Origin: an uncultured Gammaproteobacteria bacterium | Lineage (GTDB): Bacteria > Patescibacteriota > Microgenomatia > UBA12405 | Length of the DNA stretch: 64,000 nt | Assembly (NCBI GenBank): GCA_964448705.1 | Contig: CAYUZS010000004.1 | Coordinates: forward strand, 20,105 to 84,104 | Reading direction: 5' to 3' | Part shown: piece by piece, positions 1 through 64,000 of the stretch | Layout: every line of letters begins with the position of its first letter | How positions within the stretch are numbered: position 1 is the stretch's first letter | Made by a program: the position numbers and the translations under genes | The notes under the pieces: model-generated | The model's input: only the letters and a program-made list of their open reading frames with translations | Told to the model about the DNA's origin: nothing | Database searches by the model: none

Positions 1-495
1 GTCCTCGGCAAAGCTGCTGTCCTCAACTCCGAACTTGGGGATATCGAAACTCCTCGAGTAGTCTTCGACGAGCACACTCAAAACACCTACCTTTTTAATA
101 ATTGTTTTAATTCTTTTTTTCCTTTCCAAAACCATCAGGGTTCTATACTCACTAATCAAAAAGCCGTCACCGTTCTTGGTACTTTTTTGGAAAACGAATC
201 CCTTTTCCAGAAATATTTTCAAAATAATCTTACCGTGATTGAAATGGAATCCGGTCCGTACCTCTCTGCCATCACCGAGGCCACCTACGATCAACAGCTC
301 CCCCGCCACACTCTTGTCGACCTTCACACTGCTCCCTTTGATGTTGGAATCATTAACTATACCTCAGATACCCCCTATTCTCAGGCCAAAAATCTTGGCA
401 CTGGTTCACTGGAATTAAACGGTGCCGAACCTGTTTATCTCGGCACCCTCGCTATATTGCAGCGCATCATCAGTCTCGAAGAGTCTCGGAAATAA
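1..495 (+). CDS. 5'-partial CDS; C-terminal ~165 aa of an unidentified protein
   Basis: Frame 1 is open from nt 1 to the TAA at 493-495. Track ORF 187..495 is its tail. 'VIEMESGPY' weakly recalls the phosphorylase-superfamily motif; this is not decisive. Confidence 0.35.
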   Translation, partial: VLGKAAVLNSELGDIETPRVVFDEHTQNTYLFNNCFNSFFPFQNHQGSILTNQKAVTVLGTFLENESLFQKYFQNNLTVIEMESGPYLSAITEATYDQQLPRHTLVDLHTAPFDVGIINYTSDTPYSQAKNLGTGSLELNGAEPVYLGTLAILQRIISLEESRK

Positions 496-508
496 AATTA
501 GAATTTAC

Positions 509-2446
509 CTAATTTTTCATCAACTCCTCAAATTCTTTTCCTTCAATTGTTTCCTTCTCCATCAGGATCTTGGCTAATTCATCGAGTTTCTTCCTGTTTT
601 TCTTTAACACCTTTCTCGCTTCATCAATTGCCCAATTAATCGTCTTTTTTATCTCTTCGTCTACTTTTTCCTGCATTCCGTCAGAGATTTTTGAAGGTTC
701 CACCCAGGCTTTTCCAAAATCACTTGAGTCAACTTGTGGCCCCAAATTCACCGGCCCCAAATCGCTCATTCCCCATTCCACCACCATATTTCTGGCAATA
801 TTAGTCGCATGTGAAATATCGCCGCTGGCTCCGCTGGTAATATCTCCGAACACGATTTCCTCAGCCGCTCTTCCTCCCATAGCCATTGCCATTTTTTTCA
901 TCAATCTCGATTTAGTTTGATGAACTTCGTCTCTAGCCGGTGGAGTTAATGTAAATCCCAACGCCATTCCTCTTGAAATAATTGAAATTCTCGAAACCGG
1001 ATCCAAACCTTCTGCAAAATTTACCACTGCATGCCCGGCCTCGTGATAAGCCGTCATCGACCTGTCTTCTTCGCTTTGCTCTCTCTTTTTTTCTGATCCT
1101 AATTGCACCTTCAAAGCCGCATCATTAATATCTGCCATAAATATTTCTTTTTTATTTTCTCTGGCAGCTTTAATGGCTGCCTCATTAAGCATATTTTCCA
1201 AATCAGCTCCGGAAAAACCAACCGTTCTTTTTGCCACGTTTTCCCAATCCACATCTTTTTCAAATGGTTTACCTTTGGCATGAATCGCTAAAATATCTTT
1301 CCTGGCCGGTAAATCAGGCAGTTCCAAGACAACTCTTCGGTCAAATCTTCCCGGTCTCAATAGAGCCGGATCCAACAAATCACCCCTGTTTGTTGCAGCC
1401 AAAACCACTACTGCCGTGTTTGGTTCAAAGCCATCCATTTCCACTAAAATTTGATTCAATGTTTGTTCCCGTTCACCGTGTCCGCCGTCTATTCCTCCTC
1501 TCATTCTTCCGATCGCATCTATTTCATCAATAAAAATTATTGCCTTACCTGCTTTTTTGGCTGTACCAAACAAATCTCTTACTCTGGATGCTCCCACTCC
1601 CACCAACATTTCCATGAATTCTGAACCGGCCATGGAATAAAAAGGCACATTCGCTTCACCAGCCACTGCTTTTGCCAATAATGTTTTTCCTACTCCGCTT
1701 GGTCCTACCAACAGAACTCCTTTTGGTGCTCTGGCTCCCATTTTTATATATTTGTCCGGATTCTTCAAGAAATCCACTACTTCCACTAAATCATTCTTTG
1801 CCTCTTCTACTCCGGCTACATCTTTAAAACTTAAGTTCTGTTTTCCTTTCACAAAAAGTTTTGCTGTCGATTTTCCAAAACCAAACATTCCGCCGGTTCC
1901 TCCGGAGGATTGTTTTCCAAAAAACCAGATAATAAACAAAATTGGCACTCCGATTGTCAGTAAAAGTGTCAGGATTTCTCCTGCCATTTTCCATCCTTGT
2001 CGGTTGTTAACCGAAAATTTAACTCCATCCAGATTTATTCCTTCTTTTTGTAACACTTCGGTCATCGACACTGTCGGTTCTTTTGAAGAAACCAAAATTT
2101 TTCCACCATCTTTCATCGTCGCCATCACTTCATCGTCAGACACTACAATTTCTTCGGTTTGCCCATTTTTTATTGATCCGATTAATTCCGACAACGACAC
2201 GCTTACAATTTCCTGTGGTATTAGCAATTGTCTTAAAACCGACAAACCCCAGAACAACAATATAATGTACATTAATCCCTTTAAAATCTGTTTCGGGCCG
2301 ATTTCAATTTTCTTTATTTTTACTCCTGGAGGTAATTTATCCAGAACTTCTTTTGGAATTTCATTATTTTTTTTATTATCCCCTTTCTTTTCAACCTTAC
2401 TCATCATTTTTTTAATCTTTTCACCAAAATTCATCTTATTTTTCAT
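509..2446 (-). CDS. ftsH: ATP-dependent zinc metalloprotease FtsH
   Basis: N-terminal TM segments; AAA Walker A 'GPSGVGKT'; second region of homology; zinc-binding 'HEAGHAVV' (HEXXH); 645 aa, typical for FtsH. Confidence 0.95.
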   Translation of the reverse strand: MKNKMNFGEKIKKMMSKVEKKGDNKKNNEIPKEVLDKLPPGVKIKKIEIGPKQILKGLMYIILLFWGLSVLRQLLIPQEIVSVSLSELIGSIKNGQTEEIVVSDDEVMATMKDGGKILVSSKEPTVSMTEVLQKEGINLDGVKFSVNNRQGWKMAGEILTLLLTIGVPILFIIWFFGKQSSGGTGGMFGFGKSTAKLFVKGKQNLSFKDVAGVEEAKNDLVEVVDFLKNPDKYIKMGARAPKGVLLVGPSGVGKTLLAKAVAGEANVPFYSMAGSEFMEMLVGVGASRVRDLFGTAKKAGKAIIFIDEIDAIGRMRGGIDGGHGEREQTLNQILVEMDGFEPNTAVVVLAATNRGDLLDPALLRPGRFDRRVVLELPDLPARKDILAIHAKGKPFEKDVDWENVAKRTVGFSGADLENMLNEAAIKAARENKKEIFMADINDAALKVQLGSEKKREQSEEDRSMTAYHEAGHAVVNFAEGLDPVSRISIISRGMALGFTLTPPARDEVHQTKSRLMKKMAMAMGGRAAEEIVFGDITSGASGDISHATNIARNMVVEWGMSDLGPVNLGPQVDSSDFGKAWVEPSKISDGMQEKVDEEIKKTINWAIDEARKVLKKNRKKLDELAKILMEKETIEGKEFEELMKN

Positions 2447-2497
2447 CTGCCCATTATACCATTCCGATTCAAATTAAACCTTTATTTTTCCTCTTTA

Positions 2498-2740
2498 TTA
2501 ATCTCCGCATTTTCTCTGATTATTCCCCGCAGACCCCTCATGTATCTTCTCGGCATACTCTGTCAACACCTTATCCAATCCTTTTTTTGAAACATTTTGA
2601 CTAGACGATTTGGCAATATCACTTAATTCATTATATAAAATTCTCTTTGGCGTTCCTTGCGTCACTCCTCTATCAATATCCCCCAAAGTTGGTTTTATAC
2701 TCATCTTATCTGCTCCTGCCACAATTAATTCTACTCTCAA
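2498..2740 (-). CDS. hypothetical small protein (80 aa)
   Basis: ORF only. 4-nt overlap with the upstream RNHCP gene suggests co-translation. No recognisable motif. Confidence 0.3.
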   Translation of the reverse strand: MRVELIVAGADKMSIKPTLGDIDRGVTQGTPKRILYNELSDIAKSSSQNVSKKGLDKVLTEYAEKIHEGSAGNNQRKCGD

Positions 2741-3075
2741 TTATTAATTAATTTCAACAATTCTTCTCTATCATCATTTTTATCGGCCTTAACCGTAAAT
2801 TGATGTTGGCACCCCAAACATTTATATTGAATTTTATAATCTCCTTTTTCATATAATACTCTCAGTGGTTCCATCATTTTTCGACAAGTACTTGCTCTGT
2901 CGCCGGGGATTTTTTCATCCACATGTCTTCCCCATAAACATTTTGGACAATGATCCGTATATCCGTTTCCTTTTATTTCCATTCCGCATCTGCCGCACTT
3001 AAAGTCCTCCACTTTTCGAACGAAGTTTCTTCTTTCTTCTTTATCAAAATATCGGTCCGAAATTAATTTCTTCAT
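2737..3075 (-). CDS. RNHCP-domain zinc-ribbon protein
   Basis: Cys pairs 'CGRCG', 'DHCPKC', 'CLGCQ'. The 'YTDHCPKCLWGRHVD' block matches my recollection of the RNHCP (PF12647) signature. Confidence 0.5.
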   Translation of the reverse strand: MKKLISDRYFDKEERRNFVRKVEDFKCGRCGMEIKGNGYTDHCPKCLWGRHVDEKIPGDRASTCRKMMEPLRVLYEKGDYKIQYKCLGCQHQFTVKADKNDDREELLKLINN

Positions 3076-6047
3076 TTGCTGATTTCTACTCCCATTTTAA
3101 TATCTCCGCTTAGTTTTTGATTAAACAACAGCTTACCGTTAACTAAAGATGCCGATGGTTCCACTTGAACTGGTTGCCATTCATTTGGTATAGATACCAG
3201 CGACACCAGTGCCGTATCTCCAAATCCCGATTGTTTTTGTATGTAATCCAGATACGAAAAAGATTTTTGTTTGCTCAAATTAAGCGAGTCTGCATACCGG
3301 ATTTCAACTACTCTCTTACTCCCGGTCGGTACTGTCACCAGAAATCCGATTTCCTTTTTACCTTTAATTGTATTAATCGTTAAATCATTGCTTTGTAATA
3401 TTTTTTTAGCTCCTTCATTTGTTTCAGATACACTAACTTCAGCCAAATTCGAGCTCTCCGGAATATAAACTCTTAGATAGTTTTTATAGTCACCTCCAGG
3501 CCAACTTTTGCTGGTTGAAGTATTTTCATAGGTAATTTTCACCACTCTTCCTAAAGTGTTTTCAGTAATATCCACTGTCTGATCAATACTTCGATAAATA
3601 AAATAGTTTGCCTTGTTTACCCCAAAATTAGATTCCACCACATACAGATAATCTGCAAAACATTGATCGGTTGCGCATTTTCCGTTATATATCGCCCCAT
3701 TCCAACCCAGGTTTGCCACTATCGCTGCCGTCTTACTGTCGTTCAAAGCTATTTGAATTTCATTATTTTCCAGCATTCGTATCATCGCCTTCGCCAACAG
3801 TAACTTTTTTTCCGGTTTTAATGTTTTTATCGATTCAAACAATTGTTTACCCACCGCTCCCAGAAAACTTGCCTTTTGTGTCGAGCCGGGAAAAGAATTG
3901 GTCTCCGAATAAAACTCCGCCTGTTCATATAAATTATCCTTATTAATTTTTTCCTTAAAATCGGGTACATAAATTTCACCCACCACTTCTAGTAATGCTT
4001 TTGCCACAGCCAAATTAACTCCGATCACTCCATCAACTTTTCTTCCGGTTTCTTTTTCCAAAAACCATTGGATATCTTTCGCTGCTGTCGGGAAATCTGC
4101 TTGCCAATTAGCATCCCTCATAAACCAATTCGCCTCTCCGAGATGATTTTTTATCGGCAAAGGTGGTTCTACATGACCTTTCAATTGGCCGTCTGCTTCA
4201 TAAATATCTTCAACTTCAAAATTCAACAGCTTTCCTCCTTCAAAATTCAAAGCTGCCCACGAACCTATAAATCCCCCACCGGCCCTAAGTTCACTTTCAT
4301 TTTGTAAAAGCACCATATAATCTTTTCTTTTCCCCTCAACCCCAATAATTTGTGGAATAAAATCCATCGATTTTTCGGCTAAAGATACCAGTTTTGTTGC
4401 CTCATCGAGTTGGTTTTTAATTATATTAAGATTGTTTTTCCATCTGCCCGGAAGCCAGTTCCAATCACCCGATAATCTTGCCTGCAATATACCTAGATCA
4501 CTTTCTCCATTTCTCAAATCATCCTTTAATGCCGTTAATTCTTCATTCCACTTAATATCTTTATCAGTAAAAATGGCTTCACTAATCTTTTCTGCTCTCT
4601 CACTCAAACTTATTACCTTCTCGCTTAAAACCAAAGACTGCTCCGCTATTTTTAGTCCTTCCTGATATCTTCTCCCCCACAACCATTTATTTCCTCCCCA
4701 ATTATCTATTGTAATTTCTTCTTTTCTTACCGTGTTTATTGTCTTCTCTGCCAGATTACTGGCTTTCTTAAAATCTCTGTTTTCAACTAATTGTCGAACT
4801 TCTAATATATTCCTGACTATTTGATAATTTTTCAAAATAAATCCCATTCCTAAAATCACAATTAAACCTAAAATACCGGCTGCTATCAAAAGACCGTATT
4901 TTTTGGCTCCGGTTTTAATACCTCCCAACTTTATTTTTGGTTTTTCTTCCGGCTTTTTTTCTTCATTAATTATTATTTGCGGCTTCAACTCCAACACCGG
5001 TTTTTCTATCTCTTCTTTTTTCATTATCAGCGGTTTAATTTCTTCATACTCTTCTTCAATAATCTTGTCATCTTCGGCATAATTTTCTTTTACATTTACC
5101 TCTTCAACCTCATATTTCACTGTCTCTTTTTCTTTAGGTTCCTCTTCAACCATCACTTCAAACCTTTTATCGGGTTTCTTCACTTCTACTTCTTCTTCTT
5201 TAAAATCTTGATAAACCGGATAATCGTTCACCGTTTCTTGTTTCAGAACTTTCACTGTTTCTTTATTATTTTTCTTCCGGCTCTCTTCGTCAATTTTGCT
5301 GAAAAAATACTGTAAAGTTTCTTCTATACCTTCATCAAATTCTACTGTTGGTTGCCATCTTAATTTTTTCCAGTTTGCAAACACCTCCTCACTCTCGGCT
5401 GACGTTAAATTGAATTTCTTTTCTTCAACCTTAAATCTTGTCATTTTCCCTTTATCAATCAATACCTTCGCTATTTCTTCTGAATTCGTTTCTTTTCCCC
5501 AAACACTAAAAGTTTCATATTCTGTCCCCGACAAAAAAGTAGCCCGTGAAATAGCTTCCTTTATATCCTCTATTGCCAGCAATCTTAAACTAACGTTTTT
5601 TTCCGGTAGCCTTAAGTTCTTATTAGCCACGGTTAATTTAATCGCTTCGATTAAATAATCTACTTCTCTGGTATTTTCTTTCTCTTGATCAATCCCTGCT
5701 CCGTAAACACCGTGTATATTCACAACTCTCCAATTAGTTTTAACTCCTTTTAGTGCCATTCCCGGAACTATTGTTCGGTTAACCCCTACAACTGTCAATT
5801 TCGCTTTATCGTTCTCTGCTCTGGCCCAAGCTTCCTTACTTTCTTCAAAATCAAACCAGTAATTTGTCGATTCGTCAATTTCTCCTAAACTATTTCGAAA
5901 TTCTAAACCTGATATATACCCTATATTTCCGTTGTATTCACCTACACCATAGACCTTTATATCGTTCTGTATCAGTAATTTTGCCAGCTGAATCGCTCCA
6001 AATCTATCGATTCCGTTAATTACTGCTACTGGCAGTTGATTAGACAT
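3072..6047 (-). CDS. fusion protein: NAD-dependent epimerase/dehydratase-like Rossmann domain + K/E-rich linker + single TM + DUF4012-like C-terminal domain
   Basis: N-terminal ~250 aa resemble SDR/epimerase ('VNIHGVYGAG', C-terminal 'WQPTVEFDEGIEETL'). TM 'YGLLIAAGILGLIVILGMGFIL'. C-terminal region with 'LRAGGGFIGSWAALNFEGGKL' recalled as DUF4012. Confidence 0.5.
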   Translation of the reverse strand: MSNQLPVAVINGIDRFGAIQLAKLLIQNDIKVYGVGEYNGNIGYISGLEFRNSLGEIDESTNYWFDFEESKEAWARAENDKAKLTVVGVNRTIVPGMALKGVKTNWRVVNIHGVYGAGIDQEKENTREVDYLIEAIKLTVANKNLRLPEKNVSLRLLAIEDIKEAISRATFLSGTEYETFSVWGKETNSEEIAKVLIDKGKMTRFKVEEKKFNLTSAESEEVFANWKKLRWQPTVEFDEGIEETLQYFFSKIDEESRKKNNKETVKVLKQETVNDYPVYQDFKEEEVEVKKPDKRFEVMVEEEPKEKETVKYEVEEVNVKENYAEDDKIIEEEYEEIKPLIMKKEEIEKPVLELKPQIIINEEKKPEEKPKIKLGGIKTGAKKYGLLIAAGILGLIVILGMGFILKNYQIVRNILEVRQLVENRDFKKASNLAEKTINTVRKEEITIDNWGGNKWLWGRRYQEGLKIAEQSLVLSEKVISLSERAEKISEAIFTDKDIKWNEELTALKDDLRNGESDLGILQARLSGDWNWLPGRWKNNLNIIKNQLDEATKLVSLAEKSMDFIPQIIGVEGKRKDYMVLLQNESELRAGGGFIGSWAALNFEGGKLLNFEVEDIYEADGQLKGHVEPPLPIKNHLGEANWFMRDANWQADFPTAAKDIQWFLEKETGRKVDGVIGVNLAVAKALLEVVGEIYVPDFKEKINKDNLYEQAEFYSETNSFPGSTQKASFLGAVGKQLFESIKTLKPEKKLLLAKAMIRMLENNEIQIALNDSKTAAIVANLGWNGAIYNGKCATDQCFADYLYVVESNFGVNKANYFIYRSIDQTVDITENTLGRVVKITYENTSTSKSWPGGDYKNYLRVYIPESSNLAEVSVSETNEGAKKILQSNDLTINTIKGKKEIGFLVTVPTGSKRVVEIRYADSLNLSKQKSFSYLDYIQKQSGFGDTALVSLVSIPNEWQPVQVEPSASLVNGKLLFNQKLSGDIKMGVEISK

Positions 6048-6256
6048 ACGTTAATTCTAAATCATTTCACTTTCTTAAGCCTAGCGGTAAAAGTTCGGAT
6101 ATTATGCGGTTATTATCAATAATTTTGTTGTTAAATGTAAGCACGTGAAAAAACGTCATAACAGGTGTTGTTATATATATAAGTTTTGTTAGTACCGGGT
6201 AATTAAATAGTTATCGATTCGTAGCTATGAACTCAATCTATTTTTGAATTTTTTAC

Positions 6257-6291
6257 GTGTCAAAAATGTACTGACTGGACATTTTTGACAC
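6257..6291. promoter_or_regulatory. perfect 13-bp inverted repeat GTGTCAAAAATGT-N9-ACATTTTTGACAC
   Basis: Read directly in the intergenic region between the flippase gene end (6343) and the DUF4012-fusion gene start (6047), both on the minus strand. No U-tract follows on either strand. Confidence 0.4.
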
Positions 6292-6342
6292 TAAAAAACT
6301 GTCATTATTATTAAGGGAAAACTATCTCAAAAAAAAATGCTT

Positions 6343-7581
6343 TTACTCAGTTGCCAACGTCTTTGTTTTTTCTTGTTTCCACAAAAAATAGCTCATTGCC
6401 AATAAATCAATTGCTTCCGTAGCCACGGTCACTTTCGCCGCTCCGTACATTCCTTGATGGGGGATTATCAACCAATTTGCGATTACATTAAACAGTAATC
6501 CTATTACCCCCACCAACAACATCTTCTTTTGTCCGCCTCTGGCAATTAAAGTAAATCCCACTAAATGGCCAAAATAAGTAAAAGCACATCCCCATACCAA
6601 AATTCTTAATATTGTTGCTGCCGGCGCATATTCCGCTCCTGCCAACACCCAAACCATCCATGGAGCTAATACAGTCACTGCACAAACAATTATTATTACT
6701 CCCAATAAAATCAACAATAACGATGACATAAAAAGATTCTTTTTACCTTTCATTGTTGAAGACATCATTGGAAAAATGCTGTTTACATAAAAATAAGCCG
6801 GTTGAATCAACACTCCGTATATTTTGTAGGCCAATCCATAAAAAGCTACTTCAGTCGCACCCATAAAGTTTTGGATCATCATACTATCAACCATTCTGTC
6901 GTAAGCCGCAAACAACACTAAAAAAACTCCCATCGGCCATGTTTGTTGCCACAGACCTTTTATTTTTTCAAAATTCCACCTTTGTTGAAAATCGGTTTTT
7001 ACTTCTATTATTTCTTTGTAATTCTTCACCATCAGCCACCCTGAAATCATTGACAACACTCTGGCACCTAAATAAACCGCAAATACCCACATTAAATTTA
7101 CATGGCCTTTCCAAATTACCAACGCGCTCAAAAAGAGTAGGGGAAACAATACATCCACAATTACCTTTTTGTGCATTTTCAACTTACTTTGGAAAATAAT
7201 TTCTCCGACTCCGAATATTGACGTCAACCACACCATCACCAATGCCACTGCCGCCTCCACCCTTATTCCTTCAAATCCATTCCAAAAACAGACCACCAAC
7301 ATTCCCAAAAGCCAGGAAAAACCTGTCGTTAAAAATTTCAATTGCAATAAATTTGCTAATACTCTTTTTCCCTTAGAAACTTCTCTTATTCCAATCGTTT
7401 TTTCTCCAAAATCGGAAATCGCGTCCAAAAATACAAAAGTTGAGGTTATTAAAATAAAATACCCATAATTAGAAACTCCCAGTTTTCTGGTCACTATTCC
7501 TGTTGTCACTAAACTGATCAAAACGGTAATTGCCTTGCCTCCGATCTGTACCAGCGTATTCCAAATTGATTTTTTCAACAT
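6343..7581 (-). CDS. polysaccharide/oligosaccharide flippase (MOP/Wzx-type, Polysacc_synt family)
   Basis: 412 aa with about 12 predicted TM helices; N-terminal 'LVQIGGKAITVLISLVTTGIVTRKLG' is typical of Wzx/MurJ-like exporters. Confidence 0.55.
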   Translation of the reverse strand: MLKKSIWNTLVQIGGKAITVLISLVTTGIVTRKLGVSNYGYFILITSTFVFLDAISDFGEKTIGIREVSKGKRVLANLLQLKFLTTGFSWLLGMLVVCFWNGFEGIRVEAAVALVMVWLTSIFGVGEIIFQSKLKMHKKVIVDVLFPLLFLSALVIWKGHVNLMWVFAVYLGARVLSMISGWLMVKNYKEIIEVKTDFQQRWNFEKIKGLWQQTWPMGVFLVLFAAYDRMVDSMMIQNFMGATEVAFYGLAYKIYGVLIQPAYFYVNSIFPMMSSTMKGKKNLFMSSLLLILLGVIIIVCAVTVLAPWMVWVLAGAEYAPAATILRILVWGCAFTYFGHLVGFTLIARGGQKKMLLVGVIGLLFNVIANWLIIPHQGMYGAAKVTVATEAIDLLAMSYFLWKQEKTKTLATE

Positions 7582-7624
7582 ATTCCCATTTTACCCTTTA
7601 TTTTACTGACTGTTTTCGTTTATT

Positions 7625-8911
7625 TTACAATATTCCCAACATTATCGCCAAAAGCCATGTATTTTGTGGCAAAGTCAACCAGTAATGGTCTGTCATTCCG
7701 CTGATAATTACCAATCCCAGCCACCACCAGTTGTTATTATTTCTTTTTCTTTTTAAATTTACGATTAGTTTCCAGCTCACTGCTAATAGTCCCAAAACTC
7801 CGATTTCCGATCCTATTAACAGGAAAACATTATGAACCGGTTGAAGCCAGTTAAAATATCCACCCGAATTGTATTTATCTAAATTAGGGATAAAATTCCC
7901 CGCTCCGACTCCCACCATTAAATTACTCTTCCACATTCTGATTGCCGCCAGGTTCAATTCCATTCTTTTATTCCATCCGTCAATATCCCATCCTCCCACA
8001 AAATCACTTATTCTATAATTCACATTTACTATGCTTGCTGTTAAAATCATTACCCCGACTATCACTATCAAATATCCCCATTTAGTTTTTAAGGAATCTT
8101 TCTCTTTAAAAAATTTCGTATAAATCAACACTAATAAAATCAAAGTTAACAACCAAACTGTCCTGCTTCCGGAAAGAACAATCGCCAATACACCACACCA
8201 CACCACTACCCACCACCAAATTTTTTTTAAAGTATTTTTTTGTGGTCGGATTTTATCGTCAGTAGGGGAGTATTTGTTTACCCACCAACTCAAACTTATT
8301 AAAATAAATCCCGCCAAACTGTTTGGATGGGAAAACGTTCCATAAGCTCTCACTAAACCCTCTCCCCACACTGATATCTGAGCAATTCCGATTGTTGTGA
8401 AGTCAAATCGTCTTTCTCCCAACCACCACCAAAAACCTTGTAGACTTCCTCCCTTTATCACTTGAGACAGTCCTAATATACTTTCCGTTACTATCCAAAC
8501 TGGAATAACTAATTTCAAAAATTGATTTACACTTTTTCTGTTATTCCAGACATATTTAAACATCCACCACCACTGACCTAATCTTAACCACCGATAAACT
8601 GCTGTTGGTTTATTTACCGCTACCAAAATATTTATCACTATAAACAAAAACCAAACTAGATTTTCAAAATTCAATACTTTTTTAATTAACCCCCTTATAT
8701 TCGTTCTTCTTAGCCGCCCCAAAAACAAAATAATCCACCCAATGTCGATTAAATATAAAGTCGGGGACAAATAATCAATTCTTATTCCTTTCACCAAACT
8801 CCAATTCGGCCAAAAATGTTTTCCCAACTGTGTGGGTATCAGCAGCATTACCAAAAATAAGCTCCATTTCTCCGCTTTTACCCAAAATCTTTCCACGCCC
8901 CATCTTAACAC
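7625..8911 (-). CDS. O-antigen ligase/polymerase-like (Wzy_C-type) polytopic membrane protein
   Basis: 428 aa, Trp-rich polytopic protein. 'GSRTVWLLTLILLVLIY' block resembles the Wzy_C region. Sits next to the flippase. Confidence 0.45.
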   Translation of the reverse strand: MLRWGVERFWVKAEKWSLFLVMLLIPTQLGKHFWPNWSLVKGIRIDYLSPTLYLIDIGWIILFLGRLRRTNIRGLIKKVLNFENLVWFLFIVINILVAVNKPTAVYRWLRLGQWWWMFKYVWNNRKSVNQFLKLVIPVWIVTESILGLSQVIKGGSLQGFWWWLGERRFDFTTIGIAQISVWGEGLVRAYGTFSHPNSLAGFILISLSWWVNKYSPTDDKIRPQKNTLKKIWWWVVVWCGVLAIVLSGSRTVWLLTLILLVLIYTKFFKEKDSLKTKWGYLIVIVGVMILTASIVNVNYRISDFVGGWDIDGWNKRMELNLAAIRMWKSNLMVGVGAGNFIPNLDKYNSGGYFNWLQPVHNVFLLIGSEIGVLGLLAVSWKLIVNLKRKRNNNNWWWLGLVIISGMTDHYWLTLPQNTWLLAIMLGIL

Positions 8912-8948
8912 AAAAGATAATTTCTTATAATCTGAATATCAGATTAGT

Positions 8949-9419
8949 TTATTCCTTGACTCGGATCACTACATGACGGTTTTCACCTTCACCTTCTGAT
9001 TCTGTCGTGATTCCTTCCATATCAGCCACCGCCATATGACAAATCCTTCTCTCGTAAGAACTCATGTTTGTCATCACTGCCGGATTACCGGTTGCTAATA
9101 CTTTTTTAGCCAAACCTTGTACCATATTTATTAGTCTATCCTTTTGCTCTTGACGATAATTATTTACATCCAATAATATTCGTACCCACTCACCAATTTT
9201 GTTTTTAACTGCCAATGACAACACTAATTGTATCGCTGCCAGATTTCTACCTCTAAAACCAATCAAACCGGCAGGGTTGGCTACTGTCAAACCAACTAAC
9301 ACCTGGTTTTCTTCACCCTCCATGTCTTCCACAAAAGCTTTATCGATTTCAAAATTCATTTTTTCCAGCATTTCACAGGTCAGCTGTAGGATTTTTTCGT
9401 TTCTCTCTTTATTATTCAT
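8949..9419 (-). CDS. jag: RNA-binding protein Jag/KhpB (KH + R3H)
   Basis: KH-like 'GLIGFRGRNLAAIQLV'; R3H-like 'MSSYERRICHMAVADMEGITTESEGEGENRHVVI'; lies immediately downstream of yidC as in Gram-positive-type origin regions. Confidence 0.8.
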   Translation of the reverse strand: MNNKERNEKILQLTCEMLEKMNFEIDKAFVEDMEGEENQVLVGLTVANPAGLIGFRGRNLAAIQLVLSLAVKNKIGEWVRILLDVNNYRQEQKDRLINMVQGLAKKVLATGNPAVMTNMSSYERRICHMAVADMEGITTESEGEGENRHVVIRVKE

Positions 9420-9461
9420 GTGCCTATTGTATCATGGCTTTAGCTTCAGATTTAACTTCAA

Positions 9462-10244
9462 CTAATTGCTGTTTTTATTAAATTTTCCCACTATTAATTG
9501 CTGTATCAGCATCACTCCGCTGTTTACAAACCAATACAGTAAAATTCCCAACGAAAAACTCCATCCGATAATGATCGTCATTATTGGCATCATGTATGTC
9601 GACTGCGTTCTCATCATCTCCATCATGTCATCTTCTTTTTCTTTTGTTTGTTTCACTGCTTTTTCATCTAATTTTGGATTAGGCATCATTAGTTTTGAAC
9701 TCCAATACTGTAAAGCTCCGGATCCGAGTAATAATAACAATGGCAATACTAAATTTAATCCTATTCCTTCACTAAAAGTCTTAGCCGGAGTATCGGATAA
9801 ATTGCTTCCCATAAAACTTGTATCAAATTTAAATTCCTGATTAATCTGAAAAGACGGTATTAAATTCCTATTTATTTCTTCAATTGTTCCTTTACCTATT
9901 GAATAATTTGTCACAATATTAAAAGCCGAAAAAAACAAAATTAACACTGCTACCTGTAAAAGTTGAGGTAAACACCCGGATAGGGGATTTATACCCTCTC
10001 TCTTATATAACTCCATTTGTTCCTTTGCTAATTTTTCTTTATCGTTGCCGAATTTTTCTTTTAGTTTATTAAGCTTTGGCTGCATCTCGCTCATTTTTTT
10101 GGCCGACTTCAAACTAGGTAAAACCAAAGGAATCAAAATTAACCTAATAATAATTGTCACCAATACTACTGACCAGCCTAAATTTCCTACCAAATAGTAA
10201 AAGCCGAATAAAGCATTGATAAACGGAGCCATTAGAATGTTCAT
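9462..10244 (-). CDS. yidC: membrane protein insertase YidC/Oxa1 (short form)
   Basis: 'GWSVVLVTIIIRLILIPL', 'GINPLSGCLPQLLQVAVLILFF'; conserved position after rnpA/yidD. Confidence 0.9.
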   Translation of the reverse strand: MNILMAPFINALFGFYYLVGNLGWSVVLVTIIIRLILIPLVLPSLKSAKKMSEMQPKLNKLKEKFGNDKEKLAKEQMELYKREGINPLSGCLPQLLQVAVLILFFSAFNIVTNYSIGKGTIEEINRNLIPSFQINQEFKFDTSFMGSNLSDTPAKTFSEGIGLNLVLPLLLLLGSGALQYWSSKLMMPNPKLDEKAVKQTKEKEDDMMEMMRTQSTYMMPIMTIIIGWSFSLGILLYWFVNSGVMLIQQLIVGKFNKNSN

Positions 10245-10284
10245 TATTTTTTAAAAATATTAAAAACTACCTTCAACAAGTTTC

Positions 10285-10488
10285 CTATTTTAACAAATCC
10301 ACTCCACTTTTACCCCACGTATGACATTTTAACGTTCTTTTAAAACCCAACCATAAACCTTTAACTGTTCCGTATTTTTCTACTGCCTCGTAAGTATATT
10401 CACTGCATGTCGGTATCATACGGCAATAATATCCCCGTGAAAAATATCTTTTATAAAATTTCAATAATTGTAAAACCGCTTTTTTCAT
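10285..10488 (-). CDS. yidD: membrane protein insertion efficiency factor YidD
   Basis: 'YYCRMIPTCSEYTYEAVEKYG' matches the YidD 'CRF.PSCSEY' signature; 67 aa. Confidence 0.85.
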   Translation of the reverse strand: MKKAVLQLLKFYKRYFSRGYYCRMIPTCSEYTYEAVEKYGTVKGLWLGFKRTLKCHTWGKSGVDLLK

Positions 10489-10820
10489 TTAATTTTTTGT
10501 AAACTTATCTCCATTTCTCTTTCCACCTTGTCAAATTCTATTCCTACTAGATTTTTTTTAGCCAAAAATACAATTTTCCATCCTTTTCCTTCTAAATACT
10601 TCTGTTTTTTCCTTATCGCTTCCGTCAACAATCTCTTTATTCGATTCCGGTCTACAGCCTTTTTAGATATTTTTTTTGATATTACAAACCCAAATTGATT
10701 ATTCTCATCTTCAGTTTTTAAAAAAGATATTCCCCATAAATCACCATAGACAAATTTACCTTCATTTTTAAGAAGCTCAAATTCACTCCTTTTCGTAATT
10801 CGGTTAATTCTTTTTAGCAC
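10485..10820 (-). CDS. rnpA: ribonuclease P protein component
   Basis: GTG start confirmed in the sequence. 'AVDRNRIKRLLTEAIR' RnpA motif. Located between rpmH and yidD. Confidence 0.9.
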   Translation of the reverse strand: MLKRINRITKRSEFELLKNEGKFVYGDLWGISFLKTEDENNQFGFVISKKISKKAVDRNRIKRLLTEAIRKKQKYLEGKGWKIVFLAKKNLVGIEFDKVEREMEISLQKIK

Positions 10821-10835
10821 TTAAGTAAGAGTATC

Positions 10836-10976
10836 CTATTTTTCACTTGAAACTGTCAACTTTCTTCGTCCTTTATTCATCCTGCGTTTAATCACATTTC
10901 TGCCGTCTTGTGTTGACATTCTTTTCAGAAATCCGTGAACTTTAGTTCTTTTTCCTTTTTTAGGTTGGAAAGGCAT
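10836..10976 (-). CDS. rpmH: 50S ribosomal protein L34 (46 aa; absent from the ORF track because it is under 60 aa)
   Basis: Hand translation of the reverse complement gives [46 protein letters not shown], matching the L34 consensus (..HGF..RM.T..GR.V...RR.KGR..LTV). Confidence 0.85.
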
Positions 10977-11073
10977 CTTATTTTTCATAAGCACTATTCT
11001 ATCAAATTATTCCCTATTTTTATTAAGAAACTTTCCCTAAAAAACAATTTTTAATTTTTGATCTATTGTTAAT

Positions 11074-11104
11074 TGTGGAAAACTCATCTATAGTCATGTG
11101 GATA
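11074..11104. promoter_or_regulatory. two DnaA boxes (TGTGGAAAA, TGTGGATAA) in the rpmH-dnaA intergenic region
   Basis: TGTGGATAA at 11096-11104 is the exact reverse complement of the consensus TTATCCACA; a 1-mismatch copy sits at 11074-11082. Confidence 0.55.
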
Positions 11105-11203
11105 AACTAAAAAATCATTTTAGCCCCGAATCGATTTTCTGCCTAATTTATCTTATTTTTTAATTAACCATTTAAAGTTAGTCATTAGACATTTCTTTAT
11201 TTT

Positions 11204-12559
11204 ATGGATCTAGATCGTCTTTGGAAAAATACCCAGGAAGAATTAAAAGTCATTCTGGCTTCTTCGGTTTATCAGACTTTTGTCTCTAAGTCACAATTGA
11301 TAGCTTATGACAACAACACGGCCACTATTGCTTGTTCCAGTTCTTATTTTGCTGACATGAATCAAAAGAGATATTATTCCTTTTTTAAAAGTGCCCTTGA
11401 TAATCAAACAAAAACCGATAATTCTCTCTTATTCATCGTTCAGGAACCTCTTAAAAACGAAGAAGATCTGGACAACAACACACCTTTATTTTCCTACAAT
11501 CCCTCCAAAAACATATCTTCGTCTTCTCATCTTCATCCGAAATACACCTTTGATAAATTAATTGTCGGCAATAGTAATAATTTTGCTTTTGCCGCCGCTC
11601 AGGGAATTGTTAAAAATCCAGGTCTTTCTTATAACCCTTTTTTCATTTGGGGTGGGGTAGGGGTTGGAAAAACTCATTTAATGCAGGCTATTGGTCATGA
11701 GCTTATAAAAAACAATTCCTCTTTAAAAATTAAATATTTTCCTGCCGAAACTTTTGGTAACGAATTAATTTCATCCTTAAAATCAAAAACTATCAATCAA
11801 TTCAAAGAAAGATATCGTAATTTAGATTGTATTCTGGTTGACGATATTCAATTTATTGCTGGTAAAGAATATATCCAGGAGGAGTTTTTCCACACATTTA
11901 ATGCTCTGCATATGGCTGGTAAACAGGTAGTTTTAACTTCTGATCGCAAACCTTCTGAAATTAAAGGTTTAGAAGATCGTTTAGTTTCCCGTTTTATGGG
12001 TGGTCTCACTGTCGACATCCAACCTCCGGATTTTGAAATGCGGTCTGCTATTATTTCCCAAAAAGCACAGGAAAAGGGGATTAATATTACTCCGGAAGCT
12101 ATCCAATATTTAGCCGACCATCTTCAATCAAACACCCGGGATATTGAAGGTAAAGTACAGGAAGTTGCTGTTCTCTCTCTTTCTCAACACTATCCGGAAG
12201 TCACTTTGGAATTGGTTGAAAATTATTTTCAACCAAACTCAAATTCATCTTCAGTTTCTACTTTTAATCTTTCAGATAAAATTTCTCCTCGTCATATTAT
12301 TTCGGTTTGTGCCAAACAATTTAATATTAAAACAGGGGATTTATGTGGCAATAGTCGTAAAAAAGAATTGGTTTTTGCCAGACATGTTACTGCCTACCTT
12401 CTTCTTAATGAAATCCGTCTTCCGCTTTCTGAGGTTGGACATTTACTTGGCGGTCGCGATCACACCAGTATTATGCATGCCAGGGATAAAATATCCCAAA
12501 GTATTTCCACTAATCCACAATTACGCTCTCTTATCAACCAAATTAAAACTTCTCTTTAA
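11204..12559 (+). CDS. dnaA: chromosomal replication initiator DnaA
   Basis: Walker A 'GGVGVGKTHLMQAIG'; sensor/box VII region; C-terminal DNA-binding helix 'RHVTAYLLLNEIRLPLSEVGHLLGGRDHTSIMHA'. Confidence 0.95.
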   Translation: MDLDRLWKNTQEELKVILASSVYQTFVSKSQLIAYDNNTATIACSSSYFADMNQKRYYSFFKSALDNQTKTDNSLLFIVQEPLKNEEDLDNNTPLFSYNPSKNISSSSHLHPKYTFDKLIVGNSNNFAFAAAQGIVKNPGLSYNPFFIWGGVGVGKTHLMQAIGHELIKNNSSLKIKYFPAETFGNELISSLKSKTINQFKERYRNLDCILVDDIQFIAGKEYIQEEFFHTFNALHMAGKQVVLTSDRKPSEIKGLEDRLVSRFMGGLTVDIQPPDFEMRSAIISQKAQEKGINITPEAIQYLADHLQSNTRDIEGKVQEVAVLSLSQHYPEVTLELVENYFQPNSNSSSVSTFNLSDKISPRHIISVCAKQFNIKTGDLCGNSRKKELVFARHVTAYLLLNEIRLPLSEVGHLLGGRDHTSIMHARDKISQSISTNPQLRSLINQIKTSL

Positions 12560-12909
12560 CCCTCATAAAGACTTATCCACCGTTTTGATTAAGTTATTCA
12601 CCAACTTATCCACCGCACTTTTTCTTTTTTTCCACCGAAGTAAACCCCAACCTCAGACAAGGTTATAAGACATAAACCATCGTTTCTTCACGCTTTTCAA
12701 CATATTATTTATTTTTCACATCAAAATTATTGCTTTCTCGTTACTAAATACCATCTTTTTTGTATTTTCTCCACTTATCCCCGACGCCTATAAACATAAC
12801 TACTGTTCTGTATATACCCTTTTTATTTATCAACGCATTTTTTCCTTAATCCTTATTTTTAATTTTGTTTATAAACTTTATAAACCTCATAAACTTGTTA
12901 AACTTCAAT
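12560..12909. promoter_or_regulatory. oriC-type region: DnaA box cluster followed by an AT-rich DUE-like tract with 9-bp tandem ATAAACYTN repeats
   Basis: TTATCCACC at 12574-12582 and 12607-12615, TTATTCACC at 12594-12602, then an AT-rich tract from about 12680 to 12905 that includes ATAAACTTT/ATAAACCTC/ATAAACTTG at 12871-12897. Confidence 0.6.
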
Positions 12910-14034
12910 ATGAAACTTTCCTTATTACAGGAGAACCTTAGTTCTGCTTTATCATCAGTTTCTCGTTTTGTTTCTTCTAAAGCCCAACTTCCTATCTTAA
13001 ACAATATTCTTTTTATAACTGATTCTGGAAGACTTAAATTATCAGCCACTAATTTAGAATTAGGAATAAATTATTGGTTGGGAGCCAAGATAGATCAGGA
13101 AGGGAGTTTCACAATTCCTGCCAAAGAAATCACTGAGTTTGTTTCATATCTCCCTTCAGGTAAAATCGATCTCCAATTAAATCCTCAATCTCTTTTGGAA
13201 ATTAACTCCGTAAAAGCTCAATCTTCTTTTACCACTGCTGCCGCCGTTGATTTTCCGACATTACCGGTTTTAGATGATAAAACTTCATTGGAAATAGACT
13301 TAAATATTCTCACTCAGGCAATTTCTCAAATTGCTTTTTCCGCCGCCTCTGATGATTCCCGTCCCATTCTTACCGCTATTTTATGTCGATTCACTAAAGA
13401 TTCATTAAGGTTGGTTGCTACTGATGGTGTCCGGCTTTCTTTAAAAGAAATAAAATTAGTTAACCCTATTGTTATCCCGGAAGGTAAAGATGAATTAACT
13501 TTTTTAGTCCCTTCACGAAGTTTAGTTGAAATTCCTAAACTTGCTAAATCTGTTTCTAAACTAAAGTTTGGTTTAAGTACTGATAGTCACCAACTAATTT
13601 TTGTTATGGAAGATTTGGAATTAGTGTCCCGTCTAATTGAAGGTGAATTTCCAAACTATCAAAGAATTATTCCCGAAACCTTTTCCACTGTCATAAGTTT
13701 AGATAAGAATGAATTTATGCAGGCTGTAAAAATTGCCTCTGTTTTTGCCCGTGAATCAGCTAATGTTGTTAAGTTATCAATCAAAAAAACTAATATCGAG
13801 GTTTCGGCTAATGCTTCTCAAATTGGTCAAAATAAAGTTTCTGTTGATGCCAAAATTGAAGGTGATGGTTTAGAAGTTGCTTTTAACTACAAATATATTT
13901 CCGATTTTCTTTCTGTTTGTCAGAGTAATGAAATTATAATCAGGCTAAATGAACCTTTAACCCCCGGTCTTTTTCAGGACAGTGCCGATCCTCATTTCAC
14001 TCACATCATCATGCCTGTCAGAATCCAGGATTAA
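12910..14034 (+). CDS. dnaN: DNA polymerase III beta sliding clamp
   Basis: 'MKLSLLQENL...LPILNNILF' is a typical DnaN N-terminus. Track ORF 12865 is an upstream extension; M16 at 12910 is the likely start. 374 aa. Confidence 0.9.
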   Translation: MKLSLLQENLSSALSSVSRFVSSKAQLPILNNILFITDSGRLKLSATNLELGINYWLGAKIDQEGSFTIPAKEITEFVSYLPSGKIDLQLNPQSLLEINSVKAQSSFTTAAAVDFPTLPVLDDKTSLEIDLNILTQAISQIAFSAASDDSRPILTAILCRFTKDSLRLVATDGVRLSLKEIKLVNPIVIPEGKDELTFLVPSRSLVEIPKLAKSVSKLKFGLSTDSHQLIFVMEDLELVSRLIEGEFPNYQRIIPETFSTVISLDKNEFMQAVKIASVFARESANVVKLSIKKTNIEVSANASQIGQNKVSVDAKIEGDGLEVAFNYKYISDFLSVCQSNEIIIRLNEPLTPGLFQDSADPHFTHIIMPVRIQD

Positions 14035-14075
14035 TTCTTTCCTATTACTCTCTTCTTAAAATCAATTTCAATATC

Positions 14076-14480
14076 TTATTCGCTTTCTAAAGTTTCAAAC
14101 TCTAATTTATGTCCTTCTCCTAGCTCACCAAAACCGCTGAGCCAAACATTAATCTCTTTTGTTGCAGATGGTGTTGATGTTCCATCAAGTGTCACGTATA
14201 ACACTTTTGGTGCACTGTATCTTCTTACCACAAAACCATTTCCCGGATAAGGTAATCTGTCCCATAAAGGATATTTCTCTTCATTCACTTGCAGTACTGC
14301 CGGTTCAGTTGCTGTTTTTGTTGGCTCTATTGTCACGGTAGGAATTACATTTTCAACAGTTGGTGTGTATGTTTCAGTATTGTTGTTTTTCCATCCATAT
14401 TTCACTTTAACTACACTTAAAACCACAACTATCAGTGCTAAAAAAAATATAACTCTTAATCTGTATATTTCTTTAATCAT
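14076..14480 (-). CDS. membrane-anchored hypothetical protein (last gene of T4SS-like operon)
   Basis: N-terminal TM 'VIFFLALIVVVLSVV'; 4-nt overlap with the upstream gene. Confidence 0.35.
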   Translation of the reverse strand: MIKEIYRLRVIFFLALIVVVLSVVKVKYGWKNNNTETYTPTVENVIPTVTIEPTKTATEPAVLQVNEEKYPLWDRLPYPGNGFVVRRYSAPKVLYVTLDGTSTPSATKEINVWLSGFGELGEGHKLEFETLESE

Positions 14481-14884
14481 TGTACTTTCCAGTATTGACT
14501 GGTAATTAAGCCATAACCGCTATCATTTACCCATTTTTCCCAAATTACTTTATTTTCCTGGCTGTTGTTTACAATTTTCACCACGAATTTGTTAGTTTGA
14601 TAATCAAAATCTATCGAAAAATAATCATTTTTAATTGGCACCTTACTTCTTAAAATCTTTATTAATTCAATTTCATTGTATTCATTATCTGTTGGGGATA
14701 TGTAAACAGCACCGGTATCAGAAAAATAACTTTCTGATGTTTTTGTTGGGATTAAAACTTTTTCTGTTTCAATTTCTGCTGTTTTTGTTTTATTACTGCC
14801 GCCATTTAACAATAATGCCCAAACAGCAAATAAAATCACTGTTATACAGACAATAATAAGTATTATATTTTTTTTCGACATCAT
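14477..14884 (-). CDS. membrane-anchored hypothetical protein (T4SS-like operon)
   Basis: N-terminal TM 'IILIIVCITVILFAVWALLL'; 2-nt gap to the upstream 1215-aa gene. Confidence 0.35.
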   Translation of the reverse strand: MMSKKNIILIIVCITVILFAVWALLLNGGSNKTKTAEIETEKVLIPTKTSESYFSDTGAVYISPTDNEYNEIELIKILRSKVPIKNDYFSIDFDYQTNKFVVKIVNNSQENKVIWEKWVNDSGYGLITSQYWKVQ

Positions 14885-14885
14885 C

Positions 14886-17800
14886 TTATTTTATAGCGCT
14901 GGCCTCCACCGTCAAACATCCTCTTATATTATGGGCATAGCCGTAAGCTTGTGTTCCATCAAAAGGTGTTCTGATTGGATAATAAGGATCATAAGTTACT
15001 ATTTTTCCATTATTCACTGCTACACCGAGCACAAAATGTCCTCCTAAAGCTAAATTTGAATTTCTGTAATAGTCAGCTAATATCATCACTACTTTTCCTT
15101 CACAAATCCATTTCGCAATCGCTTTTTCATCACAGCCCTGAGTCACTGCGTCATACGCCACTGCTGATGATCCGAACATTTTTGCTAATTCCTGTTTGGC
15201 TTGAAGTAATGAGGATCCTTCTCCGCCCATACTGCTGTAAGCTGACCCTTGCGAGAAAATTATCACCGGTGGTTTCATTTGTCCGTTTTTAATTCTGGCC
15301 ATCATCGAAACACTGGTTGGTCCGCATCCGGCAGAACAGATTGTTCCTCCTCCGTTAAGTGGAGTGCTTCCCCATTCCGGATCACATTGTTTTGTTTCAT
15401 AAGCTTTATCTGAGACGCTGCATTCACCTTCCACTACTACTCCTGTTAATCCCGGAGCATTTGGATCAAAACTAATATTTTGATCTGTTTCTCCGTTTTC
15501 ACAAAGCCAACTATCACCATTTTCATCTACATAAGTATATGTATTATCTCCGCCTGAACTCGAAGAATTACCTATATCTCCACAATTTTGACCACCAGGT
15601 GTCACTTGAATTGAGTCTGGTAATGGTGCGCTGCTAATCCAACTCCATTGCTCTTCAATAAATCCCTTATATTGTCTTGGTGTTACTCCGGCCGGATTCA
15701 ATTTATCAGGATCACAATCTCCGTTTAAGAAATTTGCTGAAAATGCCAACCAATAATCGCCTCCGATTCTTGGATCGTTAATACAGGCACTGGCTGGATT
15801 TAGTTTTAAGAAGGCATTAATCTGTTCGTTGTAATCATTTGGTTTATTAATCGAACTCACTCCGAAGTCATCAACTTCACCGGTGGAATAATTGCTAGCT
15901 CCGGATTCATGTATCCACACCCATAGTGCGTATGTCGGATTTATCCCGGCACACAAAGCTCTGTTAACTGTATCGTTATAGCATTCTTGAGAATAATTTT
16001 TCCCGGTTTTCCATGCATTAGCTTTGCTAATAAAATTTGCTTTATCTACTCCGGCCACTGCATTTTCTGGAGCATTTTGATTACAGTTAATTTGTCCTCC
16101 ATTACTTGTCCCGGTTATTTTGACACAGCTGCCTGTTGTCCCTTTTGGAGCTACTAACGGTGACACTGTCGTCGCCGTTATCATATTTAAACCGATTATT
16201 GCTCCTAATACTGCCGGTACTACCCAGGCAACTATCAATATTGATCCTGCTCCTAAAATTGCCGGTAAACCCAAAAATACCCCAGCCAGTGTTCCTGCCC
16301 AGTGTAAAAATCCGCCAAATCCTTTTCCAAAATTATCCTGGAGCCATACTTTTGTTTTTACTGAACTTAACCCTATACTTTCTGAGAACTTTTCAAAACC
16401 TTTTTTAATTAAACTTCCAGCTTTTTTAATTACCGAAAAACCGAGCATTATTAAAGCCGTTGGTAATCCTCCGACTACTCCTGCCGCCGATAATCCTGCA
16501 GTTGCCGCTCCTTTTGCCGCCGTTGCCGCACCGGCTTTTACCGCCGTCACTGTTCCTTTTGTCGCCAGTTGTCCGATAATGTTTTTGATCCCTCCTTCAA
16601 GTCCCAAGCTGGCGATTTGTGTCGCCATTGCTCCTACCGTTTCTCCGCCAAATTTGGTTGCTAATCGTATTCCAAAATCCTTTAAAGCTTCTATGTGTAA
16701 AATATTGCCTATTTGTGTCGATATTCCTCCGATTGCTGTCGAAATCCTGTCTTGAAATTGAACAATGTTTTGCAATCTTTCCAGAGATTTAACTAATTTT
16801 GGATTTTTACTTAGGATTTTAGCTACAGAACCAAGTTGTCCTAAACTTTTTGATCCTTCAAGTTTTTCCGATATTTTATTGATTCTTTCAATATTTTCAC
16901 TGATTTTAATCGGACTTCTGACCAGATTTTTAATAATTCTTGCTTGCTCTGATACTATTTTGCTTTCAGGATATCCGTTTCTTTTTAAAACACTTTTTTC
17001 TTTATATTGGGATAAGGTTGTAGATTCTTCTTTTTCCGGAAACTGTATTTTTCTTACCAGTGCTGCCATATCTTTGGCTTCTTCTTTTATTACTCCTTTT
17101 TCAATCAATTCATCGTATATTTTTTCTTCTACCTTTTCTGCTCTATACCTATCAATGGCAATAACTTTATTTGTTCTCTCACTGGGAGATCTTTCTTTTT
17201 GTGTGTTTCCTTGAAATTCAACCTCCTTAATCATGGTGTTTTCCACCATAACTTCCCCTTTTTCTATAATTTTCTCAATAGTTGTTTTCTTGTTGTCATC
17301 AATCCCGACTATTTTTTGGATTTTTTGAACTAAACTATCCTCTTTTTCCAGTTCTACTTTTTCACTACTTTTTTCGATTTTTACAGTTGAATCATTGAGT
17401 TTAGTCTCCGGATCATCAAATTTCGCTACTACTCTTTCTTTCACCAATTCACCGATCTGTTTTGTTTTTGTTTCACTGATATTGGTTTCTGTTTTTATTT
17501 GCAGGACAATTTCTTCAGTTATTTGGGAAATTTTTTCCTCTGTATCTACTCTTGACCAGGTGTCATTAGCAATTTTGATTATCTCTTCAGAAGTATTTCT
17601 GTCATTTATTTTTTCTGATTCAATTATTTTTGAAATTTTTACACTGTTTTCTTCGATGGAGTTTTCGGTAAAGGATGTTTCTTTTATTTTTTCAGCTATT
17701 TTTTCAATTGATTCTTTGTTGATTTTGTCTCCGACATTTTGTTGTATTTTTGCCTCTGCAATCAATAGAGTATTAACTCTTTCCGATGCTTCCTTATTGA

Positions 17801-18533
17801 TTGGTTTTTCATTAAGAATCGTTTCTGTTGCAAAAGTAATTTCCTTTATTAAATCGTTGTCTTCGATTTGTGAATTCTTTAATAGCTTATTAACTTTTTC
17901 TCTTTTTGTATTTTTTTCGCCGCCTTCATCCTCAATCTCAACAATTTTTTTAAATATTTTTTCTACCTCTTTCTTGTCAGCTTCTTTGGGTTCTATTTTT
18001 TTAAACCGTTCTTTCAAAACTTCTTCCTTTTTTATCGGTGTTTTGTTTGTTTCTAGTTTTGCTTTTTCTAGTTTTTCCAGCTCAATTTTCCTTTCAATAA
18101 TTCTTTGGATATCTTCAATCCTTACCCGTCTTAAGAGTAGATTATTTTTGATTAATTCCTCCGCTTTAATAATTTCCTTTTCTAAATCATGTTTATCTAA
18201 TTCTTCAAGGAGTGTTTTTAAGTCTTGTTGGTTTAATGCCCGGCTTTCTAATTTTTGACCTTTTATCTCTGCCTCATCAATCTTCTCTTTTATCTCCAAG
18301 TCTTCAATAATTGAACTCAGTTTTACAGATTCTGATTCTAATAATCGGTTATAGATTTCGTTTACATTAAGTGGATTAAATTCATTTACAATTCCTTGTT
18401 CTTCGTACCATTTTCTTATTATTCTGGAGAGATTAGGGTTATCGTTTAAGGTTTTTCCATTCTTTATCAGTTCCTTAAGACTTCCAAACAGCCTTACGTT
18501 TAATTTTTCTAATTCGGCATCTGTTATTTCCAT
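14886..18533 (-). CDS. 1215-aa T4SS-associated multidomain protein: K/E-rich coiled-coil N-region, Gly/Ala-rich polytopic TM core (VirB6/TrbL-like by architecture), Cys-rich ectodomain, C-terminal C39_2-like papain-fold peptidase/cell-wall hydrolase domain
   Basis: 'GCGPTSVSMMAR' aligns to the 'GCEVTSLAM' catalytic-Cys region of C39_2/YvpB-type peptidases; 'GGHFVLGVAVNNGKIVTYDPY' aligns to the His block. Multiple hydrophobic Gly/Ala helices in the centre. Confidence 0.5.
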   Translation of the reverse strand: MEITDAELEKLNVRLFGSLKELIKNGKTLNDNPNLSRIIRKWYEEQGIVNEFNPLNVNEIYNRLLESESVKLSSIIEDLEIKEKIDEAEIKGQKLESRALNQQDLKTLLEELDKHDLEKEIIKAEELIKNNLLLRRVRIEDIQRIIERKIELEKLEKAKLETNKTPIKKEEVLKERFKKIEPKEADKKEVEKIFKKIVEIEDEGGEKNTKREKVNKLLKNSQIEDNDLIKEITFATETILNEKPINKEASERVNTLLIAEAKIQQNVGDKINKESIEKIAEKIKETSFTENSIEENSVKISKIIESEKINDRNTSEEIIKIANDTWSRVDTEEKISQITEEIVLQIKTETNISETKTKQIGELVKERVVAKFDDPETKLNDSTVKIEKSSEKVELEKEDSLVQKIQKIVGIDDNKKTTIEKIIEKGEVMVENTMIKEVEFQGNTQKERSPSERTNKVIAIDRYRAEKVEEKIYDELIEKGVIKEEAKDMAALVRKIQFPEKEESTTLSQYKEKSVLKRNGYPESKIVSEQARIIKNLVRSPIKISENIERINKISEKLEGSKSLGQLGSVAKILSKNPKLVKSLERLQNIVQFQDRISTAIGGISTQIGNILHIEALKDFGIRLATKFGGETVGAMATQIASLGLEGGIKNIIGQLATKGTVTAVKAGAATAAKGAATAGLSAAGVVGGLPTALIMLGFSVIKKAGSLIKKGFEKFSESIGLSSVKTKVWLQDNFGKGFGGFLHWAGTLAGVFLGLPAILGAGSILIVAWVVPAVLGAIIGLNMITATTVSPLVAPKGTTGSCVKITGTSNGGQINCNQNAPENAVAGVDKANFISKANAWKTGKNYSQECYNDTVNRALCAGINPTYALWVWIHESGASNYSTGEVDDFGVSSINKPNDYNEQINAFLKLNPASACINDPRIGGDYWLAFSANFLNGDCDPDKLNPAGVTPRQYKGFIEEQWSWISSAPLPDSIQVTPGGQNCGDIGNSSSSGGDNTYTYVDENGDSWLCENGETDQNISFDPNAPGLTGVVVEGECSVSDKAYETKQCDPEWGSTPLNGGGTICSAGCGPTSVSMMARIKNGQMKPPVIIFSQGSAYSSMGGEGSSLLQAKQELAKMFGSSAVAYDAVTQGCDEKAIAKWICEGKVVMILADYYRNSNLALGGHFVLGVAVNNGKIVTYDPYYPIRTPFDGTQAYGYAHNIRGCLTVEASAIK

Positions 18534-18555
18534 TTGATTGATTATACCAATCTTA

Positions 18556-21009
18556 CTAGACTATTCCGTTACCGAAAAGCTTGTCGTAATCCATTTTTGT
18601 TTTTTGATTTTCCTCACTTTTATCGGGAACATTTTCAGTTGTCGGTTGAGGACTTTGTGTTTTTTCAAAGACCGGGTTAGTTTTTTTTGATAACTGCGGT
18701 GGCTGTGGTATTTTAACTTCCTCGGTTTTGTTTATAAACAAAGGTTTATTGTTTTGATTATTATTGGACACTGTTTCCACTTTTAATGGTTCAAATTTCG
18801 GTAATGGGGGCAGCTTTCCGCTGTTATTAATAAACAAATCTTTATACTTCGGTAATCCTCCTTGTGGATTGCTGTTTACTTCTGGAATCTTTTGTTTTTC
18901 TAATTCCTCTTTTTGCTGACGTTCGTGTTCCATAATCTTTGCTTTCTCCATTTCTTCCATTTCCGCTATTCGTTTTTGAATATTTGCTTCAGGGCTGGGT
19001 GCCGCTTTCTCTTCCACAATTTCCTCACTTAATTTTAATTCATTTTTAATATTTTCTTCTTCTACCACCTTCTCTTTTTCCGGTGGTTTTGTCTCGATTA
19101 ATGGGGTTTCTTTTATTACTTCCGTTGGTATTTTTTCCTGAGTTTCCTCAATTTTTGGAACATTTACCACCGCTGCCGTTTCAAAAACTTTTTTCTGTTG
19201 TTTCATTTTTAATATTTCTTCCGGATTAGAAGTGATCAGTTTATGTTCATCTTCAGATGCAACTACCCGAATAGCCACGTGATTTTGTCCTGCAAAAAAT
19301 ATTCCCTCACCTTTATCTGCTGCCAATAACAATTGTTTTTCTCCTTCTGATAGATAAAACACTTGTCCGACCTGATCTATGGCTGCACTATGTTGTTTCA
19401 GTAATATTTGAATTGCGCTGTTAGTCACAATTTCTTTTCCGTATGGAGTCTGTAGAAAATCATCTACATCCTGAGTGATTGTTGTTACTCCCAAATAATA
19501 TTTTCTTCCTCTTTTTACAATTCCTCTTAAAAAGGCTGCCGAGTCATCGTATTGCATTAAATACCAAGCTTCATCGACTACCAATATTCTCTTTTTTAAT
19601 TCTTTTTTAACTACTGTCCAAATGTAGTCCAGGATAATATGCATTGCCACAGGTCTCAATGTCTCTTCCAAATTTCTGATTCCGAAAACCACAAATTGAT
19701 TGTTTAAATTCACCGTTGTTTTTTGGTTAAATATTCCCGCAAAAGATCCTTTAATATATTTCTCCAACCTTGCTGCAATTCCGGCTGCTTTTTGATCTTC
19801 CATTCCTATCAATGATTTATATAAATCTTCAATAAGTGGTGGTTCTTTGTTTTGTGTCTCCGGATCGGGAGTTATCCCTTTCATTTTGTAAGCATCAACA
19901 ATCGCTCTGTCTAAAATAGATTCTTCGATTGGATCCATTTCGCCCAGCATTACTTTAAAAAGTTTGTGTAAAGTTAATACTTTGGAATTTAAAGCATTTT
20001 CTCCCTCATCGACCACCAACGATAAATCGAAAGGATTAATTTTCGATTCCTCTCCGTAGCCAAAAGCAATATATTGTCCGCCTACTGCTTCAGCCAAGTC
20101 TTTATATTCGTTTTCCGGATCAATAACTATAATTTCCGTTCCCATCATCAACGATCGTAAAACTTCCAGTTTAATCAAGTATGACTTTCCTGCACCCGCA
20201 GTGGCAAACACCACAGAATTGTAGTTTTGCATGGAAAATCGGTCAAAAATAATCAATGAACCGTTATGTTCATTTATTCCGTACATAATTCCTTTATCAT
20301 CGGATAGGTCAGAGGATACAAATGGGAAAGTCGTCGCTAAAGAAGTTGTGTCCATGTTCCTGGTCAGATTCAACTTGTCTAAACATAAAGGAAGAGTGGT
20401 AATAAAAGCATCTTCTGATTGATAGTTGGTTCTTTTTGTTAACACCATCAACGCCCCCATCGCCGACTCCAGGTTTTTAGTTATTTTGTCAAGATCGTCT
20501 TTTGTATCTGCCGACAAAGTCATATACAGTCCCATTTGAAAAAATCTTTCCTCACCTTTTACTAAATCTGCCTGTAAGTTCAAAGCATCCTCAAGCTTAG
20601 CCTGAGTTGCCGGATTCACAATTCTTCCTCGTTGAATATCAGTTGTTAATTCTGCCTCCATTTCGGTAATTTTTCTTCTTAAATCGTCTAGAATTTCTTT
20701 CCCGTCGGAAGGGTAAATGTACATGGATATAGTTTGAGAAGCATCAAAATTAATCAATGAAGACAGCCAGTTTATTTCCACAAAACGTCTGTTGATCACC
20801 GTAAACATTGTTCTGTAATACTTATTACCGATTTTTATAAAATCTGTATCTACCTCCAAAGCTCCTGGTGCAATAATGTCTTTTGTTGAAACTAAACCTT
20901 CCACAAAATTTCTTTCATTACTTTTTTTATTCTCTTGTGTCGTTGTTGGTGTTTGGTTTTCTGTTTCGACTTTCTTGCCTTGTCCAAACAGCTTTTTAAA
21001 ATCCATCAT
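18556..21009 (-). CDS. VirB4/TraC/CagE-family type IV secretion ATPase (Gram-positive type)
   Basis: N-terminal 'YYRTMFTVINRRFVEINWLSSL' (YPR..GWL-type block); Walker A-like 'ATAGAGKSY'; Walker B 'ILVVDEAWYLM'. The C-terminal roughly 200 aa are a P/K/E-rich low-complexity extension. Confidence 0.85.
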   Translation of the reverse strand: MMDFKKLFGQGKKVETENQTPTTTQENKKSNERNFVEGLVSTKDIIAPGALEVDTDFIKIGNKYYRTMFTVINRRFVEINWLSSLINFDASQTISMYIYPSDGKEILDDLRRKITEMEAELTTDIQRGRIVNPATQAKLEDALNLQADLVKGEERFFQMGLYMTLSADTKDDLDKITKNLESAMGALMVLTKRTNYQSEDAFITTLPLCLDKLNLTRNMDTTSLATTFPFVSSDLSDDKGIMYGINEHNGSLIIFDRFSMQNYNSVVFATAGAGKSYLIKLEVLRSLMMGTEIIVIDPENEYKDLAEAVGGQYIAFGYGEESKINPFDLSLVVDEGENALNSKVLTLHKLFKVMLGEMDPIEESILDRAIVDAYKMKGITPDPETQNKEPPLIEDLYKSLIGMEDQKAAGIAARLEKYIKGSFAGIFNQKTTVNLNNQFVVFGIRNLEETLRPVAMHIILDYIWTVVKKELKKRILVVDEAWYLMQYDDSAAFLRGIVKRGRKYYLGVTTITQDVDDFLQTPYGKEIVTNSAIQILLKQHSAAIDQVGQVFYLSEGEKQLLLAADKGEGIFFAGQNHVAIRVVASEDEHKLITSNPEEILKMKQQKKVFETAAVVNVPKIEETQEKIPTEVIKETPLIETKPPEKEKVVEEENIKNELKLSEEIVEEKAAPSPEANIQKRIAEMEEMEKAKIMEHERQQKEELEKQKIPEVNSNPQGGLPKYKDLFINNSGKLPPLPKFEPLKVETVSNNNQNNKPLFINKTEEVKIPQPPQLSKKTNPVFEKTQSPQPTTENVPDKSEENQKTKMDYDKLFGNGIV

Positions 21010-21734
21010 AGTTTTGCTGTTGAACTTGTATCTTTGGTAGTCACCATTGGAGAGTCATAGTTAAGAGTTTGTATCTTTTGATTAGGTTCAGTATCTTCGT
21101 TGTATATTTTGTAGAACAATTCGATTAATTCTTTAGTGTTTAAAGCTCTGATCTCCAAACCTAGTCTCGAGAATAACCGGCTTAGATGATCTTTTTTGGG
21201 TTCCAAACTGGCTTTTGCTTTTTCCAATATATAATCTTTGGAAAAGGGTAGTTCTTTTACTGTTTTTTGTGGCATAAAAGGTAATCCCCCCAATACTTGT
21301 GAAGACATACTTTTTATTCCAAGTTCTAATACTGAAAACGGAATCACCATATAAAAAGATTTTGAAAGGACATCGTTTCTCTTGACGGTTTCTTCTATAA
21401 ATTTACGATAGAAAGATATTCTGTCTTTAAGCAGGGGATTGCTTTGGTTTTCTTCAAGCTTTCTTAAATTATTTAGATAAATGCTTACATCTTTTGTACT
21501 TGAAGATATTACAATTTGGATAGGAAAATTAAGAGAATTTAATATTCCTCCATAGGCAAAAACTAAAGCACTTTGCTCCCTTTCTGAAAGTAAGTCGAAA
21601 TTTACCGAAGAAATTTGTAAAACAGCCGCACACGATCCGTCTTTTAATATCACTGTTCCGTCGATAATGTCCTCAATCGGCAGATGCTCTTGAGTACTTC
21701 CTTTAATTGCTATTTTTAATGGATCAATTGCCAT
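21006..21734 (-). CDS. hypothetical T4SS-operon protein, translationally coupled to virB4-like gene
   Basis: 4-nt overlap with the virB4-like start; no motif assignable with confidence. Confidence 0.3.
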   Translation of the reverse strand: MAIDPLKIAIKGSTQEHLPIEDIIDGTVILKDGSCAAVLQISSVNFDLLSEREQSALVFAYGGILNSLNFPIQIVISSSTKDVSIYLNNLRKLEENQSNPLLKDRISFYRKFIEETVKRNDVLSKSFYMVIPFSVLELGIKSMSSQVLGGLPFMPQKTVKELPFSKDYILEKAKASLEPKKDHLSRLFSRLGLEIRALNTKELIELFYKIYNEDTEPNQKIQTLNYDSPMVTTKDTSSTAKL

Positions 21735-21756
21735 ACTAATTTAATAATAACCTACT

Positions 21757-22677
21757 TTAAGTAATCGCTTTAATTTTAATTGGTTCTACTATTTTACCGG
21801 TTAAATTAACATTAATTCTATCGAATTTATACTGTTCTTTTTCTGTAATCACCAAATAGTTTCCATCAGCCATCGGAGTAGTAGTTTTAAATTGCCCTAA
21901 AGAATTGGTTTTTAACACTCTGCTTGGGTTTCCTTTTTCATCTTGAATTTCAATTATTGCTCCCTCAACGATTTTTCCTTCACTGTCTGTTACCATTCCT
22001 ACTACAATGTTTGGAATATCCGGTTTGTCAGGCATTGGTATTTGTCCAAAAACAGTTTTTCCCGTCGCACTCAATTTTTCTGTTTTCAAGTTTAAGTTAA
22101 CCGCTTTATCTTGCCAATTTTCACTGTCGCTCTTTTCATTTAACAATGGTGTTTTTTCTTTTATCGGTTCATCCTGTTGGCTTATTTTAGTCTCTTTAAT
22201 AACCTGCAATTCCTCTTTTTTCTTCTCGGCCAATTCTGTTTCCCGACTCATTTTTACACTCGGTAAAGATTCGATGAACTCTTTTACTTTTTCCTTGTTT
22301 TTAATTGGCAGCGATTCAGTTTCTTCATCTAAAATAACATCATTTACTTTGCTTTTGCTCATGATTAAGTTAATCCAGTCGCTGTCGGGCATTTTCTTGT
22401 AGGTATAGATTGTTGGTGAATAGATCGATTTAATAAAAGACCTTATCCATAAATCTAATGGTCTGTCCTGAAAGGGGACAAAGGCTAACAATAGTCCGCC
22501 GCCGCCGCAAATAATCATTAATGGCCATTTTAAAAAGAAAATTAAATGAGAAGCATTAATTAATAACGCCAGCACAATACCCACCGCCGCTTTCAAAAAT
22601 TGTTTTAATGTCATGTCTCCCACCAGCTTAAACTCATACGAGCTTATCTGTTGAGGAATTGCATGTTGTTCCATCAC
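21757..22677 (-). CDS. membrane protein with C-terminal CarboxypepD_reg-like beta-sandwich domain (first gene of T4SS-like operon)
   Basis: Two N-terminal TM helices. C-terminal 'VGMVTDSEGKIVEGAIIEIQDEKGNPSRVLKTNSLGQFKTTTPMADGNYLVITEKEQY' fits the CarboxypepD_reg/PEGA-type pattern (G.V.D..G.P..gA.V.....G.....Td.nG.F.....p.G.Y). Confidence 0.4.
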   Translation of the reverse strand: MMEQHAIPQQISSYEFKLVGDMTLKQFLKAAVGIVLALLINASHLIFFLKWPLMIICGGGGLLLAFVPFQDRPLDLWIRSFIKSIYSPTIYTYKKMPDSDWINLIMSKSKVNDVILDEETESLPIKNKEKVKEFIESLPSVKMSRETELAEKKKEELQVIKETKISQQDEPIKEKTPLLNEKSDSENWQDKAVNLNLKTEKLSATGKTVFGQIPMPDKPDIPNIVVGMVTDSEGKIVEGAIIEIQDEKGNPSRVLKTNSLGQFKTTTPMADGNYLVITEKEQYKFDRINVNLTGKIVEPIKIKAIT

Positions 22678-22757
22678 TAAATTCTATCTTAACCTTCCTT
22701 TTTTATAAACTTTCAACTTTACGAACTTTCAACTTTATAAACTTGATAAACTACTCT

Positions 22758-23699
22758 ATGTCTCACCTTGTTATTGTCGATGGCCATGCTATTGCTCATC
22801 GTGCCTACCATTCTATTCCTCCGCTTTCCAAAGACGGTCAGCCGGTCAACGCTCTTTATGGTTTCTATTCTATGCTTCTATCGTCTCTTGAAATCCTCAA
22901 ACCTGATTATTTAATAGTTTGTCTCGACTCTCCCGGTCCTACCTTTCGCCAGTCTGAGTTTATTGGCTACCGCGCCCAAAGAAAGCCTGCCGATCACGAT
23001 TTGATTTCTCAGTTGCCTATAATTCCAAAAACACTGGAAACTGCCGGTATAAATAATTTTTCTCTCGGTGGTTTTGAAGCTGACGATCTCATTGGTACTC
23101 TAGCTCGTCGTAGTTTGTTAAAAAAATTCTCAAAATCAAAAAAACCTCTCATTTCCAAAATCACCATTATTACTGGTGATAAAGACTTGATGCAGTTGGT
23201 TAATCCTCAAGTTTCGCTTTTTGTCCCTATTCGTGGTTTATCAGAAACAAAAATTTTTGGTCCCGCTGAAGTTAAAGAAAAATTAGGTGTTACCGCAGAC
23301 CAGGTCGTCGATCTTAAAGCTTTAATGGGAGATATGTCCGACAATTATCCTGGTGTTGCCGGTATTGGTCCGAAAAATGCTGTCGAACTCCTTGATAAAT
23401 ATCAAAATTTGGACAGTATTTATTCTCATCTAGACGATATTAAACCAATCATCCGTGAAAAATTAATAAAAGATCGTGATAACGCTTATCTTTCGCAAAA
23501 ACTGGCTACTATCATCACCAATATTCCCATAAAATTTAACCTAAGATCTGCCAAAGTAGGTAAATCAACTTATTTTGGTTTAAACAATCTTTTTATGGAA
23601 TACAATTTCAAGTCTCTCCTAAATCGTCTCAACAGTCGTCACCCTCAAGTTACAAAATCAAAAAATAAACCAGACTCAAATCAGGCTTCATTGTTTTAA
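22758..23699 (+). CDS. stand-alone 5'-3' exonuclease / flap endonuclease (Pol I N-terminal domain homologue)
   Basis: 'LVIVDGHAIAHRAYHS', 'GFEADDLIGTLA', H3TH region 'DNYPGVAGIGPKNAVELL'. Track start 22659 is a TTG extension; ATG at 22758. Confidence 0.8.
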   Translation: MSHLVIVDGHAIAHRAYHSIPPLSKDGQPVNALYGFYSMLLSSLEILKPDYLIVCLDSPGPTFRQSEFIGYRAQRKPADHDLISQLPIIPKTLETAGINNFSLGGFEADDLIGTLARRSLLKKFSKSKKPLISKITIITGDKDLMQLVNPQVSLFVPIRGLSETKIFGPAEVKEKLGVTADQVVDLKALMGDMSDNYPGVAGIGPKNAVELLDKYQNLDSIYSHLDDIKPIIREKLIKDRDNAYLSQKLATIITNIPIKFNLRSAKVGKSTYFGLNNLFMEYNFKSLLNRLNSRHPQVTKSKNKPDSNQASLF

Positions 23700-23730
23700 T
23701 CTGTTCTTCTTAATTTTGTTATCATAAGGC

Positions 23731-24855
23731 ATGAAGATTGCCCTAGTCCATGACTACCTTAAAGATTACGGTGGAGCCGAATCAGTTCTGGAAACTTTAA
23801 GTGATATTTTCCCGGAAGCTCATATTTTTACTTCTGTTTACGCCCCAAAATATTTTGGTCCTCATCGTGCTCGTCTTGAAAAAAAATGGCATGGCCGTAT
23901 CCATCAAAGTTTTATCGGTTATTTTCCTTTATCTCCTAAGCTTCTCAGCCCTCTGCGCTTTTTATCTCCTCTTCTCTTCAAATCCTTTGACTTTTCCGGC
24001 TACGATCTGATTATTACTTCCGCTACCGGTGCTTTTTTTCCCAATTCTTTGAATAAAAAATCGGCTCGTCTAATCTGTTATTGCCACACCCCTCCGCGAT
24101 ATCTTTATGGTTTGGTAACCGCCCGTTCTCTCGATTGTTGGTTCTATCGTTTAATAAATATTCCTTTGCAGTTTGTCCTTCATTTTTACCGTCTTTTTGA
24201 TTTCAAATTTGCTCAAAATGTTGATCAGTTTATTGCCAATTCTGCCACAACCGCCGCCCGCATCAAAAAATTTTATCGTCGCTCTGCTGTCATTATTAAT
24301 CCTCCTGTCAGTATTCCTAATCTGCCTGCCCTGTCAAGGGAAGGTAGCCGTAGGTCGGAAGGGTTATTTTATCTTACCGGTGGTCGCCTTGCCCGTGCCA
24401 AACGTTACGATATCGCCATCTCTGCTTGTAAAAAACTAAATCTTCCTCTTAAAATTTTTGGTCGTGATTTTGCTGGTTACGAGGCAGAGTTAAAAAAACT
24501 TGCCGGTTCAAAAGTTGAGTTTTTAGGTGAAATTACCAATGAACAAAAATTTCAACTTTTAAGTCAAGCCCAAGCTTTCATTTTTCCCTCCGACAATGAA
24601 GATTTTGGCATTGCTCCGGTTGAAGCTATGGCTTGTGGCACCCCTGTTGTTGGTTATCGCAGTGGTGGAACAGCTGAAACTGTTTTAGATGGTAAAACCG
24701 GAGTTTTGTTCGATAAACTTACTCCTGAATCCTGTGCTCAGGCTATTCAAAAACTTTCTCGGATCAAAATCAGTTCCGACAATTGCCGTTCCCGTGCCAA
24801 GGCTTTCTCTAAAGATGAATTCGTAAGAAAAATTACTAAAATCATTAAATCTTAA
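23731..24855 (+). CDS. glycosyltransferase family 4 (GT-B, group 1)
   Basis: '[45 protein letters not shown]' is the canonical GT4 EX7E block. Confidence 0.8.
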
Positions 24856-25811
24856 TTTTTTAACCATCTCTCGGCATCCAGTCCCGCCTTCGCCCCGTCT
24901 CCGGCTGCCACAATTGCCTGTCGATAAACATCATCCACACAATCTCCGGCTGCAAAAATGCCTTCCTTTGAAGTCATTGTTAAAAATTCAGGATTTTTTC
25001 CGGTTAAAATTTGTCCGGTTTCTTTGGTTTCTACCATACCCTTCACAAATTCAGTTTCCGGGGTATGTCCTATTGCCACAAACATTCCATCAATTATTAA
25101 TTCTCTTTCCTCACCGGTTTTATTATTTTTAATCTTTATGGACTCTAATTTTTCTTCCCCATGAATTTCACTTACTTCGTTATTCCATAGAAATTCAATT
25201 TTTTTGTTTTCCGTTACCCGTTTTTTTTGCGGCACTTGCGCCCGAAGTTCATCTCTCCGGTGGATTATATAAACCTTCGATGCAAATTTAGTCAAAAAAT
25301 CCGCATCCTCACAGGCCACATCTCCACCGCCGATCACTGCCACTGTTTTATCTCTAAAAAACATTCCGTCACAGGTTGCGCACCCGGAAATTCCATGGCC
25401 GATTAATTCTCTTTCTTTTGGTATTCCCAACCATTTTGCCTTAGCTCCGGTAGTTATTATCACTGCCTTACTTTTTAAAATTTCACCGTCTTCTAAAGTA
25501 ATTATGAAAATTTTTCTATTGGAGTTTCCTTCAGAGGCGATTGTTTCATCCGAAATGTTTTTAACCAATCCCTGCTTTATTTCTCCGCCCAAATTTTTAA
25601 CCTGTTGCTGCATATCCATCATCAATTTCACTCCACCGGTTCCGTTTGTAAATCCTGGCCAATTATCCACCGTAGTTGTAATTGTCAGTTGACCTCCCGG
25701 AGTATTTCCCGAGATTACGATAGTCTTTAAATTTGCTCTGATATTATAAATAGCTGCTGTCAGTCCGGCCGGTCCCGAACCGATGATAATTGTGTCATAA
25801 ATTTCTTGCAT
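24852..25811 (-). CDS. trxB: thioredoxin-disulfide reductase
   Basis: FAD site '[15 protein letters not shown]'; redox-active 'GCATCDG'; NADPH site '[14 protein letters not shown]'; 319 aa. Confidence 0.9.
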
Positions 25812-25894
25812 AATACTAATTTTACAGTAACCGTCAATTTTTTAAGTTTCTAAATTATCTTGCTAATTTCTCTTTATTCATTAATAATTAAACG

Positions 25895-26815
25895 ATGTCC
25901 CGTGATAGCCGTAAAGTTTTTTCCTTTGTCCTTAAAATAATTTCTGATCGTTGGGGTTTGTTTTTTTGGTTGTTTGTTCGTTTTGTTTCTGCCATTCTCC
26001 CTTTAGTTACTATTTATCTTTATTCCTTAGTTGTCGGTCAGTTGGAAAAAAAACTTTCTCTCTCTCTTCTTACGCTTACTATTCTGGCTACCTTTATTGT
26101 CCGTATTGTTGATAATTATCTCCGTTTGCTTTCCATTTCCAAATTAGAAATAGTCATCAGCAACATCAGTTTTGATATCCACAATTATTTTCTTTCTGAT
26201 TTAGATTCCAAGAGTAAAGAGGATCGTCATGCTGCTGTTCAGGCCGTTCGTAATTTTTCTGATGCCTCATCCGTCACTTTGAATTTAATCAAACAACCTG
26301 GTGTCGATAGTATTGTCTCTTTCATTTTCATCCCTTTTATTCTTCTCTTCCAGGATTTTCCTTCTTTTGTCATCACCGTAGCTTATATTGCAGTTTATTT
26401 CAGTATCGATACCTACACCACTCAACGTTATTCAGAATTAAAAGATATTCAGAATACTAAAACTGAAGCTTATTATGCCAAACTTCAGGATAGTAATGAT
26501 TTTGATTTGGAACAAACTGCTTATACCCGCCATTTTGACCGTTTAAGTCGTTGGGGTACTACTGAATGGTTTTCTTTGCAAAATTCTGCAGTTTTTTTCT
26601 ATTGTTTAAATCTTTTTTACTTGGTTTACCAAGTCTCTCTTGGTCAACAAAGTTTATCCGGTTTAGTTTTGGTTATGGGATATGTTTCTCAGACTCAAAC
26701 CTTTCTCAATTCCTTTTCCCAAATACTTGATAGCTTAACGGACATGAGTGTTGGTCTAAAACATTTGGCTAAAAATCCGGTTGTTTCTGTTATCGATCTT
26801 GATGATTTGATTTAA
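25895..26815 (+). CDS. membrane protein with ABC-exporter transmembrane-domain-like fold, no nucleotide-binding domain
   Basis: Six predicted TM helices with spacing and motifs like a type-I ABC exporter TMD. The ORF ends before mutM with no Walker motifs. Confidence 0.35.
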   Translation: MSRDSRKVFSFVLKIISDRWGLFFWLFVRFVSAILPLVTIYLYSLVVGQLEKKLSLSLLTLTILATFIVRIVDNYLRLLSISKLEIVISNISFDIHNYFLSDLDSKSKEDRHAAVQAVRNFSDASSVTLNLIKQPGVDSIVSFIFIPFILLFQDFPSFVITVAYIAVYFSIDTYTTQRYSELKDIQNTKTEAYYAKLQDSNDFDLEQTAYTRHFDRLSRWGTTEWFSLQNSAVFFYCLNLFYLVYQVSLGQQSLSGLVLVMGYVSQTQTFLNSFSQILDSLTDMSVGLKHLAKNPVVSVIDLDDLI

Positions 26816-26847
26816 TCACTCTTTTTTTATAAACTTTAAGACAATTT

Positions 26848-27696
26848 ATGCCTGAACTTCCCGAAGTTGAAGTAGTTAAACTTTTTTTAGAGGATAAACT
26901 TCTTCATCACACCATCACTAATCTGGAAATTTTAAATAAAAAATCTTTTTCCGGTGATTTTCAAAAAGTTATTAATCAAAAAATAACTGGTTTTTCCCGT
27001 ATAGGAAAACAGCTTTCCATTCATCTTTCCAATCATCTTATCCTTTTAGTTCATCTAAAAATGACCGGTCAGCTCATCTATGATGGTTATGTTCTTGGTC
27101 ACCCCACTAAAGATTCTTTTGATCCTATGCCCAACAGGTCTACCCGGCTTTACTTTGTTTTTAATGATAATTCCCGGCTTTATTTTAATGACCAACGTAA
27201 ATTTGGTTGGATCAGACTTTTTACTCTACCCGATCTTCAGGAATTTCAAAAAAATCTTGGTTTCGATATTTTCGACCCCAAATTCACTCATGATTATTTT
27301 TTTAATCAACTTCAAAAGACCAGTCGACCTGTCAAAACTGTCCTTTTGGATCAACATTTTTTTGCCGGTATTGGCAATATCTATGCCAACGATGCTTTGT
27401 TTTTGTCCGGTATTCACCCTAAAACTTCATCCAAAAAAATCACCCGTCATGAAGCTTTGAAACTTTATCGTTCCCTTTTATCCATTATGAAACAGTCTAT
27501 TTTAGCCGGTGGTTCTACTGCCAAAGATAATAAATATCTTCGTCCGGATGGTACTTCCGGTAAAAATCAATTTTTCTTTCGTGTTTATGAAAGAAAAGGG
27601 GAGCCTTGTCTTAAATGCCGCTCTCTTATAGGGTATTTTAAACTCGGTGGTCGTGGTACTTTTTACTGTCCTAAATGTCAAAAAATCAAGATATAA
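26848..27696 (+). CDS. mutM: formamidopyrimidine-DNA glycosylase (Fpg/MutM; Nei not excluded)
   Basis: N-terminal 'MPELPEVE'; H2TH region; C-terminal zinc finger 'CLKCRSLIGYFKLGGRGTFYCPKCQ'. Confidence 0.85.
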   Translation: MPELPEVEVVKLFLEDKLLHHTITNLEILNKKSFSGDFQKVINQKITGFSRIGKQLSIHLSNHLILLVHLKMTGQLIYDGYVLGHPTKDSFDPMPNRSTRLYFVFNDNSRLYFNDQRKFGWIRLFTLPDLQEFQKNLGFDIFDPKFTHDYFFNQLQKTSRPVKTVLLDQHFFAGIGNIYANDALFLSGIHPKTSSKKITRHEALKLYRSLLSIMKQSILAGGSTAKDNKYLRPDGTSGKNQFFFRVYERKGEPCLKCRSLIGYFKLGGRGTFYCPKCQKIKI

Positions 27697-27753
27697 TTAC
27701 ACCGTAATTGTTCTCTCCGCTTTTTTTATTTTAAACTTTAAAAGTTATATTTT

Positions 27754-28380
27754 ATGATAAAGACGGTTGTTTTTGATATCGGCAACGTTGTTTGGCGGTA
27801 CCGTCCTTTACAGACTGTTCTCTTTCGTCGTTGGGGAAAAATCTTAAATATTTCTGTCTCTGATTTCAGAAAAAATTTTTTTGAAAAAGATAATCTCTAT
27901 CGCTCTTTCGAAGTTGATTCGCTTAATCTGTCTTCCTGGTTTAAAACCATTGCCCCGCAAACTAATCCTCGGTTACTTTTAAGTGTTCTTGATGACGTTT
28001 ATGGCGATTCTCAAATTTTTTCCAAATATTTAAATTATTCCGTAATTTCATTAATCAAAAATATTCGTCGTCAGGGGATTACTGTCGGCTGTCTTTCTAA
28101 TACCGAAAACTATTTTTATCCTTACTTAAAGAAAAATATTATTTCCTATTTTGATTACAGTATTCTTTCCTGGCAGTCAAAATCCCGAAAACCAGATCCT
28201 GATATTTATCAACAGATTTTTAAATACGTTTCCTGTAATCCTTCGGAAGTTTTATTTATCGACGATGTTCCAAACAACACTTTGGGTGCTCAAAAAGTAG
28301 GCCTCAATACCATTCTTTTCCAAAACTATACTCAACTTAAAAAAGAATTAGTTCCTTACTTAATCAAACCTAACGGGTAA
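27754..28380 (+). CDS. HAD-superfamily hydrolase
   Basis: Motif I 'VVFDIGNVV' (DxG variant, as in YihX-type enzymes); C-terminal 'LFIDDVPNN' motif IV-like. Confidence 0.55.
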   Translation: MIKTVVFDIGNVVWRYRPLQTVLFRRWGKILNISVSDFRKNFFEKDNLYRSFEVDSLNLSSWFKTIAPQTNPRLLLSVLDDVYGDSQIFSKYLNYSVISLIKNIRRQGITVGCLSNTENYFYPYLKKNIISYFDYSILSWQSKSRKPDPDIYQQIFKYVSCNPSEVLFIDDVPNNTLGAQKVGLNTILFQNYTQLKKELVPYLIKPNG

Positions 28381-28913
28381 TACCAGGTAAAAGGTTTCTT
28401 ACATACCGGACAAGTGGTTGGGGGTTGTTTTCCGACATGAATATTTCCACAATTCACACATTTCCAGCTCCACTCTGTTTCACTGCTGAACAAGGTATTA
28501 CTATCCATTTTATTCGCGATAATAATATATCTTTCCTCATGTTCTTTTTCTACATTTTTCAAATTTCCAAAAAGTCGTGTTGGTTCTGCGGCTCCGTCTT
28601 GTTTAGCTTGTTCCTCAAAATCGGGATACATGGTTGTCCATTCATATTTTTCTCCTTCTGCCGCCATTTTTAAATTGTCAATGGTTTTTGCAAAAGTTTT
28701 AATATTTACATCAGTTTGAATTTCAATCGGTCCTTCGATCATCTCAAATAGCTCCTCAGCATGGGCTTTTTCGTTGTCAGCAGTTTCTTCAAAAATCCTG
28801 GCGACCCACTCTTGGCCTTCTTTTCTGGCTATTTTTGCAAACGTCGTATATTTATTTCTGGCAATACTTTCACCGGTAAATGCTCTAAGTAGATTTTCTT
28901 GTGTTTTAGTCAT
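28356..28913 (-). CDS. rbr: rubrerythrin
   Basis: Ferritin-like diiron domain ('ENLLRAFTGESIARNKYT', 'EKAHAEE') plus C-terminal rubredoxin-like 'CVNCG...CPVC'. Track ORF extends to 29042; internal Met at 28913 is the likely true start. Confidence 0.8.
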   Translation of the reverse strand: MTKTQENLLRAFTGESIARNKYTTFAKIARKEGQEWVARIFEETADNEKAHAEELFEMIEGPIEIQTDVNIKTFAKTIDNLKMAAEGEKYEWTTMYPDFEEQAKQDGAAEPTRLFGNLKNVEKEHEERYIIIANKMDSNTLFSSETEWSWKCVNCGNIHVGKQPPTTCPVCKKPFTWYYPLGLIK

Positions 28914-28935
28914 AAAAAGATAATACCATAAGCGT

Positions 28936-28945
28936 AGTATACTAA
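28936..28945. promoter_or_regulatory. 10-bp perfect palindrome TAGTATACTA in the divergent rbr / copY-like intergenic region
   Basis: Read directly; candidate operator. Confidence 0.3.
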
Positions 28946-29017
28946 GGCATGGATTGCGATCGTCACTGCCATTGTCATGGTAAATGCCAACTCCTTGGTG
29001 GTTTGGAGCAAAAAATA

Positions 29018-29311
29018 ATGAATGTTCTTTGGGAATCTTCAAAACCCCTTAAACCTTCCGCTGTTTTAAAAAAAATGGCGGGGGATTATGCCTATACCAC
29101 TATTATGACTGTTCTTAAACGAATGTCAGATAAGAAATTTGTTTCTCGTCATTTAGTTGGAAATGCCTATGTTTATTCTCCGATGAAAGACAAAGAATCA
29201 TTTTCCCGGGAAACTCTTGATGATCTTTTCCTTCGTCTTTTTGAAAGTTATGGTTCCGCCGTCACCGATTCTTATCAACATGTCTCCAAAAAGTTAGGTT
29301 TTCGCAAATAA
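29018..29311 (+). CDS. BlaI/MecI/CopY-family winged-helix transcriptional repressor
   Basis: 'MNVLWESSKPLKPSAVLKKMAGDYAYTTIMTVLKRMSDKKFVSRHLVGNAYVYSP' matches the Penicillinase_R family pattern. Track start 28949 adds a Cys/His-rich 23-aa extension. Confidence 0.7.
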   Translation: MNVLWESSKPLKPSAVLKKMAGDYAYTTIMTVLKRMSDKKFVSRHLVGNAYVYSPMKDKESFSRETLDDLFLRLFESYGSAVTDSYQHVSKKLGFRK

Positions 29312-29361
29312 TTCTTTCCCCAGCTTTGTATTTTTTCTTTTTAATCTCTGTCATATTATAA

Positions 29362-29973
29362 TTGTTCATGATTAAGGCTGTAACTTTTGATCTTGATGGT
29401 GTTTATTTTACTTCCGACAGTTATTCGCGTTTCAAACATGCTTTGCCAAAAAACATTTCCAATGACTCCGTTGTCGACTTAGTTCTTTCCTCATCTCAAC
29501 AGATGATGGCCTTCAAAAAAGGGGAATTGTCGGAATCTGATTATTGGGAATATGTTAACCGTAACCTTGGTGCCGATCTCGACATTCCTCGGATTTCCCA
29601 ACTTTTATCAGACAGTTATCGCCTTAATGATCTGGTTGTCGATACTGTCAGAAAAGTCCGTTCCTTAGGTATAAAAACTTGTATCTGTACCAACAACTTT
29701 CCCACACGGATTGATGCTCTTAATTCCAAATTTGGTTTTCTTTCAGATTTTGACGTCAAAGTTATCTCTTACCAGCTTCATTCACTCAAACCTGATCCGC
29801 TTATCTTTGAAACTCTCATTAAGCAGTCCCGCTGTCTGCCGGAAGAAATAATTTTTGCTGATGATAAGCTTGCTAATGTTGCTGCTGCAAAAAATTTGGG
29901 TATCAACGCTTTTCTTTATCAGGGTTTCGATGGTTTTGTCAAAAACCTCCAGCTTTCCGGCATCTCTATCTAG
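29362..29973 (+). CDS. HAD-superfamily hydrolase (subfamily IA-like)
   Basis: Motif I 'VTFDLDGVYF'; C-terminal 'IIFADDKLANVAAAKNLGINA'. Confidence 0.7.
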   Translation: MFMIKAVTFDLDGVYFTSDSYSRFKHALPKNISNDSVVDLVLSSSQQMMAFKKGELSESDYWEYVNRNLGADLDIPRISQLLSDSYRLNDLVVDTVRKVRSLGIKTCICTNNFPTRIDALNSKFGFLSDFDVKVISYQLHSLKPDPLIFETLIKQSRCLPEEIIFADDKLANVAAAKNLGINAFLYQGFDGFVKNLQLSGISI

Positions 29974-29976
29974 ATG

Positions 29977-30011
29977 TTGACAATTTTTTGTACACTACTA
30001 CAATTGTAGTA
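29977..30011 (+). promoter_or_regulatory. promoter TTGACA-N16-TACAAT with overlapping 16-bp palindromic cop-box operator TACTACAATTGTAGTA (contains TACAnnTGTA); near-leaderless start for the HMA-permease/copA operon
   Basis: TTGACA at 29977-29982. The palindrome at 29996-30011 ends 2 nt before the ATG at 30014. Confidence 0.6.
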
Positions 30012-30013
30012 CA

Positions 30014-31369
30014 ATGTCTTCCTCCATCAAGTCCTGCAGTTTTTATGTTTCGGGTACCCACTGTCGTTCCTGTGAACTGCTCATTGAAAAAGAAATCTCC
30101 CACCTTCCGGGTATAATTTCCGTCTCCGCTTCCACTAAAAATAAAAAAGTTGTTATTAAATATCAAAAACAACAGCCGAGTCTTACTCTTTTAAATAAAT
30201 TATTCAAAGATAACCAATATGTTTTTAGTCATGATGGCACTGTATCTGAAGTTAAAATCAATCCCTTTTACAGTTTTTTAATTGCTTTTGGTTTTATTGC
30301 TATATTCTATTTTTTACAAAAAGAAAATTTTTTATCTTCTTTCCAGATTAGTAAATCTTCTTTTTCTCCCGCCTTTTTTATTTTCGGTCTTTTAGCCGGT
30401 TTTTCTACCTGCGCCGCTCTGGTAGGTGGTCTCGTTTTGTCGCTTTCCCGTCAATGGAACCGTCTCTCTTCTTCTTCTGATTCTCTTTTTCATCGGCTTC
30501 AGCCGGTTTTAGCATTTAATTTGGGCCGTTTATTTTCTTTTACGGTTTTGGGTGCTCTTTTAGGCTATTTTGGTAGTTTTTTTCAACTTTCCCTTACTAC
30601 CGGAGCAGTTATCACGATTTTAGTTTCAGTTTTAATGTTGGTTTTAGGATTACAGATGATTGGTGTTAAAGCTTTAGACTCTTTTCAATTAGCCCTCCCA
30701 AAATCTTTTACCGGTAAACTGGTTGATGAAACCCGTTTTCATGGCCGTTTTGTCCCTTTTATTCTTGGCGGTTTAACGTTCTTTCTGCCTTGCGGTTTCA
30801 CCCTAACCTCTCAGTCACTGGCTCTGGCTTCAAGTAATCCCATTCAGGGAGCACTGATTATGTTTTTCTTTTCTCTGGGTACTTTTCTACCTTTATTGTT
30901 AATTGGTCTTGGCAGTGTCAAGTTCTTTTCTAATCAGGTTTCTTCTAAATATTTTTCTCAGGTTGCCGGGATCTTGGTCATTTTTTTTGCTTTGTTTAAT
31001 TTCAAATCTCAGCTGATTGTTTTAGGATTCTTTGATACTCAAAAACCTCTAACTGTAAATTCTCAATCAGCTGTTTCCTTGGCTCCTGTTGTCAATGGTA
31101 AATATGTTTTGAAAATGGAAGCCTCTTCTACCGGGTATACCCCAAACACTTTTAAAGTAAAGGCTAATCAACCGATTCGTTGGGAAATTACTGATCGTGG
31201 CACCTCTGGTTGCACTAACGCGGTCATTTCCCGTTCTCTTTTTACCGGATCAATTCAATTAACTCCCGGAATTGTTTCGGTTAAAGAATTTATTTCTCCG
31301 GCAGATCCTGGAATTTATCGCTTTTCATGTTGGATGGGGATGATTTCCGGCACTATTGAGGTTATTTAA
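30014..31369 (+). CDS. heavy-metal-associated (HMA) domain + polytopic permease + C-terminal cupredoxin-like domain; putative Cu/Zn efflux/handling membrane protein
   Basis: N-terminal 'GTHCRSCELL' CxxC HMA motif; about 8 TM helices with Cys-containing helices; C-terminal beta domain 'IYRFSCWMGMISGTIEV'. Overlaps the copA start (TAAATG). Confidence 0.45.
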   Translation: MSSSIKSCSFYVSGTHCRSCELLIEKEISHLPGIISVSASTKNKKVVIKYQKQQPSLTLLNKLFKDNQYVFSHDGTVSEVKINPFYSFLIAFGFIAIFYFLQKENFLSSFQISKSSFSPAFFIFGLLAGFSTCAALVGGLVLSLSRQWNRLSSSSDSLFHRLQPVLAFNLGRLFSFTVLGALLGYFGSFFQLSLTTGAVITILVSVLMLVLGLQMIGVKALDSFQLALPKSFTGKLVDETRFHGRFVPFILGGLTFFLPCGFTLTSQSLALASSNPIQGALIMFFFSLGTFLPLLLIGLGSVKFFSNQVSSKYFSQVAGILVIFFALFNFKSQLIVLGFFDTQKPLTVNSQSAVSLAPVVNGKYVLKMEASSTGYTPNTFKVKANQPIRWEITDRGTSGCTNAVISRSLFTGSIQLTPGIVSVKEFISPADPGIYRFSCWMGMISGTIEVI

Positions 31370-33451
31370 ATGGCTATCCAAGTTGAAAAAATAAATATTT
31401 CGGGCATGCATTGCACTTCGTGTGCTCTTCTTGTTAAGAAATCATTGTCATCAGTCCCCGGTGTTATCGATGTTTCGGTTAACTATGCCGCTAAAAAAGC
31501 TGTCGTTAAATTCGACTCTTCTTTTTCCGCTCTTGATGATCTCCAGTCTGCTGTTGTTTCTGCCGGTTATCGTATTAATTATAAAAAAATAGATGACGCA
31601 GCTGAAAGCTTAGTTTGGCGTCAAAAGTTTTTCCTCTCGTTAATTCTCACTTTACCTCTCTTTATTTCCATGGTTATCCCTTTTTCTAATATTTTTTGGA
31701 TTGCCTTAATTCTTACTACTCTCAATTTGATTTTTGTCGGTCGGAACTTTTTTCTGGGTTTTATTTCTGCTCTTAGGTTAAGAACTTTTACTATGGATAA
31801 CCTTATTGCTATTGGCACATCGTCTGCTTTTGTTTTTAGTCTTCTTATGAACTCATATCACTATTTTGAAGTCGCTTCTTCTTTGATTACTTTTGTCACT
31901 TTAGGTAAGTGGTTAGAAAGTTTAGCTAAAGCAAAAACTTCACAGGCTGTCAGTAAATTAATTGATCTGAGTCCTAAAACTGTTCATTTAAAAACATCGT
32001 CAGGTTTTTCTGATGTATCTCTGGAATCAATCAAATCAGGCGATATTCTTTTAGTTAAGCCAGGTGAAACCATTCCTCTCGATGGTTTAATCATCAAAGG
32101 CCGGTCGTCTGTCGACCAATCATCTCTTACTGGTGAAAGTATGCCTATCGATAAAGTATTCGGTGACAAAGTTTTTGCCGGTACTCAAAATACTACCGGT
32201 TCCTTTGAGTTTAGAACTACCGTAGATAGCCAGAACACTCTTCTTTCTCAAATTGTTAAATTAGTAGAAGAAGCTCAATCAACCCAATCACCTTTACAAA
32301 ATTTGGCCGACAAAATATCTGCCGTTTTTGTCCCCCTTGTTCTGCTTATTGCTGTCATCACTTTCATTGTTTGGCGTTTTGGTTTTGCTGCCTCATGGGA
32401 GAATACTATAACCCATTTCTTGGCTGTTATTGTTATCGCTTGTCCTTGTGCACTTGGTTTGGCTACTCCAACTGTAATCATGGTCGCGACTGGTTTGGCA
32501 GCTAAACTGGGAATTTTAGTAAAAGGCGGTGATGCACTCCAGATGGCAGCCGCTGTTGATACCTTTGTTTTTGATAAAACCGGAACTTTAACGATTGGTC
32601 GTCCGACGATTACTGCTTTTAAGAATCTAAGTAGTTTTCCCGACTCAAAAATATTCTCACTAATTTATTCTTTAGAAATAACTTCCGAGCATCCCATCGC
32701 CAAAGCGTTTGTTGATTTTGTCGCTTCTAAAAAACCCAAAAAAATAAAACTTACAGATTTTAAATCGATAACCGGGTTTGGTGTTCAAGCCAGGGGAGGC
32801 AAATCTCTGTATTTTTTGGGCAAGTCACAAGATGGTCTTATAGAATTACGTCAGGATAAAAAAACTTTAGCTTCATTCATTGCCAAAGATATTCTTAAAC
32901 CGGAGAGTGTTTCTGTAATCAAATCTCTTACGGATTCTGGTTTGGGAGTTTATTTAGTAACCGGTGATCATTCTTCAAATGCTCTTGCTGTTGCCGCCAA
33001 ATTAGGTATTCCTTCAAAACACGTCTTTTCGGACACTCTTCCGGACCAAAAAACTACTATTATTAAACAGCTTCAATCACAAAAACACTTAGTTTCTTTT
33101 GTTGGTGATGGCATTAACGATTCTCCGTCCCTGGCTCAGTCTGATCTTGGTATTGCTATGGGTAATGGTACGGATATAGCCATTGAATCCGGTAATGTCG
33201 TCATAATGAACAATAATTTAAACAGTCTATTAGCTTTGCGTCAATTAAGTCAAAAAACTTACAGTAAGATTAACCAGAATTTCTTTTACGCTTTAATTTA
33301 TAATCTGGTCTTTATTCCTGTGGCTGCAGGTCTTCTTGCTCCTTTTAATATCACTCTCCGTCCGGAATTTGCGGCCTTAGCCATGAGTCTCTCATCCGTT
33401 TCTGTTGTTCTGAATTCTTTATCCCTTAATCGTTTTAGGTCCTCACGTTAA
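31370..33451 (+). CDS. copA: copper-translocating P1B-type ATPase
   Basis: HMA 'GMHCTSCAL'; TM 'ACPCALGLATP' (CPC); phosphorylation site 'DKTGTLT'; hinge 'VGDGINDSP'; 693 aa. Confidence 0.9.
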   Translation: MAIQVEKINISGMHCTSCALLVKKSLSSVPGVIDVSVNYAAKKAVVKFDSSFSALDDLQSAVVSAGYRINYKKIDDAAESLVWRQKFFLSLILTLPLFISMVIPFSNIFWIALILTTLNLIFVGRNFFLGFISALRLRTFTMDNLIAIGTSSAFVFSLLMNSYHYFEVASSLITFVTLGKWLESLAKAKTSQAVSKLIDLSPKTVHLKTSSGFSDVSLESIKSGDILLVKPGETIPLDGLIIKGRSSVDQSSLTGESMPIDKVFGDKVFAGTQNTTGSFEFRTTVDSQNTLLSQIVKLVEEAQSTQSPLQNLADKISAVFVPLVLLIAVITFIVWRFGFAASWENTITHFLAVIVIACPCALGLATPTVIMVATGLAAKLGILVKGGDALQMAAAVDTFVFDKTGTLTIGRPTITAFKNLSSFPDSKIFSLIYSLEITSEHPIAKAFVDFVASKKPKKIKLTDFKSITGFGVQARGGKSLYFLGKSQDGLIELRQDKKTLASFIAKDILKPESVSVIKSLTDSGLGVYLVTGDHSSNALAVAAKLGIPSKHVFSDTLPDQKTTIIKQLQSQKHLVSFVGDGINDSPSLAQSDLGIAMGNGTDIAIESGNVVIMNNNLNSLLALRQLSQKTYSKINQNFFYALIYNLVFIPVAAGLLAPFNITLRPEFAALAMSLSSVSVVLNSLSLNRFRSSR

Positions 33452-33468
33452 TAATTAATAATCTAATT

Positions 33469-33552
33469 ATGGCTAATAAAAAGAAACCGGACCATATCTG
33501 CAATTGCGGTAATGATTGTCGTTGTGGAGACGACAAGTCTTGCGGCTGTTAA
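33469..33552 (+). CDS. unannotated 27-aa Cys-rich peptide MANKKKPDHICNCGNDCRCGDDKSCGC (7 Cys); metallothionein-like candidate
   Basis: ATG-to-TAA ORF 18 nt downstream of the copA stop, followed at 33585 by a strong intrinsic terminator. Under 60 aa, so absent from the track. Confidence 0.4.
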   Translation: MANKKKPDHICNCGNDCRCGDDKSCGC

Positions 33553-33584
33553 TCACCTCGTTTCTCAAATAGACGAATCAAACA

Positions 33585-33611
33585 AAAACCCCGTCTCTCA
33601 ACGGGGTTTTT
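33585..33611. terminator. bidirectional rho-independent terminator (AAAAACCCCGTCTCTCAACGGGGTTTTT)
   Basis: Perfect GC-rich stem CCCCGT/ACGGGG flanked by A-run and T-run; placed between the cop operon end and the convergent dsbA-like gene end. Confidence 0.7.
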
Positions 33612-33626
33612 CTGTTCTTCCTTATT

Positions 33627-34436
33627 TTATTTCAGTGCTAAATCAACTGTTGATTGCATGTCGGTGAAACTGTACGCTCCGGCGAATGGGGTAGTGTTGA
33701 CGATGAAATATGGTGTCCCTTGGAAACCCATTTTTTGGGCGATTGCCATATCTTCACTCATTCTGCTGGCATATTTACCGCCTTCTAAACATCCTTTCAT
33801 CTTTTGATAGTCAACTACACCTTTCAGGAAATCAGCTAAAACTCCGGCTTTAGTCGCATCATTTTTAACTGTGTCATTTATCAGGTCATAACCCTCAGCA
33901 CTCATTAATCTGTTGTGTACTTCCCAGAATTTTCCCATTTCATTGCCGCAATAAAATGCTTGTGTGGCTAGTTCTCCGTTTCCGTGTCCGTTGGCATACA
34001 TCCAAACCATACCCGCTTTACCCTCTTCAACTAGTTTTCTCATTTCTATTTCCGGAGGGACATAAGTGCCTCCTTGTTTAGCTGTCAGGAATTGTTGTCC
34101 CATTTCTGCTCCGATAGTCTCGTTCTCTCCGGAAGCCACGTGACAAAAAGGACAGCTCGGATCACTGAATTCCACAAACAATAGTTTGCTGTTTTTGTTA
34201 CCCAGCACAATATTTTTGTTGTCGTTGAATAATGATTTCACATCATCAATATTCACCTCAGCAGCTGTTTGTGCTGTTGCTGTTTGTTGTATAGTTGTTG
34301 TAGTTGAGGTAGCAACATTACCTGATTTTGCCAGAAAATAACCATTACTGAATATCGATAACATCATTAGTCCGACGGCAAAAATCAACAGATTTTTATT
34401 TATAAGTATGCTTTTGTTTTCATTATTGTTTGTCAT
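33627..34436 (-). CDS. membrane-anchored DsbA/BdbD-like thiol:disulfide oxidoreductase
   Basis: N-terminal TM; thioredoxin fold with 'CPFC' active site preceded by 'LLFVEFSDPS'. Confidence 0.75.
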   Translation of the reverse strand: MTNNNENKSILINKNLLIFAVGLMMLSIFSNGYFLAKSGNVATSTTTTIQQTATAQTAAEVNIDDVKSLFNDNKNIVLGNKNSKLLFVEFSDPSCPFCHVASGENETIGAEMGQQFLTAKQGGTYVPPEIEMRKLVEEGKAGMVWMYANGHGNGELATQAFYCGNEMGKFWEVHNRLMSAEGYDLINDTVKNDATKAGVLADFLKGVVDYQKMKGCLEGGKYASRMSEDMAIAQKMGFQGTPYFIVNTTPFAGAYSFTDMQSTVDLALK

Positions 34437-34451
34437 ACTACAACTGTAGTA
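34436..34451. promoter_or_regulatory. second copy of cop-box-like operator TACTACAACTGTAGTA (15/16 identical to the 29996 site)
   Basis: Overlaps the start codon of the dsbA-like gene and lies 66 nt upstream of the 34517 gene. Confidence 0.5.
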
Positions 34452-34516
34452 GAATAAGTTGTTGCTGTCAACTATTAATTTATTATTTATTATAATTTTG
34501 CAGTAAACTATTACTT

Positions 34517-34975
34517 ATGTTTTTAGTAAAACCTGTTCTTGCCCAATGTCCGGTATGTATCGTTACTATTGGTGGGGGAATGTTTATTGCTCAAAAATTG
34601 GGAATTGATGATTTTTTAGTCTCGATTTGGATCTCTGCTCTTAACACCGCCATTTCTTTCTGGTTAGCTACCAAATTCAAGATAAAACTTCTTAATAATC
34701 CTTGGTTTTTATCTATACTCATGTTCGGTTTAGCTTTATTCTATTTCGACACCACCGGACAAATCAATGATTCCGCTAATAAACTTTTAGGTTTAGATAA
34801 GATCGTCCTTGGCCATATTGTCGGCTTATTATCTGTCTTCTTGGGAAATTTTATTTATGGTTTTTCAAAATACAAAAATAACCATCGTGCTCTTTTCCCA
34901 TACTCAAAAGTAGTTTTTCCGGTCAGTGTTACTCTCATTGTCACTTTCGTTCTTAAGATGGTTTTTGCTCTTTAG
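34517..34975 (+). CDS. small polytopic membrane protein with N-terminal CPVC motif
   Basis: 'VLAQCPVCIVTIGGG' followed by about 4 TM helices; divergent from the dsbA-like gene. Confidence 0.3.
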   Translation: MFLVKPVLAQCPVCIVTIGGGMFIAQKLGIDDFLVSIWISALNTAISFWLATKFKIKLLNNPWFLSILMFGLALFYFDTTGQINDSANKLLGLDKIVLGHIVGLLSVFLGNFIYGFSKYKNNHRALFPYSKVVFPVSVTLIVTFVLKMVFAL

Positions 34976-35003
34976 GTTCTCTCTTGAGTTAAAATAACAC
35001 CAT

Positions 35004-35507
35004 ATGAAAAGTTGGCTCCCGGTTATTGTTTCCTTCATCATTATTGCTGCTTCAATTTATATTCTCAAGTTTCAACCTTCTCCGCTTCCTACTTTATCAA
35101 TTCCTGTATTAACTCCCACCCCGACTGTGGTTGCATCTTCTAATCAAAATAATGATTATGCCTATACATATGCAAAATGTGGGGAAATACCCAATCTTTC
35201 AGAATATTCACTGCTTCGTTTTCCCGGAGAGTATTCCTTAAAAATGTGGTCTCCTAATTGTCGTTTCATTGCCTGGTCGGCCACAATTAAATACTCTTTT
35301 GGTCAATGGTCCGCTTCTAAATACGAAGGTCTTTTTCTCTATGATCCGAAGACTAAAAAAACAACCCGTCTCTATACGCCTACTTCGGAAAATGACGTCG
35401 TGTCTCTTCAAAACTGGCAGGATGATGTCCATTTAATTTTTCATAAAAATCTTGAAAACGCGGATTTTATCTACAATCTCTCTGGTAAAACCATTGAAAA
35501 AATATAA
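35004..35507 (+). CDS. membrane-anchored/secreted hypothetical protein
   Basis: N-terminal TM 'LPVIVSFIIIAASIYIL'; Pro/Thr linker. Confidence 0.3.
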   Translation: MKSWLPVIVSFIIIAASIYILKFQPSPLPTLSIPVLTPTPTVVASSNQNNDYAYTYAKCGEIPNLSEYSLLRFPGEYSLKMWSPNCRFIAWSATIKYSFGQWSASKYEGLFLYDPKTKKTTRLYTPTSENDVVSLQNWQDDVHLIFHKNLENADFIYNLSGKTIEKI

Positions 35508-35548
35508 AAGCTATCCGCAAACTCATACAAGTTTAGTATAATATCCAC

Positions 35549-36076
35549 ATGAACAATAATCATGACCTCCAAAAATTTATGGATAGAATTAAAAAAGCCG
35601 AAGCTGGCAACCAGCTCGATCTTAGTTCCGATGAAGATCTATCCATTGCCATAATGAATCTTATTTCCATTGAGGAACATTTATTTTTCACCGGCAATAA
35701 AACCGGAAAGATAAAATACTTCAATCTTCTCAATGAAGTTCGGGAAATGCGCAAAGAGCTTCTTAAAATGATTGTAAAAAGTCCGGAGGGTGAAGTTTGG
35801 TGCACCAGTAAGCATCTCCTGGCTGCCTCTATGCGTCTTTTTGAAGTTGGTACTAAAGCTCAAACAAAAGGTGATAACGATCAGGCCTATGATCTTTTTA
35901 AAAAGTCTTACGATCTATACAATTTGTTCTGGGGTATCAATCTTGGTTTGGTAAAAAATCTAGAAAAGAAAAGTGTTGATGATTCAAAAGAAAAATCTCT
36001 CAATTACCAAAATTCGGATTTCTTAGGAAAAGTTTCCGGAGTAATTGGAAAGATTTTGGATTGTTGTCGGGAATAA
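35549..36076 (+). CDS. hypothetical protein
   Basis: ORF with a TATAAT-like element upstream (35533); no motif recognised. Confidence 0.3.
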   Translation: MNNNHDLQKFMDRIKKAEAGNQLDLSSDEDLSIAIMNLISIEEHLFFTGNKTGKIKYFNLLNEVREMRKELLKMIVKSPEGEVWCTSKHLLAASMRLFEVGTKAQTKGDNDQAYDLFKKSYDLYNLFWGINLGLVKNLEKKSVDDSKEKSLNYQNSDFLGKVSGVIGKILDCCRE

Positions 36077-36080
36077 TTAT

Positions 36081-36392
36081 TTACTGATTATTTTTCTTCG
36101 ACTTCTCAATTATTTTCTTGGTTTTTCTGCCTACATCGTTGATAAAATCTTCTGCCCTTTTTTCTTTAGATTTACTTCTGTGTCTGATAACATACTCAGG
36201 ATTTTTCGGGACAATAATTGCCATTATGATGTAAATAATCAGCCCTGGACCTTGAAAAAAAGTCAACGCAATAAAAACCAACCTTACTATTGTCGAATCG
36301 ATATCCAAAAATTCAGCCAAACCTCCGCAAACTCCGGCCAAAATGAAATTTTCTCTGGATCGATAAATCCTTTTTTTATTTCTTTGTTGCAT
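36081..36392 (-). CDS. PspC-domain membrane protein
   Basis: 'ILAGVCGGLAEFLDIDSTIVRLVFIALTFF' is the PspC signature. Confidence 0.7.
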   Translation of the reverse strand: MQQRNKKRIYRSRENFILAGVCGGLAEFLDIDSTIVRLVFIALTFFQGPGLIIYIIMAIIVPKNPEYVIRHRSKSKEKRAEDFINDVGRKTKKIIEKSKKNNQ

Positions 36393-37023
36393 TAGCTAGT
36401 TTTTCCTGATCAACCACAATTACTTTTTTATTTTTGTTAATTATCAAACCTTCCTTTTCCAATTTTAACATTTGTAAGGTCACTGTTTCTCTTGTTAATC
36501 CGGTCAAAGATGCGATCAGTTTATGTGTTATTCCGAAATCAATGTGTTCATAGTGTCCGATTGTTTCGACTGTCCTATTCGCCAGAGAGGAAACCATTGT
36601 TGCCACTTTGTTGTAAGCGCTTCCTGAAAGTAAAACCCCCATCTGTTCAACTAAATCAACGAATGATAACAGGATGTTATTCACCACTTGGTCTTTAAGT
36701 TCAGGATTTTTTACAAATAATTCTTCAACTTCATTGACTGAAGCGGTATACATTTCCACCGGAGTTATTGCTTCAAAATAAAAACGATTTTCTATTCCTG
36801 TCAATGCATAAATCGACGTAAAGTACAAAATCGGTTTAAAAAACTGCATGGTTATTTCTTGTCCGTTTTCGCTTAAGGTATACACCCTCACATATCCGGA
36901 TTTTATATAACCCACATAACCAGGTTTTTCACCTGGCCTTAAAATAACTTCTCCTTTTTTGTACTTAACTAAATTATGGTCGGAGAAATAATTCTCCATT
37001 TTTTTCTTTAGGTTTTTGTCCAT
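36376..37023 (-). CDS. Crp/Fnr-family transcriptional regulator
   Basis: cNMP-binding beta-roll in the N-terminal half; C-terminal HTH 'HKLIASLTGLTRETVTLQMLKLEKEGLI'. Confidence 0.75.
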   Translation of the reverse strand: MDKNLKKKMENYFSDHNLVKYKKGEVILRPGEKPGYVGYIKSGYVRVYTLSENGQEITMQFFKPILYFTSIYALTGIENRFYFEAITPVEMYTASVNEVEELFVKNPELKDQVVNNILLSFVDLVEQMGVLLSGSAYNKVATMVSSLANRTVETIGHYEHIDFGITHKLIASLTGLTRETVTLQMLKLEKEGLIINKNKKVIVVDQEKLANATKK

Positions 37024-37087
37024 AACAAAAAATAACTTCCAATAATTGCTATCGTATCACCTCTTACACAAAAGCCGCTGTAATATA

Positions 37088-38839
37088 TTATACATTGCCC
37101 AATCCTTCAATCCAATATTCAATTATCTTAAAACCGTTTTTCCAAAAATTTTCAGATTCAATATTTACTCCAATTCCGGCCAAAACTTCAGTTGGATCTT
37201 TTGATCCACCGGTTTTTAAAACCTCTTTTATTTTATCAATAAAATCCTTTCCTCTTTTTTTATATTCTGCATATAAAGACAATGACAATAATTCACCAAA
37301 ATTATATGCATAACAATAAAAAGGGGATTCGTAGATATGACTGATGTATAACCATTCATATTTAAATATTGGATCAATTTTTACTGCTCTGCCGAATTGT
37401 TCTTTTAAATTGTTTAAATATAATTTGCAAATATCTTCTGCTGTAGCCCCTGTTGTCATTAGTTTATGAGCATCAATTTCAAATTTGACAAAATAATTCT
37501 GTCTCATTATTGTTGCGTATGAATCGGCTATTTTCTCCGACAACATTTTATTTTTTATGTCTTTATCTTTTTCTTCATTCATCATTTTTTCAAACAAAAT
37601 CATTTCTCCAAAAGTCGACGCTGTCTCCGAGAGTGGTAAATTAGCGTGTTGTGAATCCGGAAAATGTTTGTTTGCCAATAAACTATGTATGGCATGCCCC
37701 AATTCATGAGCCATCGTCGATACATCTCTAACACTTCCGGTGTGATTCAGTAAAACATAAGGCGATATTTCCGGTCCGACTGTAGCGCAAAATGCTCCGC
37801 TGATTTTATTTTTTTTCGGTAACGGATCAATATGATTTTCATTAAATAATTTTTCCGCCAATTCTCCCATCTCTTGGTCAAATTCGTAGTAAGCCTCAAG
37901 AACCATTTTTTTGCTCTCTTCAAAACTGTACTTATTTTGGCGGCTTTTTCCTATCGGTGCATACAAGTCATATCTTTCAAGTTTTTTCTTTCTCAACATC
38001 TTTGCTTTATATTCAAAATACTTCCAAAATATTTTTCTTTCTTCACTGCAAACTTTCAGTAAAGTTTCTACTGTTTTATCGGAAACATGATTGGAAAAAT
38101 TTCTCACTGCAATCGGTGAATCATAGCCTCTTATTTTTGCTTCGTAATCCCAGTTTTTTACTACAGATTGATAAATAATTGAAAGTTTATCGATATTTTT
38201 CTTATGTTCGTCGAAAAATGAATTATAAGCCTCTCTTCTTGTTTTTGAATTTTTCGAATGTGTATGTTTCAGTATTTCCGCCTGAGTTTTTATTTTCTTT
38301 TTCCCCATTTTATAAACCATTTCTGCTTCTATTATTCCTCTTAGATCGGAAATCACCGAGTTTCCGTAAATGTCCTTATTATCAATAATTTCTTCTTCCC
38401 GTTGTTTTAATGAATACTTAACTGCTTTTCTGTTGTATTCCAGCACGTATTTCAAGTCTTCTACTGACGAGAATAATCTACCGGCATTTTTGTCATCCAG
38501 TATTTTTTTACCTTTAACTTCCAAACCTTTTAGCCAGTGATCAAATTTCCTGCTCATTGTCCCCAGTTTAAGCCATGTCTCTTGGGCCTTGCTTTTCATC
38601 ATTCTTATTTTTTGGTTTTTCTGGTTCGTCGCTTCCATTAATTCCGGCAGATAAAGGGCTCTTCTCATTTTTTGACCCAAAGTTTGTTCTTCTTTTATAA
38701 ACTTCGCAAATTCTTTTTGGCTCATTTCCGGTTCTAGTTTTGGCCACCACTTTTCCAATTTACCCATATCCTTACTTATCTCTTCCAACAAATCTTCGAA
38801 TTTTTCTACTTGGCAGATATCATCCAGATTCCAATTCAT
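37088..38839 (-). CDS. pepF: oligoendopeptidase F (M3B metallopeptidase)
   Basis: 'TMAHELGHAIHS' HEXXH; 583 aa; M3 family architecture. Confidence 0.85.
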   Translation of the reverse strand: MNWNLDDICQVEKFEDLLEEISKDMGKLEKWWPKLEPEMSQKEFAKFIKEEQTLGQKMRRALYLPELMEATNQKNQKIRMMKSKAQETWLKLGTMSRKFDHWLKGLEVKGKKILDDKNAGRLFSSVEDLKYVLEYNRKAVKYSLKQREEEIIDNKDIYGNSVISDLRGIIEAEMVYKMGKKKIKTQAEILKHTHSKNSKTRREAYNSFFDEHKKNIDKLSIIYQSVVKNWDYEAKIRGYDSPIAVRNFSNHVSDKTVETLLKVCSEERKIFWKYFEYKAKMLRKKKLERYDLYAPIGKSRQNKYSFEESKKMVLEAYYEFDQEMGELAEKLFNENHIDPLPKKNKISGAFCATVGPEISPYVLLNHTGSVRDVSTMAHELGHAIHSLLANKHFPDSQHANLPLSETASTFGEMILFEKMMNEEKDKDIKNKMLSEKIADSYATIMRQNYFVKFEIDAHKLMTTGATAEDICKLYLNNLKEQFGRAVKIDPIFKYEWLYISHIYESPFYCYAYNFGELLSLSLYAEYKKRGKDFIDKIKEVLKTGGSKDPTEVLAGIGVNIESENFWKNGFKIIEYWIEGLGNV

Positions 38840-38848
38840 TTTTTCATT

Positions 38849-39424
38849 TTACTCCAATAAATATTTTTTTCTTAATGATTTACTTTCTTCATTGGTTATT
38901 TTTCCCAAACCCTTTCTTTGTCTGTCAATTTCGTACAAAATGATTGCCGCTGTCACCGACAAATTTAGGCTTTGCACCATTCCTTTCATTGGTATGTATA
39001 TTTTTTCATCAGCCATTTCTATGGCTGTTTTGGATAATCCACTATGTTCATTGCCAAACATTATTGCTGTTTTATTATTTTTGAATTTTATCTGATTTAT
39101 TTTTTTAGCTGTCTTGTCTAAAACTGTTGCATAAATCGTAAAATTTTTTTCTTTAAGCTCTTTTATACATTCTTTTGTTGATTTATATGTTTCAAAACTT
39201 AACCATTTGTTGGCGCTTCCTGAACTTGTTTTACCTGTAATCTTAGGATTAAAACTTTTTTCTTTCTCGAAAATCAGGCTCACTTTTTGAAATCCAAAAG
39301 CATCACAGGTTCTCCATATTGCTGCCGCATTATGCGGATCGTGAATATCCTCCAACACCACCATTCCTTCTTGTCTTTTAGAGATTACGGCTTTGATTTT
39401 TTTAATTCTTATGTCGGATGCCAT
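38849..39424 (-). CDS. SpoU/TrmH-family RNA 2'-O-methyltransferase
   Basis: 'LEDIHDPHNAAAIWRTCDAFG', 'IMFGNEHSGLS', 'IPMKGMVQSLNLSVTAAIILYE' SPOUT motifs. Confidence 0.8.
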   Translation of the reverse strand: MASDIRIKKIKAVISKRQEGMVVLEDIHDPHNAAAIWRTCDAFGFQKVSLIFEKEKSFNPKITGKTSSGSANKWLSFETYKSTKECIKELKEKNFTIYATVLDKTAKKINQIKFKNNKTAIMFGNEHSGLSKTAIEMADEKIYIPMKGMVQSLNLSVTAAIILYEIDRQRKGLGKITNEESKSLRKKYLLE

Positions 39425-39428
39425 TTAT

Positions 39429-40043
39429 TTAATTGTCGTTTTCTTCTGTTGGAATATCCAATGCTCCGCCCGGTTGTTTCTGAATTTTTTGCATTTGATT
39501 CATAATTTCCTGCAAATCCTGAAAGCTGACACCATCCGGCAATGTCCATTCATCGGTGTTGGCCGACCAAGACTCACAATTGTAATCGTATTCAGTGTTT
39601 AAGTCTTTTGTTTGCTCATTTTCTGTTTCTGCTGCCTTATCATCGACGTTTTCTGTTTCTGGTTCTGTGTTTTCTTGCTTCATCAGAACTTTATACCCTT
39701 TACCCGGCATTAATGATCCCCAGGTGTACAGATATTCGCCATCGCTTAAGGAATACATTTTATCTTCAGTTGCTGTGGTGCTGTTATTTACTGTCATCTC
39801 CTGTTTAAACTTGTTGCCGGAAATATAAACCGTTCCATTTACTTGTCCTTCTTCAGAGCTCGCTGTCCAGGTGCATTTTTGGTCTTTACCATTTTTTAAC
39901 AAATCTTTTAAAGATACTTGAGACACTTCGGCCTTATTAGCCGGTTGTTCGGTATTTTTTGTTTGGCTATTATCATCAATCTTTGGACCACAGCTGCTTA
40001 GTAAACACACACTTAATCCCAATATCAACCAATATTTTTTCAT
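39429..40043 (-). CDS. lipoprotein, function unknown
   Basis: Signal peptide with lipobox 'LLSSCGP'. Confidence 0.5.
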   Translation of the reverse strand: MKKYWLILGLSVCLLSSCGPKIDDNSQTKNTEQPANKAEVSQVSLKDLLKNGKDQKCTWTASSEEGQVNGTVYISGNKFKQEMTVNNSTTATEDKMYSLSDGEYLYTWGSLMPGKGYKVLMKQENTEPETENVDDKAAETENEQTKDLNTEYDYNCESWSANTDEWTLPDGVSFQDLQEIMNQMQKIQKQPGGALDIPTEENDN

Positions 40044-40263
40044 ATTCTTTAAACTTGTAATTTCAATTCAATTTTAACATTTCTTTCTCTCTTAGTTTCC
40101 ACCAATCTTAGTTATCGTGTTCATTATGTCTTTAAATACCATCCAGTCCACTAAGAATACTGCTGTGATTAAACCATACTTCCAATATCTATGTATTGTC
40201 TGCATTCTTATTTATAGACCGAATAATACCCGAAAACAATTAGTTAAAACTATAACAAGTTGA

Positions 40264-42033
40264 TTATTCGGTTATCGCCGTCTTTTCCTCACCGATTCCG
40301 CCTTCAGGCTTTAACTTTCCTTTTGCTTGTAATGTCCACAACATACTGTAAAGTCCATTCTTTTTTATTAATTCGTTGTGTTTTCCTATTTCAGCAACAG
40401 TTCCGTTGCTCAACACTACAATTTTATCTACCCCTCGGATCGTTGAAAATCTGTGAGCGATCAATATCACTGTTCTGTCTTTCGATACTTCCTCTAAAGC
40501 TGTTTGTATTTTCTTTTCTGATTCTGAATCCAGGTTGGATGTTGCTTCGTCAAAAATCAAAATTTTAGGATTGGCTAAAATACATCTCGCAATTGCCAGT
40601 CTTTGTTTTTGACCTCCAGAAAGTTTAATTCCTCTTTCTCCGACTTCAGTTTTCCATTTTTTTGGTAGTTTCTCAATAAACTCAAGAATATTGGCTCTTT
40701 CTGCAGCTGTTCTGATTTCATTCATCGAGGCCTTTTCTTTGCCGTATGCCAGATTATATTTAATTGTATTGTTAAACATTATTGGTTCTTGCGGTACCAC
40801 GCTGACCATAGATCTTAACAGACTTTTTTTGATTTTTTTAATATCTATTCCGTCAACTTTAATTACTCCCTGGCTTGGATCATAAAATCTCAGTAATAGT
40901 TTCACTAACGTGGTTTTTCCCGCTCCCGATCTTCCCACAAAGGCTACTCTCTCTCCCGGATTTATTGTCAGATTTATATCATCGACCACTTTTTGTTTGT
41001 TTTTTGGATAAACAAAACCAACTTTAATCAGTTCTATTTTTCCTCTGGGTGTCTCGATTTTTTTTGGCTCTGCCGGATCTTTAACTTTAATTTCATTGTC
41101 AAGTATTCCAAGATATTTTTCTAAATCTGTTACCGCCTTGGCTATATCTCTAATCCTAAAAAATAGGTTAAAAAACTGATAGTAAAAATTAGTCACAAAT
41201 CCTGAAACCATCACTAAATCTCCTAAAGAAAAGGTGTTTCCTAATTGCTTAACAGTCATGTACATAATGACTAATATTCCGCTTCCGGACACTGTTCCGA
41301 TGCTGATATCCATTAATCTGAAAGAGTTAGCGTAGCCCCAAAAAGCTTTAGACCATTCCTGGAATTTATTTGATAAACGTTTCTTTTCCTTATTTTCTGC
41401 CGCAAAAAATTTTACCGTTTCGTAATTGATCATAGTGTCAGAAATTATTCCTGCCACTTCATCATCTTTTTTGTTGAATTCTTTTCGGTATTTAAGATTT
41501 TTACTGATCAGCCACCAGATTAGTATTAAATTCGCAAAAAATAATCCTAATAAGGCTATTCCGATTGGTACAGATGCTCGGAAAAGAAAATATAGAGTCA
41601 CTGCCAATGCAATCACCACTCTAAATAATTCCTGAAATACACTTTGAAAAATAGTGAATACAGCACCGTCTCCTCGACGAAAAGCAGAGATTAAAGAACC
41701 GGTATTTTTGTTGACATGGTAGGCAAAGTCCAGCTCTAACACCTTATGAAACACTTTTTCTCTTATTTCCTTGGATAGGGGAATAATCACTTTGTCGCCC
41801 AGATAATAGCTAAGTGCTTCCACCATGTTCCCACCAACCAGCGATATCCCGAATATTACTAAATAAAACCAAACACTATCAAAGTTTCCGATCTGAGCAT
41901 TTTCTAGGATTCTTTTCATCCAATAAGGAGAAATTGTTGACATTACTACCGACACTGTACTTACCGCCAAAAATATCGCCATTTTCAGCTTGTATTTCTT
42001 TATGAATTTCAGAAACTTGGTAATCTCTTTCAT
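40264..42033 (-). CDS. ABC exporter, fused permease/ATP-binding (MsbA-like type I)
   Basis: Six-TM TMD; Walker A 'GRSGAGKTT'; signature 'LSGGQKQR'; Walker B 'ILIFDEATSNLD'. Confidence 0.9.
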   Translation of the reverse strand: MKEITKFLKFIKKYKLKMAIFLAVSTVSVVMSTISPYWMKRILENAQIGNFDSVWFYLVIFGISLVGGNMVEALSYYLGDKVIIPLSKEIREKVFHKVLELDFAYHVNKNTGSLISAFRRGDGAVFTIFQSVFQELFRVVIALAVTLYFLFRASVPIGIALLGLFFANLILIWWLISKNLKYRKEFNKKDDEVAGIISDTMINYETVKFFAAENKEKKRLSNKFQEWSKAFWGYANSFRLMDISIGTVSGSGILVIMYMTVKQLGNTFSLGDLVMVSGFVTNFYYQFFNLFFRIRDIAKAVTDLEKYLGILDNEIKVKDPAEPKKIETPRGKIELIKVGFVYPKNKQKVVDDINLTINPGERVAFVGRSGAGKTTLVKLLLRFYDPSQGVIKVDGIDIKKIKKSLLRSMVSVVPQEPIMFNNTIKYNLAYGKEKASMNEIRTAAERANILEFIEKLPKKWKTEVGERGIKLSGGQKQRLAIARCILANPKILIFDEATSNLDSESEKKIQTALEEVSKDRTVILIAHRFSTIRGVDKIVVLSNGTVAEIGKHNELIKKNGLYSMLWTLQAKGKLKPEGGIGEEKTAITE

Positions 42034-42138
42034 TAGGGCTTAATTTTATCTTATTTTTTGAACTATTTGTGCACATAAATTCCTTATCTTCAGCCAATAG
42101 TTACCTTTTAATTTTTCCTCTCTCTGTTTTTATAAATA

Positions 42139-42993
42139 TTATTTATCTAAACCTTTTCTCAGCATCAAGTAAATCCGACCGTGATTCCTGGAAATTGTCA
42201 GTGTTGTTTCAAACTCTCCATTTTTCCATTTCATAATTCCGGTTTTTTCATCATAGGAATATTCCGGTTTATCTTTATATTCATTTTTATATTCTTCCTC
42301 AAGTGCCAAAAATTCATCAACATCATCTTTTCCGTCATCATTTTTATCCCCGCTATCTATTACAGAAAAATATTTAGTATATTCGACCTCACCATTCCTT
42401 TGGCTTAGCAAACCATATGATATTTCATGTTCAACTAAACTGGAATTAGTTTTGAAAAAATCAGGAAATTGACTAAAATATTTCTTTAAACTTTCGTCAC
42501 TGTAATTTGGTAGATAAACCTGTAAATATCCTGTATTTCCCGATTCATAATAGGAAGCAGTAACCTTATATTCTCCTATAGTTCCTTTAACCATTTCCGG
42601 ATTATCATATTCTTCTTTAATTTCGCTATCAAATAAATTCTTATAATAATTTAGGAAATTTTCTTGACTAGCGTTTGAATCAAAAACAATGTTGTAATAA
42701 GCAAAGTTTTTATCTCCAAAAGGTGAAGTATTTTTAGGATCGGTGTTTACAAAAATTTTACTCGAACTAATTTTTTTAAGTTCATACAAAGGAATCTTTT
42801 CTATCGGAAATCCTTCTAATAAATAAGTTGATTCTGTGTTTTTATCTAATGAATCAGATAGTTGTCCATTTTTTGATTTATCACCGGTAACTTTATTTAA
42901 TCCTTCCTTTAAAGGAACAGCAAAAATAATAGCCAGAACTAAAATCACAATAATAACCATCACTCTCTTTTTATTCATAAGAAATTTTATCAA
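42139..42993 (-). CDS. membrane-anchored/secreted hypothetical protein
   Basis: N-terminal TM 'VMVIIVILVLAIIFAV'; no motif. Confidence 0.3.
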   Translation of the reverse strand: MIKFLMNKKRVMVIIVILVLAIIFAVPLKEGLNKVTGDKSKNGQLSDSLDKNTESTYLLEGFPIEKIPLYELKKISSSKIFVNTDPKNTSPFGDKNFAYYNIVFDSNASQENFLNYYKNLFDSEIKEEYDNPEMVKGTIGEYKVTASYYESGNTGYLQVYLPNYSDESLKKYFSQFPDFFKTNSSLVEHEISYGLLSQRNGEVEYTKYFSVIDSGDKNDDGKDDVDEFLALEEEYKNEYKDKPEYSYDEKTGIMKWKNGEFETTLTISRNHGRIYLMLRKGLDK

Positions 42994-43042
42994 ATCATTC
43001 AGGTATCACGTGAAGTACTCTATATACGAATCAGTAGAAAAT

Positions 43043-43094
43043 TAGCGGCGAACCATTGATTTGTAGTGAGTTCATCAAACTATGCAGTTAGAAC
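43043..43094 (+). repeat. repeat family C, copy 1 (TAGCGGCGAACCATTGATTTGTAGTGAGTTCATCAAACTATGCAGTTAGAAC)
   Basis: About 85% identical to copy 2 at 51290-51341. A short form lacking the central roughly 24 nt is at 52341-52372. Confidence 0.7.
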
Positions 43095-43140
43095 TTATTA
43101 TATGAATCAAAGTTATAATCTCGCTGCAACAAATTAAATT

Positions 43141-43863
43141 TTATTTGTTGGCGACAACTTCTATAACATGATCCTCCCGGGGAGAAATTTCTCTCCGCAT
43201 AAAATCCTTGTATAGTCTTTCTTGATATTCAGTAATTTCATCCACTTTCAAGCCTGCTTTTTTTAGATGTTCACGTATCGTAAATGGTGTGTGGAAATAT
43301 CTTGAACCAGTTCCTTCAATTGTACCGTCGGCTCTTCTATAAGAAACAGTTGTCAACCTTGTTTCAGGATCGTAGCTATTATTTGGGTCGTTCTTATTAA
43401 TATTTTTTTCTGACCTGACCACAATAAAAATTTTGCCATTTGGTTTGAGTGATTTATTAAACCCTGCTAAAACCACATCCAAATCTTTGGCTGATAAATA
43501 ATGAAGCACAAGTCTAGCGTAAATAAAATCAAAATAATTAGCAGGATAATTCCATTCACTCTTCAGATCTTCATCTTTTGTTTCAATTTGATTTTCAAGC
43601 CCTACTTGTCGGATTACTTCTCTAGCAAACTCCAACCCTTTTTTATCAATCGTGGTGGCAATTATTTTTCTATTTGGATTTGCTCTTGCCATTCTAATTT
43701 CAGCAAAGCCAGCAGTACTAATTCCTGGACTAAAAACCATCAAATCAGTATCTCTTATCCGTGCTAATCCTCGTTCCTCGCTGGTTGAAGGTTTTGCGCC
43801 TAATTCGTCAAGAATTTCGATTTTCACATGACAATTATACTTCACTTTATTTGACAGAATCAA
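43141..43863 (-). CDS. class I SAM-dependent methyltransferase
   Basis: 'DLMVFSPGISTAGFAEI' motif-I-like, 'KPNGKIFIV' motif; 240 aa. Confidence 0.6.
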   Translation of the reverse strand: MILSNKVKYNCHVKIEILDELGAKPSTSEERGLARIRDTDLMVFSPGISTAGFAEIRMARANPNRKIIATTIDKKGLEFAREVIRQVGLENQIETKDEDLKSEWNYPANYFDFIYARLVLHYLSAKDLDVVLAGFNKSLKPNGKIFIVVRSEKNINKNDPNNSYDPETRLTTVSYRRADGTIEGTGSRYFHTPFTIREHLKKAGLKVDEITEYQERLYKDFMRREISPREDHVIEVVANK

Positions 43864-43873
43864 GAAAAACTAA

Positions 43874-43912
43874 ATTGTCACGTTAACGAGCGAAGCAGGT
43901 AAGTCAGGAACC
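43874..43912 (+). repeat. repeat family A, copy 1 (ATTGTCACGTTAACGAGCGAAGCAGGTAAGTCAGGAACC)
   Basis: 35/39 identical to copy 2 at 51765-51803; shares the core AGCAGG..GTC(T/A)GGAACC with family B. Confidence 0.7.
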
Positions 43913-43944
43913 TTTTGTCCGGACAACGTTATCGATTTACTGTT

Positions 43945-44442
43945 TTAGTTAACCACTTCAAGTTTCTTGGGAATTATGTCAAGTTTGTCGACATTAGGAA
44001 CTGTTTTTGTTCTCATCATTTCTACAATTAACTCCCGATATTCGGTTAACAGGATTCTTGTACCTGGAGTAAGGTTAAGTTTTACTGCCTCATCGATGGT
44101 AAACCAACCAATTTCTTGGCCTTCACCTGGTCCTAAAACAAATTTTGATTCCTCATTCTTATCGACAAAAACTACATATATCCAAACATTTTCGCCTAGT
44201 GAACCCTTAGTTTTTGTTATTAATTTAAAATCCTTTAGTTCGTAACTTACTTCTTCTTTAACTTCTCTAATCAAACCTTGTTCCGGAGTCTCACCTTCCT
44301 CAATACCACCCCCAACTAATTGCCAACAGTCCGGTGAACGAATAATTGGAATATTATCCCGGTGAAATAACAACGTTTTATTGGGACTCAGGATAATGAT
44401 TTTGGCACCGTCTTTAGATTTCATATTTCTTCCTCTTAACAA
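43945..44442 (-). CDS. Nudix hydrolase
   Basis: Nudix box 'GGGIEEGETPEQGLIREVKEEVS'. Confidence 0.8.
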   Translation of the reverse strand: MLRGRNMKSKDGAKIIILSPNKTLLFHRDNIPIIRSPDCWQLVGGGIEEGETPEQGLIREVKEEVSYELKDFKLITKTKGSLGENVWIYVVFVDKNEESKFVLGPGEGQEIGWFTIDEAVKLNLTPGTRILLTEYRELIVEMMRTKTVPNVDKLDIIPKKLEVVN

Positions 44443-44517
44443 TTAATTCATCCCACAAGCATTCGTTCACCTTCAATTTTAACATTACTATAGACTATTA
44501 TTTCATTAACACCACCC

Positions 44518-44619
44518 GAGTGGAGTAGGTGAGTCTGGAACTTTTATATCTTTATAGCCCTATATCTTATTATACCTTCCTTTGTAGCTAAATTAGACAA
44601 ATAAGACATTATAAAAAAG
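44518..44619 (+). repeat. repeat family B, copy 1 (diverged, about 75% to B2/B3)
   Basis: GAGTGGAGTAGGTGAGTCTGGAAC...TAGCTAAATTAGACAAATAAGACATTATAAAAAAG; collinear with B2/B3. Confidence 0.6.
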
Positions 44620-44670
44620 AGTCTCTAAGATAACGATATTGAGTGAACAATATGATATCTCAATAATTTT

Positions 44671-45141
44671 CTATATTATTTCAAACTCTTCCAATAACTT
44701 CTTCATCTTCTCTATCTGTTTGGGAAATATAAGATAAGTAGGGAGGTCTTTTGGATAAACCCATTTAATTGCTCTAATTTCATCTTCTTGGATACCTAAT
44801 TCACTTTCTTTGCCTGTAAATTTAACAAAAAATTGTTTTCTCTCTTGTCCTCGAAATACCGGCTTGTTGTCTTTAATCTTTTGATTTATTAATTCATCCG
44901 ACCATTCATAGCAGTCTCTTAATTCACTGGCTTTGATCACTTCAAATTTATCAATTCCCAACTCTTCACTTAATTCTCTGATAACTGCTACCTCCGGTTT
45001 TTCACCTTCTTCAATCCCTCCACCGGGAATATCCCATTCATTATCTTTATAGCTACATTTTTGGACTATCAAAATCCGCCCAGGCTTATCCATTATTACA
45101 GCACTAGTACTTTGTCTGTAAGTTAAGTTATCACGGTTCAT
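44671..45141 (-). CDS. Nudix hydrolase
   Basis: Nudix box 'GGGIEEGEKPEVAVIRELSEELGI'. Confidence 0.8.
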   Translation of the reverse strand: MNRDNLTYRQSTSAVIMDKPGRILIVQKCSYKDNEWDIPGGGIEEGEKPEVAVIRELSEELGIDKFEVIKASELRDCYEWSDELINQKIKDNKPVFRGQERKQFFVKFTGKESELGIQEDEIRAIKWVYPKDLPTYLIFPKQIEKMKKLLEEFEII

Positions 45142-45614
45142 TTTGATTTCAAACTATTGTCAAAAGTCTGTATCCAACCATCCCATTTTTCATTATTCAT
45201 CTCTACTTCTTCAAAATTGTTGTCAGTAAACTTTGAAATGAAATTCAACCAAAACATATGAGCATTCGGATTTTCTCTAATCTGCCTATTCTCCCATTTT
45301 CCAGGGAATTGGTTAAATACTAATTTGGCTGCCTCTGACCCGATTCCGTTATTCCGAAATTCTTTTTTAACATAAAACTCGGAAATGGTATTTCCTTCCG
45401 TTAAAATCAGTAGGTATGAGTTTATTAAGGCAAACCCAGCAATCTTCCCATCGACTTTTATAAAATATGGATACCTATTTGGTTTTTCCCAATAAGAATC
45501 TAGGTACTTATACTCTTCCGCTTTGTCACCAATAATCTCTCTTTCATAGTCCCAAAGCATATCCCTTAGAATATTTTTATCTTTAATATCAATTTGTTCT
45601 AAATTGACTTCCAT
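45138..45614 (-). CDS. GNAT-family N-acetyltransferase
   Basis: 'ISEFYVKKEFRNNGIGSEAAKLVF' is GNAT motif A; 4-nt overlap with the downstream Nudix gene. Confidence 0.6.
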   Translation of the reverse strand: MEVNLEQIDIKDKNILRDMLWDYEREIIGDKAEEYKYLDSYWEKPNRYPYFIKVDGKIAGFALINSYLLILTEGNTISEFYVKKEFRNNGIGSEAAKLVFNQFPGKWENRQIRENPNAHMFWLNFISKFTDNNFEEVEMNNEKWDGWIQTFDNSLKSK

Positions 45615-45634
45615 AAATAATTATAGCCCAAATA

Positions 45635-46192
45635 TTGGTATATAATTATTCAGAATTATCCGAAGAATACTTCATGATCAACCAATCTATTTTAACCACC
45701 ATAAACTGGCATGGCAATAAAGTCACCTACACCTGGATCCCTACTACTAAAATTAAAAAGTACCAACCCATCCGAAACGTGATTGGTCTTTGTCTAAACG
45801 ATAATCAAGAAGTTCTAATTTGCCGTGAAACTGAAGAAGAAGGTTGGAAGTTACCCGGAGGTCGCCCTGAAGATAATGAAACTCCAATTGAGACATTAAA
45901 ACGGGAGTTAATGGAGGAAGCTGATATTGAAGTAAACAATATAAAAGCTATCGGAACCCAACGTGTCGATTTTCCTAATAATCCAAAACAATCAGAAGGT
46001 GATTTGTTCTACCAAGTACGATATTTTTGTAAAATAGAAAAGATGTTTCCTCAAACTGTAGATCCTGATACTGGAGTGCTTTACGATCGAAAATTTGTGC
46101 CTCTTAGACAGTTGAACAACTACCTAAAGTGGGGAAAAATCGGAGATGCCATAATCAATAAAGTATTAGTAATTGAAAATATAAATGACTAA
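45635..46192 (+). CDS. Nudix hydrolase
   Basis: Nudix box 'GGRPEDNETPIETLKRELMEEADI'. Confidence 0.75.
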   Translation: MVYNYSELSEEYFMINQSILTTINWHGNKVTYTWIPTTKIKKYQPIRNVIGLCLNDNQEVLICRETEEEGWKLPGGRPEDNETPIETLKRELMEEADIEVNNIKAIGTQRVDFPNNPKQSEGDLFYQVRYFCKIEKMFPQTVDPDTGVLYDRKFVPLRQLNNYLKWGKIGDAIINKVLVIENIND

Positions 46193-46721
46193 TAAAACCC
46201 GAGACTGGCAAGAACTCTCCCGGGAAGAAGCTTTTAGAAAATATTCCCGTAAAATTGAGAAAGTAATTTTCAAACTACCCAACGGTAAAGAAACAGATTT
46301 TTACATTAAAAAAGAAGGTCCAACTGCTAGTGTTTTAGCCTTAACATCCGATAATCAAATAATTATTGCCAAGCAATATCGCCCTGGACCAAAAAAAATC
46401 CTGATGGAACTCCCGGGTGGTTTTGTTGACCCAAACGAAGCACCTGAAGTAACCATAAAACGTGAGTTACTGGAAGAAACTGGTTATGAAGGTGATATAA
46501 AGCTAGTTACCACCTGTCTTGATGATGCCTACTCTACGATGGAAAGATATTGTTTTGTTGCTACTAATTGTAAAAAAGTCAAAGAAATTGAGAATGGAGA
46601 GGACGAATTTACCGAGTTAGTTTTAGTTTCACTTAAAGAGTTTAAACAAATTCTTCGAAGTGGCCAAATGACCGATGTGGAAGTCGGATTCTTAGGGTTA
46701 GATTATTTAGGACTACTTTAA
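46185..46721 (+). CDS. Nudix hydrolase (ADP-ribose pyrophosphatase-like)
   Basis: Nudix box 'ELPGGFVDPNEAPEVTIKRELLEETGYEG'. Confidence 0.8.
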   Translation: MTNKTRDWQELSREEAFRKYSRKIEKVIFKLPNGKETDFYIKKEGPTASVLALTSDNQIIIAKQYRPGPKKILMELPGGFVDPNEAPEVTIKRELLEETGYEGDIKLVTTCLDDAYSTMERYCFVATNCKKVKEIENGEDEFTELVLVSLKEFKQILRSGQMTDVEVGFLGLDYLGLL

Positions 46722-47207
46722 ATGAGTCACCAAAGATTAATTATTCTCATGGGCTTGCCGGGTTCGGGCAAATCATACGTCGCGTCACATCTCCAACAAA
46801 AATATGGTTTTATTACATTGTCCGGTGAGGACATTGCTACCAAGTTATTTGGAACTGAAAAACTGTCTGGTCAACAATATGCTCAAGTTTATAAAACAGT
46901 CCGGCAAAAAGCTTCTGAACTACTACAACAGGGATCTTCTGTGATAATTGATGGTACAAATCTCAAGAAACAATTTCGTCAACAAATTTATGACGAAGTT
47001 AAATGCGACCAAACAATTTTGATATATCTCAAAACCGACGATAATGTCGCTATGGATCGAATTTCAAAAAGAAAAAATTCTTGTTCCTCTGAAACATATC
47101 AAGCATTTAAGAACCAGATAGAGGAACCATTTCCGAAAGAAAATGCATTTATTTTGATCTCAGACAACCAGTTATTAGACAACATTGACAAAATAATAAA
47201 TGGATAA
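46722..47207 (+). CDS. P-loop nucleotide/nucleoside kinase-like protein (AAA_33-like)
   Basis: Walker A 'LMGLPGSGKSYVA'; 161 aa. Start abuts the Nudix stop. Confidence 0.55.
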   Translation: MSHQRLIILMGLPGSGKSYVASHLQQKYGFITLSGEDIATKLFGTEKLSGQQYAQVYKTVRQKASELLQQGSSVIIDGTNLKKQFRQQIYDEVKCDQTILIYLKTDDNVAMDRISKRKNSCSSETYQAFKNQIEEPFPKENAFILISDNQLLDNIDKIING

Positions 47208-47523
47208 GAATTTATTAGATAAATTAATTACCGAGTACAAACAACTCTTCGAAAACGTTTGGGAATTTGGAGGTGGTTATGGTTTTCGCTTTCATCATGG
47301 GGTTCGGGTTATGAAATATTGTCAAAAAATTGCTATGCTTCCCAGATTTAAAGACGAAAACATAAGTATTGAGGCTTTGCTAATTGCTGCCCTTTTCCAC
47401 GATATTGGTAAAATCGAAGCAATCGATAAAAATGGTCAATTAGTTTATGGTAATTATGGTGGTATTAGTCATGATGCTTTGGGAGCCAAAATCGCACCTA
47501 AATATTTTTGTTTAAAATACTAG
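47200..47523 (+). CDS. short HD-domain protein (possibly truncated)
   Basis: 'RFHHGVRV' and 'LFHDIGKI' His/Asp motifs of the HD phosphohydrolase fold; only 107 aa. Confidence 0.45.
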   Translation: MDKNLLDKLITEYKQLFENVWEFGGGYGFRFHHGVRVMKYCQKIAMLPRFKDENISIEALLIAALFHDIGKIEAIDKNGQLVYGNYGGISHDALGAKIAPKYFCLKY

Positions 47524-47626
47524 TTGACTTCGTGTTTTCTTCGGTTATTATTATAAATAATAAAGCAAATAAAATAAATATCTCCTTGACCCATCAAGAT
47601 ATTAACAATATACTGACTATATTAAT

Positions 47627-48400
47627 ATGAAATTAAATATTATTTATAATAAATCTTCTGAAAAAATGACTGAAATAGAAGATAAAACTATCCAACTTGT
47701 GGTTACTTCTCCACCATATAACATAGACATCAAATATGGAAACAAATGGAAGGGGAGAAAAATAATTTCGTCTAAAGGTGATAAATATAAAGATAATATT
47801 TCTGAGGAGAACTATAGGAAAATGTTGAAAAAGGTTTTTGAAGAATCAAAGAGAGTTCTTAAAGATAATGGTTCAATCTTTCTGAATATGAAAACCAGAT
47901 ATGATGGAGACCAATTAATACCACCATTTTGGGTATTAGATTATTTTAAAGATATGTTTTTAAAAAATATCATCATTTGGAATTTTGACTGGGGTGGCTC
48001 AACTGAAAAAAGGTTTTCCTCAAGATACGAGTTTGTTTTTTTCTTTACAAAAAACAAAAAAAACTGGACCTTTAATTTGAATGATATTAAAATTCCTAGT
48101 TTAAATTATCGTCCAGACAGATATAAAACCCAACTAAAAAACCCAACTGATGTTTGGAAAATTCCACTAGTTAGTGGTAACTCTCTAGAGAGAACATCAC
48201 ACCCAGCACAATATCCAGAAAAACTAATTGAGAGAATTATTAAAGTATCAACAAACGCAGGTGATATTGTCTTAGATCCCTTTATTGGAAGTGGCACTAC
48301 AGCCGTGGTTGCTAAAAAATTGAAAAGACATTATTTAGGCTATGATACATCTTTAGATTACATTAATATTGCAAAAAATAGATTAAAGAATGAGTTTTAA
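47627..48400 (+). CDS. DNA amino-methyltransferase (N4C/N6A, beta class)
   Basis: Motif IV 'VVTSPPYN' is N-terminal; motif I 'LDPFIGSGTTAVVA' is C-terminal. Confidence 0.8.
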   Translation: MKLNIIYNKSSEKMTEIEDKTIQLVVTSPPYNIDIKYGNKWKGRKIISSKGDKYKDNISEENYRKMLKKVFEESKRVLKDNGSIFLNMKTRYDGDQLIPPFWVLDYFKDMFLKNIIIWNFDWGGSTEKRFSSRYEFVFFFTKNKKNWTFNLNDIKIPSLNYRPDRYKTQLKNPTDVWKIPLVSGNSLERTSHPAQYPEKLIERIIKVSTNAGDIVLDPFIGSGTTAVVAKKLKRHYLGYDTSLDYINIAKNRLKNEF

Positions 48401-48424
48401 TATAAAGTTATATAAATAATTAAT

Positions 48425-49204
48425 ATGCAAAAATATTACTTTGGCGATTGTAGAGATTTGATAAAAAATATTAAAGATAATTCTATAAATTTAGTGGTTA
48501 CATCTCCTCCTTATAATCTTCGTAAAAAATATGGTAAATATAGCGATGATGTAACTATAGAAGAATGGAAAAAATTAATATTTGAGACTACCAAGGAAGT
48601 AGTCAGAGTTTTGGCTCCAAATGGTAGTTTTTTTATAAATATATCCCCCATCCCTCAAAAAAAAACAAAAGAAATTATTCCATTAGACGCCCTTGCTTAT
48701 TCTATTGGGAAAGAGTGTGGATTATATCTTAGAAATTCTATTATATGGACTTTTAATAATATGCAAAATTGTTCAAACAGACTGAGTGGCAGATGGGAAA
48801 GTATTCTTTGGTTTGTTAAAGATATTAATAATTATGTTTTTAATTTAGATAAAGTGAGAGTTCCTTATATAACAAAAGGAGATAAAAGACTTGATCCAAA
48901 TGGAGGTAGAAACCCAACAGATGTTTGGTATTTTGATCGTGTAAATAATATGACTAAGAAAAAATTGGGGATAACGGATGCACCTTGTGTTTATCCAGTA
49001 CCAATGATAGAAAGAATATTAAAAATGTCTACAAAAGAAGGGGATAAAGTGTTAGATCCATTTTTAGGTAGCGGAACTACATTGGTGGCATGTTCTCGAT
49101 TAAAAAGAAATGGAATTGGTTTTGAATTAGATGAAAAATTCAAAACCATTATAGAAAAAAGGCTTAAAACCGAAACTGTTGTTCAATCTAGAATTGATTA
49201 TTAA
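48425..49204 (+). CDS. DNA amino-methyltransferase (N4C/N6A, beta class), second of tandem pair
   Basis: 'VVTSPPYNL' and 'LDPFLGSGTTLVAC'. Confidence 0.8.
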   Translation: MQKYYFGDCRDLIKNIKDNSINLVVTSPPYNLRKKYGKYSDDVTIEEWKKLIFETTKEVVRVLAPNGSFFINISPIPQKKTKEIIPLDALAYSIGKECGLYLRNSIIWTFNNMQNCSNRLSGRWESILWFVKDINNYVFNLDKVRVPYITKGDKRLDPNGGRNPTDVWYFDRVNNMTKKKLGITDAPCVYPVPMIERILKMSTKEGDKVLDPFLGSGTTLVACSRLKRNGIGFELDEKFKTIIEKRLKTETVVQSRIDY

Positions 49205-50310
49205 ATAGCATTAACACGAAAAACGTCATGGTTATGAAAAGATAATTGTGCCCTTGCGTTATAGGTTTCCTTACTAGAATTACCACTTTGGTGCAAAAGA
49301 ATATTATTAAGAATAATTTCCATTTCAGAAACTGAAAATATTGGTGTCGAATATTTTTTATGTAAATTAAGTATTTGAATAATTGTGTCTGGTTTAATTC
49401 GGTGAAGTTTTTTTTCAATATAATCAAAATAGCCGGATTGTGCGGTACCTTTTGTATTTCCGTCTATAGATCTGTTCATTGGTGTTGAATTGTCAACAGA
49501 AATATTTTCTCCGTTGTATATTTTTTTAATAAAATTACTATTTTTAATACCACCACATCCTAAGAAATGTATAAAATCGAGAGATTTAAATGGTATTGAA
49601 TTGTTTAACTGTTTAACTGTTTGTTCAATAGATTTGCCTTCTCTAGTTAATCCACCGACTGCAATTTTATTTGGAATATATTTTAATAAACCAAGAAATT
49701 TTTTAATCTGTTGAGGTGACCATGATCCATTTATTGTTGTTGCTATGTGTCTTTGGTCATTACTTAAAAGTAAATAAAGTTTATTTGCATATATCGCATT
49801 GCGTTCAATTAAAACATCTTGATGTGTACCATTAAAAATACCTGTTTCAGTTTTTTCTGATTGTGTTCTTATTTTGAATGGATTAGGAATGTCAAAAGAA
49901 ACTGCTATATCAATTTTTGATGTTATTATGACTTTTGCATATTTTTCTAAAATTTTTTCACTATCTACAAGATTATTAAACTCATTAATAATCCCTCCTG
50001 GATCAGATGTTTTGTTATGTACTATGTAGTTTACTATTTTAGAAGTTCCAGAATCCAAAAATAATTTTGTCTCTGATAAAACAGAATCATCAGAAACATT
50101 ATTTGCTAGCCATGATCTCATATTAGTTGTGTTTGACCATATTGATGTTTTAATTAAACTATTGATTGATGCGTGATTAAAAAATAAATCCCCAAATTTT
50201 AGTAAAACTTTATTTTTTAAGACCATTGGCATTTTGTTTTTCCAAATTCTTTTTACCCCATTCCAATCCCCGGCTCCACCACCAGCACTGTAAATATAAT
50301 AATAATTCAT
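49201..50310 (-). CDS. TGT-fold protein (queuine/archaeosine tRNA-ribosyltransferase / DpdA-like base-exchange enzyme) lacking the C-terminal zinc cluster
   Basis: 'LFLDSGTS' matches the TGT 'LTDSGGFQ' Asp block; 'IAVGGLTREG' matches 'YAVGGLAVGE'; 'HFLGCGG' matches 'LMGVGKP'. The two latter motifs are 32 residues apart here versus 33 in E. coli Tgt. No CxCxxC...H motif. Confidence 0.5.
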   Translation of the reverse strand: MNYYYIYSAGGGAGDWNGVKRIWKNKMPMVLKNKVLLKFGDLFFNHASINSLIKTSIWSNTTNMRSWLANNVSDDSVLSETKLFLDSGTSKIVNYIVHNKTSDPGGIINEFNNLVDSEKILEKYAKVIITSKIDIAVSFDIPNPFKIRTQSEKTETGIFNGTHQDVLIERNAIYANKLYLLLSNDQRHIATTINGSWSPQQIKKFLGLLKYIPNKIAVGGLTREGKSIEQTVKQLNNSIPFKSLDFIHFLGCGGIKNSNFIKKIYNGENISVDNSTPMNRSIDGNTKGTAQSGYFDYIEKKLHRIKPDTIIQILNLHKKYSTPIFSVSEMEIILNNILLHQSGNSSKETYNARAQLSFHNHDVFRVNAI

Positions 50311-51104
50311 GATTTTAATTTATTTATTAATTCTTCAAAATTACCCATTTCGTGCAATGGTGGATAGAATTTTTCTGAATAACCAACCTTTGCAATTATT
50401 TTATAATTAGACATTTTAAAATCTCCATCTCTTTTTTTTCTTATAAATTCAATTGGATTATTATTTAAATAATCTGATATTTGCTCATTAGTATTAAAAA
50501 ATATCCCTTTTAGGTCAGGGAAATCGACCCAATGAACATAATAGACAGGTCTTTCTAATTCTGCATCTATTTCTATAAGCTGTTTTTTTATTTTTTCTGT
50601 ATCTAGTGTAATAGATCCTTCATAAGGTTCTCTATTTAAAAGTTTCCAAGATAGCATAAATGGAGCATTATGATATTTTAATTCTATATAAGCTTTTATA
50701 TTTCTCGTTTTGTCTAAAACTTGTATATCTGGTAACCTTCTGTTTTTAATATCAGCTCTCATCGCAAATATTTTTTTTGAATTTAGATAATCAATGAAGG
50801 ATTCTTCAAATTGTTTTCCTAATTGAACATCTAGACCTTTTATGGATTTGTTTCGTGGAGTCAAATAAAATTTTCTCGCTCTTTTATATAAATCTTCTAG
50901 GTCTGGAACCTCTTTATACAATTGAGGTGTATTTTTTATTAAAGATCTATCAGCAATATCTTCGTACATTTTTTTATAACATAGCTGATTAATATCTTCG
51001 AATTTTAGTTGATTTTCAAAAACAGGAACATTTTTTAAATATTCGATTTTAATTTTTTCAGTAAACTTAAGTAATTCTCTGTAACTATCTATGCTTTTAT
51101 CCAT
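50307..51104 (-). CDS. PD-(D/E)xK-fold nuclease; putative restriction endonuclease
   Basis: 'RLPDIQVLD...IKAYIELKYH' gives a PD...ExK arrangement. Convergent with the two MTases; 4-nt overlap with the TGT-like gene. Confidence 0.45.
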   Translation of the reverse strand: MDKSIDSYRELLKFTEKIKIEYLKNVPVFENQLKFEDINQLCYKKMYEDIADRSLIKNTPQLYKEVPDLEDLYKRARKFYLTPRNKSIKGLDVQLGKQFEESFIDYLNSKKIFAMRADIKNRRLPDIQVLDKTRNIKAYIELKYHNAPFMLSWKLLNREPYEGSITLDTEKIKKQLIEIDAELERPVYYVHWVDFPDLKGIFFNTNEQISDYLNNNPIEFIRKKRDGDFKMSNYKIIAKVGYSEKFYPPLHEMGNFEELINKLKS

Positions 51105-51289
51105 AATACTAACTTCTTTAATTAGAATAAATTAGGCAATTATACCTCTCTTAAGATCAAAAAATGTTTTTTTAAAAGTAAACTATCAATTTATTTATTA
51201 CCTAAGTACGTGAGTTTGGAACAAATCAAAATTAATTTATGGAGTATTACCGCATATATTACATGAAAAGATACGGAAAAAATGAAATT

Positions 51290-51341
51290 TAGCGGCGTAC
51301 CATTGATTTATTGTGAGTTCATCGAACTACCCAGTTAGAAA
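51290..51341 (+). repeat. repeat family C, copy 2
   Basis: TAGCGGCGTACCATTGATTTATTGTGAGTTCATCGAACTACCCAGTTAGAAAC. Confidence 0.7.
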
Positions 51342-51373
51342 CTGTTTTATGACTTTAAACTATAATTTACTTA

Positions 51374-51754
51374 ATGAGCATTTCGAAAAAAGTTTTTGAA
51401 TTAGCTAAATCACCAATTGGTGATTTAATTGTTGGTTTAGCTTTTGGAAAATTTAGCAAATTATTGCCTGTCGCCAGAATTAAAGAAACCGACAAAGTTA
51501 TCGCTTTTTGGCACCCCAAACCTTTTTGGGAAAAGCATATTGTCTTAGTTCCAAAAAAAGCTATTAAATCTATAGCTGCTTTAACCAAAGAAGACAGTGA
51601 TTTTATCGGTGAAATTTATTTAATAGCTAAAGAAATTGTTGAAGATTTGGGCTGGGAAAATAATGGCTACACTATTTTAGTCAACGGTGGTGAACGCCAG
51701 GAAATTGGTCAAATCCATTTTCACTTACAGTCAGGAAAACAGCTGAAACAATAG
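51374..51754 (+). CDS. HIT-family (histidine triad) nucleotide hydrolase
   Basis: 'GGERQEIGQIHFHLQSG' is the HxHxHxx triad. Confidence 0.75.
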   Translation: MSISKKVFELAKSPIGDLIVGLAFGKFSKLLPVARIKETDKVIAFWHPKPFWEKHIVLVPKKAIKSIAALTKEDSDFIGEIYLIAKEIVEDLGWENNGYTILVNGGERQEIGQIHFHLQSGKQLKQ

Positions 51755-51764
51755 ACAATAATTA

Positions 51765-51803
51765 ATTGTCACGACAACGAGCGAAGCAGGCAAGTCTGGA
51801 ACC
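51765..51803 (+). repeat. repeat family A, copy 2 (ATTGTCACGACAACGAGCGAAGCAGGCAAGTCTGGAACC)
   Basis: See copy 1. Confidence 0.7.
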
Positions 51804-52339
51804 TAGTAATTTTTTCCTTTACTACTATGATTTTTTTGACTTTCAAAATACGCTTGGCTAATTGATAAAGCAACTGTCATTTCGTTTGACCTAGGTTTAA
51901 TTTGGTTCCAATCAACCTTTATTACTGGATTAAATCCAGCTAAGTATTTTATTGCCCCAGTTTGGCTTTGGTCATGAGGATTTTCGTAAAAAATCCAAAA
52001 ACCAAAATCTTTCGACAGTTCATCTCCATAATAACCTGATGTAAGGTTTGTTCCACACTCTAAAAATTTATTACCATTCACATTAAGTCTCTTTATTTCA
52101 ATATATATAGTTTCTTTGCCCGGTGAATCGGATTCAATCCTTCCCAATTCTATATACCCTCCATTAGCCAAAGGAATTATCATCGACTTTGTCCCGTCAA
52201 TCTCTCTACCATCATTATCAATTGTTACCGGAAGCAAGGCTCTTTCTTTCCAAATACCACTAGCAACCATATAAGCTCTACTCTGAGTAGATCTTTTGAC
52301 TGGATCAAGATCAACTATATTGGTATTATTTTCTTTCAT
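51803..52339 (-). CDS. hypothetical protein
   Basis: ORF only; bounded by repeat A2 and the short C repeat. Confidence 0.3.
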   Translation of the reverse strand: MKENNTNIVDLDPVKRSTQSRAYMVASGIWKERALLPVTIDNDGREIDGTKSMIIPLANGGYIELGRIESDSPGKETIYIEIKRLNVNGNKFLECGTNLTSGYYGDELSKDFGFWIFYENPHDQSQTGAIKYLAGFNPVIKVDWNQIKPRSNEMTVALSISQAYFESQKNHSSKGKNY

Positions 52340-52340
52340 T

Positions 52341-52372
52341 TTGGCGGCGAACCATTGACGCAGTTAGAACCT
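52341..52372 (+). repeat. repeat family C, short form (TTGGCGGCGAACCATTGACGCAGTTAGAACC)
   Basis: Equals the long C form with the central 'TTTGTAGTGAGTTCATCAAACTAT' removed. Confidence 0.6.
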
Positions 52373-52375
52373 ATC

Positions 52376-52702
52376 TTATTCAACATCAATTAATTTCACA
52401 AAATCAATTTCAGGTTCCTCATATGGGTGAATTGCTTTGATTGTTTCTTTTACTGCTTTAGATCTTTCTTCAGGACAGATCATTTCAATTCTAACTTCTG
52501 GCTCATGAGAAAATTCTCCAACTTTTCCAATAGTCGGATTTGAGCCTTCTTCTGATTTCCAATTACCAATCCCTTTAGTAAAAAAACATGTGTGAGTGTA
52601 ATTTCCCAAAACACCAGCCCCAGCATCTGCAGCCGCATTTATGATTGAAAAAATTATTTTTTCATCATCTGGGCAAAAGACAAAAAGTTTATACACAATC
52701 AA
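52376..52702 (-). CDS. small ferredoxin-like-fold protein, possibly CutA-like
   Basis: C-terminal 'HPYEEPEIDFVKL' resembles the CutA 'HPYEVPEI' motif; weak. Confidence 0.3.
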   Translation of the reverse strand: MIVYKLFVFCPDDEKIIFSIINAAADAGAGVLGNYTHTCFFTKGIGNWKSEEGSNPTIGKVGEFSHEPEVRIEMICPEERSKAVKETIKAIHPYEEPEIDFVKLIDVE

Positions 52703-52746
52703 TTATAACAACAAAAAACATCAGTAGAATAGGGTAATTATATCTT

Positions 52747-52860
52747 GGCGGAGCAGGTGGGTCTGGAACCTTTCTATCCTTATAACTCTGTTCCCAAACC
52801 TCTGTCTTATTCTACCCCTTCTCTGAAGCTAAATGAGACAAATGAGACAGTATAAAAAAG
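52747..52860 (+). repeat. repeat family B, copy 2 (114 nt)
   Basis: GGCGGAGCAGGTGGGTCTGGAACCTTTCTATCC...GAAGCTAAATGAGACAAATGAGACAGTATAAAAAAG. About 95% identical to B3 apart from a 12-14 nt insertion. Confidence 0.75.
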
Positions 52861-52954
52861 GGAATGGTCGATTTTAACAGGTTCTCGATTTGTAAGCCTA
52901 TAAGATGTATAATTGTTACCGATATTGTGGTAAATCACATGAAATAAAAAAATA

Positions 52955-54085
52955 ATGAGTAATGAAAGACAGTTTACTAGGATCAAACAAGAAACTTGGA
53001 GTATGGCTTCAGGAATACAAACGCGTAGTCAAGTGGTTTCTGAAATTTTTCCTGCAGGAATGGATGCTAAACAAGATCAAAACATAAGATTCTTTAGAAG
53101 TTTAGCAGGCAGCGAAACAGACATATTTCTAAAACTTTTCACTGGAAGCAAATGGCAAGCGGACGCTGAGGTGGTAAACACCAGAGTCTTAACATCCGCA
53201 AAAGTAGAAGGGGTTGTTCCGATACTAGATAGTGAATCAACGGGAAACAATTCGTTAATCATTTACCCATATGTAGAAGGAAAGTCTTTTCATTCAGATG
53301 TCAGGTCTCCATCATATACTTCAAGAGTTATAGAAAGTACGAGTAATGTCTTGAGAAGATCGATAGCTTTGGAAGGTTTTAAAATCTTTAGAATTCCAGA
53401 AACTTTTTTAAAACAATATCCATTTCCAGAGACAGTATTTGCTGAACCTATATTCAAGCAGATTAACCAAGCTTATAGCCCTTTTTGGAAGTTGCGACAA
53501 ACAATCTGTACTCAAAACCCAGGTCTCTCGATGGATAGAACACCTCGAAATGTATTAATAACAAATAGGGGTGAAATCAATCAAATTGATTTCGAGCTGG
53601 TTTATCCCGATTCACCATTATTCGATCTATCAAAACTGCTTAGAAATGGTCCGGAATCTGGAGTGGCGAATGGAATAACAATTTTAGATGCAATAAAGTC
53701 CCCAGAATTAATTTTTGGAAAGTCAAATCCTTTTTCAAAAAGTGAAGAAAGTAAATTAGTTGATCAATTTATCAAAACCACATTACCGGGACAGGATAAA
53801 TCAAAGGCCGTACAAAATTACTGGCAAGTTTCTGCTCATACGCACATTTTTTACATTTCTAAATATTTGAGAAGATATAAAGAAGTTGCCGATATTGATG
53901 TAAAAGAGAATGCTTATAGAAGACTTGTATTTCATTTTGCTGGATTATTTTCCCTTAAAGATAAATTAATGGAACCGTATTTAGGCAACAAAACACCAAA
54001 TGTTGAAACTTTAACAGGAGGAGTCGAGAAAAAAGATGTTATAAGATTATTTGATTTATATAAAACATTAGCCCAACAAATATAA
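52955..54085 (+). CDS. protein-kinase-like-fold phosphotransferase (APH/choline-kinase-like)
   Basis: 'MDRTPRNVLITNRGEINQIDFELV' corresponds to the catalytic-loop Asp and Asn plus the IDFE block of APH/ChoK enzymes. Confidence 0.5.
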   Translation: MSNERQFTRIKQETWSMASGIQTRSQVVSEIFPAGMDAKQDQNIRFFRSLAGSETDIFLKLFTGSKWQADAEVVNTRVLTSAKVEGVVPILDSESTGNNSLIIYPYVEGKSFHSDVRSPSYTSRVIESTSNVLRRSIALEGFKIFRIPETFLKQYPFPETVFAEPIFKQINQAYSPFWKLRQTICTQNPGLSMDRTPRNVLITNRGEINQIDFELVYPDSPLFDLSKLLRNGPESGVANGITILDAIKSPELIFGKSNPFSKSEESKLVDQFIKTTLPGQDKSKAVQNYWQVSAHTHIFYISKYLRRYKEVADIDVKENAYRRLVFHFAGLFSLKDKLMEPYLGNKTPNVETLTGGVEKKDVIRLFDLYKTLAQQI

Positions 54086-54089
54086 TAAT

Positions 54090-55301
54090 ATGAAAAATAA
54101 GTGCGATATTTTTATCGTAATACCCTTCTTTAATGAACAAGCCAGACTTCCAGAAATTTTAGACAGTATCCTTGAATCCGCCAAAGATAAGTTTAAGGTT
54201 CATGTAGTCCTCGTAAATCACCAAAGTACAGACAATTCTGTTGAAATAGCCAAGCGCTATTCAAGTAATTTTTTTAAGTTCCAGATAATTGAGGAGACTA
54301 TTCCTATTCCTTGTGGTGGTCAGCCAAGAAATACCGGATTGAAAGAAGCTATAAAACAAGCAGAAGAGTTTTACGACGATAATTCCATTCCCATTGCTAC
54401 CCTCGACGCCGATGTCATTGTTTCTATAAATTTCATTCCAGAAATTATTGAAAAATTAAATACTGGTTTTGACATAGTTTCTTTTAGTGAAAGATACAAT
54501 CCAAAAGAACTGGTTGATTTTGTTGATAGTCAATTACAAAAGGACCTAAGCATCAGATACTTTATTGGTTTGAATTGGATTAGGTACCAAGTATTATGGG
54601 GATTAATTGATGCTGGTGTAAAAGAAACCCGTGGACCTGGTGGTTACGCCATGAGAGCAAGTACCCTAAAAGATTTAGGTCACAAGCAACCATTTGATGC
54701 TAATGGACAACCTGTCACTGGAGAAAACAATCGTCTTGGAATAATTGCTAACAGAAAAAAGCTAAAAGTATATTGCAGTAATTATTACTCCCAAGTCCAT
54801 CCTCGCCGAGAAATTGTTTCCTGCACTAATATCACTCAAAAAGGTTATTCAAAGAACAAAGACAATGCAGAAGTATTTAAACTCGCCCGGGAAGTTGAAA
54901 GCTATCCGATTCTATCTGAAGAGCAATTAAGCAATTATTTAATAAACGGAATCAAGCGGACTATAAGGATGGTCTTAATAAGAGCCGTCGCCTACGATAA
55001 ATTAGATGATATTAACCACTGGTTTACTCATCCAATTTGGCATCAACTCATTGCTCAATCAAAAGAATTTGTAAAACAAAACCACCCCACTGAAGAGACC
55101 TTGGAGGTCATCGGGAATGGGTTTTATAACGACTTGTTCAGTTCCGTGGTTTCACAAATTGGAGACAGTGAGTTTGAAGGCTTTGTTGATTTCATTATCC
55201 ATAAAATTCCCAATAACCAAGTACTTATTAATTGGATTAAAGACAATTCACTAATAATTGATCCAGATCCAGAATTTATTAACAATGAAAAAAGAAATTG
55301 A
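54090..55301 (+). CDS. glycosyltransferase family 2 (GT-A)
   Basis: 'IFIVIPFFNEQARL', 'VVLVNHQSTDNS', DxD 'TLDADVIVS'. Confidence 0.7.
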   Translation: MKNKCDIFIVIPFFNEQARLPEILDSILESAKDKFKVHVVLVNHQSTDNSVEIAKRYSSNFFKFQIIEETIPIPCGGQPRNTGLKEAIKQAEEFYDDNSIPIATLDADVIVSINFIPEIIEKLNTGFDIVSFSERYNPKELVDFVDSQLQKDLSIRYFIGLNWIRYQVLWGLIDAGVKETRGPGGYAMRASTLKDLGHKQPFDANGQPVTGENNRLGIIANRKKLKVYCSNYYSQVHPRREIVSCTNITQKGYSKNKDNAEVFKLAREVESYPILSEEQLSNYLINGIKRTIRMVLIRAVAYDKLDDINHWFTHPIWHQLIAQSKEFVKQNHPTEETLEVIGNGFYNDLFSSVVSQIGDSEFEGFVDFIIHKIPNNQVLINWIKDNSLIIDPDPEFINNEKRN

Positions 55302-56271
55302 AAAATATATAGTTGATCCCGAAGCTTATTACCGAGATTTATATATAAATCTTGGAATCAGAGACAAGGCTGATCAATTAATTCAGTCACTCGGTTCAAT
55401 GGCAGAACCAATTAGGTATACCCATGATTTGTGGTATTCCAAAACGAAACCTGTTTTACCTGCAATTATGGCTCTAGAAGCTGGGGTTCCTCAAGATAAG
55501 GTCGCCAAAGTAGGTGCAGTAGTTGATGTCTTATGGACTTTGTCTGTAGTTGTTGATGATATTCAAGATAAAGATGAAACTCGAAGATCAAAACCTGCTG
55601 CTTGGCGAGTCTATGGTGCTGATAACACCTACCATTCCGCAGAAGCTGGTTTAGCTGCCACGGTCAAGTATTTATCAAAAGAAATTGGACCATATGCAGG
55701 GCAATCTTGTGTAGACAGTGTCAATCTAGGTATGGCATCAATTAAAAAGCATCAAGCCTTTGACTTGGCTGTCAGACCTAGTACATTGCATCAAAATTAT
55801 TGGGAACGCGACGCCTTTTTTTCATCCCTGCCAATTGAAGTATTGCTACCTGATCCAAAAGACCCTCGAAGAATTGCCTCCCTTGCATGCCTGGAGAATT
55901 ACTATATTGGCGGGCAATTAGGTAATGATATTCAAGATCTTACTAGACCTGAACCTAATGGATTATTACGGCTCAGCGATATCAAAAACGGTTTAGTAAC
56001 CATACCGATACAAAAGCTATGGAGTCAACTAGATGAGAGCGAAAAACAAACTTTTGAGAAAGTCTTTGGTCGAAAGGAGCTTGATGATTCTGGATATAGA
56101 GCAATTAAGTTAATGGTTGAAAAGTATAATCTAGCAGAACAAATTGTTATGGATATATCTGAAAGTTATAATAAAGCCATAAATCAGGCTGCTGGGGCAA
56201 TGAATCCTGATGATCAGCAAGTGTTCAAGTCACTTTGTGAAAGCCAAAAAGCAAAGTTCTTAGCAAGATAA
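55258..56271 (+). CDS. class I isoprenoid synthase-fold protein (terpene synthase / polyprenyl synthetase-like)
   Basis: First Asp-rich motif 'VVDDIQDKDETRR' (DDxxD...RR). Second motif degenerate to 'NDIQDL', closer to terpene-synthase NSE/DTE than to prenyltransferase DDxxD. Likely start at Met 55285. Confidence 0.45.
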   Translation: MIQIQNLLTMKKEIEKYIVDPEAYYRDLYINLGIRDKADQLIQSLGSMAEPIRYTHDLWYSKTKPVLPAIMALEAGVPQDKVAKVGAVVDVLWTLSVVVDDIQDKDETRRSKPAAWRVYGADNTYHSAEAGLAATVKYLSKEIGPYAGQSCVDSVNLGMASIKKHQAFDLAVRPSTLHQNYWERDAFFSSLPIEVLLPDPKDPRRIASLACLENYYIGGQLGNDIQDLTRPEPNGLLRLSDIKNGLVTIPIQKLWSQLDESEKQTFEKVFGRKELDDSGYRAIKLMVEKYNLAEQIVMDISESYNKAINQAAGAMNPDDQQVFKSLCESQKAKFLAR

Positions 56272-57147
56272 CTAAAGCCAAATTTCATGGATTCCTTCAA
56301 GTTTCCCCAATCTTCCATGGGAAACTGAAGCTTTTGATCTAACATATCCGGTTTGGGTACCATCGGGGAGCAACGCAAGTTTCTTCTCACTCAAAATTCC
56401 AGTCAGATGTACTGATGAATCAATATCTAAGTTAGTCAAGTCAAATCTAGTTGGAAATGTTGTTCCCATCTTCTCTGATCTAGAAAACTCAGAAGTGGCA
56501 AATCGTCTTACATGATCAGCCTTGATTAATCTATCTTTCTCCCATAATAGAATATGCGATTCTGTTTGTGAAAAACCATATACCATTGTCAATTCTTCGC
56601 TAAACAATCTTCCAAATTGCCAACCTCTTAAAAAGTAGGGTAATATCTCTCGATTATTCATTTTGTCCGCAGGATCTTCATAGATAAACCAATTATGATC
56701 ATGATATCCTCTCCCAGAAAAATCCAAACTAACTCCGTCTTTTATAAGTTGCCCGCTAACTCGTGCACGGGGAATCTCTATTTGCCACCTCATGTTACCT
56801 TGGTTAATTGTAACCAGTTGAGGTTTGATTTCCGGGGTAAATTGTAGCTGACAGTTTACGTCGGAAGTGTTCAATCTCAAGTTTACTCCTGATGTATCAG
56901 CCCTTAATTCCTGACCAGAAATTACAATATTTCCTTCTTTTAGGTCAGCCACACCCTGTTGGTGAATTGACGACTCTACTCCATCGGGTGAGTTAATATA
57001 AGTTGAAACTGTTGAAGGATTTATGCCAATTCTTGGGTAAAATATACTTATTATCTTCCATCCATTCTGATCTTGAGCATCCACATATTTCCACTCTGTG
57101 TGAGCAATTGGGTGAAGGGAGGAATCTTTGTTAATCTCGTAATTCAT
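56272..57147 (-). CDS. CrtC/AttH-like (hydroxyneurosporene synthase family) putative hydratase/hydrolase
   Basis: 'FSGRGYHDHNWF' resembles the recalled AttH/CrtC family block 'G.GY.DH.WG'; beta-rich, 291 aa. Confidence 0.4.
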   Translation of the reverse strand: MNYEINKDSSLHPIAHTEWKYVDAQDQNGWKIISIFYPRIGINPSTVSTYINSPDGVESSIHQQGVADLKEGNIVISGQELRADTSGVNLRLNTSDVNCQLQFTPEIKPQLVTINQGNMRWQIEIPRARVSGQLIKDGVSLDFSGRGYHDHNWFIYEDPADKMNNREILPYFLRGWQFGRLFSEELTMVYGFSQTESHILLWEKDRLIKADHVRRFATSEFSRSEKMGTTFPTRFDLTNLDIDSSVHLTGILSEKKLALLPDGTQTGYVRSKASVSHGRLGKLEGIHEIWL

Positions 57148-57201
57148 AGGTGTTTATAAATTGTGTGCAATTATACGATATTTCGCGCTATAATTCATAC
57201 T

Positions 57202-57891
57202 ATGAACTCATTTCAAGAATTTAACCGATTGTGGACTCAAAAGAAGGTCAAAACTCCACTTTTTATCTTTATCGGTGGTTATTGCGGGACAGGGAAATCA
57301 ACTTTAGCCAAGGCTCTTCAGGAAAAAATTGTTGAATCTACTATTGTTCCTACTGGAATTGTCCGTGCTACTTGTAAACCATTTTTGAAAAATATGGGAG
57401 AGATTTACGGATGCCACACCTATCGACTAGGGCAATTCAGTCAAAACGATATTGAATTATTTGCAAATTATAAAAAGCAGTCATCAATATTAAATGAGCC
57501 TATTAAAGAATTATGTAATTTTGCCACTTCAGAAATGCAAAACTTAATTATTGACGGTAACCACATTTTTCCTGAGTTGGTAAATTCTATCGAAACAAGT
57601 CTGAAAATTGATGTTTATATGAAAACTTCTGATGAACTACAGTTAATAAAAAACATGACCGACATTACCCATCCTCGTATTATGAATGAAGTCGAGATGG
57701 AAACAGCAAAGAAATTGCACCAAATGACAGCGACAGAAATTAGTCAATCAAAAACAATGTTTGAATATAACCAATCTAGTCTGGCAGTTGAATATGTTGA
57801 AAAAGAGTTAGGTGTTTTACTCGAAAATATCGTGGGTGTCAGAACCACCAGTAGAATAGGTGTTTCTGCTACTTCGTCTCTGGTTTTCTAA
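57202..57891 (+). CDS. P-loop kinase-like protein
   Basis: Walker A 'IGGYCGTGKSTLAKAL'. Track start 57163 is probably an extension; Met 57202 precedes the conserved block. Confidence 0.5.
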   Translation: MNSFQEFNRLWTQKKVKTPLFIFIGGYCGTGKSTLAKALQEKIVESTIVPTGIVRATCKPFLKNMGEIYGCHTYRLGQFSQNDIELFANYKKQSSILNEPIKELCNFATSEMQNLIIDGNHIFPELVNSIETSLKIDVYMKTSDELQLIKNMTDITHPRIMNEVEMETAKKLHQMTATEISQSKTMFEYNQSSLAVEYVEKELGVLLENIVGVRTTSRIGVSATSSLVF

Positions 57892-58827
57892 TAAAACCTT
57901 TTTAGTTAATTGATTGTATTCAAGCTTCGGTTTTTTATATCTCCGGTAATCACCTTCAGCACCATCCAATCCTTTTTCCAGATAGCTGTTTAAAAAGTCA
58001 ATAAAGTTAGCCTCATTTATTTGGTTTTCTTCAAACCTGTCTTCAAAAGTTTTACCAGGGTGAGCCATTATTTTTACGAAGGGAAGCTCGATTACTTTCT
58101 TAACTATCTCCTCATTGATTGGCAAGGTGTCAAGAGGCCATGGTACAACCTTGTCAAAAATATATCCAAGCGCGTATTTGGGAGCTTGTTCAAGAGGAAT
58201 ACTAAACTTAGTTGCAAAAGCTTCGAGATTTATTAGGTTAAAAGGTGCCAACAACATACCCAAATGCGGTTTGCTAACATAATCTCTTCTTATTTCGAGA
58301 ATTTTTCCAGTTCTTAGGTCAACTCGTGAAGCGTTTTCAAGAGTTATATATTTTAGGATTTTGTCTTTCTCATCCTCGGTCTTATTCTTCCAATTCATCC
58401 ATTCTATCTGGTCACTTTTCTGCAAAAACTCAATAATCTTATTGATTGAGTCAGATACATAACCACTTCTAGTCTTGTTTAATTCGTTTACTAAAGTGCT
58501 AATTTTCTCTCGGTATTCTTCACTAATACTATTTTCGACGTTGTCGTACACCAGAACATCAAGACCACCGCCACATTCAATTTCAACTCCCGGTATTAAT
58601 GAAATGCCACTTTGTATCGCCAACTGGAAGTTTTCTTCTGTATAAGCAGCAATAGAATTATGATCAGTAATCGAAACCAACTTAAGTCCTTTAACTACTG
58701 CGGAATTTATTAAATCAGTAGGAGTATTCTTTCCGTCCGAAAAAATGGTATGGCTTTGAAGATCAAAGTCACTAGAATTTACTTCTTCGGGAGCGTTTAT
58801 AAGAAACTTATTCAGTACGTTAGTCAT
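57817..58827 (-). CDS. PHP-domain (polymerase/histidinol-phosphatase-like) metal-dependent phosphoesterase
   Basis: 'LQSHTIFSDG', 'VSITDHNSI', and C-terminal 'GGSDTHD' His/Asp ligands. Confidence 0.7.
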   Translation of the reverse strand: MTNVLNKFLINAPEEVNSSDFDLQSHTIFSDGKNTPTDLINSAVVKGLKLVSITDHNSIAAYTEENFQLAIQSGISLIPGVEIECGGGLDVLVYDNVENSISEEYREKISTLVNELNKTRSGYVSDSINKIIEFLQKSDQIEWMNWKNKTEDEKDKILKYITLENASRVDLRTGKILEIRRDYVSKPHLGMLLAPFNLINLEAFATKFSIPLEQAPKYALGYIFDKVVPWPLDTLPINEEIVKKVIELPFVKIMAHPGKTFEDRFEENQINEANFIDFLNSYLEKGLDGAEGDYRRYKKPKLEYNQLTKKVLLENQRRSSRNTYSTGGSDTHDIFE

Positions 58828-58930
58828 GGCTATATGTTATCACCCTAAAGAATCTTTCAAAATATCCAGACATGAAAAAAGATGAATTGCATTTCGGTAA
58901 AAAGTTTTTCTACGGATTCCTTCGGATTCA

Positions 58931-59030
58931 GCGGAGCAGGTGGGTCTGGAACCTTTCTATCCCTATAACCCTATGTCTTATCCTACCCCTTCTTTGAAGC
59001 TAAATGAGACAAATAAGACACTATAAAAAG
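58931..59030 (+). repeat. repeat family B, copy 3 (100 nt)
   Basis: GCGGAGCAGGTGGGTCTGGAACCTTTCTATCCCTATAACC...GAAGCTAAATGAGACAAATAAGACACTATAAAAAG. Confidence 0.75.
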
Positions 59031-59093
59031 ATACGTGGTAAAACAATGATATGGTTTGACACTCAAATTTAATATAGACAACAGTTGGAATAT

Positions 59094-61232
59094 TTATGCT
59101 GTAACCTTGGGTTTGTTGATAAAATCCATAAATTTAGTCATTTCAAGTTCCTTATTCTGAAACCAGTTTGTTGACCAAATTCTATATACAACATAACCCA
59201 TATGTTCCAGTTCTTTTTGTCTGTACATATCATACGCATAGGCTTCTTCTGATTGGTGGTACGACTTCCCGTCACACTCTAAAACATAGTTATGCCCATT
59301 GTACTTTATAACAAAGTCTAATCTGAATCCTCCTACTTTATGTTGCTGTACAACATCTTCCTTTTTGAATTTGTCCAACAATAATTCATATACTTCCTCC
59401 TCAAAAGGAGATTCTGAAAGACCATCATCATCAAATATAAGCTTCGGCTTTTCAAAACTTTGGAGTTTCAGTTCTGACAAAATACCTTCTGCTAGTACAC
59501 TATCTTTGTTTGAAATCGCTTCTGCGTAAGCCAAGTAAGCATACAATATTCCTCTTTTATTATTTCCACCTTCGCCTTTGATTAGTTCGGGATAAGACAC
59601 ATACTTTTCTTTTGGTATTGATGTACAAACATACACTTTATTCTTAGCCCTAGTAATTAAAACATTTAGTAGTTTATATCCCTCAATTCTATTTATTCTT
59701 GCAAAATTCTGAGAAAACTTACCATCAACACCATAACCATAAGTAGTGGAAATGATAATTATGTCCTTTTCGTCACCTTGTATGTTTTCAAGGTTTTTTA
59801 TGAAGAGTCCACTCTCTTTAAGGGCCAAATATTTTGTCAAAAAGTCAGAATCTGACTCTGCTACTTTATTCAAAGACTCGATGATTAAATTTCTTTGGTT
59901 GATATTAAAAGTAGCAATACCGACAGAAGGATACTTATTATTTGTGTTTAGTTGTATTTCATCTTTAATAATTCTGATAATCTCAGCAACCTCTGTAGGG
60001 TTGGTATTAGATTCATATCTGCCGTTCACAGGAATAAATTTTATTGGCGTATATTCTGATAACGCAGGAAAAGAAACTAAGTTTCCACCATAAAAAGCAG
60101 CATTTGAAAATTCAATAAGTGCCGGATGATTAGATCTATAATGATAATCCAAAGATGATTTATTAATATCTCTAAGATTTGAAGCATACTGAAGTAATGA
60201 TTCACTATCTGCTAACTCATCTTGTTCATTGTCATATTCTTCAAACTCATCATGAGCTTCTTCAAAGGTATTATTCGAACTTAAAAAGTAGTTAGAAGGG
60301 GGCATTTGATGCTCATCTCCGGCAATTATTTTATATTGACCTCTAATCAGACATGCGAACGTATCGGATATTCTTAATTGACTAGCTTCATCGAAAATTA
60401 TGACATTAAACAATCCCTGCTTTAGGGGTAATATGGCATTTGCAGCACTTGGATTTGTTAAGATTATCGGGAAAAGAGAAGTAAATAAGTCGAAATCTTT
60501 TTCGATTATCTTCCTTAACGAGTTCTTTGGACCAGAATTATTTTTTCTTAAGTTATAAAGGGTATTAAAGTTACCAGGGTATGAACTTAGTCTCAACCTT
60601 CTTTTAGTGTTCCACTTTGACTTAATCTGTTGGATCTGTTTTTCTTTAAGTTTGTTATATACAACGGATAACTCGACCAACTTCGCATCTGATTTATTGA
60701 AACCCACAGTCGATTTACTGTCGAAGTTTAGGAGTGACTTTTTAAAATACCATGCCATAAACACATTTTTCCAGTTCTCTGTAGGTATTTCTTTTAAAGC
60801 ATTAATGATATTTATTTCTGTTTCTGTTTTATTGTCTGAAAGATAATGCCTCCAATGGTGAAAATTTTCATATGAATCAAAGTTATTAATTACGTTTGTA
60901 ATGTTGTCATATATCGATAAATAATATTTATTTAAAGAATCAAAATCCTTAAAATCAGTATATTTTTTGTATGTGAAGCTATAAATTTTAGTATCAAGCA
61001 AAGTAACTAATTTTGAATCATTAGTGTTCAATTCTTTTTCAATTTTTTCTATTTCTTTAATTTTTTGATATTTTTTATTTAAATTCTCAAGAACACTTAC
61101 TGCATGTTCGTTCAGATCTTTAAAAGATACAAACGTATTTTTTTCAGGAAGTAATTCGATTGATAAGTATTTCTTTATTAAAGGCGCATCTTCCTTAAGC
61201 GATTTTAATGTGTCTACAATTTCTTGTCTCAA
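59094..61232 (-). CDS. SF1 (Upf1/DNA2-like) helicase C-terminal region fused to DUF559/Vsr-like endonuclease-fold domain; Walker A absent, probably a 5'-truncated gene remnant
   Basis: Motif II 'VIIFDEASQ'; 'LNVLITRAKNKVYV' motif VI; C-terminal 'DGKSYHQSEEAYAYDMYRQKELEHMGYVVYRIWSTNW'. No GxxxxGK[ST] anywhere in the 270 aa before motif II. The ORF starts 15 bp from the IS end. Confidence 0.5.
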   Translation of the reverse strand: MRQEIVDTLKSLKEDAPLIKKYLSIELLPEKNTFVSFKDLNEHAVSVLENLNKKYQKIKEIEKIEKELNTNDSKLVTLLDTKIYSFTYKKYTDFKDFDSLNKYYLSIYDNITNVINNFDSYENFHHWRHYLSDNKTETEINIINALKEIPTENWKNVFMAWYFKKSLLNFDSKSTVGFNKSDAKLVELSVVYNKLKEKQIQQIKSKWNTKRRLRLSSYPGNFNTLYNLRKNNSGPKNSLRKIIEKDFDLFTSLFPIILTNPSAANAILPLKQGLFNVIIFDEASQLRISDTFACLIRGQYKIIAGDEHQMPPSNYFLSSNNTFEEAHDEFEEYDNEQDELADSESLLQYASNLRDINKSSLDYHYRSNHPALIEFSNAAFYGGNLVSFPALSEYTPIKFIPVNGRYESNTNPTEVAEIIRIIKDEIQLNTNNKYPSVGIATFNINQRNLIIESLNKVAESDSDFLTKYLALKESGLFIKNLENIQGDEKDIIIISTTYGYGVDGKFSQNFARINRIEGYKLLNVLITRAKNKVYVCTSIPKEKYVSYPELIKGEGGNNKRGILYAYLAYAEAISNKDSVLAEGILSELKLQSFEKPKLIFDDDGLSESPFEEEVYELLLDKFKKEDVVQQHKVGGFRLDFVIKYNGHNYVLECDGKSYHQSEEAYAYDMYRQKELEHMGYVVYRIWSTNWFQNKELEMTKFMDFINKPKVTA

Positions 61233-61310
61233 CTTGTAAGAATCTTTGACCAGTACCCCTTAAACTAGACCAGTTAGCGCACATGGTTTAATAGTTAAGG
61301 AGGTACTTTT

Positions 61311-61559
61311 ATGCCAACAATTAATAAAGAAGTCAAACAAGAAATTTTAGATAAAGTTAAATCAGGTAAAACAGTTAAAGAAATAGCTACCCAATACGGT
61401 GTTTCTGATCGAACCATTTACGCTTGGTTGAAAAAAGGAGTCAGTGATAATGTTTCTATCCTGGAATTAGGAAAATTCAAAAAAGAAAATCAAATCCTTA
61501 AAGAAATCGTTGGTGCTTTAAGTGTGGAATTGGAGAGATTAAAAAAAAAGACCAGATGA
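61311..61559 (+). CDS. IS3-family transposase OrfA (HTH)
   Basis: AAGGAGG Shine-Dalgarno 7 nt upstream; 'TVKEIATQYGVSDRTIYAWLKK' HTH; leucine-zipper-like C-terminus; A9 run at 61541-61549 just before the stop. Confidence 0.8.
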   Translation: MPTINKEVKQEILDKVKSGKTVKEIATQYGVSDRTIYAWLKKGVSDNVSILELGKFKKENQILKEIVGALSVELERLKKKTR

Positions 61560-61650
61560 GCCATCTTTTTGTCACTGGTTACTAAATGTTGTCAAAACCA
61601 GATTAGATTCTAAATTAATTAGTTTTAGTAAAAACCAAATCATTAAATTA

Positions 61651-62436
61651 TTGGGTGTTTCTAAAGCCAATTACTTTTACAAATCAATTCAGCCATCAAA
61701 AGACGAGATATTAAAAGAACAGATTTTATCAGTTCTGGAATCAAATCCTAGTTATGGTCACAGAAGGATTGCTCTAGCTCTGAGTATCAACAAAAAGAGA
61801 GCTAAAAGAGTCATGAAGCTTTATGGGATTAAACCTTACAAGCGGAAAGCCAGATGGAGAAAGCGAAGAGATGAAAGACGGCCGGAGGCCGTCTTCTCCA
61901 ATCAAATTAAAGGTTCTTTCCCAATTGTCCCCAATCTTACTTGGGTGTCTGATTTTACTTATCTTCGATTTAATTCAAAATTCATTTATCTGGCTACCTT
62001 TATGGATTTGTACACCCGAGAGATTGTAGGCTGGAGTTTAAGTGCTCGCCACACCAAAGATCTAATCATTAACGCTTTCTTTGATGCTTTTGAAAACAAA
62101 GGTGTTCTGCCTAAATTTGTTCATTCGGATCAGGGATCGGAATACAACTGTTTTGAATACACCAAACTAATCAGTGATTTAGGAGTCACTGTATCCATGA
62201 GTAAAAAAGCTTCTCCCTGGGAAAACGGTTATCAGGAATCATTTTATGATAATTTCAAAACTGATTTAGGATTGGAGTTTGACCGATTTAATTCTGTTGG
62301 TGAATTTGTCGAAGCCATTCATCAACAAATTAATTACTACAATCAAAGAAGAATCCACACCACTCTGAAGATGTCCCCGGTACAGTTTAAACAGCAATAC
62401 CTTTTACGCCAAATTCAATTTCACAAATCGGTCTAA
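61651..62436 (+). CDS. IS3-family transposase OrfB (rve/DDE integrase core)
   Basis: 'WVSDFTY', 'HSDQGSEY', 'ENGYQESF' DDE-region blocks. Its frame is open back to 61543, overlapping the orfA tail. Confidence 0.8.
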   Translation: MGVSKANYFYKSIQPSKDEILKEQILSVLESNPSYGHRRIALALSINKKRAKRVMKLYGIKPYKRKARWRKRRDERRPEAVFSNQIKGSFPIVPNLTWVSDFTYLRFNSKFIYLATFMDLYTREIVGWSLSARHTKDLIINAFFDAFENKGVLPKFVHSDQGSEYNCFEYTKLISDLGVTVSMSKKASPWENGYQESFYDNFKTDLGLEFDRFNSVGEFVEAIHQQINYYNQRRIHTTLKMSPVQFKQQYLLRQIQFHKSV

Positions 62437-62454
62437 CAAAAGGGGTACTTGACA

Positions 62455-63359
62455 GAATCAACGTCAAAAGAGGTCTTCGAGCCAAATGCGAAGCCGGATG
62501 GCGCCCAGGATCAGCTCCTGTGGGCTATATCAATCGGCTCACTGAAAATCGAATTGCCTATATTGATCTAGACCCAGAACGTGCCCCGATCGTTAAAGAA
62601 ATCTTTGAAAAAGTAGCCTATCAAGGTCATAGTGGCAGAACTATAAAATATTGGCTAGATAAAAGTGGATTCATAACTAGAGCTGGCAAAAGAATGGCTA
62701 TTAGTGAGGTTTATCGGGTATTAAGAAAACACTTCTACTACGGAGAGTTTGAATTTCCCGAAGACAGTGGGCATTGGTATCACGGCAAACATCCACCGAT
62801 AATAACCAAAGAACTTTATGATTTAGCTCAAAAACAAATTGCAGTTCCACCCAAAGAATGGAACAAAAAGTCTTTCCCGTTTAAGGGATTATTCAAATGC
62901 GGTCATTGCGGAGGTTCGATTACAGCCGAGGACAAATACAAGAAATTAATAAGCGGTAAATTCCGCCGTCATGTATATTATCACTGCGCTAGAACCATCG
63001 ATTATGATTGCGACCAACCCTACATTACCGAAGATGATTTGGTCCGGCAATTATTAGCAAAAATTAACGAAATTGAATTTAATCAAAAAGCCGTTGATGA
63101 AAAAATGAAACATGAGATTGAGCGATATCATCGCCTTCGATCCGATGTACTGCACCAAGAAATGTTTGAAAGGCAACTTGAAGTAATGGATTATCCAATC
63201 ATTAAAGAAAAATCACCAGAAGAGCGCATTAGAGGATATGTGATCCATGTTTTGAAAACTGGATTCTCAGAAGAAAAACAGGAAATACTGGCATTATTTA
63301 AGACCAGATTCATTTTAAAAGATAAGCAAATAATTAAAACCGAAGAAAACCCGATTTGA
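62455..63359 (+). pseudogene. large serine recombinase, 5'-truncated (recombinase domain + zinc ribbon + coiled-coil retained; resolvase catalytic domain missing)
   Basis: Frame is open from the IS boundary: '...INVKRGLRAKCEAGWRPGSAPVGYINRL' is the resolvase-to-recombinase linker. The zinc ribbon is 'CGHCGGS...YYHCAR'. No resolvase domain lies on either side of the IS. Confidence 0.6.
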
Positions 63360-63516
63360 TATCTATTGATGTCTTTTAAATTGGAAAAACCGGTATAAAA
63401 TGTCTGCCAAGGGGTAAAAACTCTGTTGTCACTAATTTTTACTTAACTAAAAGTGTTTGAAGGAAGCAATTCCCTGGTGTCGCTTATTAGTTAATGTAAG
63501 AGGAGGTGAATAGTAA

Positions 63517-63687
63517 ATGAAACAGTTTACTGTCAAGACCGGTCAAAAAGCTCCTGAGTCTGGTATATACCGGGCAAAAGGTAGTTACGTTGAAATCGCT
63601 CTTTCTAAAGACGATCGAGTCCCACCAAATAACTTTGGTAAGACTCCGAAATTCGTCTTTATGCATGGAACGAAAGGTGGTCGATAA
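63517..63687 (+). CDS. YjzC-like small protein (56 aa)
   Basis: Strong RBS AGAGGAGGTGA; 'KTGQKAPESGIY' resembles the YjzC-family 'GEKAP..GVY' motif; terminator follows. Confidence 0.4.
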   Translation: MKQFTVKTGQKAPESGIYRAKGSYVEIALSKDDRVPPNNFGKTPKFVFMHGTKGGR

Positions 63688-63692
63688 TCTAC

Positions 63693-63713
63693 AGCAGGGG
63701 TTTTACCCCTGCT
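63693..63713 (+). terminator. intrinsic terminator (AGCAGGGGTTTTACCCCTGCT + T-rich)
   Basis: 8-bp GC-rich stem, 5-nt loop, followed by CTTATATTC. Confidence 0.45.
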
Positions 63714-63858
63714 CTTATATTCATAATACACCAAAGAAAACATCCCCTCGAGGACATGGGTCTGGAACGAAATCAAAGCTAAACAGGAACAAATGAATTA
63801 TTGGTCAGGGGAGTAGCACCACCTATATTACATGGAATGATAGGGAAAAAACGATAAT

Positions 63859-63945
63859 TGGCGGAGGGAGGGGGATTCGAACCCCCGAGCCTTTTACAGC
63901 GCACGCTTTCCAAGCGTGTGGAATGAACCACTATCCGATCCCTCC
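63859..63945 (-). tRNA. tRNA-Ser (anticodon GGA), class II with long variable arm, CCA encoded
   Basis: Reverse complement folds by hand: acceptor GGAGGGA/TCCCTCC, anticodon stem CACGC/GCGTG with loop TTGGAAA, variable arm about 15 nt, T-arm GGGGG-TTCGAAT-CCCCC, then GCCA. Confidence 0.8.
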
Positions 63946-64000
63946 AATACTTTTTTTTTAATTTGCTGGTATTCTAAATATCCTTTGTTGGATTTTAGAT

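Follow-up and report, generated by a model that had tools for sequence, protein, structure and literature searches.

Same-strand repeats that most likely record serial integration beside a tRNA-Ser gene in a Patescibacteria genome

The region between 43.0 and 63.9 kb of the window (the whole 64,000-nt stretch of DNA analysed here) is, with a probability of roughly 0.55, a composite genomic island in which elements integrated site-specifically, one after another, at the 3′ end of a tRNA-Ser(GGA) gene and then decayed. Its repeats are most likely the scars of mobile DNA inserted successively beside this gene, in a member of the Patescibacteria with a tiny genome. An earlier note had likened the region both to tandem att remnants and to an integron attC array. 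The first likeness gains from the mimicry of the tRNA-Ser 3′ end, from arrays downstream of tRNA-Ser genes and from a recombinase family found at tRNA genes; the second is lost, as the repeats fold no better than shuffled sequence and IntI is absent.

Repeats of the island and their likeness to a tRNA 3′ end

The features of the island are as follows.
43042-43094, + strand: C1, long form of the C site (TTAGCGGCGAACCATTGA...GCAGTTAGAAC); outermost repeat of the island
43873-43912, + strand: A1, core variant GCGAAGCAGGTAAGTCAGGAACC with the A-specific left flank AATTGTCACGTTAACGA
44517-44620, + strand: B1, diverged full B; core GTGGAGTAGGTGAGTCTGGAACT and arm with TTAGACA/TAAGACA iterons
51188-51288, + strand: F′, degenerate core (GTGAGTTTGGAAC) with flank; 79% paralogue of 63736-63858, adjoining C2 and not a tRNA
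51289-51341, + strand: C2, long form of the C site
51764-51803, + strand: A2, core variant GCGAAGCAGGCAAGTCTGGAACC with the A-specific left flank
52341-52371, + strand: C short form, TTGGCGGCGAACCATTGACGCAGTTAGAACC, without the central 23-24 nt of the long form
52745-52862, + strand: B2, canonical 23-nt core GCGGAGCAGGTGGGTCTGGAACC and arm with TGTCTTAT (inverted) and two copies of ATGAGACA (direct)
58928-59032, + strand: B3, canonical core and arm
59094-61232, - strand: SF1 helicase with MTES_1575/DUF559 nuclease domain; a cargo gene, about 300 N-terminal residues short of a 1020-aa orthologue
61247-62454, + strand: IS3-family insertion sequence; HTH orfA, rve orfB and 25-nt terminal inverted repeats
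62455-63359, + strand: large serine recombinase remnant; Recombinase and Zn-ribbon domains kept, Resolvase catalytic domain (about 148 residues) lost
63736-63858, + strand: core-like motif (CATCCCCTCGAGGACATGGGTCTGGAAC) and flank F of about 90 nt, next to tRNA-Ser(GGA) in all orthologous recombinase loci
63859-63945, - strand: tRNA-Ser(GGA), the island anchor; 3′ end read on the + strand, TGGCGGAGGGAGGGGGATTCGAACC

All copies of families A, B and C lie on the + strand where the earlier note had placed them, and their numbers are far beyond chance for a 64-kb window. The shared A/B core described there is real: AGCAGGYRRGTCWGGAACC, with up to three mismatches, has five matches against 0.04 expected from shuffled sequences, all five on the + strand between 43.9 and 59 kb. 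The C head has three exact matches against 0.09 expected. A further copy near the tRNA (GGGTCTGGAAC at 63758), the shortened C at 52341 and the twofold order C-gene-A-gene-B were likewise found as described. A degenerate core within F′ (51198-51223) adds to this set.

B2 and B3 are indeed close copies, at 90.5% identity with a 12-nt indel rather than the proposed 95% or so; B1 shares 82-84% with both, A1 and A2 share 90%, and C1 and C2 share 87%. The long B form carries an arm of about 90 nt beside the core, in which an 8-mer (ATGAGACA/TGTCTCAT) occurs three to four times. The inverted 8-mer covaries with the direct ones, two to three positions being changed on both sides, and matches both direct copies equally well. 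Family A amounts to the B core with another left flank and no arm; A1 retains about 20 nt of the arm (TTTTGTCC..ACAAC), and A2 adjoins the stop codon of the minus-strand gene 51803-52339. B3 is the core copy closest to the recombinase remnant and the tRNA, and an independent assembly from the same population breaks inside it, at 58933.

On the minus strand, the terminal sequence of A and B is GGTTCCAGACCCACCTGCTCCGC(CA), which mimics the 3′ end of tRNA-Ser; this is the main point that the earlier note overlooked. On the + strand the mimic follows the pattern GCGG.G...T.GAACC. The tRNA-Ser(GGA) gene lies upstream of all copies, on the minus strand, and every copy has its strand sense and lies on its 3′ side, at most 21 kb away. 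C2 stands beside F′ where the tRNA-Ser 3′ end stands at 63859. Compared with the 3′-terminal 23 nt of 19 distinct tRNA-Ser genes the core has 4-9 mismatches, and compared with those of eight other tRNAs 9-14; exact identity between the window's own tRNA end and the B cores covers only 6-9 nt.

The conserved secondary structure for which the earlier note had suggested a check did not emerge: A, B and C fold no better than shuffled sequence (z-scores -0.8 to +2.6, both strands), and the repeats have no Rfam match even at E ≤5. Pairing of the T arm is kept in two high-GC loci only. The repeats are conserved in sequence, not in structure. An integron attC array was rejected because folding does not exceed that of shuffles, an Rfam match is absent and there is no IntI.

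The core in other Patescibacteria

The 23-nt core is nearly invariant in about 25 other Patescibacteria loci (numbered with L below) whose GC content ranges from 28 to 69%. Exact copies occur in 14 stretches from 13 representative assemblies and in 16 metagenome stretches, intergenic without exception and with one or two exact copies per representative genome. Same-orientation arrays are found in L003, L015, L020, L023, L029, L030 and L049. A tRNA-Ser gene occupies the expected side and strand in L006/L028, L009, L011, L017, L027/L030, L039, L049 and L002+L037, the core repeatedly lying 0.5-30 kb downstream of it. The C short form recurs in L018 and L023, on the same strand as the adjoining B cores, and L023 also bears a hybrid-looking core, GCGGAGAGGGTGAG. 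Seven of eight arm-less cores directly follow the stop codon of a gene reading in the tRNA sense; beside full B copies, genes point either way without preference.

Homologous B copies are accompanied by differing cargo in the window, L014, L015 and L002, a comparison of related genomes that the earlier note had proposed. The Nudix and GNAT genes to the right of B1 are syntenic with L014, the Nudix gene also with L015; in both of these loci the B arm holds a 50-nt insertion flanked by a TCTTATT duplication. The word cassettes used in the earlier note fits only in part: cargo differs between related loci, but some of these differences occur without any bounding repeat, and no cassette was observed together with its own core in more than one array or position.

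A serine recombinase family at tRNA genes

The nearby serine recombinase is truncated and is not an IntI, as had been noted, though it is not alone: an IS3-family transposase is encoded at 61311-62436, and the IS3 element truncates the genes on both sides, helicase and recombinase. Although the recombinase had been set aside, it is probably relevant to the repeats. Intact members of its family invariably adjoin a tRNA gene, usually one for tRNA-Ser, and have the same flank.

Intact orthologues share 64-85% identity with it. The six orthologue contexts that extend far enough (L032, L033, L037, L039, L041 and L044) all have the core-like motif, F and tRNA-Ser(GGA) within 0.5-1.9 kb after the recombinase. 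More distant recombinases (44-53% identity) adjoin tRNA-Ser(CGA), tRNA-Ser(ACT) or tRNA-Glu, with a related flank. The recombinase gene faces a core, a tRNA 3′ end or a tRNA 3′-like fragment in the window, L003, L022 and L032-L049, i.e., in all contexts with enough flank. L003 has four cores in an array besides its full-length recombinase, and L039 has a degenerate B between recombinase and tRNA. The gene belongs to a conserved module (ParB_N-N6_N4 methylase, HTH_3 regulator and a protein of about 500 aa with a weak terminase match) that carries variable defence cargo. Left of the recombinase, no core was found within 7-10 kb in L032-L049, and in no case was the left end of an intact element with this recombinase recovered. 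The 109 ORFs (at least 170 aa each) that surround the cores of related loci include no recurrent tyrosine-integrase family, nor any other recurrent integrase family apart from the serine recombinase.

Flank F also stands beside tRNA-Ser without a recombinase in L017, as does a related flank in L049, so these flanks may be native chromosome. A block like 63736-63858 adjoins a B core in L005, and the helicase orthologue in L055 (90% identity) has no adjoining B.

Serial integration and alternative readings

A, B and C would be attachment-site sequences, short mimics of the tRNA-Ser 3′ end, each marking a junction produced when an integrative element entered next to the tRNA or next to an older junction. 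With repeated entry, elements would pile up in tandem with the polarity of the tRNA, and deletion together with IS activity would reduce them to modules of one to six genes. The enzyme would probably belong to the large serine recombinase family of which 62455-63359 is a truncated member; its action on the A, B and C sites, the position of crossover, the order of insertions and any mobility of single-gene cassettes are what we infer. The arm of B is most simply read as a putative protein-binding end of one element family. Tandem arrays of integrative elements are known to arise because each integration leaves a complete core on either side of the insert (PMC7192596). Against the serial-integration reading, neither recombination products nor empty sites nor excised circles were observed. 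Simple scars would also be expected to vary, whereas this core hardly does so across very divergent genomes. With large serine recombinases, attP and attB normally share only the central dinucleotide, and attL and attR are not re-used; a repeated 23-nt core with tandem accretion is for this reason more typical of tyrosine integrases.

The sites might belong to another integrase, e.g., a tyrosine integrase encoded elsewhere or lost, with the serine recombinase element as one of several tenants of a tRNA-Ser hotspot. Tyrosine integrases that target tRNA 3′ ends classically go with a repeated core, iterons of the arm type and accretion in tandem (PMC7192596), and the recombinase-free flanks of L017 and L049 and the degenerate B of L039 agree with such tenancy. 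This is nonetheless quite unlikely, given that the serine recombinase is the sole recurrent integrase family among the 109 ORFs around the cores and, in all contexts with enough flank, faces a core, a tRNA 3′ end or a fragment resembling one. An integron-like system is unlikely too: here the core would be the single site of small circular cassettes of one to few genes, moved in trans by a recombinase of the serine family or another, with tRNA-Ser as the anchor of the arrays. Cores do enclose one-gene units (A1-Nudix-B1 and Cshort-CutA-like-B2 here, others in L003, L023, L030 and L039), arm-less cores after stop codons recall an ORF followed by its attC, the 8 kb fetched for most arrays contain no recombinase, and a near-invariant core suits a site under selection. 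However, no cassette recurs with its own core, full B copies ignore gene orientation, a hairpin-forming site and IntI are absent, and modules of up to six genes with a 100-nt paralogous flank suit decayed larger elements better.

It is distinctly improbable that the repeats are cis-acting expression elements, B being a promoter or operator region and the A and C cores tRNA-like tags for the processing or stability of minus-strand transcripts. Each of the three B copies has a minus-strand gene downstream, B contains -10-like hexamers, the 8-mers change in step, and nucleotide housekeeping is a common theme of the neighbouring genes (Nudix, HIT, HD, kinases); but sigma-70 spacing does not fit, the equal match of the inverted 8-mer to both direct copies points to repeated protein sites rather than one hairpin, the folding, Rfam and T-arm results speak against this reading, and the linkage to tRNA-Ser and recombinase would go unexplained. 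Dispersed REP/MITE-like repeats, the outcome that the earlier note had named as refuting its view, or chance similarity, are scarcely credible. In their favour, the repeats are short and intergenic, and a 50-nt insertion lies inside the B arm in L014 and L015; yet the excess of core matches, the one or two exact copies per representative genome, the single polarity close to the tRNA and the lack of terminal inverted repeats and hairpins all oppose these readings.

Comparison with known systems

Integrons and CALIN (attC clusters without integrase) resemble the island in having same-orientation intergenic sites between unrelated, often single genes. Unlike them, the window has no IntI, its sites are conserved in sequence rather than as hairpins and leave the R′′/R′ consensus (RYYYAAC / GTTRRRY) unmatched, and its units hold up to six genes on both strands. 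In streptococcal cis-mobilizable elements, att-flanked segments that no longer have recombination genes persist by accretion, in a tandem array that shares its integration site with a complete element. These systems employ tyrosine integrases and conjugative helpers, to which nothing found here is comparable.

The SCC composite islands of staphylococci are built by Ccr large serine recombinases that insert at the 3′ end of rlmH, and comprise tandem elements delimited by repeated att copies, including pseudo-elements without recombinase, with cargo unrelated between units. The island would share with them large serine recombinases that act where a conserved gene ends, and repeated att copies, whereas the SCC target is a protein gene rather than tRNA-Ser and the site sequence is unrelated; the recombinases are not known to be close relatives.

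The Ralstonia filamentous phages phiRSM1 and phiRSM3 use a serine recombinase with the att core TGGCGGAGAGGGT, which is the tRNA-Ser 3′ end in reverse orientation (PMC3816273). B2 starts with TGGCGGAGCAGGT, and the hybrid-looking core of L023 reads GCGGAGAGGGTGAG. The text consulted describes no arrays for phiRSM (PMC3816273). phiRSM is an inovirus of a proteobacterium with a small resolvase/invertase-type enzyme, whereas the enzyme here is a large serine recombinase of about 450 aa with Recombinase and Zn-ribbon domains, encoded within a ParB-methylase/HTH module in Patescibacteria.

Tandem integrative elements at tRNA genes differ in that large serine recombinases were described as not known for tRNA-gene targeting (PMC7192596), while the linked recombinase of the window is of that type. 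The repeat here is a near-invariant 23-mer common to very divergent genomes rather than a displaced host tRNA end, and many units are single genes without integrase. The overall layout is shared: a tRNA at one end, tRNA-3′-like direct repeats of one polarity at inner and outer junctions, a recombinase gene beside the tRNA-proximal junction and diverse accessory cargo, in arrays that are attributed to re-use of the restored core (PMC7192596).

Repeat families and gene content of the island

All repeats listed in the earlier note were confirmed in place and on the plus strand. They are intergenic and belong to three families, A, B and C:

43042-43094, plus strand, family C copy, 87% identical to C2
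43873-43912, plus strand, family A copy, 90% identical to the second A copy
44517-44620, plus strand, family B copy B1
51289-51341, plus strand, family C copy C2
51764-51803, plus strand, second family A copy
52341-52371, plus strand, C short form, with the central 23-24 nt missing
52745-52862, plus strand, family B copy B2
58928-59032, plus strand, family B copy B3

The identity of B2 and B3, previously put at about 95%, was measured at 90.5% with a 12-nt indel, and B1 is 82-84% identical to both. A 23-nt core common to A and B, with five matches in the window versus 0.04 expected by chance, is extended in B by an arm of ~90 nt. The head of C has three exact matches versus 0.09 expected. When the window was searched with a B profile, matches were confined to 43.9-59 kb.

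The gene map of the earlier note agrees with the domain annotation of the window ORFs. The island encodes a methyltransferase, five Nudix hydrolases, GNAT, a kinase, HD, two DNA methylases and HIT, together with a weak CutA1 match, a glycosyltransferase/polyprenyl-synthase group, PHP, a helicase-nuclease, an IS3 element and a serine-recombinase fragment. Some of the units between repeats comprise a single gene in the sense of the tRNA, and others hold 2-8 genes on both strands.

The five Nudix genes lie within 3 kb (43945-47523) next to the GNAT, AAA_33 kinase and HD genes, with HIT a few kb beyond. A like theme is found in a B-flanked region of L002 (L-numbered loci were fetched from other genomes or metagenomes), which carries CYTH, HD_3 deoxynucleotidase, dNK, NDK-like and nucleoside deoxyribosyltransferase genes; nucleotide-housekeeping enzymes seem to accumulate at this hotspot. 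The adjoining segment 47627-51104 lies in the stretch of lowest GC in the window (28.5%). It holds a pair of neighbouring N6_N4 DNA methylase genes and, after them, two convergent ORFs of 369 and 265 aa that match no Pfam family; a restriction-modification cassette is its probable identity. Over 1-46 kb the GC skew is strongly negative; it switches sign near 46 kb, where gene orientation turns from the minus to the plus strand (region ~44000-46000).

Likeness of the repeats to a tRNA-Ser 3′ end

Read on the minus strand, the A/B core is GGTTCCAGACCCACCTGCTCCGC(CA), a feature that the first reading had missed. Judged by its sequence, it is shaped as the 3′ end of a tRNA, with a T-loop-like segment, an acceptor strand, a discriminator G and CCA. 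The core differs from the 3′ ends of 19 distinct tRNA-Ser at 4-9 of 23 positions, versus 9-14 for eight other tRNAs. The sole tRNA gene of the window is tRNA-Ser(GGA) at 63859-63945 on the minus strand (ARAGORN; Rfam 53 bits). Its 3′ end faces every repeat, and the polarity and position of the repeats are those expected for a tRNA-anchored island. Exact identity between the core and this tRNA end extends over just 6-9 nt; the core is no copy of the host tRNA end.

The tRNA is adjoined by 123 nt (63736-63858) made up of a core-like motif, CATCCCCTCGAGGACATGGGTCTGGAAC, and a ~90-nt flank, F. A 79% paralogue of this block, F′, lies at 51188-51288. Since C2 follows F′ exactly where the tRNA end follows F, family C also holds the position of a tRNA end. 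The C short form, TGGCGGCGAACCATTGACGCAGTTAGAACC, has a GCGG head and a GAACC tail as in the core. A palindrome at 63743-63750, 8-10 nt to the left of GGGTCTGGAAC, has equivalents in L032, L033, L037, L044, L017 and L005, with symmetric changes between loci (CCTCGAGG, CCTTAAGG, CCCTTGGGG, CCCTCGGGG), and is a candidate crossover or dimer-binding centre. The core itself is without dyad symmetry, and the core-like motifs are direct, not inverted, repeats.

Distribution of the core in other genomes

When 185,579 representative genomes were scanned with GCGRAGCAGGYRRGTCWGGAACC, 14 stretches from 13 assemblies matched; a metagenome scan with the 21-mer gave 16 stretches. The records belong to Patescibacteria (Shapirobacteria, Saccharibacteria, "Patescibacteria group") or to low-GC MAGs labelled Gammaproteobacteria. 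MAGs titled Gammaproteobacteria or Pseudomonadales (L002, L003, L005-L008, L012-L014) have a GC content of 28-41% and genes, the IS3 and the recombinase family in common with the Patescibacteria loci; their labels look wrong. By its M3 oligoendopeptidase (583-aa ORF, 37088-38839), the window is nearest to Shapirobacteria/Microgenomates.

The 23-mer is nearly invariant across loci of 28-69% GC. To stay so nearly invariant over phylum-level divergence, the sequence must either be under strong selection as a protein-binding site or have spread horizontally in recent times. The core is intergenic in every locus, with one or two exact copies per representative genome, and takes two forms: core only (A-like) and core with arm (B-like). 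The arm is ordered as TTTCTATCCCTATAAC, an inverted 8-mer TGTCTYAT, two direct 8-mers ATGAGACA, GTATAAAAAAGG and often TGTCTC. A ~50-nt insertion interrupts the arm in L014 (525-582) and L015 (6967-7024). Flanked by a TCTTATT duplication and enclosing a small hairpin (AAGAACC..GGTTCTT), it has the look of a miniature mobile insertion.

Same-orientation arrays of cores are present in L003, L015, L020, L023, L029, L030 and L049. The L003 array has four cores, the last three separated by single-gene units, and the C short form was found within the arrays of L018 and L023. Loci in which the core lies near a tRNA-Ser gene are listed below; the anticodons of the tRNA-Ser near cores are GGA, TGA, CGA, GCT and ACT. 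Only L010/L031 runs contrary to this pattern: there a tRNA-Thr, in the opposite orientation, is 20 nt away from the core.

Table. Distance from the core to tRNA-Ser, in every row on the expected side and strand
Locus: distance
L009, L011: 0.5 kb
L017: 0.7 kb
L006/L028: 1 kb
L039: 1.3 kb
L049: 1.4 kb
L027/L030: 2.8 kb
L002 plus L037 (one contig): 30 kb

An unusual tRNA-Ser with a predicted ACT anticodon (A34) occurs in L011 (2954-3039), L049 (9826-9913) and L051 (8980-9067), and adjoins a recombinase in the last two. A GC-rich motif of ~36 nt, AGCGCYAGCCTGGCGGATGGCC..CGAGCCACCGC, with minihelix-like self-complementarity, stands in AT-rich DNA after the tRNA-Ser end in L006 (~6036-6075) and beside the core in L012 (oriented ~6100-6136).

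Alternative identities of the repeats

The earlier note had likened the repeats to integron attC arrays or to tandem att remnants. That interpretation is partly supported: the second comparison holds, and the first fails for want of an IntI and of a hairpin fold. No tyrosine-integrase family was detected among the window ORFs at 39.4-63.4 kb, and around cores elsewhere (109 ORFs, each ≥170 aa) none recurred in two or more loci. Folding of A, B and C was no better than that of shuffled sequence on either strand (z-scores -0.8 to +2.6). Integron attC sites conserve structure while their sequence varies, whereas the present core is almost invariant in sequence and forms no hairpin. Genome-wide dispersed REP/MITE-like elements, the outcome against which the cassette array had originally been set, are at odds with the one or two exact copies per representative genome and with the clustering of B-profile matches in the window. 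Neither palindromic nor terminal-inverted-repeat structure was found in the repeats.

A tRNA, tmRNA or split-tRNA gene was rejected: ARAGORN and Rfam return just tRNA-Ser(GGA), and the core has no 5′ acceptor partner upstream. T-stem pairing is seen only in L004 and L009, two high-GC loci. A known RNA family was likewise rejected, with no Rfam match at the gathering score or at E ≤5, as was a phage attP, the core and C patterns being absent from 2.9 million viral contigs. A sigma-70 promoter in B would have, as read from the sequence, spacers of 20-23 or 8-11 nt between candidate -35 and -10 elements and was also set aside. The B arm does covary: its inverted 8-mer changes together with the direct 8-mers (GAGACA/TGTCTC, AAGACA/TGTCTT, GGGACA/TGTCCC). 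Its complementarity to the two direct copies is equal (89% and 84% of cells), and 2-3 pairs are altered on both sides. Several sites for one protein would fit this covariation at least as well as an RNA helix.

The serine recombinase and its disruption by IS3

An ORF at 62520-63359, 500 nt from tRNA-Ser(GGA), encodes Recombinase and Zn-ribbon domains without the Resolvase catalytic domain. Homology of this remnant to intact recombinases begins at 62455, the first position beyond the right inverted repeat of an element of the IS3 family (61247-62454) with 25-nt terminal inverted repeats (TGACCAGTACCCCTT...). On the other side, the helicase-nuclease is also truncated, its homology to a 1020-aa, 90%-identical orthologue ending at 61248. 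The missing Resolvase domain is attributable to IS3, and since both neighbours have lost their N-termini, the IS, or a deletion caused by it, removed the DNA between them. An IS3 copy, 76-86% identical, lies in L014 at 5288-6413.

A protein search placed the remnant in a large family of recombinases of 430-455 aa from Patescibacteria; the intact orthologues among them show 64-85% identity. Resolvase, Recombinase and Zn-ribbon domains are all present in the L003 recombinase and in the intact homologues P0001-P0008. The six orthologue contexts with enough flank (L032, L033, L037, L039, L041, L044) all contain, within 0.5-1.9 kb downstream of the gene, the core-like motif, F and tRNA-Ser(GGA), the tRNA being on the strand opposite to the recombinase each time. 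More distant recombinases also abut tRNA genes: tRNA-Ser(CGA) in L045 (53% identical to the remnant), tRNA-Glu in L047 (47%) and tRNA-Ser(ACT) in L049 (44%). A second flank type, TTAGCAAG..CATCAACCCATT..GGGTCT..GAAC plus ~12 nt, is common to these three; it is also found in L003, between the recombinase and a tRNA fragment with cores, and in L006/L022, between the recombinase and a full B. F occurs without a recombinase in L017, and a related flank likewise in L049.

A conserved module ends with the recombinase gene; its other members are a ParB_N-N6_N4 methylase, proteins of ~142 aa and ~500 aa (the latter with a weak terminase match) and an HTH_3 regulator, and variable defence genes lie to its left. 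Short tandem iterons precede the ParB_N-methylase gene in L041 (3085-3135, TTGTCTAGTG twice), L032 (3125-3165, TTGTCACCCTC two to three times) and L039 (5330-5450, GATAGATAAG three times). In style these repeats are akin to the TGTCTCAT iterons of the B arm, a hint that one protein may bind both. Whether B could form the left boundary of the recombinase element was also considered, with divided evidence. One MAG carries B (contig position 50) and the recombinase with its tRNA (28.6-30.5 kb) on the same contig in the right orientation. No core was found within 7-10 kb to the left of intact recombinases in any context examined, nor did the fetched contexts include the left boundary of any element with an intact recombinase, and B is absent beside the helicase orthologue of L055. 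The core could accordingly be a half-site either of the element or of its target.

Proposed assembly of the island and its significance

We favour, with a probability of roughly 0.55, the reading that the region is a composite tRNA-anchored island built by serial site-specific integration at tRNA-Ser. Elements would integrate beside the tRNA-Ser end, leaving att sequences of a single polarity at both junctions. Re-use of these junctions would give tandem arrays of unrelated elements, and deletions and IS activity would then shrink the elements to small modules. Tandem arrays arising from re-used att sequences after integration at a tRNA end are described (PMC7192596). Such accretion predicts the observed junctions of flank and core, namely F′-C2 in the window, F-B in L005 and the second flank type by the core in L003 and L006. 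Turnover of cargo can be seen at the homologous B copies of four loci.

Table. Genes to the right of B
Window: B-Nudix-GNAT-Nudix
L014: B-Nudix-GNAT-three extra genes-Nudix
L015: B-gene-B-Nudix-other
L002: the two genes found 3.9 kb from B in L014

Some cargo differences between loci are not bounded by repeats. Neither a clean empty site nor a recombination product was found in the compared loci, and a search for strain variants of the island gave only contigs identical to the window (same population).

A bolder reading, which we regard as unlikely, is integron-like gene capture in Patescibacteria. Here a large serine recombinase would take the place of IntI, a near-invariant 23-nt mimic of the tRNA-Ser 3′ end would serve as the universal joint, cassettes of one to several genes would be inserted and shuffled in tRNA-Ser arrays, and the iteron arm of B would act as a platform-like primary site. 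The cassette cargo would comprise nucleotide housekeeping enzymes, methylases and defence genes.

Patescibacteria have very small genomes, and their gene gain and loss are little understood. If the proposed reading is right, the 3′ side of tRNA-Ser genes would be a hotspot where accessory genes enter, through the site GCGGAGCAGGTGGGTCTGGAACC and with the recombinases as candidate enzymes. Among the genes entering there would be those for Nudix, HIT and HD enzymes, methyltransferases, restriction-modification systems and helicase-nucleases. It would also be a well-populated case of serine recombinases at tRNA genes, which is unusual per the literature; the 23-mer would be a simple metagenome marker for such islands, and the recombinase and its sites could be tested as a tool in an otherwise intractable group. 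Were the reading only partly right, the region would still be an ordinary composite genomic island and no new class of system. Literature searches that paired Patescibacteria with serine recombinases, genomic islands or tRNA yielded no relevant work.

Comparison with known site-specific systems

Large serine recombinases normally act on attP and attB sites of ~40-50 bp, each an imperfect dyad about a central dinucleotide; the sites have no long core in common, and attL/attR are not re-used. The repeated 23-nt core is atypical for such an att system, and the site architecture looks more tyrosine-like than the sole enzyme found, a serine recombinase. A direct precedent is phage phiRSM1, whose serine recombinase uses the 3′ end of tRNA-Ser with an att core, TGGCGGAGAGGGT, that almost equals the start of B2, TGGCGGAGCAGGT (PMC3816273). 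For a tRNA-anchored island, the region is unusual in its serine-recombinase family mostly tied to tRNA-Ser in Patescibacteria, its conserved pseudo-tRNA 23-mer, its iteron-bearing arm and its many single-gene units.

Follow-up and report, generated by a model that had tools for sequence, protein, structure and literature searches.

A conserved cluster of Nudix, kinase and HD-domain genes in a tRNA-Ser-linked variable tract of a Woesebacteria-like Patescibacteria genome

We describe a compact array of four Nudix hydrolase genes, a GNAT acetyltransferase gene, a P-loop kinase gene and the remains of an HD-domain gene (Table 1), found within a window of 64 kb (i.e. the whole stretch of DNA that was analysed). 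We consider it somewhat better than even (probability about 0.55) that the array has long been resident as an accessory cluster for nucleotide housecleaning or salvage, lodged in a tRNA-Ser integration hot spot of a Woesebacteria-like Patescibacteria clade; this role, and the substrates of the enzymes, we infer from the observations laid out below.

Table 1. Features of the gene cluster and its surroundings (coordinates of the 64-kb window)
Feature	Coordinates	Strand	Basis or remark
57-bp direct repeat	43037-43093	+	88% identical to 51284-51340, blastn E 7.6e-14
SAM-dependent methyltransferase	43141-43863	-	flanks N1; Pfam Methyltransf_11/25/12
N1, Nudix hydrolase, weakly MutT-like	43945-44442	-	Pfam NUDIX E 1.3e-18
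EL copy between N1 and N2, close to the 3' end of N2	44517-44622	+	nhmmer E 3e-20
N2, Nudix hydrolase, RppH/Ap4A-hydrolase-like	44671-45141	-	Pfam NUDIX E 1.5e-20
GNAT acetyltransferase	45138-45614	-	Pfam Acetyltransf_1 E 1.4e-8
N3, lineage-specific Nudix hydrolase, core gene of cluster	45635-46192	+	Pfam NUDIX E 6e-16
N4, Nudix hydrolase, ADP-ribose/ADP-sugar pyrophosphatase (NudF/NudE) type	46185-46721	+	Pfam NUDIX E 4e-16
KIN, 161-aa P-loop kinase, AAA_33/KTI12 type	46722-47207	+	Pfam AAA_33 E 4.4e-20, KTI12 E 3.6e-15
HD', 5' fragment of HD-domain gene	47200-47523	+	Pfam HD E 1e-8, profile positions 1-70 of 116 only
Inserted foreign cassette (right boundary approximate)	47506-51240		low GC, homologous unit elsewhere
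N4/N6 DNA methylase, cassette	47627-48400	+	Pfam
N4/N6 DNA methylase, cassette	48425-49204	+	Pfam
369-aa TGT/DpdA-fold protein, cassette	49201-50310	-	fold comparison
265-aa partner protein, cassette	50307-51104	-	cassette member
Composite repeat	51241-51340	+	51241-51289 copies tRNA-Ser 3' flank (63810-63859, 82%); 51284-51340 copies 43037-43093
EL copy, att-like, tRNA-Ser 3'-end mimic	52744-52863	+	nhmmer E 2e-33
EL copy	58927-59035	+	nhmmer E 7e-33; tRNA-end match search as for 52744-52863
IS transposase (rve)	61651-62436	+	Pfam
Large-serine-recombinase remnant	62520-63359	+	Pfam
tRNA-Ser(GGA)	63859-63945	-	ARAGORN; Rfam tRNA 53 bits; 3' end faces cluster tract

The seven ORFs are present at the coordinates and on the strands given in Table 1 and form two divergent, tightly packed operons, a leftward one (GNAT→N2, with N1 further on) and a rightward one (N3→N4→kinase→HD), in which neighbouring genes either share 4 or 8 nt or lie end to end. 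All four Nudix genes are intact and keep the complete box (G-x5-E-x7-REUxEE), and since these four boxes are the only ones in any frame of the entire window, chance does not account for the array. An initial annotation, made from the sequence alone, had described four diverged Nudix paralogues (two per strand), interleaved with a GNAT, a 161-aa P-loop kinase and a 107-aa HD ORF overlapping the kinase by 8 nt (47200-47207). This description was borne out: the Nudix proteins share 30-60% identity over only 26-73 residues around the box, and the coordinates and Pfam assignments of the remaining genes agree. Within the window the cluster is flanked by an ABC exporter and the SAM methyltransferase, the latter having no match beside the cluster in the related loci examined.

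With their complete boxes and significant Pfam scores all four proteins resemble the Nudix superfamily (PF00293; MutT, RppH/NudH-Ap4A hydrolase, NudF/NudE), each with its own leaning. N1, whose start is probably the ATG at 44424 (159 aa, a reading supported by an orthologue length of 160 aa), has MutT as its best match both in NCBIfam (41.6 bits, below the cut-off of 97.9) and in the PDB (3hhj, E 2.6e-7). N2 matches the RNA pyrophosphohydrolase model NF001938 over its full length (85.8 bits, short of the cut-off of 116) and aligns, again full length, to structures of Ap4A hydrolase (1f3y, E 2.4e-13) and E. coli RppH (E 4e-11). N4 aligns full length to ADP-ribose pyrophosphatases (8wv3, E 6.6e-17; 5c7q NudF, E 2e-16; 1v8i) and scores 42.8 bits against NudE (below the cut-off of 169); its 'DDAYS' motif reads Ala at a position where proline is typical of ADP-ribose pyrophosphatases, which speaks against the reading favoured here. 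N3, overlapped by N4 over 8 nt, departs from the known families: its subfamily is restricted to this lineage and carries an additional β-hairpin at the N-terminus. Its start probably lies at the ATG at 45674 (172 aa; about 40 homologues are given 168-177 aa by gene callers), and where its 42 homologue clusters (43-83% identity) come with a source name, as a few do, that name is Woesebacteria, Patescibacteria or simply 'bacterium'. The AF2 model of N3 (pLDDT 92.9) shows the Nudix α/β/α fold, with B. subtilis RppH (4jzv, E 1.7e-8) as top Foldseek match, followed by generic Nudix folds.

Because none of the four Nudix proteins reaches an NCBIfam equivalog cut-off, the substrates of N1-N4 are guesses. 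Comparison with characterised subfamilies yielded the leanings above (MutT, RppH/Ap4A, lineage-specific and ADP-sugar) and stopped short of an equivalog assignment. The earlier proposal that the diversity of the boxes reflects different substrates rather than recent duplication stands in that the paralogues are old, have diverged and lean to different subfamilies; its substrate half is guesswork. We regard the four enzymes as ancient paralogues, each probably with a nucleoside-diphosphate-X substrate of its own.

The GNAT gene shares the leftward operon with N2, which it overlaps by 4 nt, and its orthologues (66% identical in locus L011, 80% in L022) also adjoin N2. The kinase (Walker A GLPGSGKS) abuts N4, has orthologues 69-72% identical, and finds its best specific matches in the Pnkp1 kinase domain (PDB, E 1.7e-5), PSTK and the PHROG 'polynucleotide kinase' (E 2.5e-13), with gluconate kinase also among its PDB matches. 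By comparison with homologues (a check suggested at the outset) the 107-aa HD ORF is a truncated gene and not a short protein: intact orthologues of 220 aa exist in L013, L016 and L019, homology to them stops at 47505, the DNA alignment breaks sharply at 47505/47506, and the fragment is homologous through codon 102, its last five codons and stop being supplied by inserted DNA. It lacks the downstream 'KDADRLD' metal-ligand region, and no C-terminal remnant was found anywhere in the window.

Orthologues in unchanged order occur in at least 12 related contigs (Patescibacteria/Woesebacteria-like). L002 carries N1 (85% identity), N2 (77%), N3 (86%), N4 (92%), the kinase (69%) and HD (83%), order-preserving subsets are present in L007, L011, L012/17/18, L013, L015, L016, L019, L020, L021 and L022, and L025 has four Nudix genes, the kinase and a His-phosphatase in permuted order. 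N2 orthologues are 70-79% identical (L002, L007, L011) and those of N4 90-92%. At dS >= 1 the dN/dS values are 0.08 for N1 and N2, 0.08-0.12 for N3 and 0.03 for N4, showing strong purifying selection on all four Nudix genes. In GC and GC3 the cluster genes are within the range of values seen for genes to the left of 42.1 kb, and the adjacent cassette lies 2-4 SD lower; considering this native composition and the conservation over dS >= 1, any acquisition of the cluster must be old. Across relatives the constant core consists of Nudix, kinase and HD genes, and the variable members (in some 13 lineages) come from one pool (a fifth Nudix, His_Phos_1, HD_4, CYTH, GNATs, glyoxalase, α/β-hydrolases and APH), with YfbR-like, dNK-like and NDK-like genes close by. 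Against the initial annotation's alternative of housekeeping paralogues in syntenic core positions, the picture is mixed: the order is conserved, but the set of members differs between relatives, and the cluster occupies a variable tract linked to a tRNA instead of a core position. The non-conserved flanking genes and the varying membership are also expected of island cargo and count against the housecleaning reading.

The mobile-DNA neighbourhood claimed for the array was confirmed by att-like repeats mimicking the 3' end of tRNA-Ser, an IS, a serine-recombinase remnant and a methylase cassette. The tRNA-Ser of the window is 100% identical to the one downstream of the L007 cluster, and in the window, L002, L007, L011, L015 and L018 a tRNA-Ser lies 1-17 kb right of the cluster with its 3' end toward it (0.8 kb from N3 in the 50%-identical L023). 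At one of its ends, a repeat of ~110 nt (EL) reproduces about 25 nt from the tRNA-Ser 3' end in degenerate form; TGGCGGAGCAGGTGGGTCTGGAACC matches at the copy at 52744-52863, with 0 matches expected by chance, and the N1-N2 gap copy was recovered with an nhmmer model built from six other copies. In six related lineages EL lies next to the leftmost gene, on the outside of the cluster; the window has a strong copy between N1 and N2 and a weak one after N1. Its orientation equals that of the neighbouring tRNA-Ser, on whose 3' side it lies, in 7/7 pairs, one of them mirrored (L018). The repeats are so degenerate that Rfam and default ARAGORN detect no tRNA in them; they look like att scars. Between the two copies of the 57-bp repeat lie the methyltransferase, the cluster and the inserted cassette, and the tRNA-flank sequence of the composite repeat also adjoins the L011 tRNA-Ser, beside which an IS-plus-recombinase remnant is likewise found (in the window's remnant Pfam reported no resolvase catalytic domain). 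In its directly oriented, tRNA-end-bearing repeats, the intact tRNA-Ser at one end, the adjacent recombinase remnant and IS, and the foreign cassettes in between, the window resembles tRNA-linked islands formed by tandem accretion of integrative elements. It differs from them in lacking an intact integrase, in the degeneracy of the repeats, and in cluster genes that are native in composition and conserved over dS >= 1.

We reason that the Nudix enzymes and the kinase, joined in relatives by HD, HD_4, CYTH, His-phosphatase and YfbR/dNK-type enzymes, may clear or recycle nucleotide derivatives in hosts of a kind that depends on scavenged nucleotides. Judging by their nearest families, N1 would fit (damaged) NTPs, N2 Ap4A or RNA 5' (pyro)phosphates and N4 ADP-ribose or ADP-sugars. 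The swapped accessory genes of relatives encode similar kinds of enzymes, which supports this housecleaning/salvage reading. The cluster sits on the 3' side of tRNA-Ser in a tract that receives integrating elements again and again, which would account for the bounding att-like repeats, the gene-by-gene variability among relatives and the damaged right end.

The suggestion that the array is defence, anti-defence or signal-degrading cargo found no support, and we consider it improbable. It would have Nudix, HD and kinase proteins degrade or modify immune nucleotide signals or NAD-derived molecules, as moron-like genes carried beside att on tRNA-Ser-integrating elements or prophages, in keeping with the location between EL repeats and tRNA-Ser and the ADP-ribose-pyrophosphatase likeness of N4. 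The EL core occurs in two IMG/VR contigs, in one of which (phage-like) it lies 27 bp from a phage Nudix gene, and genes of defence type are neighbours of the cluster in the window (the methylase cassette), L025 (type I R-M, PDDEXK, AAA_15) and L013 (DUF2726), with a serine recombinase in L017/18 and IS elements in L002 and L011. Such adjacency is, however, expected for anything at a tRNA integration hot spot. The PADLOC matches (PDC-S07 for the Nudix proteins, VakA for the kinase) are generic domain matches of 30-55 bits, and those in PHROGs are generic Nudix (phage Nudix PHROG 1198) and P-loop-kinase ones. The cluster contains no cyclase, TIR, SIR2 or effector partner, none of its ~13 versions holds a signal-producing or effector partner, and searches of IMG/VR turned up no relatives of N2, N3 or the kinase. 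The likeness to phage and defence-island genes is one of domains (together with nearby R-M genes and mobile elements), and host-like composition, lasting purifying selection and an order conserved across genomes at dS >= 1 speak against cargo; nothing specific ties the cluster to defence or anti-defence.

An RNA-end processing or repair module, in which N2 (perhaps also N3) strips 5' pyrophosphates or caps, the kinase rephosphorylates 5'-OH ends, and HD, His-phosphatase or CYTH proteins handle 3' or triphosphate ends, is unlikely. The full-length RppH alignments of N2, the structural match of N3, the Pnkp1, PSTK and PHROG matches of the kinase, and the CYTH, HD and His_Phos_1 genes that join the cluster in relatives are in line with it, although every match is under family cut-offs and near generic Nudix or P-loop scores. 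The kinase E-values resemble those for gluconate, adenylate and CMP kinases, and unlike bacterial Pnkp or T4 Pnk the protein has neither a phosphatase nor a ligase domain fused to it; the scheme leaves no place for N4 (ADP-sugar type) or N1 (MutT type), and ligase, Hen1, RtcB or other RNA-repair hallmarks were seen in no locus. Similarly doubtful is a small-molecule detoxification or antibiotic-modification islet with the Nudix genes as mere fellow travellers. Its appeal lies in the variable members (three GNAT kinds, an APH-family phosphotransferase, a nucleotidyltransferase, a glyoxalase/bleomycin-resistance-fold protein, two α/β-hydrolases) and the flanking methyltransferase and exporter, yet the constant core holds no modifying enzymes and no protein passes the threshold of a resistance family. 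That the genes are decaying leftovers of old integrated elements, devoid of current function, is very improbable, and for the Nudix genes largely refuted by the dN/dS values (together with intact ORFs and full catalytic boxes in 4/4). HD has indeed been broken independently three times (by truncation in the window, by a cut beside an IS200/605 transposase in L002 and by a frameshift in L007) and the kinase truncated in L012/17/18, but GNAT and kinase are intact in the window.

In this genome the HD gene has lost its 3' half to the foreign methylase/TGT-fold cassette. The cassette has a GC of 0.26-0.29 and a GC3 of 0.15-0.24 (compared with 0.358±0.027 and 0.312±0.042 in the genes to the left of 42.1 kb), and its four genes recur as a unit in two loci of unrelated context (L028 and L029), the DNA homology to L028 spanning 47620-51078.

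The gene set described in the initial annotation (four Nudix hydrolase genes, N1-N4, together with a GNAT acetyltransferase, a P-loop kinase, KIN, and a short HD-domain ORF, HD') was recovered exactly in the 42-50 kb ORF list. The genes are tightly joined (overlaps of 4 nt for N2/GNAT and of 8 nt for both N3/N4 and KIN/HD', with N4 abutting KIN), and thus form two divergent operons. The start codons of N1 and N3 are more likely situated at 44424 and 45674, respectively.

Table. Features of the Nudix cluster and its surroundings (window positions, unless a comparison locus is named).
Feature	Position	Strand	Length	Match or method
N1	43945-44442	-	165 aa	Pfam NUDIX
N2	44671-45141	-	156 aa	Pfam NUDIX
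GNAT	45138-45614	-	158 aa	Pfam Acetyltransf_1, 1.4e-8
N3	45635-46192	+	185 aa	Pfam NUDIX
N4	46185-46721	+	178 aa	Pfam NUDIX
KIN	46722-47207	+	161 aa	Pfam AAA_33, 4.4e-20; KTI12, 3.6e-15
HD'	47200-47523	+	107 aa	Pfam HD, 1e-8 (profile positions 1-70 of 116 only)
Cassette genes	47627-51104			two N4/N6 DNA methylases, 369-aa ORF, 265-aa ORF
369-aa ORF	49201-50310	-	369 aa	TGT-type barrel by AF2 model
EL repeat, strong copy	44517-44622	+		nhmmer
EL repeat, strong copy	52744-52863	+		nhmmer
EL repeat, strong copy	58927-59035	+		nhmmer
EL repeat, weak copies	43888-43955; 51779-51804	+		nhmmer
EL repeat in relatives	L007 8286-8400; L013 9238-9348; L018 224-344
Direct repeat	43037-43093; 51284-51340		57 bp	88% identical
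Copy of sequence just 3' of tRNA-Ser	51241-51289; 63810-63859		50 bp	82%
Helicase-nuclease fusion	59094-61232	-	712 aa	AAA_12; MTES_1575/DUF559
IS (rve family) and large-serine-recombinase remnant	61651-63359
VirB4/TraG-type ATPase and adjacent protein	14886-21009		817 aa; 1215 aa	no Pfam match for the 1215-aa protein
DUF4012 protein	3072-6047

All four Nudix proteins matched the Pfam NUDIX profile (E-values from 1e-16 to 1e-20) and carry the G-x5-E-x7-REUxEE box with its catalytic glutamates, the box-terminal GU being replaced by SY in N1 and by DI in N3; no further boxes of this type were found in the 64-kb window. Their mutual similarity is limited to the box level (30-60% identity over 26-73 residues), and the description of them as diverged paralogues holds. 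As none passed an NCBIfam equivalog cut-off, the subfamily labels are leanings and not assignments. N1 is weakly MutT-like (PDB 3hhj, 2.6e-7), its 41.6 bits against TIGR00586 lying under the curated threshold (97.9) for a MutT 8-oxo-dGTPase. N2 remained below the curated threshold for an RppH equivalog despite a full-length alignment to the RNA pyrophosphohydrolase model NF001938 (85.8 bits, cut-off 116); among its PDB matches were an Ap4A hydrolase (1f3y, 2.4e-13) and E. coli RppH (4e-11). N4 gave full-length alignments with ADP-ribose/ADP-sugar pyrophosphatases (8wv3, 6.6e-17; 5c7q, 2e-16; 1v8i), with residues 12-174 matching 8wv3 and 5c7q (E ~1e-16), and stayed under the curated cut-offs for NudE (42.8 vs 169 bits) and TIGR00052 (25.5 vs 79.55 bits).

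The sequence matches of N3 were generic only, and its family comprises 42 clusters (43-83% identity), the few named sources of which are Woesebacteria, Patescibacteria or plain 'bacterium'. The α/β/α sandwich, checked on N3 alone among the four proteins, is present in its AlphaFold (AF2) model (pLDDT 92.9), which has a Nudix fold with an N-terminal β-hairpin and retrieved 484 PDB matches at E <= 0.001. The top 50 are all Nudix enzymes, B. subtilis RppH being the closest and Ap4A, ADPR and MutT enzymes following close behind. KIN resembles the Pnkp1 kinase domain, PSTK, gluconate kinase and the PHROG 'polynucleotide kinase' family, and is similar to adenylate and CMP kinases as well.

Protein look-ups and locus scans placed the cluster in ~13 distinct lineages. 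In the comparison locus L002 all four Nudix genes, the kinase and the HD gene keep the order and orientation seen in the window (identities: N1 85%, N2 77%, N3 86%, N4 92%, KIN 69%, HD 83%), while other lineages have subsets in the same order, with slots drawn from a limited gene pool (a fifth Nudix, His_Phos_1, HD_4, CYTH, two more GNAT types, a glyoxalase-fold protein, two α/β-hydrolases, an APH-family kinase and a 209-aa unknown protein). In L007 there are, in addition, YfbR-like, dNK-like and NDK-like genes close to the cluster. At greater distance, the set is present in permuted form and adjoins a type I R-M system and an AAA_15 gene in L025 (N3 68% identity), and N3 stands alone amid core genes in L023 (N3 50% identity). 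Between the window and its relatives the dN/dS values of N1-N4 are 0.03-0.12 (at dS >= 1), which excludes mere decay of the Nudix genes, and the GC and GC3 of the cluster genes are native. The cluster is old, under selection and compositionally native.

HD' is a broken gene and not an intact short protein. Its homologues measure 161-174 aa or more, with intact 220-aa orthologues in L013, L016 and L019; aligned at the DNA level, five orthologues match well through ...GCACCTAAATAT (47505) and abruptly cease to do so at 47506; foreign DNA supplies the final five codons and the stop codon. The ORF ends before the 'KDADRLD' region of the 220-aa orthologues, and from the H...HD...D metal-binding set it retains the H and HD motifs only. 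No remnant of the missing 3' half was detected elsewhere in the window; a 'PKY...LWSITAY' stretch near 51.2 kb was considered and rejected, as tblastn with full-length orthologues gave nothing significant window-wide. Damage to the right end recurs in relatives: the HD gene is cut short beside an IS200/605 transposase in L002 and frameshifted in L007, and in L012, L017 and L018 the kinase gene is incomplete and adjoins a serine recombinase.

The foreign DNA belongs to a low-GC cassette (GC 0.26-0.29 and GC3 0.15-0.24, against 0.358±0.027 and 0.312±0.042 for the genes left of 42.1 kb), the four genes of which recur as a unit in unrelated contexts, namely in L028 (beside a SIR2_2 gene; DNA homology covering window 47620-51078) and in L029 (a Saccharibacteria genome). 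We therefore conclude that the cassette is mobile and that its arrival, with deletion, destroyed the HD gene. The 369-aa ORF was accompanied by the 265-aa ORF and the two methylases in all three contexts seen. Sequence searches of PDB, Pfam, NCBIfam and PADLOC returned no match for its product; the fold was revealed by structure prediction only. The high-confidence model (pLDDT 92.3, pTM 0.90) is a TGT-type barrel with the DNA preQ0 insertase DpdA as top PDB match (7ui4, E 3.8e-7) and bacterial tRNA-guanine transglycosylases next in rank. Read from the sequence, the aspartates of its 'DSG' and 'VDN' motifs (D86 and D273), which are conserved, are the counterparts of the TGT catalytic Asp102 and Asp280, and a Cys-rich zinc site is lacking. 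The family (>215 clusters, all named 'hypothetical') is patchily spread over Saccharibacteria, Clostridia, Bacteroidales and Aliarcobacter. The cassette may represent an R-M-like or DNA-hypermodification system in which one component has the fold of a transglycosylase; preQ0 synthesis genes were absent from its vicinity. With an unannotated TGT/DpdA-fold protein beside two DNA methylases, recurrence as a unit in unrelated contexts and a family scattered among phyla, it is probably a more promising lead than the Nudix array.

To the right of the cluster, at distances of 0.8-17 kb, the window and L002, L007, L011, L015, L018 and L023 all carry a minus-strand tRNA-Ser gene whose 3' end is turned toward the cluster. 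Comparison of the window with the related loci uncovered a conserved non-coding element of ~110 nt (EL), of which an nhmmer model located five plus-strand sites in the window and none within 0-43 kb. EL is found just beyond the leftmost cluster gene in L002, L007, L011, L013 and L017/18, and to the right of the kinase instead in L015. The opening ~25 nt of EL (TGGCGGAG...GGAACC) are similar to the tRNA-Ser 3' end, significantly so in the best-preserved copies (a likeness reached by 0/500 shuffles for the L013 copy and 7/500 for the L018 copy) and more weakly in the others, and the conserved arm that follows contains GAGACAAATGAGACAGTATAAAAAAG. All 7 of 7 EL/tRNA-Ser pairs follow one rule: EL points the same way as the tRNA-Ser gene near it and is situated 3' of that gene. 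This holds in L018 too, where a plus-strand tRNA-Ser is accompanied by two reversed EL copies. As a tRNA, EL returned nothing from ARAGORN at default, 90% and 80% settings (one pseudo tRNA-Ser(gga) at 70%), and as a structured small RNA it had no Rfam match at E <= 1 and folded in RNAalifold at -7 kcal/mol with almost no covariation. In preference to either, EL is probably an att scar left by a family of integrating elements. The gap between N1 and N2 was searched for leftovers of cluster genes, a glyoxalase among them; it yielded none and contains an EL repeat.

With the EL repeats, an IS and a serine-recombinase remnant beside the tRNA gene, the 43-64 kb tract reads as the product of repeated integration at tRNA-Ser. 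As in tRNA-integrated genomic islands, the tRNA 3' end recurs at the distal boundary as a direct repeat oriented like the tRNA (EL); however, such islands are expected to hold a functional integrase and foreign cargo, whereas here we found only a recombinase remnant, behind the IS, and cluster genes of native GC and GC3. None of the fetched loci has an unoccupied tRNA-Ser flank. The 57-bp direct repeats that bracket a methyltransferase, the Nudix cluster and the cassette have no tRNA-like structure and no Rfam match, and they may, together with the 50-bp copy of the tRNA-Ser flank, be junctions of older integration events. The protein of the rve-family IS shares 86% identity with two copies in L011 (regions 11.6-12.9 and 16.3-17.7 kb), and in both genomes the IS directly precedes the recombinase remnant, beside tRNA-Ser, which suggests one IS-disrupted integrase common to the two lineages. 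The EL core was also present in two IMG/VR contigs (L026 and L027), and in one of them, which encodes terminase, ParB-methylase and RNR, a Nudix gene lies 27 bp from EL. The stored part of the phage-like L027 (IMGVR_UViG_3300020195_001307) repeats with a 9117-bp period, each unit holding terminase, ParB-methylase, methylase, RNR, PfkB kinase, Nudix and EL; this periodicity may reflect concatemerisation, a long terminal repeat or an artefact of assembly.

We favour an accessory role of the cluster in nucleotide housecleaning or salvage (to which we assign a probability of roughly 0.55), since it is old, selected and native, its enzymes would hydrolyse or phosphorylate nucleotide derivatives, and an integration hot spot would account for both its variability and its right-end damage. 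The initial annotation had placed the array among mobile defence, anti-defence or signal-degrading cargo, and this view gained no support. Searches of PADLOC-DB v2 gave generic matches (PDC-S07, 30-55 bits; VakA, 33 bits) with neither a specific defence-system component nor the partner genes of the matched systems, PHROGs matches of the cluster genes were likewise generic, and N2, N3 and KIN had no relatives in IMG/VR; we thus hold a defence or anti-defence role to be improbable. RNA-end processing, for which the RNA pyrophosphohydrolase likeness of N2 and N3 may be cited, is an unlikely minority reading given that N2 stayed under the RppH cut-off, and detoxification, with a glyoxalase-fold protein in the slot pool of relatives, is an improbable one.

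There is also only a slim chance that the Nudix, kinase and HD genes are modular cargo of tRNA-Ser-integrating Patescibacteria elements, bounded and shuffled at the EL sites (pseudo-tRNA ends) and acting on conflict-related nucleotides. The substrates would then be either immune signals, whether cyclic or derived from NAD/ADPR, or the 5' caps and ends of RNA, and the set would constitute a new kind of module for counter-defence or for modulating immunity, at work in ultra-small episymbiotic bacteria or in phages that infect them. On the present evidence, the array exemplifies how genome-reduced Patescibacteria group diverged Nudix proteins with other phosphohydrolases, and how a tRNA-Ser integration hot spot may remodel such a cluster gene by gene. 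Literature searches on Nudix clusters in CPR/Patescibacteria gave nothing relevant. The array is useful for annotation and for choosing enzymes to assay for nucleotide salvage, without being surprising; it would gain weight if its enzymes acted on nucleotides of immunity or signalling, or if single genes were shuffled by recombination at active EL sites.

The window also encodes a helicase fused to a C-terminal nuclease domain, flanked by an EL repeat on one side and by the IS and recombinase remnant next to tRNA-Ser on the other; in PADLOC it strongly matches PDC-S37, a defence candidate (341 bits), and Hhe. The L011 contig (CAZEXG010000003.1), the tRNA-Ser of which is 81% identical to that of the window, is labelled 'uncultured Gammaproteobacteria', yet it carries a Patescibacteria-type cluster and the IS of the window, and the label of the bin is probably wrong. 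Far to the left of the cluster, the VirB4/TraG-type ATPase, the adjacent 1215-aa protein and the DUF4012 protein (a family common in Patescibacteria) probably belong to the type IV secretion or pilus-like machinery that these bacteria possess.

Follow-up and report, generated by a model that had tools for sequence, protein, structure and literature searches.

A TGT/DpdA-fold protein translationally coupled to a PD-(D/E)xK nuclease in a mobile restriction-modification cassette

Arrangement of the locus and its methyltransferases

We have analysed a stretch of 64,000 nucleotides from an uncultured Gammaproteobacteria bacterium (GCA_964448705.1 CAYUZS010000004.1:20105-84104), referred to in what follows as the window, in which four genes lie in close succession. 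Two on the plus strand encode the methyltransferases M1 (47627..48400, 257 aa) and M2 (48425..49204, 259 aa). They face a minus-strand pair made up of a gene for a PD-(D/E)xK nuclease of 265 aa (50307..51104), the first of its operon, and a gene for a 369-aa, zinc-less member of the tRNA-guanine transglycosylase (TGT)/DpdA fold superfamily (49201..50310) that we call the TGT-like protein. The M2 and TGT-like genes are convergent, their stops overlapping in TTAA, and the nuclease and TGT-like genes share a 4-nt stop/start overlap, ATGA; at other loci this junction is an overlap or a gap of ≤29 nt. The two genes are thus a translationally coupled pair. A preliminary description of this DNA had reported two tandem beta-class methyltransferases facing a minus-strand pair with a 4-nt overlap, in full agreement with the open reading frame coordinates, with the PF01555 matches given below and with the overlap as read directly from the window.

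The presumed promoter of the nuclease/TGT-like operon lies in the intergenic region 5' of the nuclease gene (51105..51373, minus strand), with a -10-like element, 'gaggtataat', ∼35 nt 5' of the nuclease ATG. Intergenic DNA 5' of M1 (47524..47626, plus strand) holds two promoter-like sites, TTGACT-16-TATTAT and TTGACC-17-TATACT, which are consensus matches only (10/12 positions each). A promoter and terminator scan of the locus gave a signal not above chance, the region having fewer such sites than its shuffles.

In a Pfam scan both M1 and M2 match PF01555 (N6_N4_Mtase), with E values of 1.4e-59 and 3.1e-54, respectively, and M1 also matches the PADLOC model MTase_II (E 5.5e-58). The motif order, SPPY followed by FxGSG, is that of beta-class enzymes (SPPY at 28 and FIGSG at 219 in M1; SPPY at 27 and FLGSG at 213 in M2), and, as in a Type II restriction-modification (RM) system, methyltransferases with catalytic and SAM-binding motifs lie beside a nuclease gene. 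The SPPY motif is taken as a sign of N4-cytosine methylation, so that, at an asymmetric site, M1 is predicted to introduce N4-methylcytosine into one strand and M2 to methylate the other. The best solved relative of M1 is the DNA cytosine-N4 methyltransferase 8s9m (E 4e-31). Orthologs of M1 are 64-72% identical and retain SPPY in 19/19 zinc-less loci. M2 belongs to a distinct lineage, with M1 and M2 orthologs matching one another only at ∼E 1e-40, and is found at every related locus whose DNA reaches far enough.

The nuclease and the fold of its partner

The nuclease consists of an N-terminal helical region and a nuclease core with P125-D126...E141-x-K143, a motif that is invariant across 37 homologs, and is predicted to be basic (pI 8.9). 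No Pfam, NCBIfam or PADLOC model matched it and a PDB sequence search gave nothing useful. Its AF2 model (pLDDT 90.3) was matched by Foldseek to the Hje resolvase 1ob8 (E 1e-4), HincII, lambda exonuclease and the SPARDA nuclease. The invariant motif and the PD-(D/E)xK fold matches of the model together establish what had first been read from the motif, namely that the first minus-strand gene encodes a PD-(D/E)xK nuclease.

Searches of Pfam and NCBIfam with the TGT-like protein returned nothing up to E 1, and no PADLOC model matched, that for DpdA included. The protein is thereby set apart both from DpdA (PDB 7ui4; NF041059), in that it has no profile match to curated models, and from Tgt (PF01702, TIGR00449), to which it shows no significant direct sequence or profile match. 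PDB sequence searches with the single sequence and with the family profile found no TGT, and aligning this profile to E. coli Tgt alone with hhalign was no more informative; homology to Tgt is seen only transitively, by profile comparison. Even for the zinc-type sister branch, scores are no higher than 14-27 bits, where the cut-off for DpdA (NF041059/PADLOC) is 200. In two independent structure searches, TGT/DpdA structures clearly outscore other TIM barrels, with DpdA, the DNA preQ0 insertase, coming closest. Because these searches and the transitive profile homology agree, we conclude that the TGT-like protein has the TGT/DpdA fold, a TGT-type (beta/alpha)8 barrel. This is the fold that the preliminary description had proposed, and the structure comparison it had called for returns TGT/DpdA and not some other fold.

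Three motif blocks that had been noticed in the 369-aa protein, DSG (86-88), AVGGL (217-221) and G-x-G-G (GCGG, 251-254), are indeed conserved in the aligned homologs. Residues D86, D140 and D273 do not vary among 37 sequences and align to D99, D145 and D279 of a sister family that is Pfam-positive and of zinc type; their counterparts in TGT are the general acid/base, the base-binding Asp and the covalent nucleophile, respectively. D140 and D273 are tied by intermediate alignments to D143 and D264 of E. coli Tgt, and D86 is matched to the Asp of its LTDSGG by motif only, via P0252. Tgt and DpdA share three invariant Asp residues that are essential for guanine exchange, as the DpdA study describes (PMC10164549). 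The GG(L) base-binding backbone and a TP-x-(N/R)-R segment after the nucleophile are conserved as well.

As had been stated at the outset, the Zn-binding CxCxxC...H cluster is missing; the TGT-like protein has a single Cys, C252, so no such site can be formed. The CNCPFC of the zinc-type sister family aligns to 'STP(I/L)FS', and the His of the HN motif is kept as H359. In this respect the protein departs from DpdA, whose family has a conserved structural CxCx2Cx22H site according to the same source (PMC10164549), and from Tgt, which has both the zinc site and a Phe/Tyr at the D+4 position. The TGT-like protein carries Ser/Ala at D+4, where in Tgt and DpdA an aromatic residue (Phe99 in DpdA) stacks on or gates the base, as described in PMC10164549, and the pocket is therefore altered. 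The protein is predicted to be basic, with a pI of 9.5. The invariant K91 (DSGTSK) was considered as an AP-lyase Schiff-base residue and down-weighted, since it is replaced by Arg among the zinc-type proteins and by Asn in the protein from SAR11.

Could the barrel serve as a non-catalytic partner, binding or bending DNA, flipping a base for read-out of sequence or methylation, or scaffolding the nuclease, with all strand cleavage left to the PD-(D/E)xK subunit? Models exist in QTRT2, described as a non-catalytic TGT-family member, which partners QTRT1, and in Cap10 of type IV CBASS (9ntn; 10.1101/2025.04.06.647259), a TGT-family protein that has likewise lost its zinc site and is an obligate partner (of CdnD) in an anti-phage system. 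We consider such a role quite doubtful. The catalytic Asp residues are invariant in two aligned families, the zinc-less one and the zinc-type A4 sister family, and the motif blocks recur in a single Pelagibacter (SAR11) sequence despite ∼23% identity; the GG(L) backbone and the TP-x-(N/R)-R segment, equally conserved, are hard to explain without chemistry. From alignment, then, the conservation of the three Asp residues argues for retained chemistry in the TGT-like protein.

Distribution, mobility and control of the cassette

The TGT-like family is tiny, with 38 matches among 1.84 billion representatives. In all 26 informative related loci the nuclease gene is adjacent to a TGT-like gene; at least one methyltransferase is visible in 25 of them and both in 24, noting that at one locus (L018) the retrieved DNA stops just past M1. 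At three loci (L028, L031 and L032) a different SPPY methyltransferase, of ∼500 aa, takes the place of M1. The bacterial hosts belong to Firmicutes, Bacteroidota, Saccharibacteria, Campylobacterota, Calditrichota, Chloroflexota and SAR11 and the archaeal hosts to Methanolobus, Micrarchaeia and a Lokiarchaeon, with cultured examples in Clostridium perfringens (GCA_900447085.1), Prevotella phocaeensis SN19, Kordia zhangzhouensis MCCC 1A00726, Myroides albus BIT-d1, Flavobacterium solisilvae SE-s27, Methanolobus psychrotolerans and Aliarcobacter cryaerophilus. The spread across phyla is sporadic and always within the same cassette, so chance adjacency of the four genes is rejected. The co-occurrence with nuclease and methyltransferase neighbours that had been put forward as a check is thus found, the PD-(D/E)xK nuclease being present at every locus and two methyltransferases wherever the contig reaches far enough.

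The cassette has a GC content of 0.28, compared with ∼0.35 in its surroundings, and at individual loci its neighbours include a resolvase with Rep3, an integrase and an IS. Given this low GC and these neighbours, the cassette is horizontally mobile. A tblastn search of plasmid and phage collections gave no match to the TGT-like family.

These data bear directly on whether the gene is simply a housekeeping tRNA-guanine transglycosylase, or unrelated to an ordinary RM system that happens to lie beside it. The 64-kb window shows no other tgt, which would suit a housekeeping role. However, the protein scores under every curated Tgt threshold, and its minute family is scattered sporadically over phyla in the same cassette every time, sits in a low-GC island and is unmatched in the plasmid and phage collections; the usual context of Tgt is queA-tgt-yajC, whereas here it is a mobile RM cassette. 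We regard a housekeeping or unrelated gene as extremely improbable, the linkage in 26/26 loci effectively refuting it. On the three points on which the preliminary description had staked its reading, the fold is therefore of TGT type, the protein is not the organism's sole housekeeping Tgt and the family co-localises with RM genes elsewhere.

Comparison of the SAR11 cassette with that of the window gives identities of 62% for the nuclease and 68-69% for the methyltransferases, and only 23% for the TGT-like protein. Judged by these sequences, the TGT-like subunit is oddly interchangeable between cassettes, which would be unexpected if it reads the target sequence. We had considered it as a better conserved, sequence-reading partner and have withdrawn that idea, undercut as it is by the SAR11 cassette.

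In 13 of 19 zinc-less loci a gene for an HTH_3 protein (C-protein) is found on the 5' side of the nuclease/TGT-like operon and reads in the same direction, including one locus (L009) where the TGT-like gene precedes the nuclease. The window copy has no C-protein gene upstream of the nuclease. In RM systems with C-proteins the controller arrangement delays expression of the toxic R genes. At one locus, L020, IS fragments lie beside a truncated nuclease gene and a TGT-like gene with a frameshift, M1 and M2 being intact; R genes usually decay in this way.

A probable restriction-side role

Homologs of QueC/D/E/F, FolE, QueA and Tgt were sought with E. coli queries (phmmer --max) and none was found in the 64-kb window, as had been stated in the preliminary description for preQ0 synthesis genes; nor was any found in 19 loci, amounting to ∼220 kb of flanks, with nothing below E 0.1 in either set at the sensitivity that single-sequence queries afford. 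Neither DpdB nor DpdC occurs in the Pfam-annotated cassette neighbourhoods. Coupling to the nuclease, C-protein control, the decay seen at L020 and the lack of preQ0 genes together favour a restriction role. The TGT-like protein most likely helps to attack foreign DNA rather than marking the host's own, and we put at roughly 55% the probability that it belongs to the restriction side as a catalytic subunit whose target is guanine in sites that lack methylation. A hybrid system combining methylation with base exchange, for self-marking or restriction, had been suggested before; gene context favours the second option and makes self-marking with 7-deazaguanine less likely.

Self-marking in the manner of DpdA deserves consideration, in which the TGT-like protein would replace guanine in the host's DNA by a 7-deazaguanine, whether salvaged or made by the host, or by some other base, as a third protective mark beside the two methylations, leaving the nuclease alone as the restriction enzyme. 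DpdA is the closest structure, the catalytic triad is intact, the best curated-profile matches of the zinc-type sister branch are to DpdA, though weak, and part of the zinc site is also missing in some phage DpdA (PMC5699537). Moreover, bacterial Dpd systems take preQ0 from the queuosine pathway of the host, as PMC10164549 describes, so the lack of que genes in the cassette is compatible with base exchange. Yet two strand-specific methyltransferases would already be enough to protect an asymmetric site, and it is the nuclease operon that houses the TGT-like gene, not the methyltransferase operon, behind a C-protein in 13/19 loci; at L020 its decay accompanies that of the nuclease, both methyltransferases being left intact. 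Neither DpdB, an ATPase, nor DpdC nor preQ0 genes are seen at any of the loci. Saccharibacteria, Micrarchaeia and SAR11 have reduced metabolism, and the four-gene cassette enters these hosts, where the donor base is not assured. DpdA, finally, acts on the modification side, whereas the TGT-like gene is coupled to a PD-(D/E)xK nuclease and accompanied by two amino-methyltransferases. On this analysis self-marking is less likely than a restriction-side role, and we hold it to be unlikely.

Under the restriction-side reading, the locus would be a mobile, Type II-like RM cassette for an asymmetric target. On the modification side M1 and M2 would divide the protection of the two strands between them, with N4-methylcytosine as the probable mark. 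On the restriction side the PD-(D/E)xK nuclease and the TGT/DpdA-fold protein would form a two-protein enzyme encoded in one operon, with DNA as the presumed substrate and activity expected to be blocked by methylation. The TGT-like subunit would flip the guanine of an unmethylated site into a pocket lined by D86, D140, the GGL backbone and L250, after which Asp273 would attack C1', as in Tgt and DpdA. With no 7-deazaguanine donor in the cassette, the covalent intermediate would either be resolved by water to give an abasic site or remain in place as an adduct of protein and DNA, and the nuclease partner would cut the phosphodiester backbone. That this amounts to a new class of restriction enzyme, in which a TGT-fold subunit, together with a nuclease, attacks unmethylated DNA in a sequence-specific manner and, in donor-free fashion, removes guanine or is covalently trapped on C1', is a more tentative proposal that we offer as possible, at somewhat less than even odds.

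Two known systems provide points of comparison. PabI, a protein of 'half-pipe' fold, removes adenine at a palindromic site and works without a nuclease partner; here, in contrast, there is a TGT TIM barrel with an obligatory PD-(D/E)xK partner, guanine is the expected base and the target is probably asymmetric. PabI structures were absent from the matches listed in the structure searches of the TGT-like protein. In BbvCI both subunits are PD-(D/E)xK nucleases, each cutting one strand, whereas here only one subunit (265 aa) is of this type and the second has the TGT fold. The likeness to BbvCI lies in two R genes in one operon, two strand-specific M genes and an asymmetric site (reference 57 of PMC12707154). 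The R.PabI-family restriction glycosylases, cited in the same RM review (PMC12707154), are a precedent for methyl-inhibited base excision as the 'R' activity, in place of phosphodiester hydrolysis or alongside it, and it is only in the proposed mode of base excision that the cassette resembles them, glycosylase activity of the TGT-like subunit being a prediction.

Searches of the literature found no published precedent for a restriction subunit with the TGT fold, nor for a DpdA-like partner of a defence nuclease. Were the proposal true, 'restriction glycosylases' would have arisen twice, independently, in evolution, and this would be the first use of Tgt/DpdA chemistry to damage foreign DNA instead of modifying RNA or DNA. 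If the TGT-like subunit is catalytic, Tgt/DpdA chemistry would reach beyond the modification of nucleic acids to their attack; RM systems would gain a new type of effector, from which a DNA tool that excises guanine at specific sites or is strand-specific could be derived. Intensive mining for restriction enzymes notwithstanding, the two restriction-side families of this widespread cassette are unannotated in Pfam, NCBIfam and PADLOC. JGI annotates some zinc-type members as 'queuine/archaeosine tRNA-ribosyltransferase', and caution is warranted in calling such genes tRNA-ribosyltransferases or in taking them as evidence for 7-deazaguanine in DNA.

Organization of the cassette and its surroundings

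The four open reading frames reported in the preliminary description at 47627-51104 are present exactly as stated there. Two lie on the plus strand, M1 (47627-48400, 257 aa) and M2 (48425-49204, 259 aa), and are indeed beta-class amino-methyltransferases, with PF01555 (N6_N4) matches of E 1e-59 and 3e-54, respectively, and SPPY ahead of FxGSG; both also match PADLOC Type II methyltransferase models. Because SPPY is typical of N4-cytosine enzymes their product is likely, as judged from the motif, to be m4C, and the best solved relative of M1 is a cytosine-N4 methyltransferase. The minus strand carries the gene for a 369-aa protein resembling tRNA-guanine transglycosylase (TGT; 49201-50310) and that for a 265-aa nuclease (50307-51104), whose stop/start overlap, ATGA, can be read directly in the sequence. 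The M2 and TGT-like genes are convergent with overlapping stop codons, the palindrome TTAA at 49201-49204 providing the stop of both with no intergenic terminator, so that transcription from the two sides must either collide or enter the opposite gene.

The GC content of the cassette is 0.28, compared with ∼0.35 in its surroundings, where NUDIX, GNAT, kinase, HD and HIT genes are found. Directly upstream of M1 an HD-domain ORF of 107 aa (47200-47523) matches the HD profile (116 positions) over its positions 1-70 and may have been shortened when the low-GC cassette inserted. Nucleotide-hydrolase genes are unusually concentrated beside the cassette: between 43945 and 46721 there are four consecutive ORFs (43945-44442, 44671-45141, 45635-46192 and 46185-46721) with Nudix-box-like motifs, GG.xEEGE...REL.EE.G, read from the translations, with a GNAT-like ORF, assigned in the same manner, interleaved among them and an AAA_33 kinase following. 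Farther away, positions 1-10000 show a very strong negative GC skew (2-kb windows, -0.32 to -0.42) that coincides with a series of long minus-strand ORFs; past 45 kb the skew has relaxed to ∼0.

Folds of the nuclease and of the TGT-like protein

Scans of the 265-aa protein against Pfam, NCBIfam and PADLOC gave no match. Its family comprises at least 98 proteins in which P125-D126...E141-x-K143 is invariant, and an AlphaFold model (pLDDT 90.3) matches PD-(D/E)xK folds, including those of Hje resolvase, HincII, lambda exonuclease and the SPARDA nuclease, in agreement with the original assignment.

The 369-aa protein likewise has no match in Pfam, NCBIfam, PADLOC or PDB sequences; its family is compact, with 215 matches in a word-indexed search but only 38 among 1.84 billion cluster representatives. 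A TGT/DpdA fold had been proposed for it, and this is borne out by a model from 37 sequences (pLDDT 91.8, pTM 0.90) for which Foldseek places DpdA, the DNA-guanine transglycosylase of Dpd systems, first in the PDB (E 5e-7), with the top 29 matches all DpdA, TGT or QTRT. Homology to TGT is also recoverable from sequence, if transitively. The family profile finds two metagenomic fragments, P0252 (E 6e-7) and P0253 (E 4.5e-6, both library-wide), each aligned by hhalign at 97% probability, of which P0253 lies above the Pfam TGT gathering score (39.1 vs 26.3 bits, E 6e-10) and P0252 slightly below it (23.1 bits, E 4e-5). Searches seeded with P0253 lead to a second family, its members 412-430 aa long and for the most part Pfam-TGT-positive, with an invariant CxCPFC...HN zinc motif, that aligns with ours, profile to profile, at 98.1% probability (E 7e-14, 296 columns). 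As had been noted, the Zn-binding cluster is absent from the window protein, which has one Cys only and where CNCPFC aligns to STP(I/L)FS.

Residues were mapped through the zinc-type and fragment alignments onto the E. coli Tgt sequence. D140 and D273 are the counterparts of the base-binding Asp and of the covalent nucleophile, the IAVGGL and HFLGCGG blocks match the GGL and LMGVG segments that bind the base, and D86 is the counterpart of the general acid/base, tied to E. coli Tgt by the LLDSG/LTDSGG motif only. All three Asp are invariant within the zinc-less family; in Tgt and DpdA they are invariant and essential (PMC10164549).

Distribution and possible exchange of components

The survey covered 19 loci with members of the zinc-less family, from Clostridium perfringens, Aliarcobacter, Lachnospiraceae, Oscillospiraceae, Bacteroidales, Prevotella, Rikenellaceae, Kordia, Myroides, Flavobacterium, Calditrichota, Saccharibacteria and a Rhizobium-labelled MAG. 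The nuclease gene adjoins the TGT-like gene in every one, and distinct M1 and M2 orthologs are present in all bar L018, where the DNA examined stops past M1. Identities to the window copies are 64-72% (M1), 60-73% (M2), 42-52% (TGT-like) and 31-68% (nuclease). The methyltransferase genes may be convergent or co-directional, and in L009 the TGT-like gene precedes that of the nuclease; what is conserved is linkage, not a fixed gene order. In Aliarcobacter (L002, 1-5600) the cassette sits between resolvase and Rep3 replication-initiator genes and in L032 a phage-type integrase (11371-12246) lies ∼3 kb away, signs that it is mobile.

The same cassette occurs with the zinc-type sister family in Chloroflexota, Methanolobus, Micrarchaeia, a Lokiarchaeon (rearranged), a metagenome contig and SAR11 (L028-L032 and, for Pelagibacter, L033 5001-8655), with orthologs of the nuclease (E 1e-68 to 1e-104, PD...ExK intact) and of M2 (E 1e-95 to 1e-125). 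Counting both branches, nuclease and TGT-like genes are paired in 26 of 26 informative loci, confirming co-occurrence with PD-ExK and methyltransferase neighbors; that the TGT-like gene is a housekeeping gene, or there by chance, is hardly credible. Relative to the window, the SAR11 methyltransferases are 68-69% identical (M2 68%) and the nuclease 62%, whereas its zinc-type TGT-like protein is only 23% identical, which suggests swapping of subunits. The restriction side is therefore mosaic, and either subunit could be the sequence reader.

Some zinc-type proteins carry the JGI name 'queuine/archaeosine tRNA-ribosyltransferase', probably a misannotation. In three zinc-type cassettes a different SPPY N6_N4 methyltransferase of ∼500 aa replaces the ∼260-aa M1 ortholog (L028 8084-9589, L031 2604-4121, L032 8089-9585). 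An EVE-domain gene adjoins the methyltransferases in L028, and McrBC is close by in L031, a defence-island setting.

Proposed role of the TGT-like protein

Four lines of observation assign the TGT-like protein to the nuclease side of the system. Firstly, the two genes are translationally coupled (ATGA in the window) or separated by very short gaps in other loci. Secondly, in 13 of the 19 zinc-less loci (L003 4953-5159, L014 4522-4779, L009 5376-5588 and ten more) the pair is preceded, in the same orientation, by a gene for an HTH_3 controller, or C-protein, and this holds even for L009 with its TGT-like gene in first place; in Type II systems such proteins control expression of the R genes. 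The window copy, L001, L002, L006, L008, L019 and L020 have no such gene. Thirdly, in the decayed cassette of a Dorea MAG (L020 5405-8500) the nuclease has lost its N-terminal part and a frameshift divides the TGT-like gene into ORFs of 165 and 244 aa, with M1 and M2 intact and transposase-like (IS) ORF fragments between the TGT-like gene and M2. Finally, nothing resembling QueC/D/E/F, FolE, QueA or Tgt was found in the window or ∼220 kb of flanks, consistent with the reported lack of nearby genes for synthesis of the 7-deazaguanine base preQ0, and the Pfam-annotated neighborhoods of the loci contain neither DpdB nor DpdC.

The protein fails the profiles of both Tgt and DpdA (even the zinc-type branch scores 14-27 bits against a DpdA cut-off of 200), has no zinc site and lacks Dpd and preQ0 genomic context; it thus belongs to the TGT/DpdA fold superfamily, outside both families. 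The preliminary description had envisaged a hybrid of methylation and base exchange, for self-marking or restriction. We retain the restriction side, with a probability of roughly 0.55 that the TGT-like protein is a restriction subunit. DpdA-like self-marking is less favoured and, we think, unlikely: host-made preQ0 also serves Dpd systems (PMC10164549), so that base exchange could take place here too, but the coupling, the controller, the decay in L020 and the missing que/dpd genes all associate the protein with the nuclease.

In the restriction-subunit model a two-subunit enzyme would recognize an asymmetric site, with M1 and M2 each protecting one strand. The TGT-like subunit would flip a guanine into its retained pocket, where D273 could attack C1'; with no donor base the intermediate would be hydrolyzed to an abasic site or persist as an adduct, and the PD-(D/E)xK subunit would cut the backbone. 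Against such guanine-attack chemistry, the family lacks the aromatic stacking residue found at D+4 (DpdA Phe99; PMC10164549), and the Asp cluster could bind metals instead. The proposed mechanism is alike in logic to that of R.PabI-type restriction glycosylases (cited in PMC12707154), and the gene organization is like that of BbvCI-type heterodimers. Cap10 of type IV CBASS (bioRxiv 10.1101/2025.04.06.647259) offers a precedent for the recruitment of a zinc-less TGT-family protein as a partner subunit in defence; it is structurally far more distant. A non-catalytic, QTRT2/Cap10-like partner role for the window protein we regard as quite improbable. Full-text literature searches returned no account of an RM system whose R operon encodes a TGT-fold protein, and we regard the cassette as an RM system in which the restriction-side component is of a new type.

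In nine loci, mostly from Bacteroidota hosts, the C-protein gene is separated from the nuclease/TGT-like genes by an additional gene of ∼140 aa (L014 4781-5206, L009 5581-5997, and L010, L011, L012, L015, L016, L017 and L018), the product of which has no Pfam or PADLOC match. A jackhmmer search seeded with this product converges on the nuclease family, and hhalign pairs 'IPKHILLDHTRNIHSYLIFCK' with 'LPDIQVLDKTRNIKAYIELKYH', although weakly. The product is therefore apparently a paralog of the PD-(D/E)xK core that has lost catalytic activity, with PD changed to PK and ExK to FCK, and is possibly a third restriction-side subunit.
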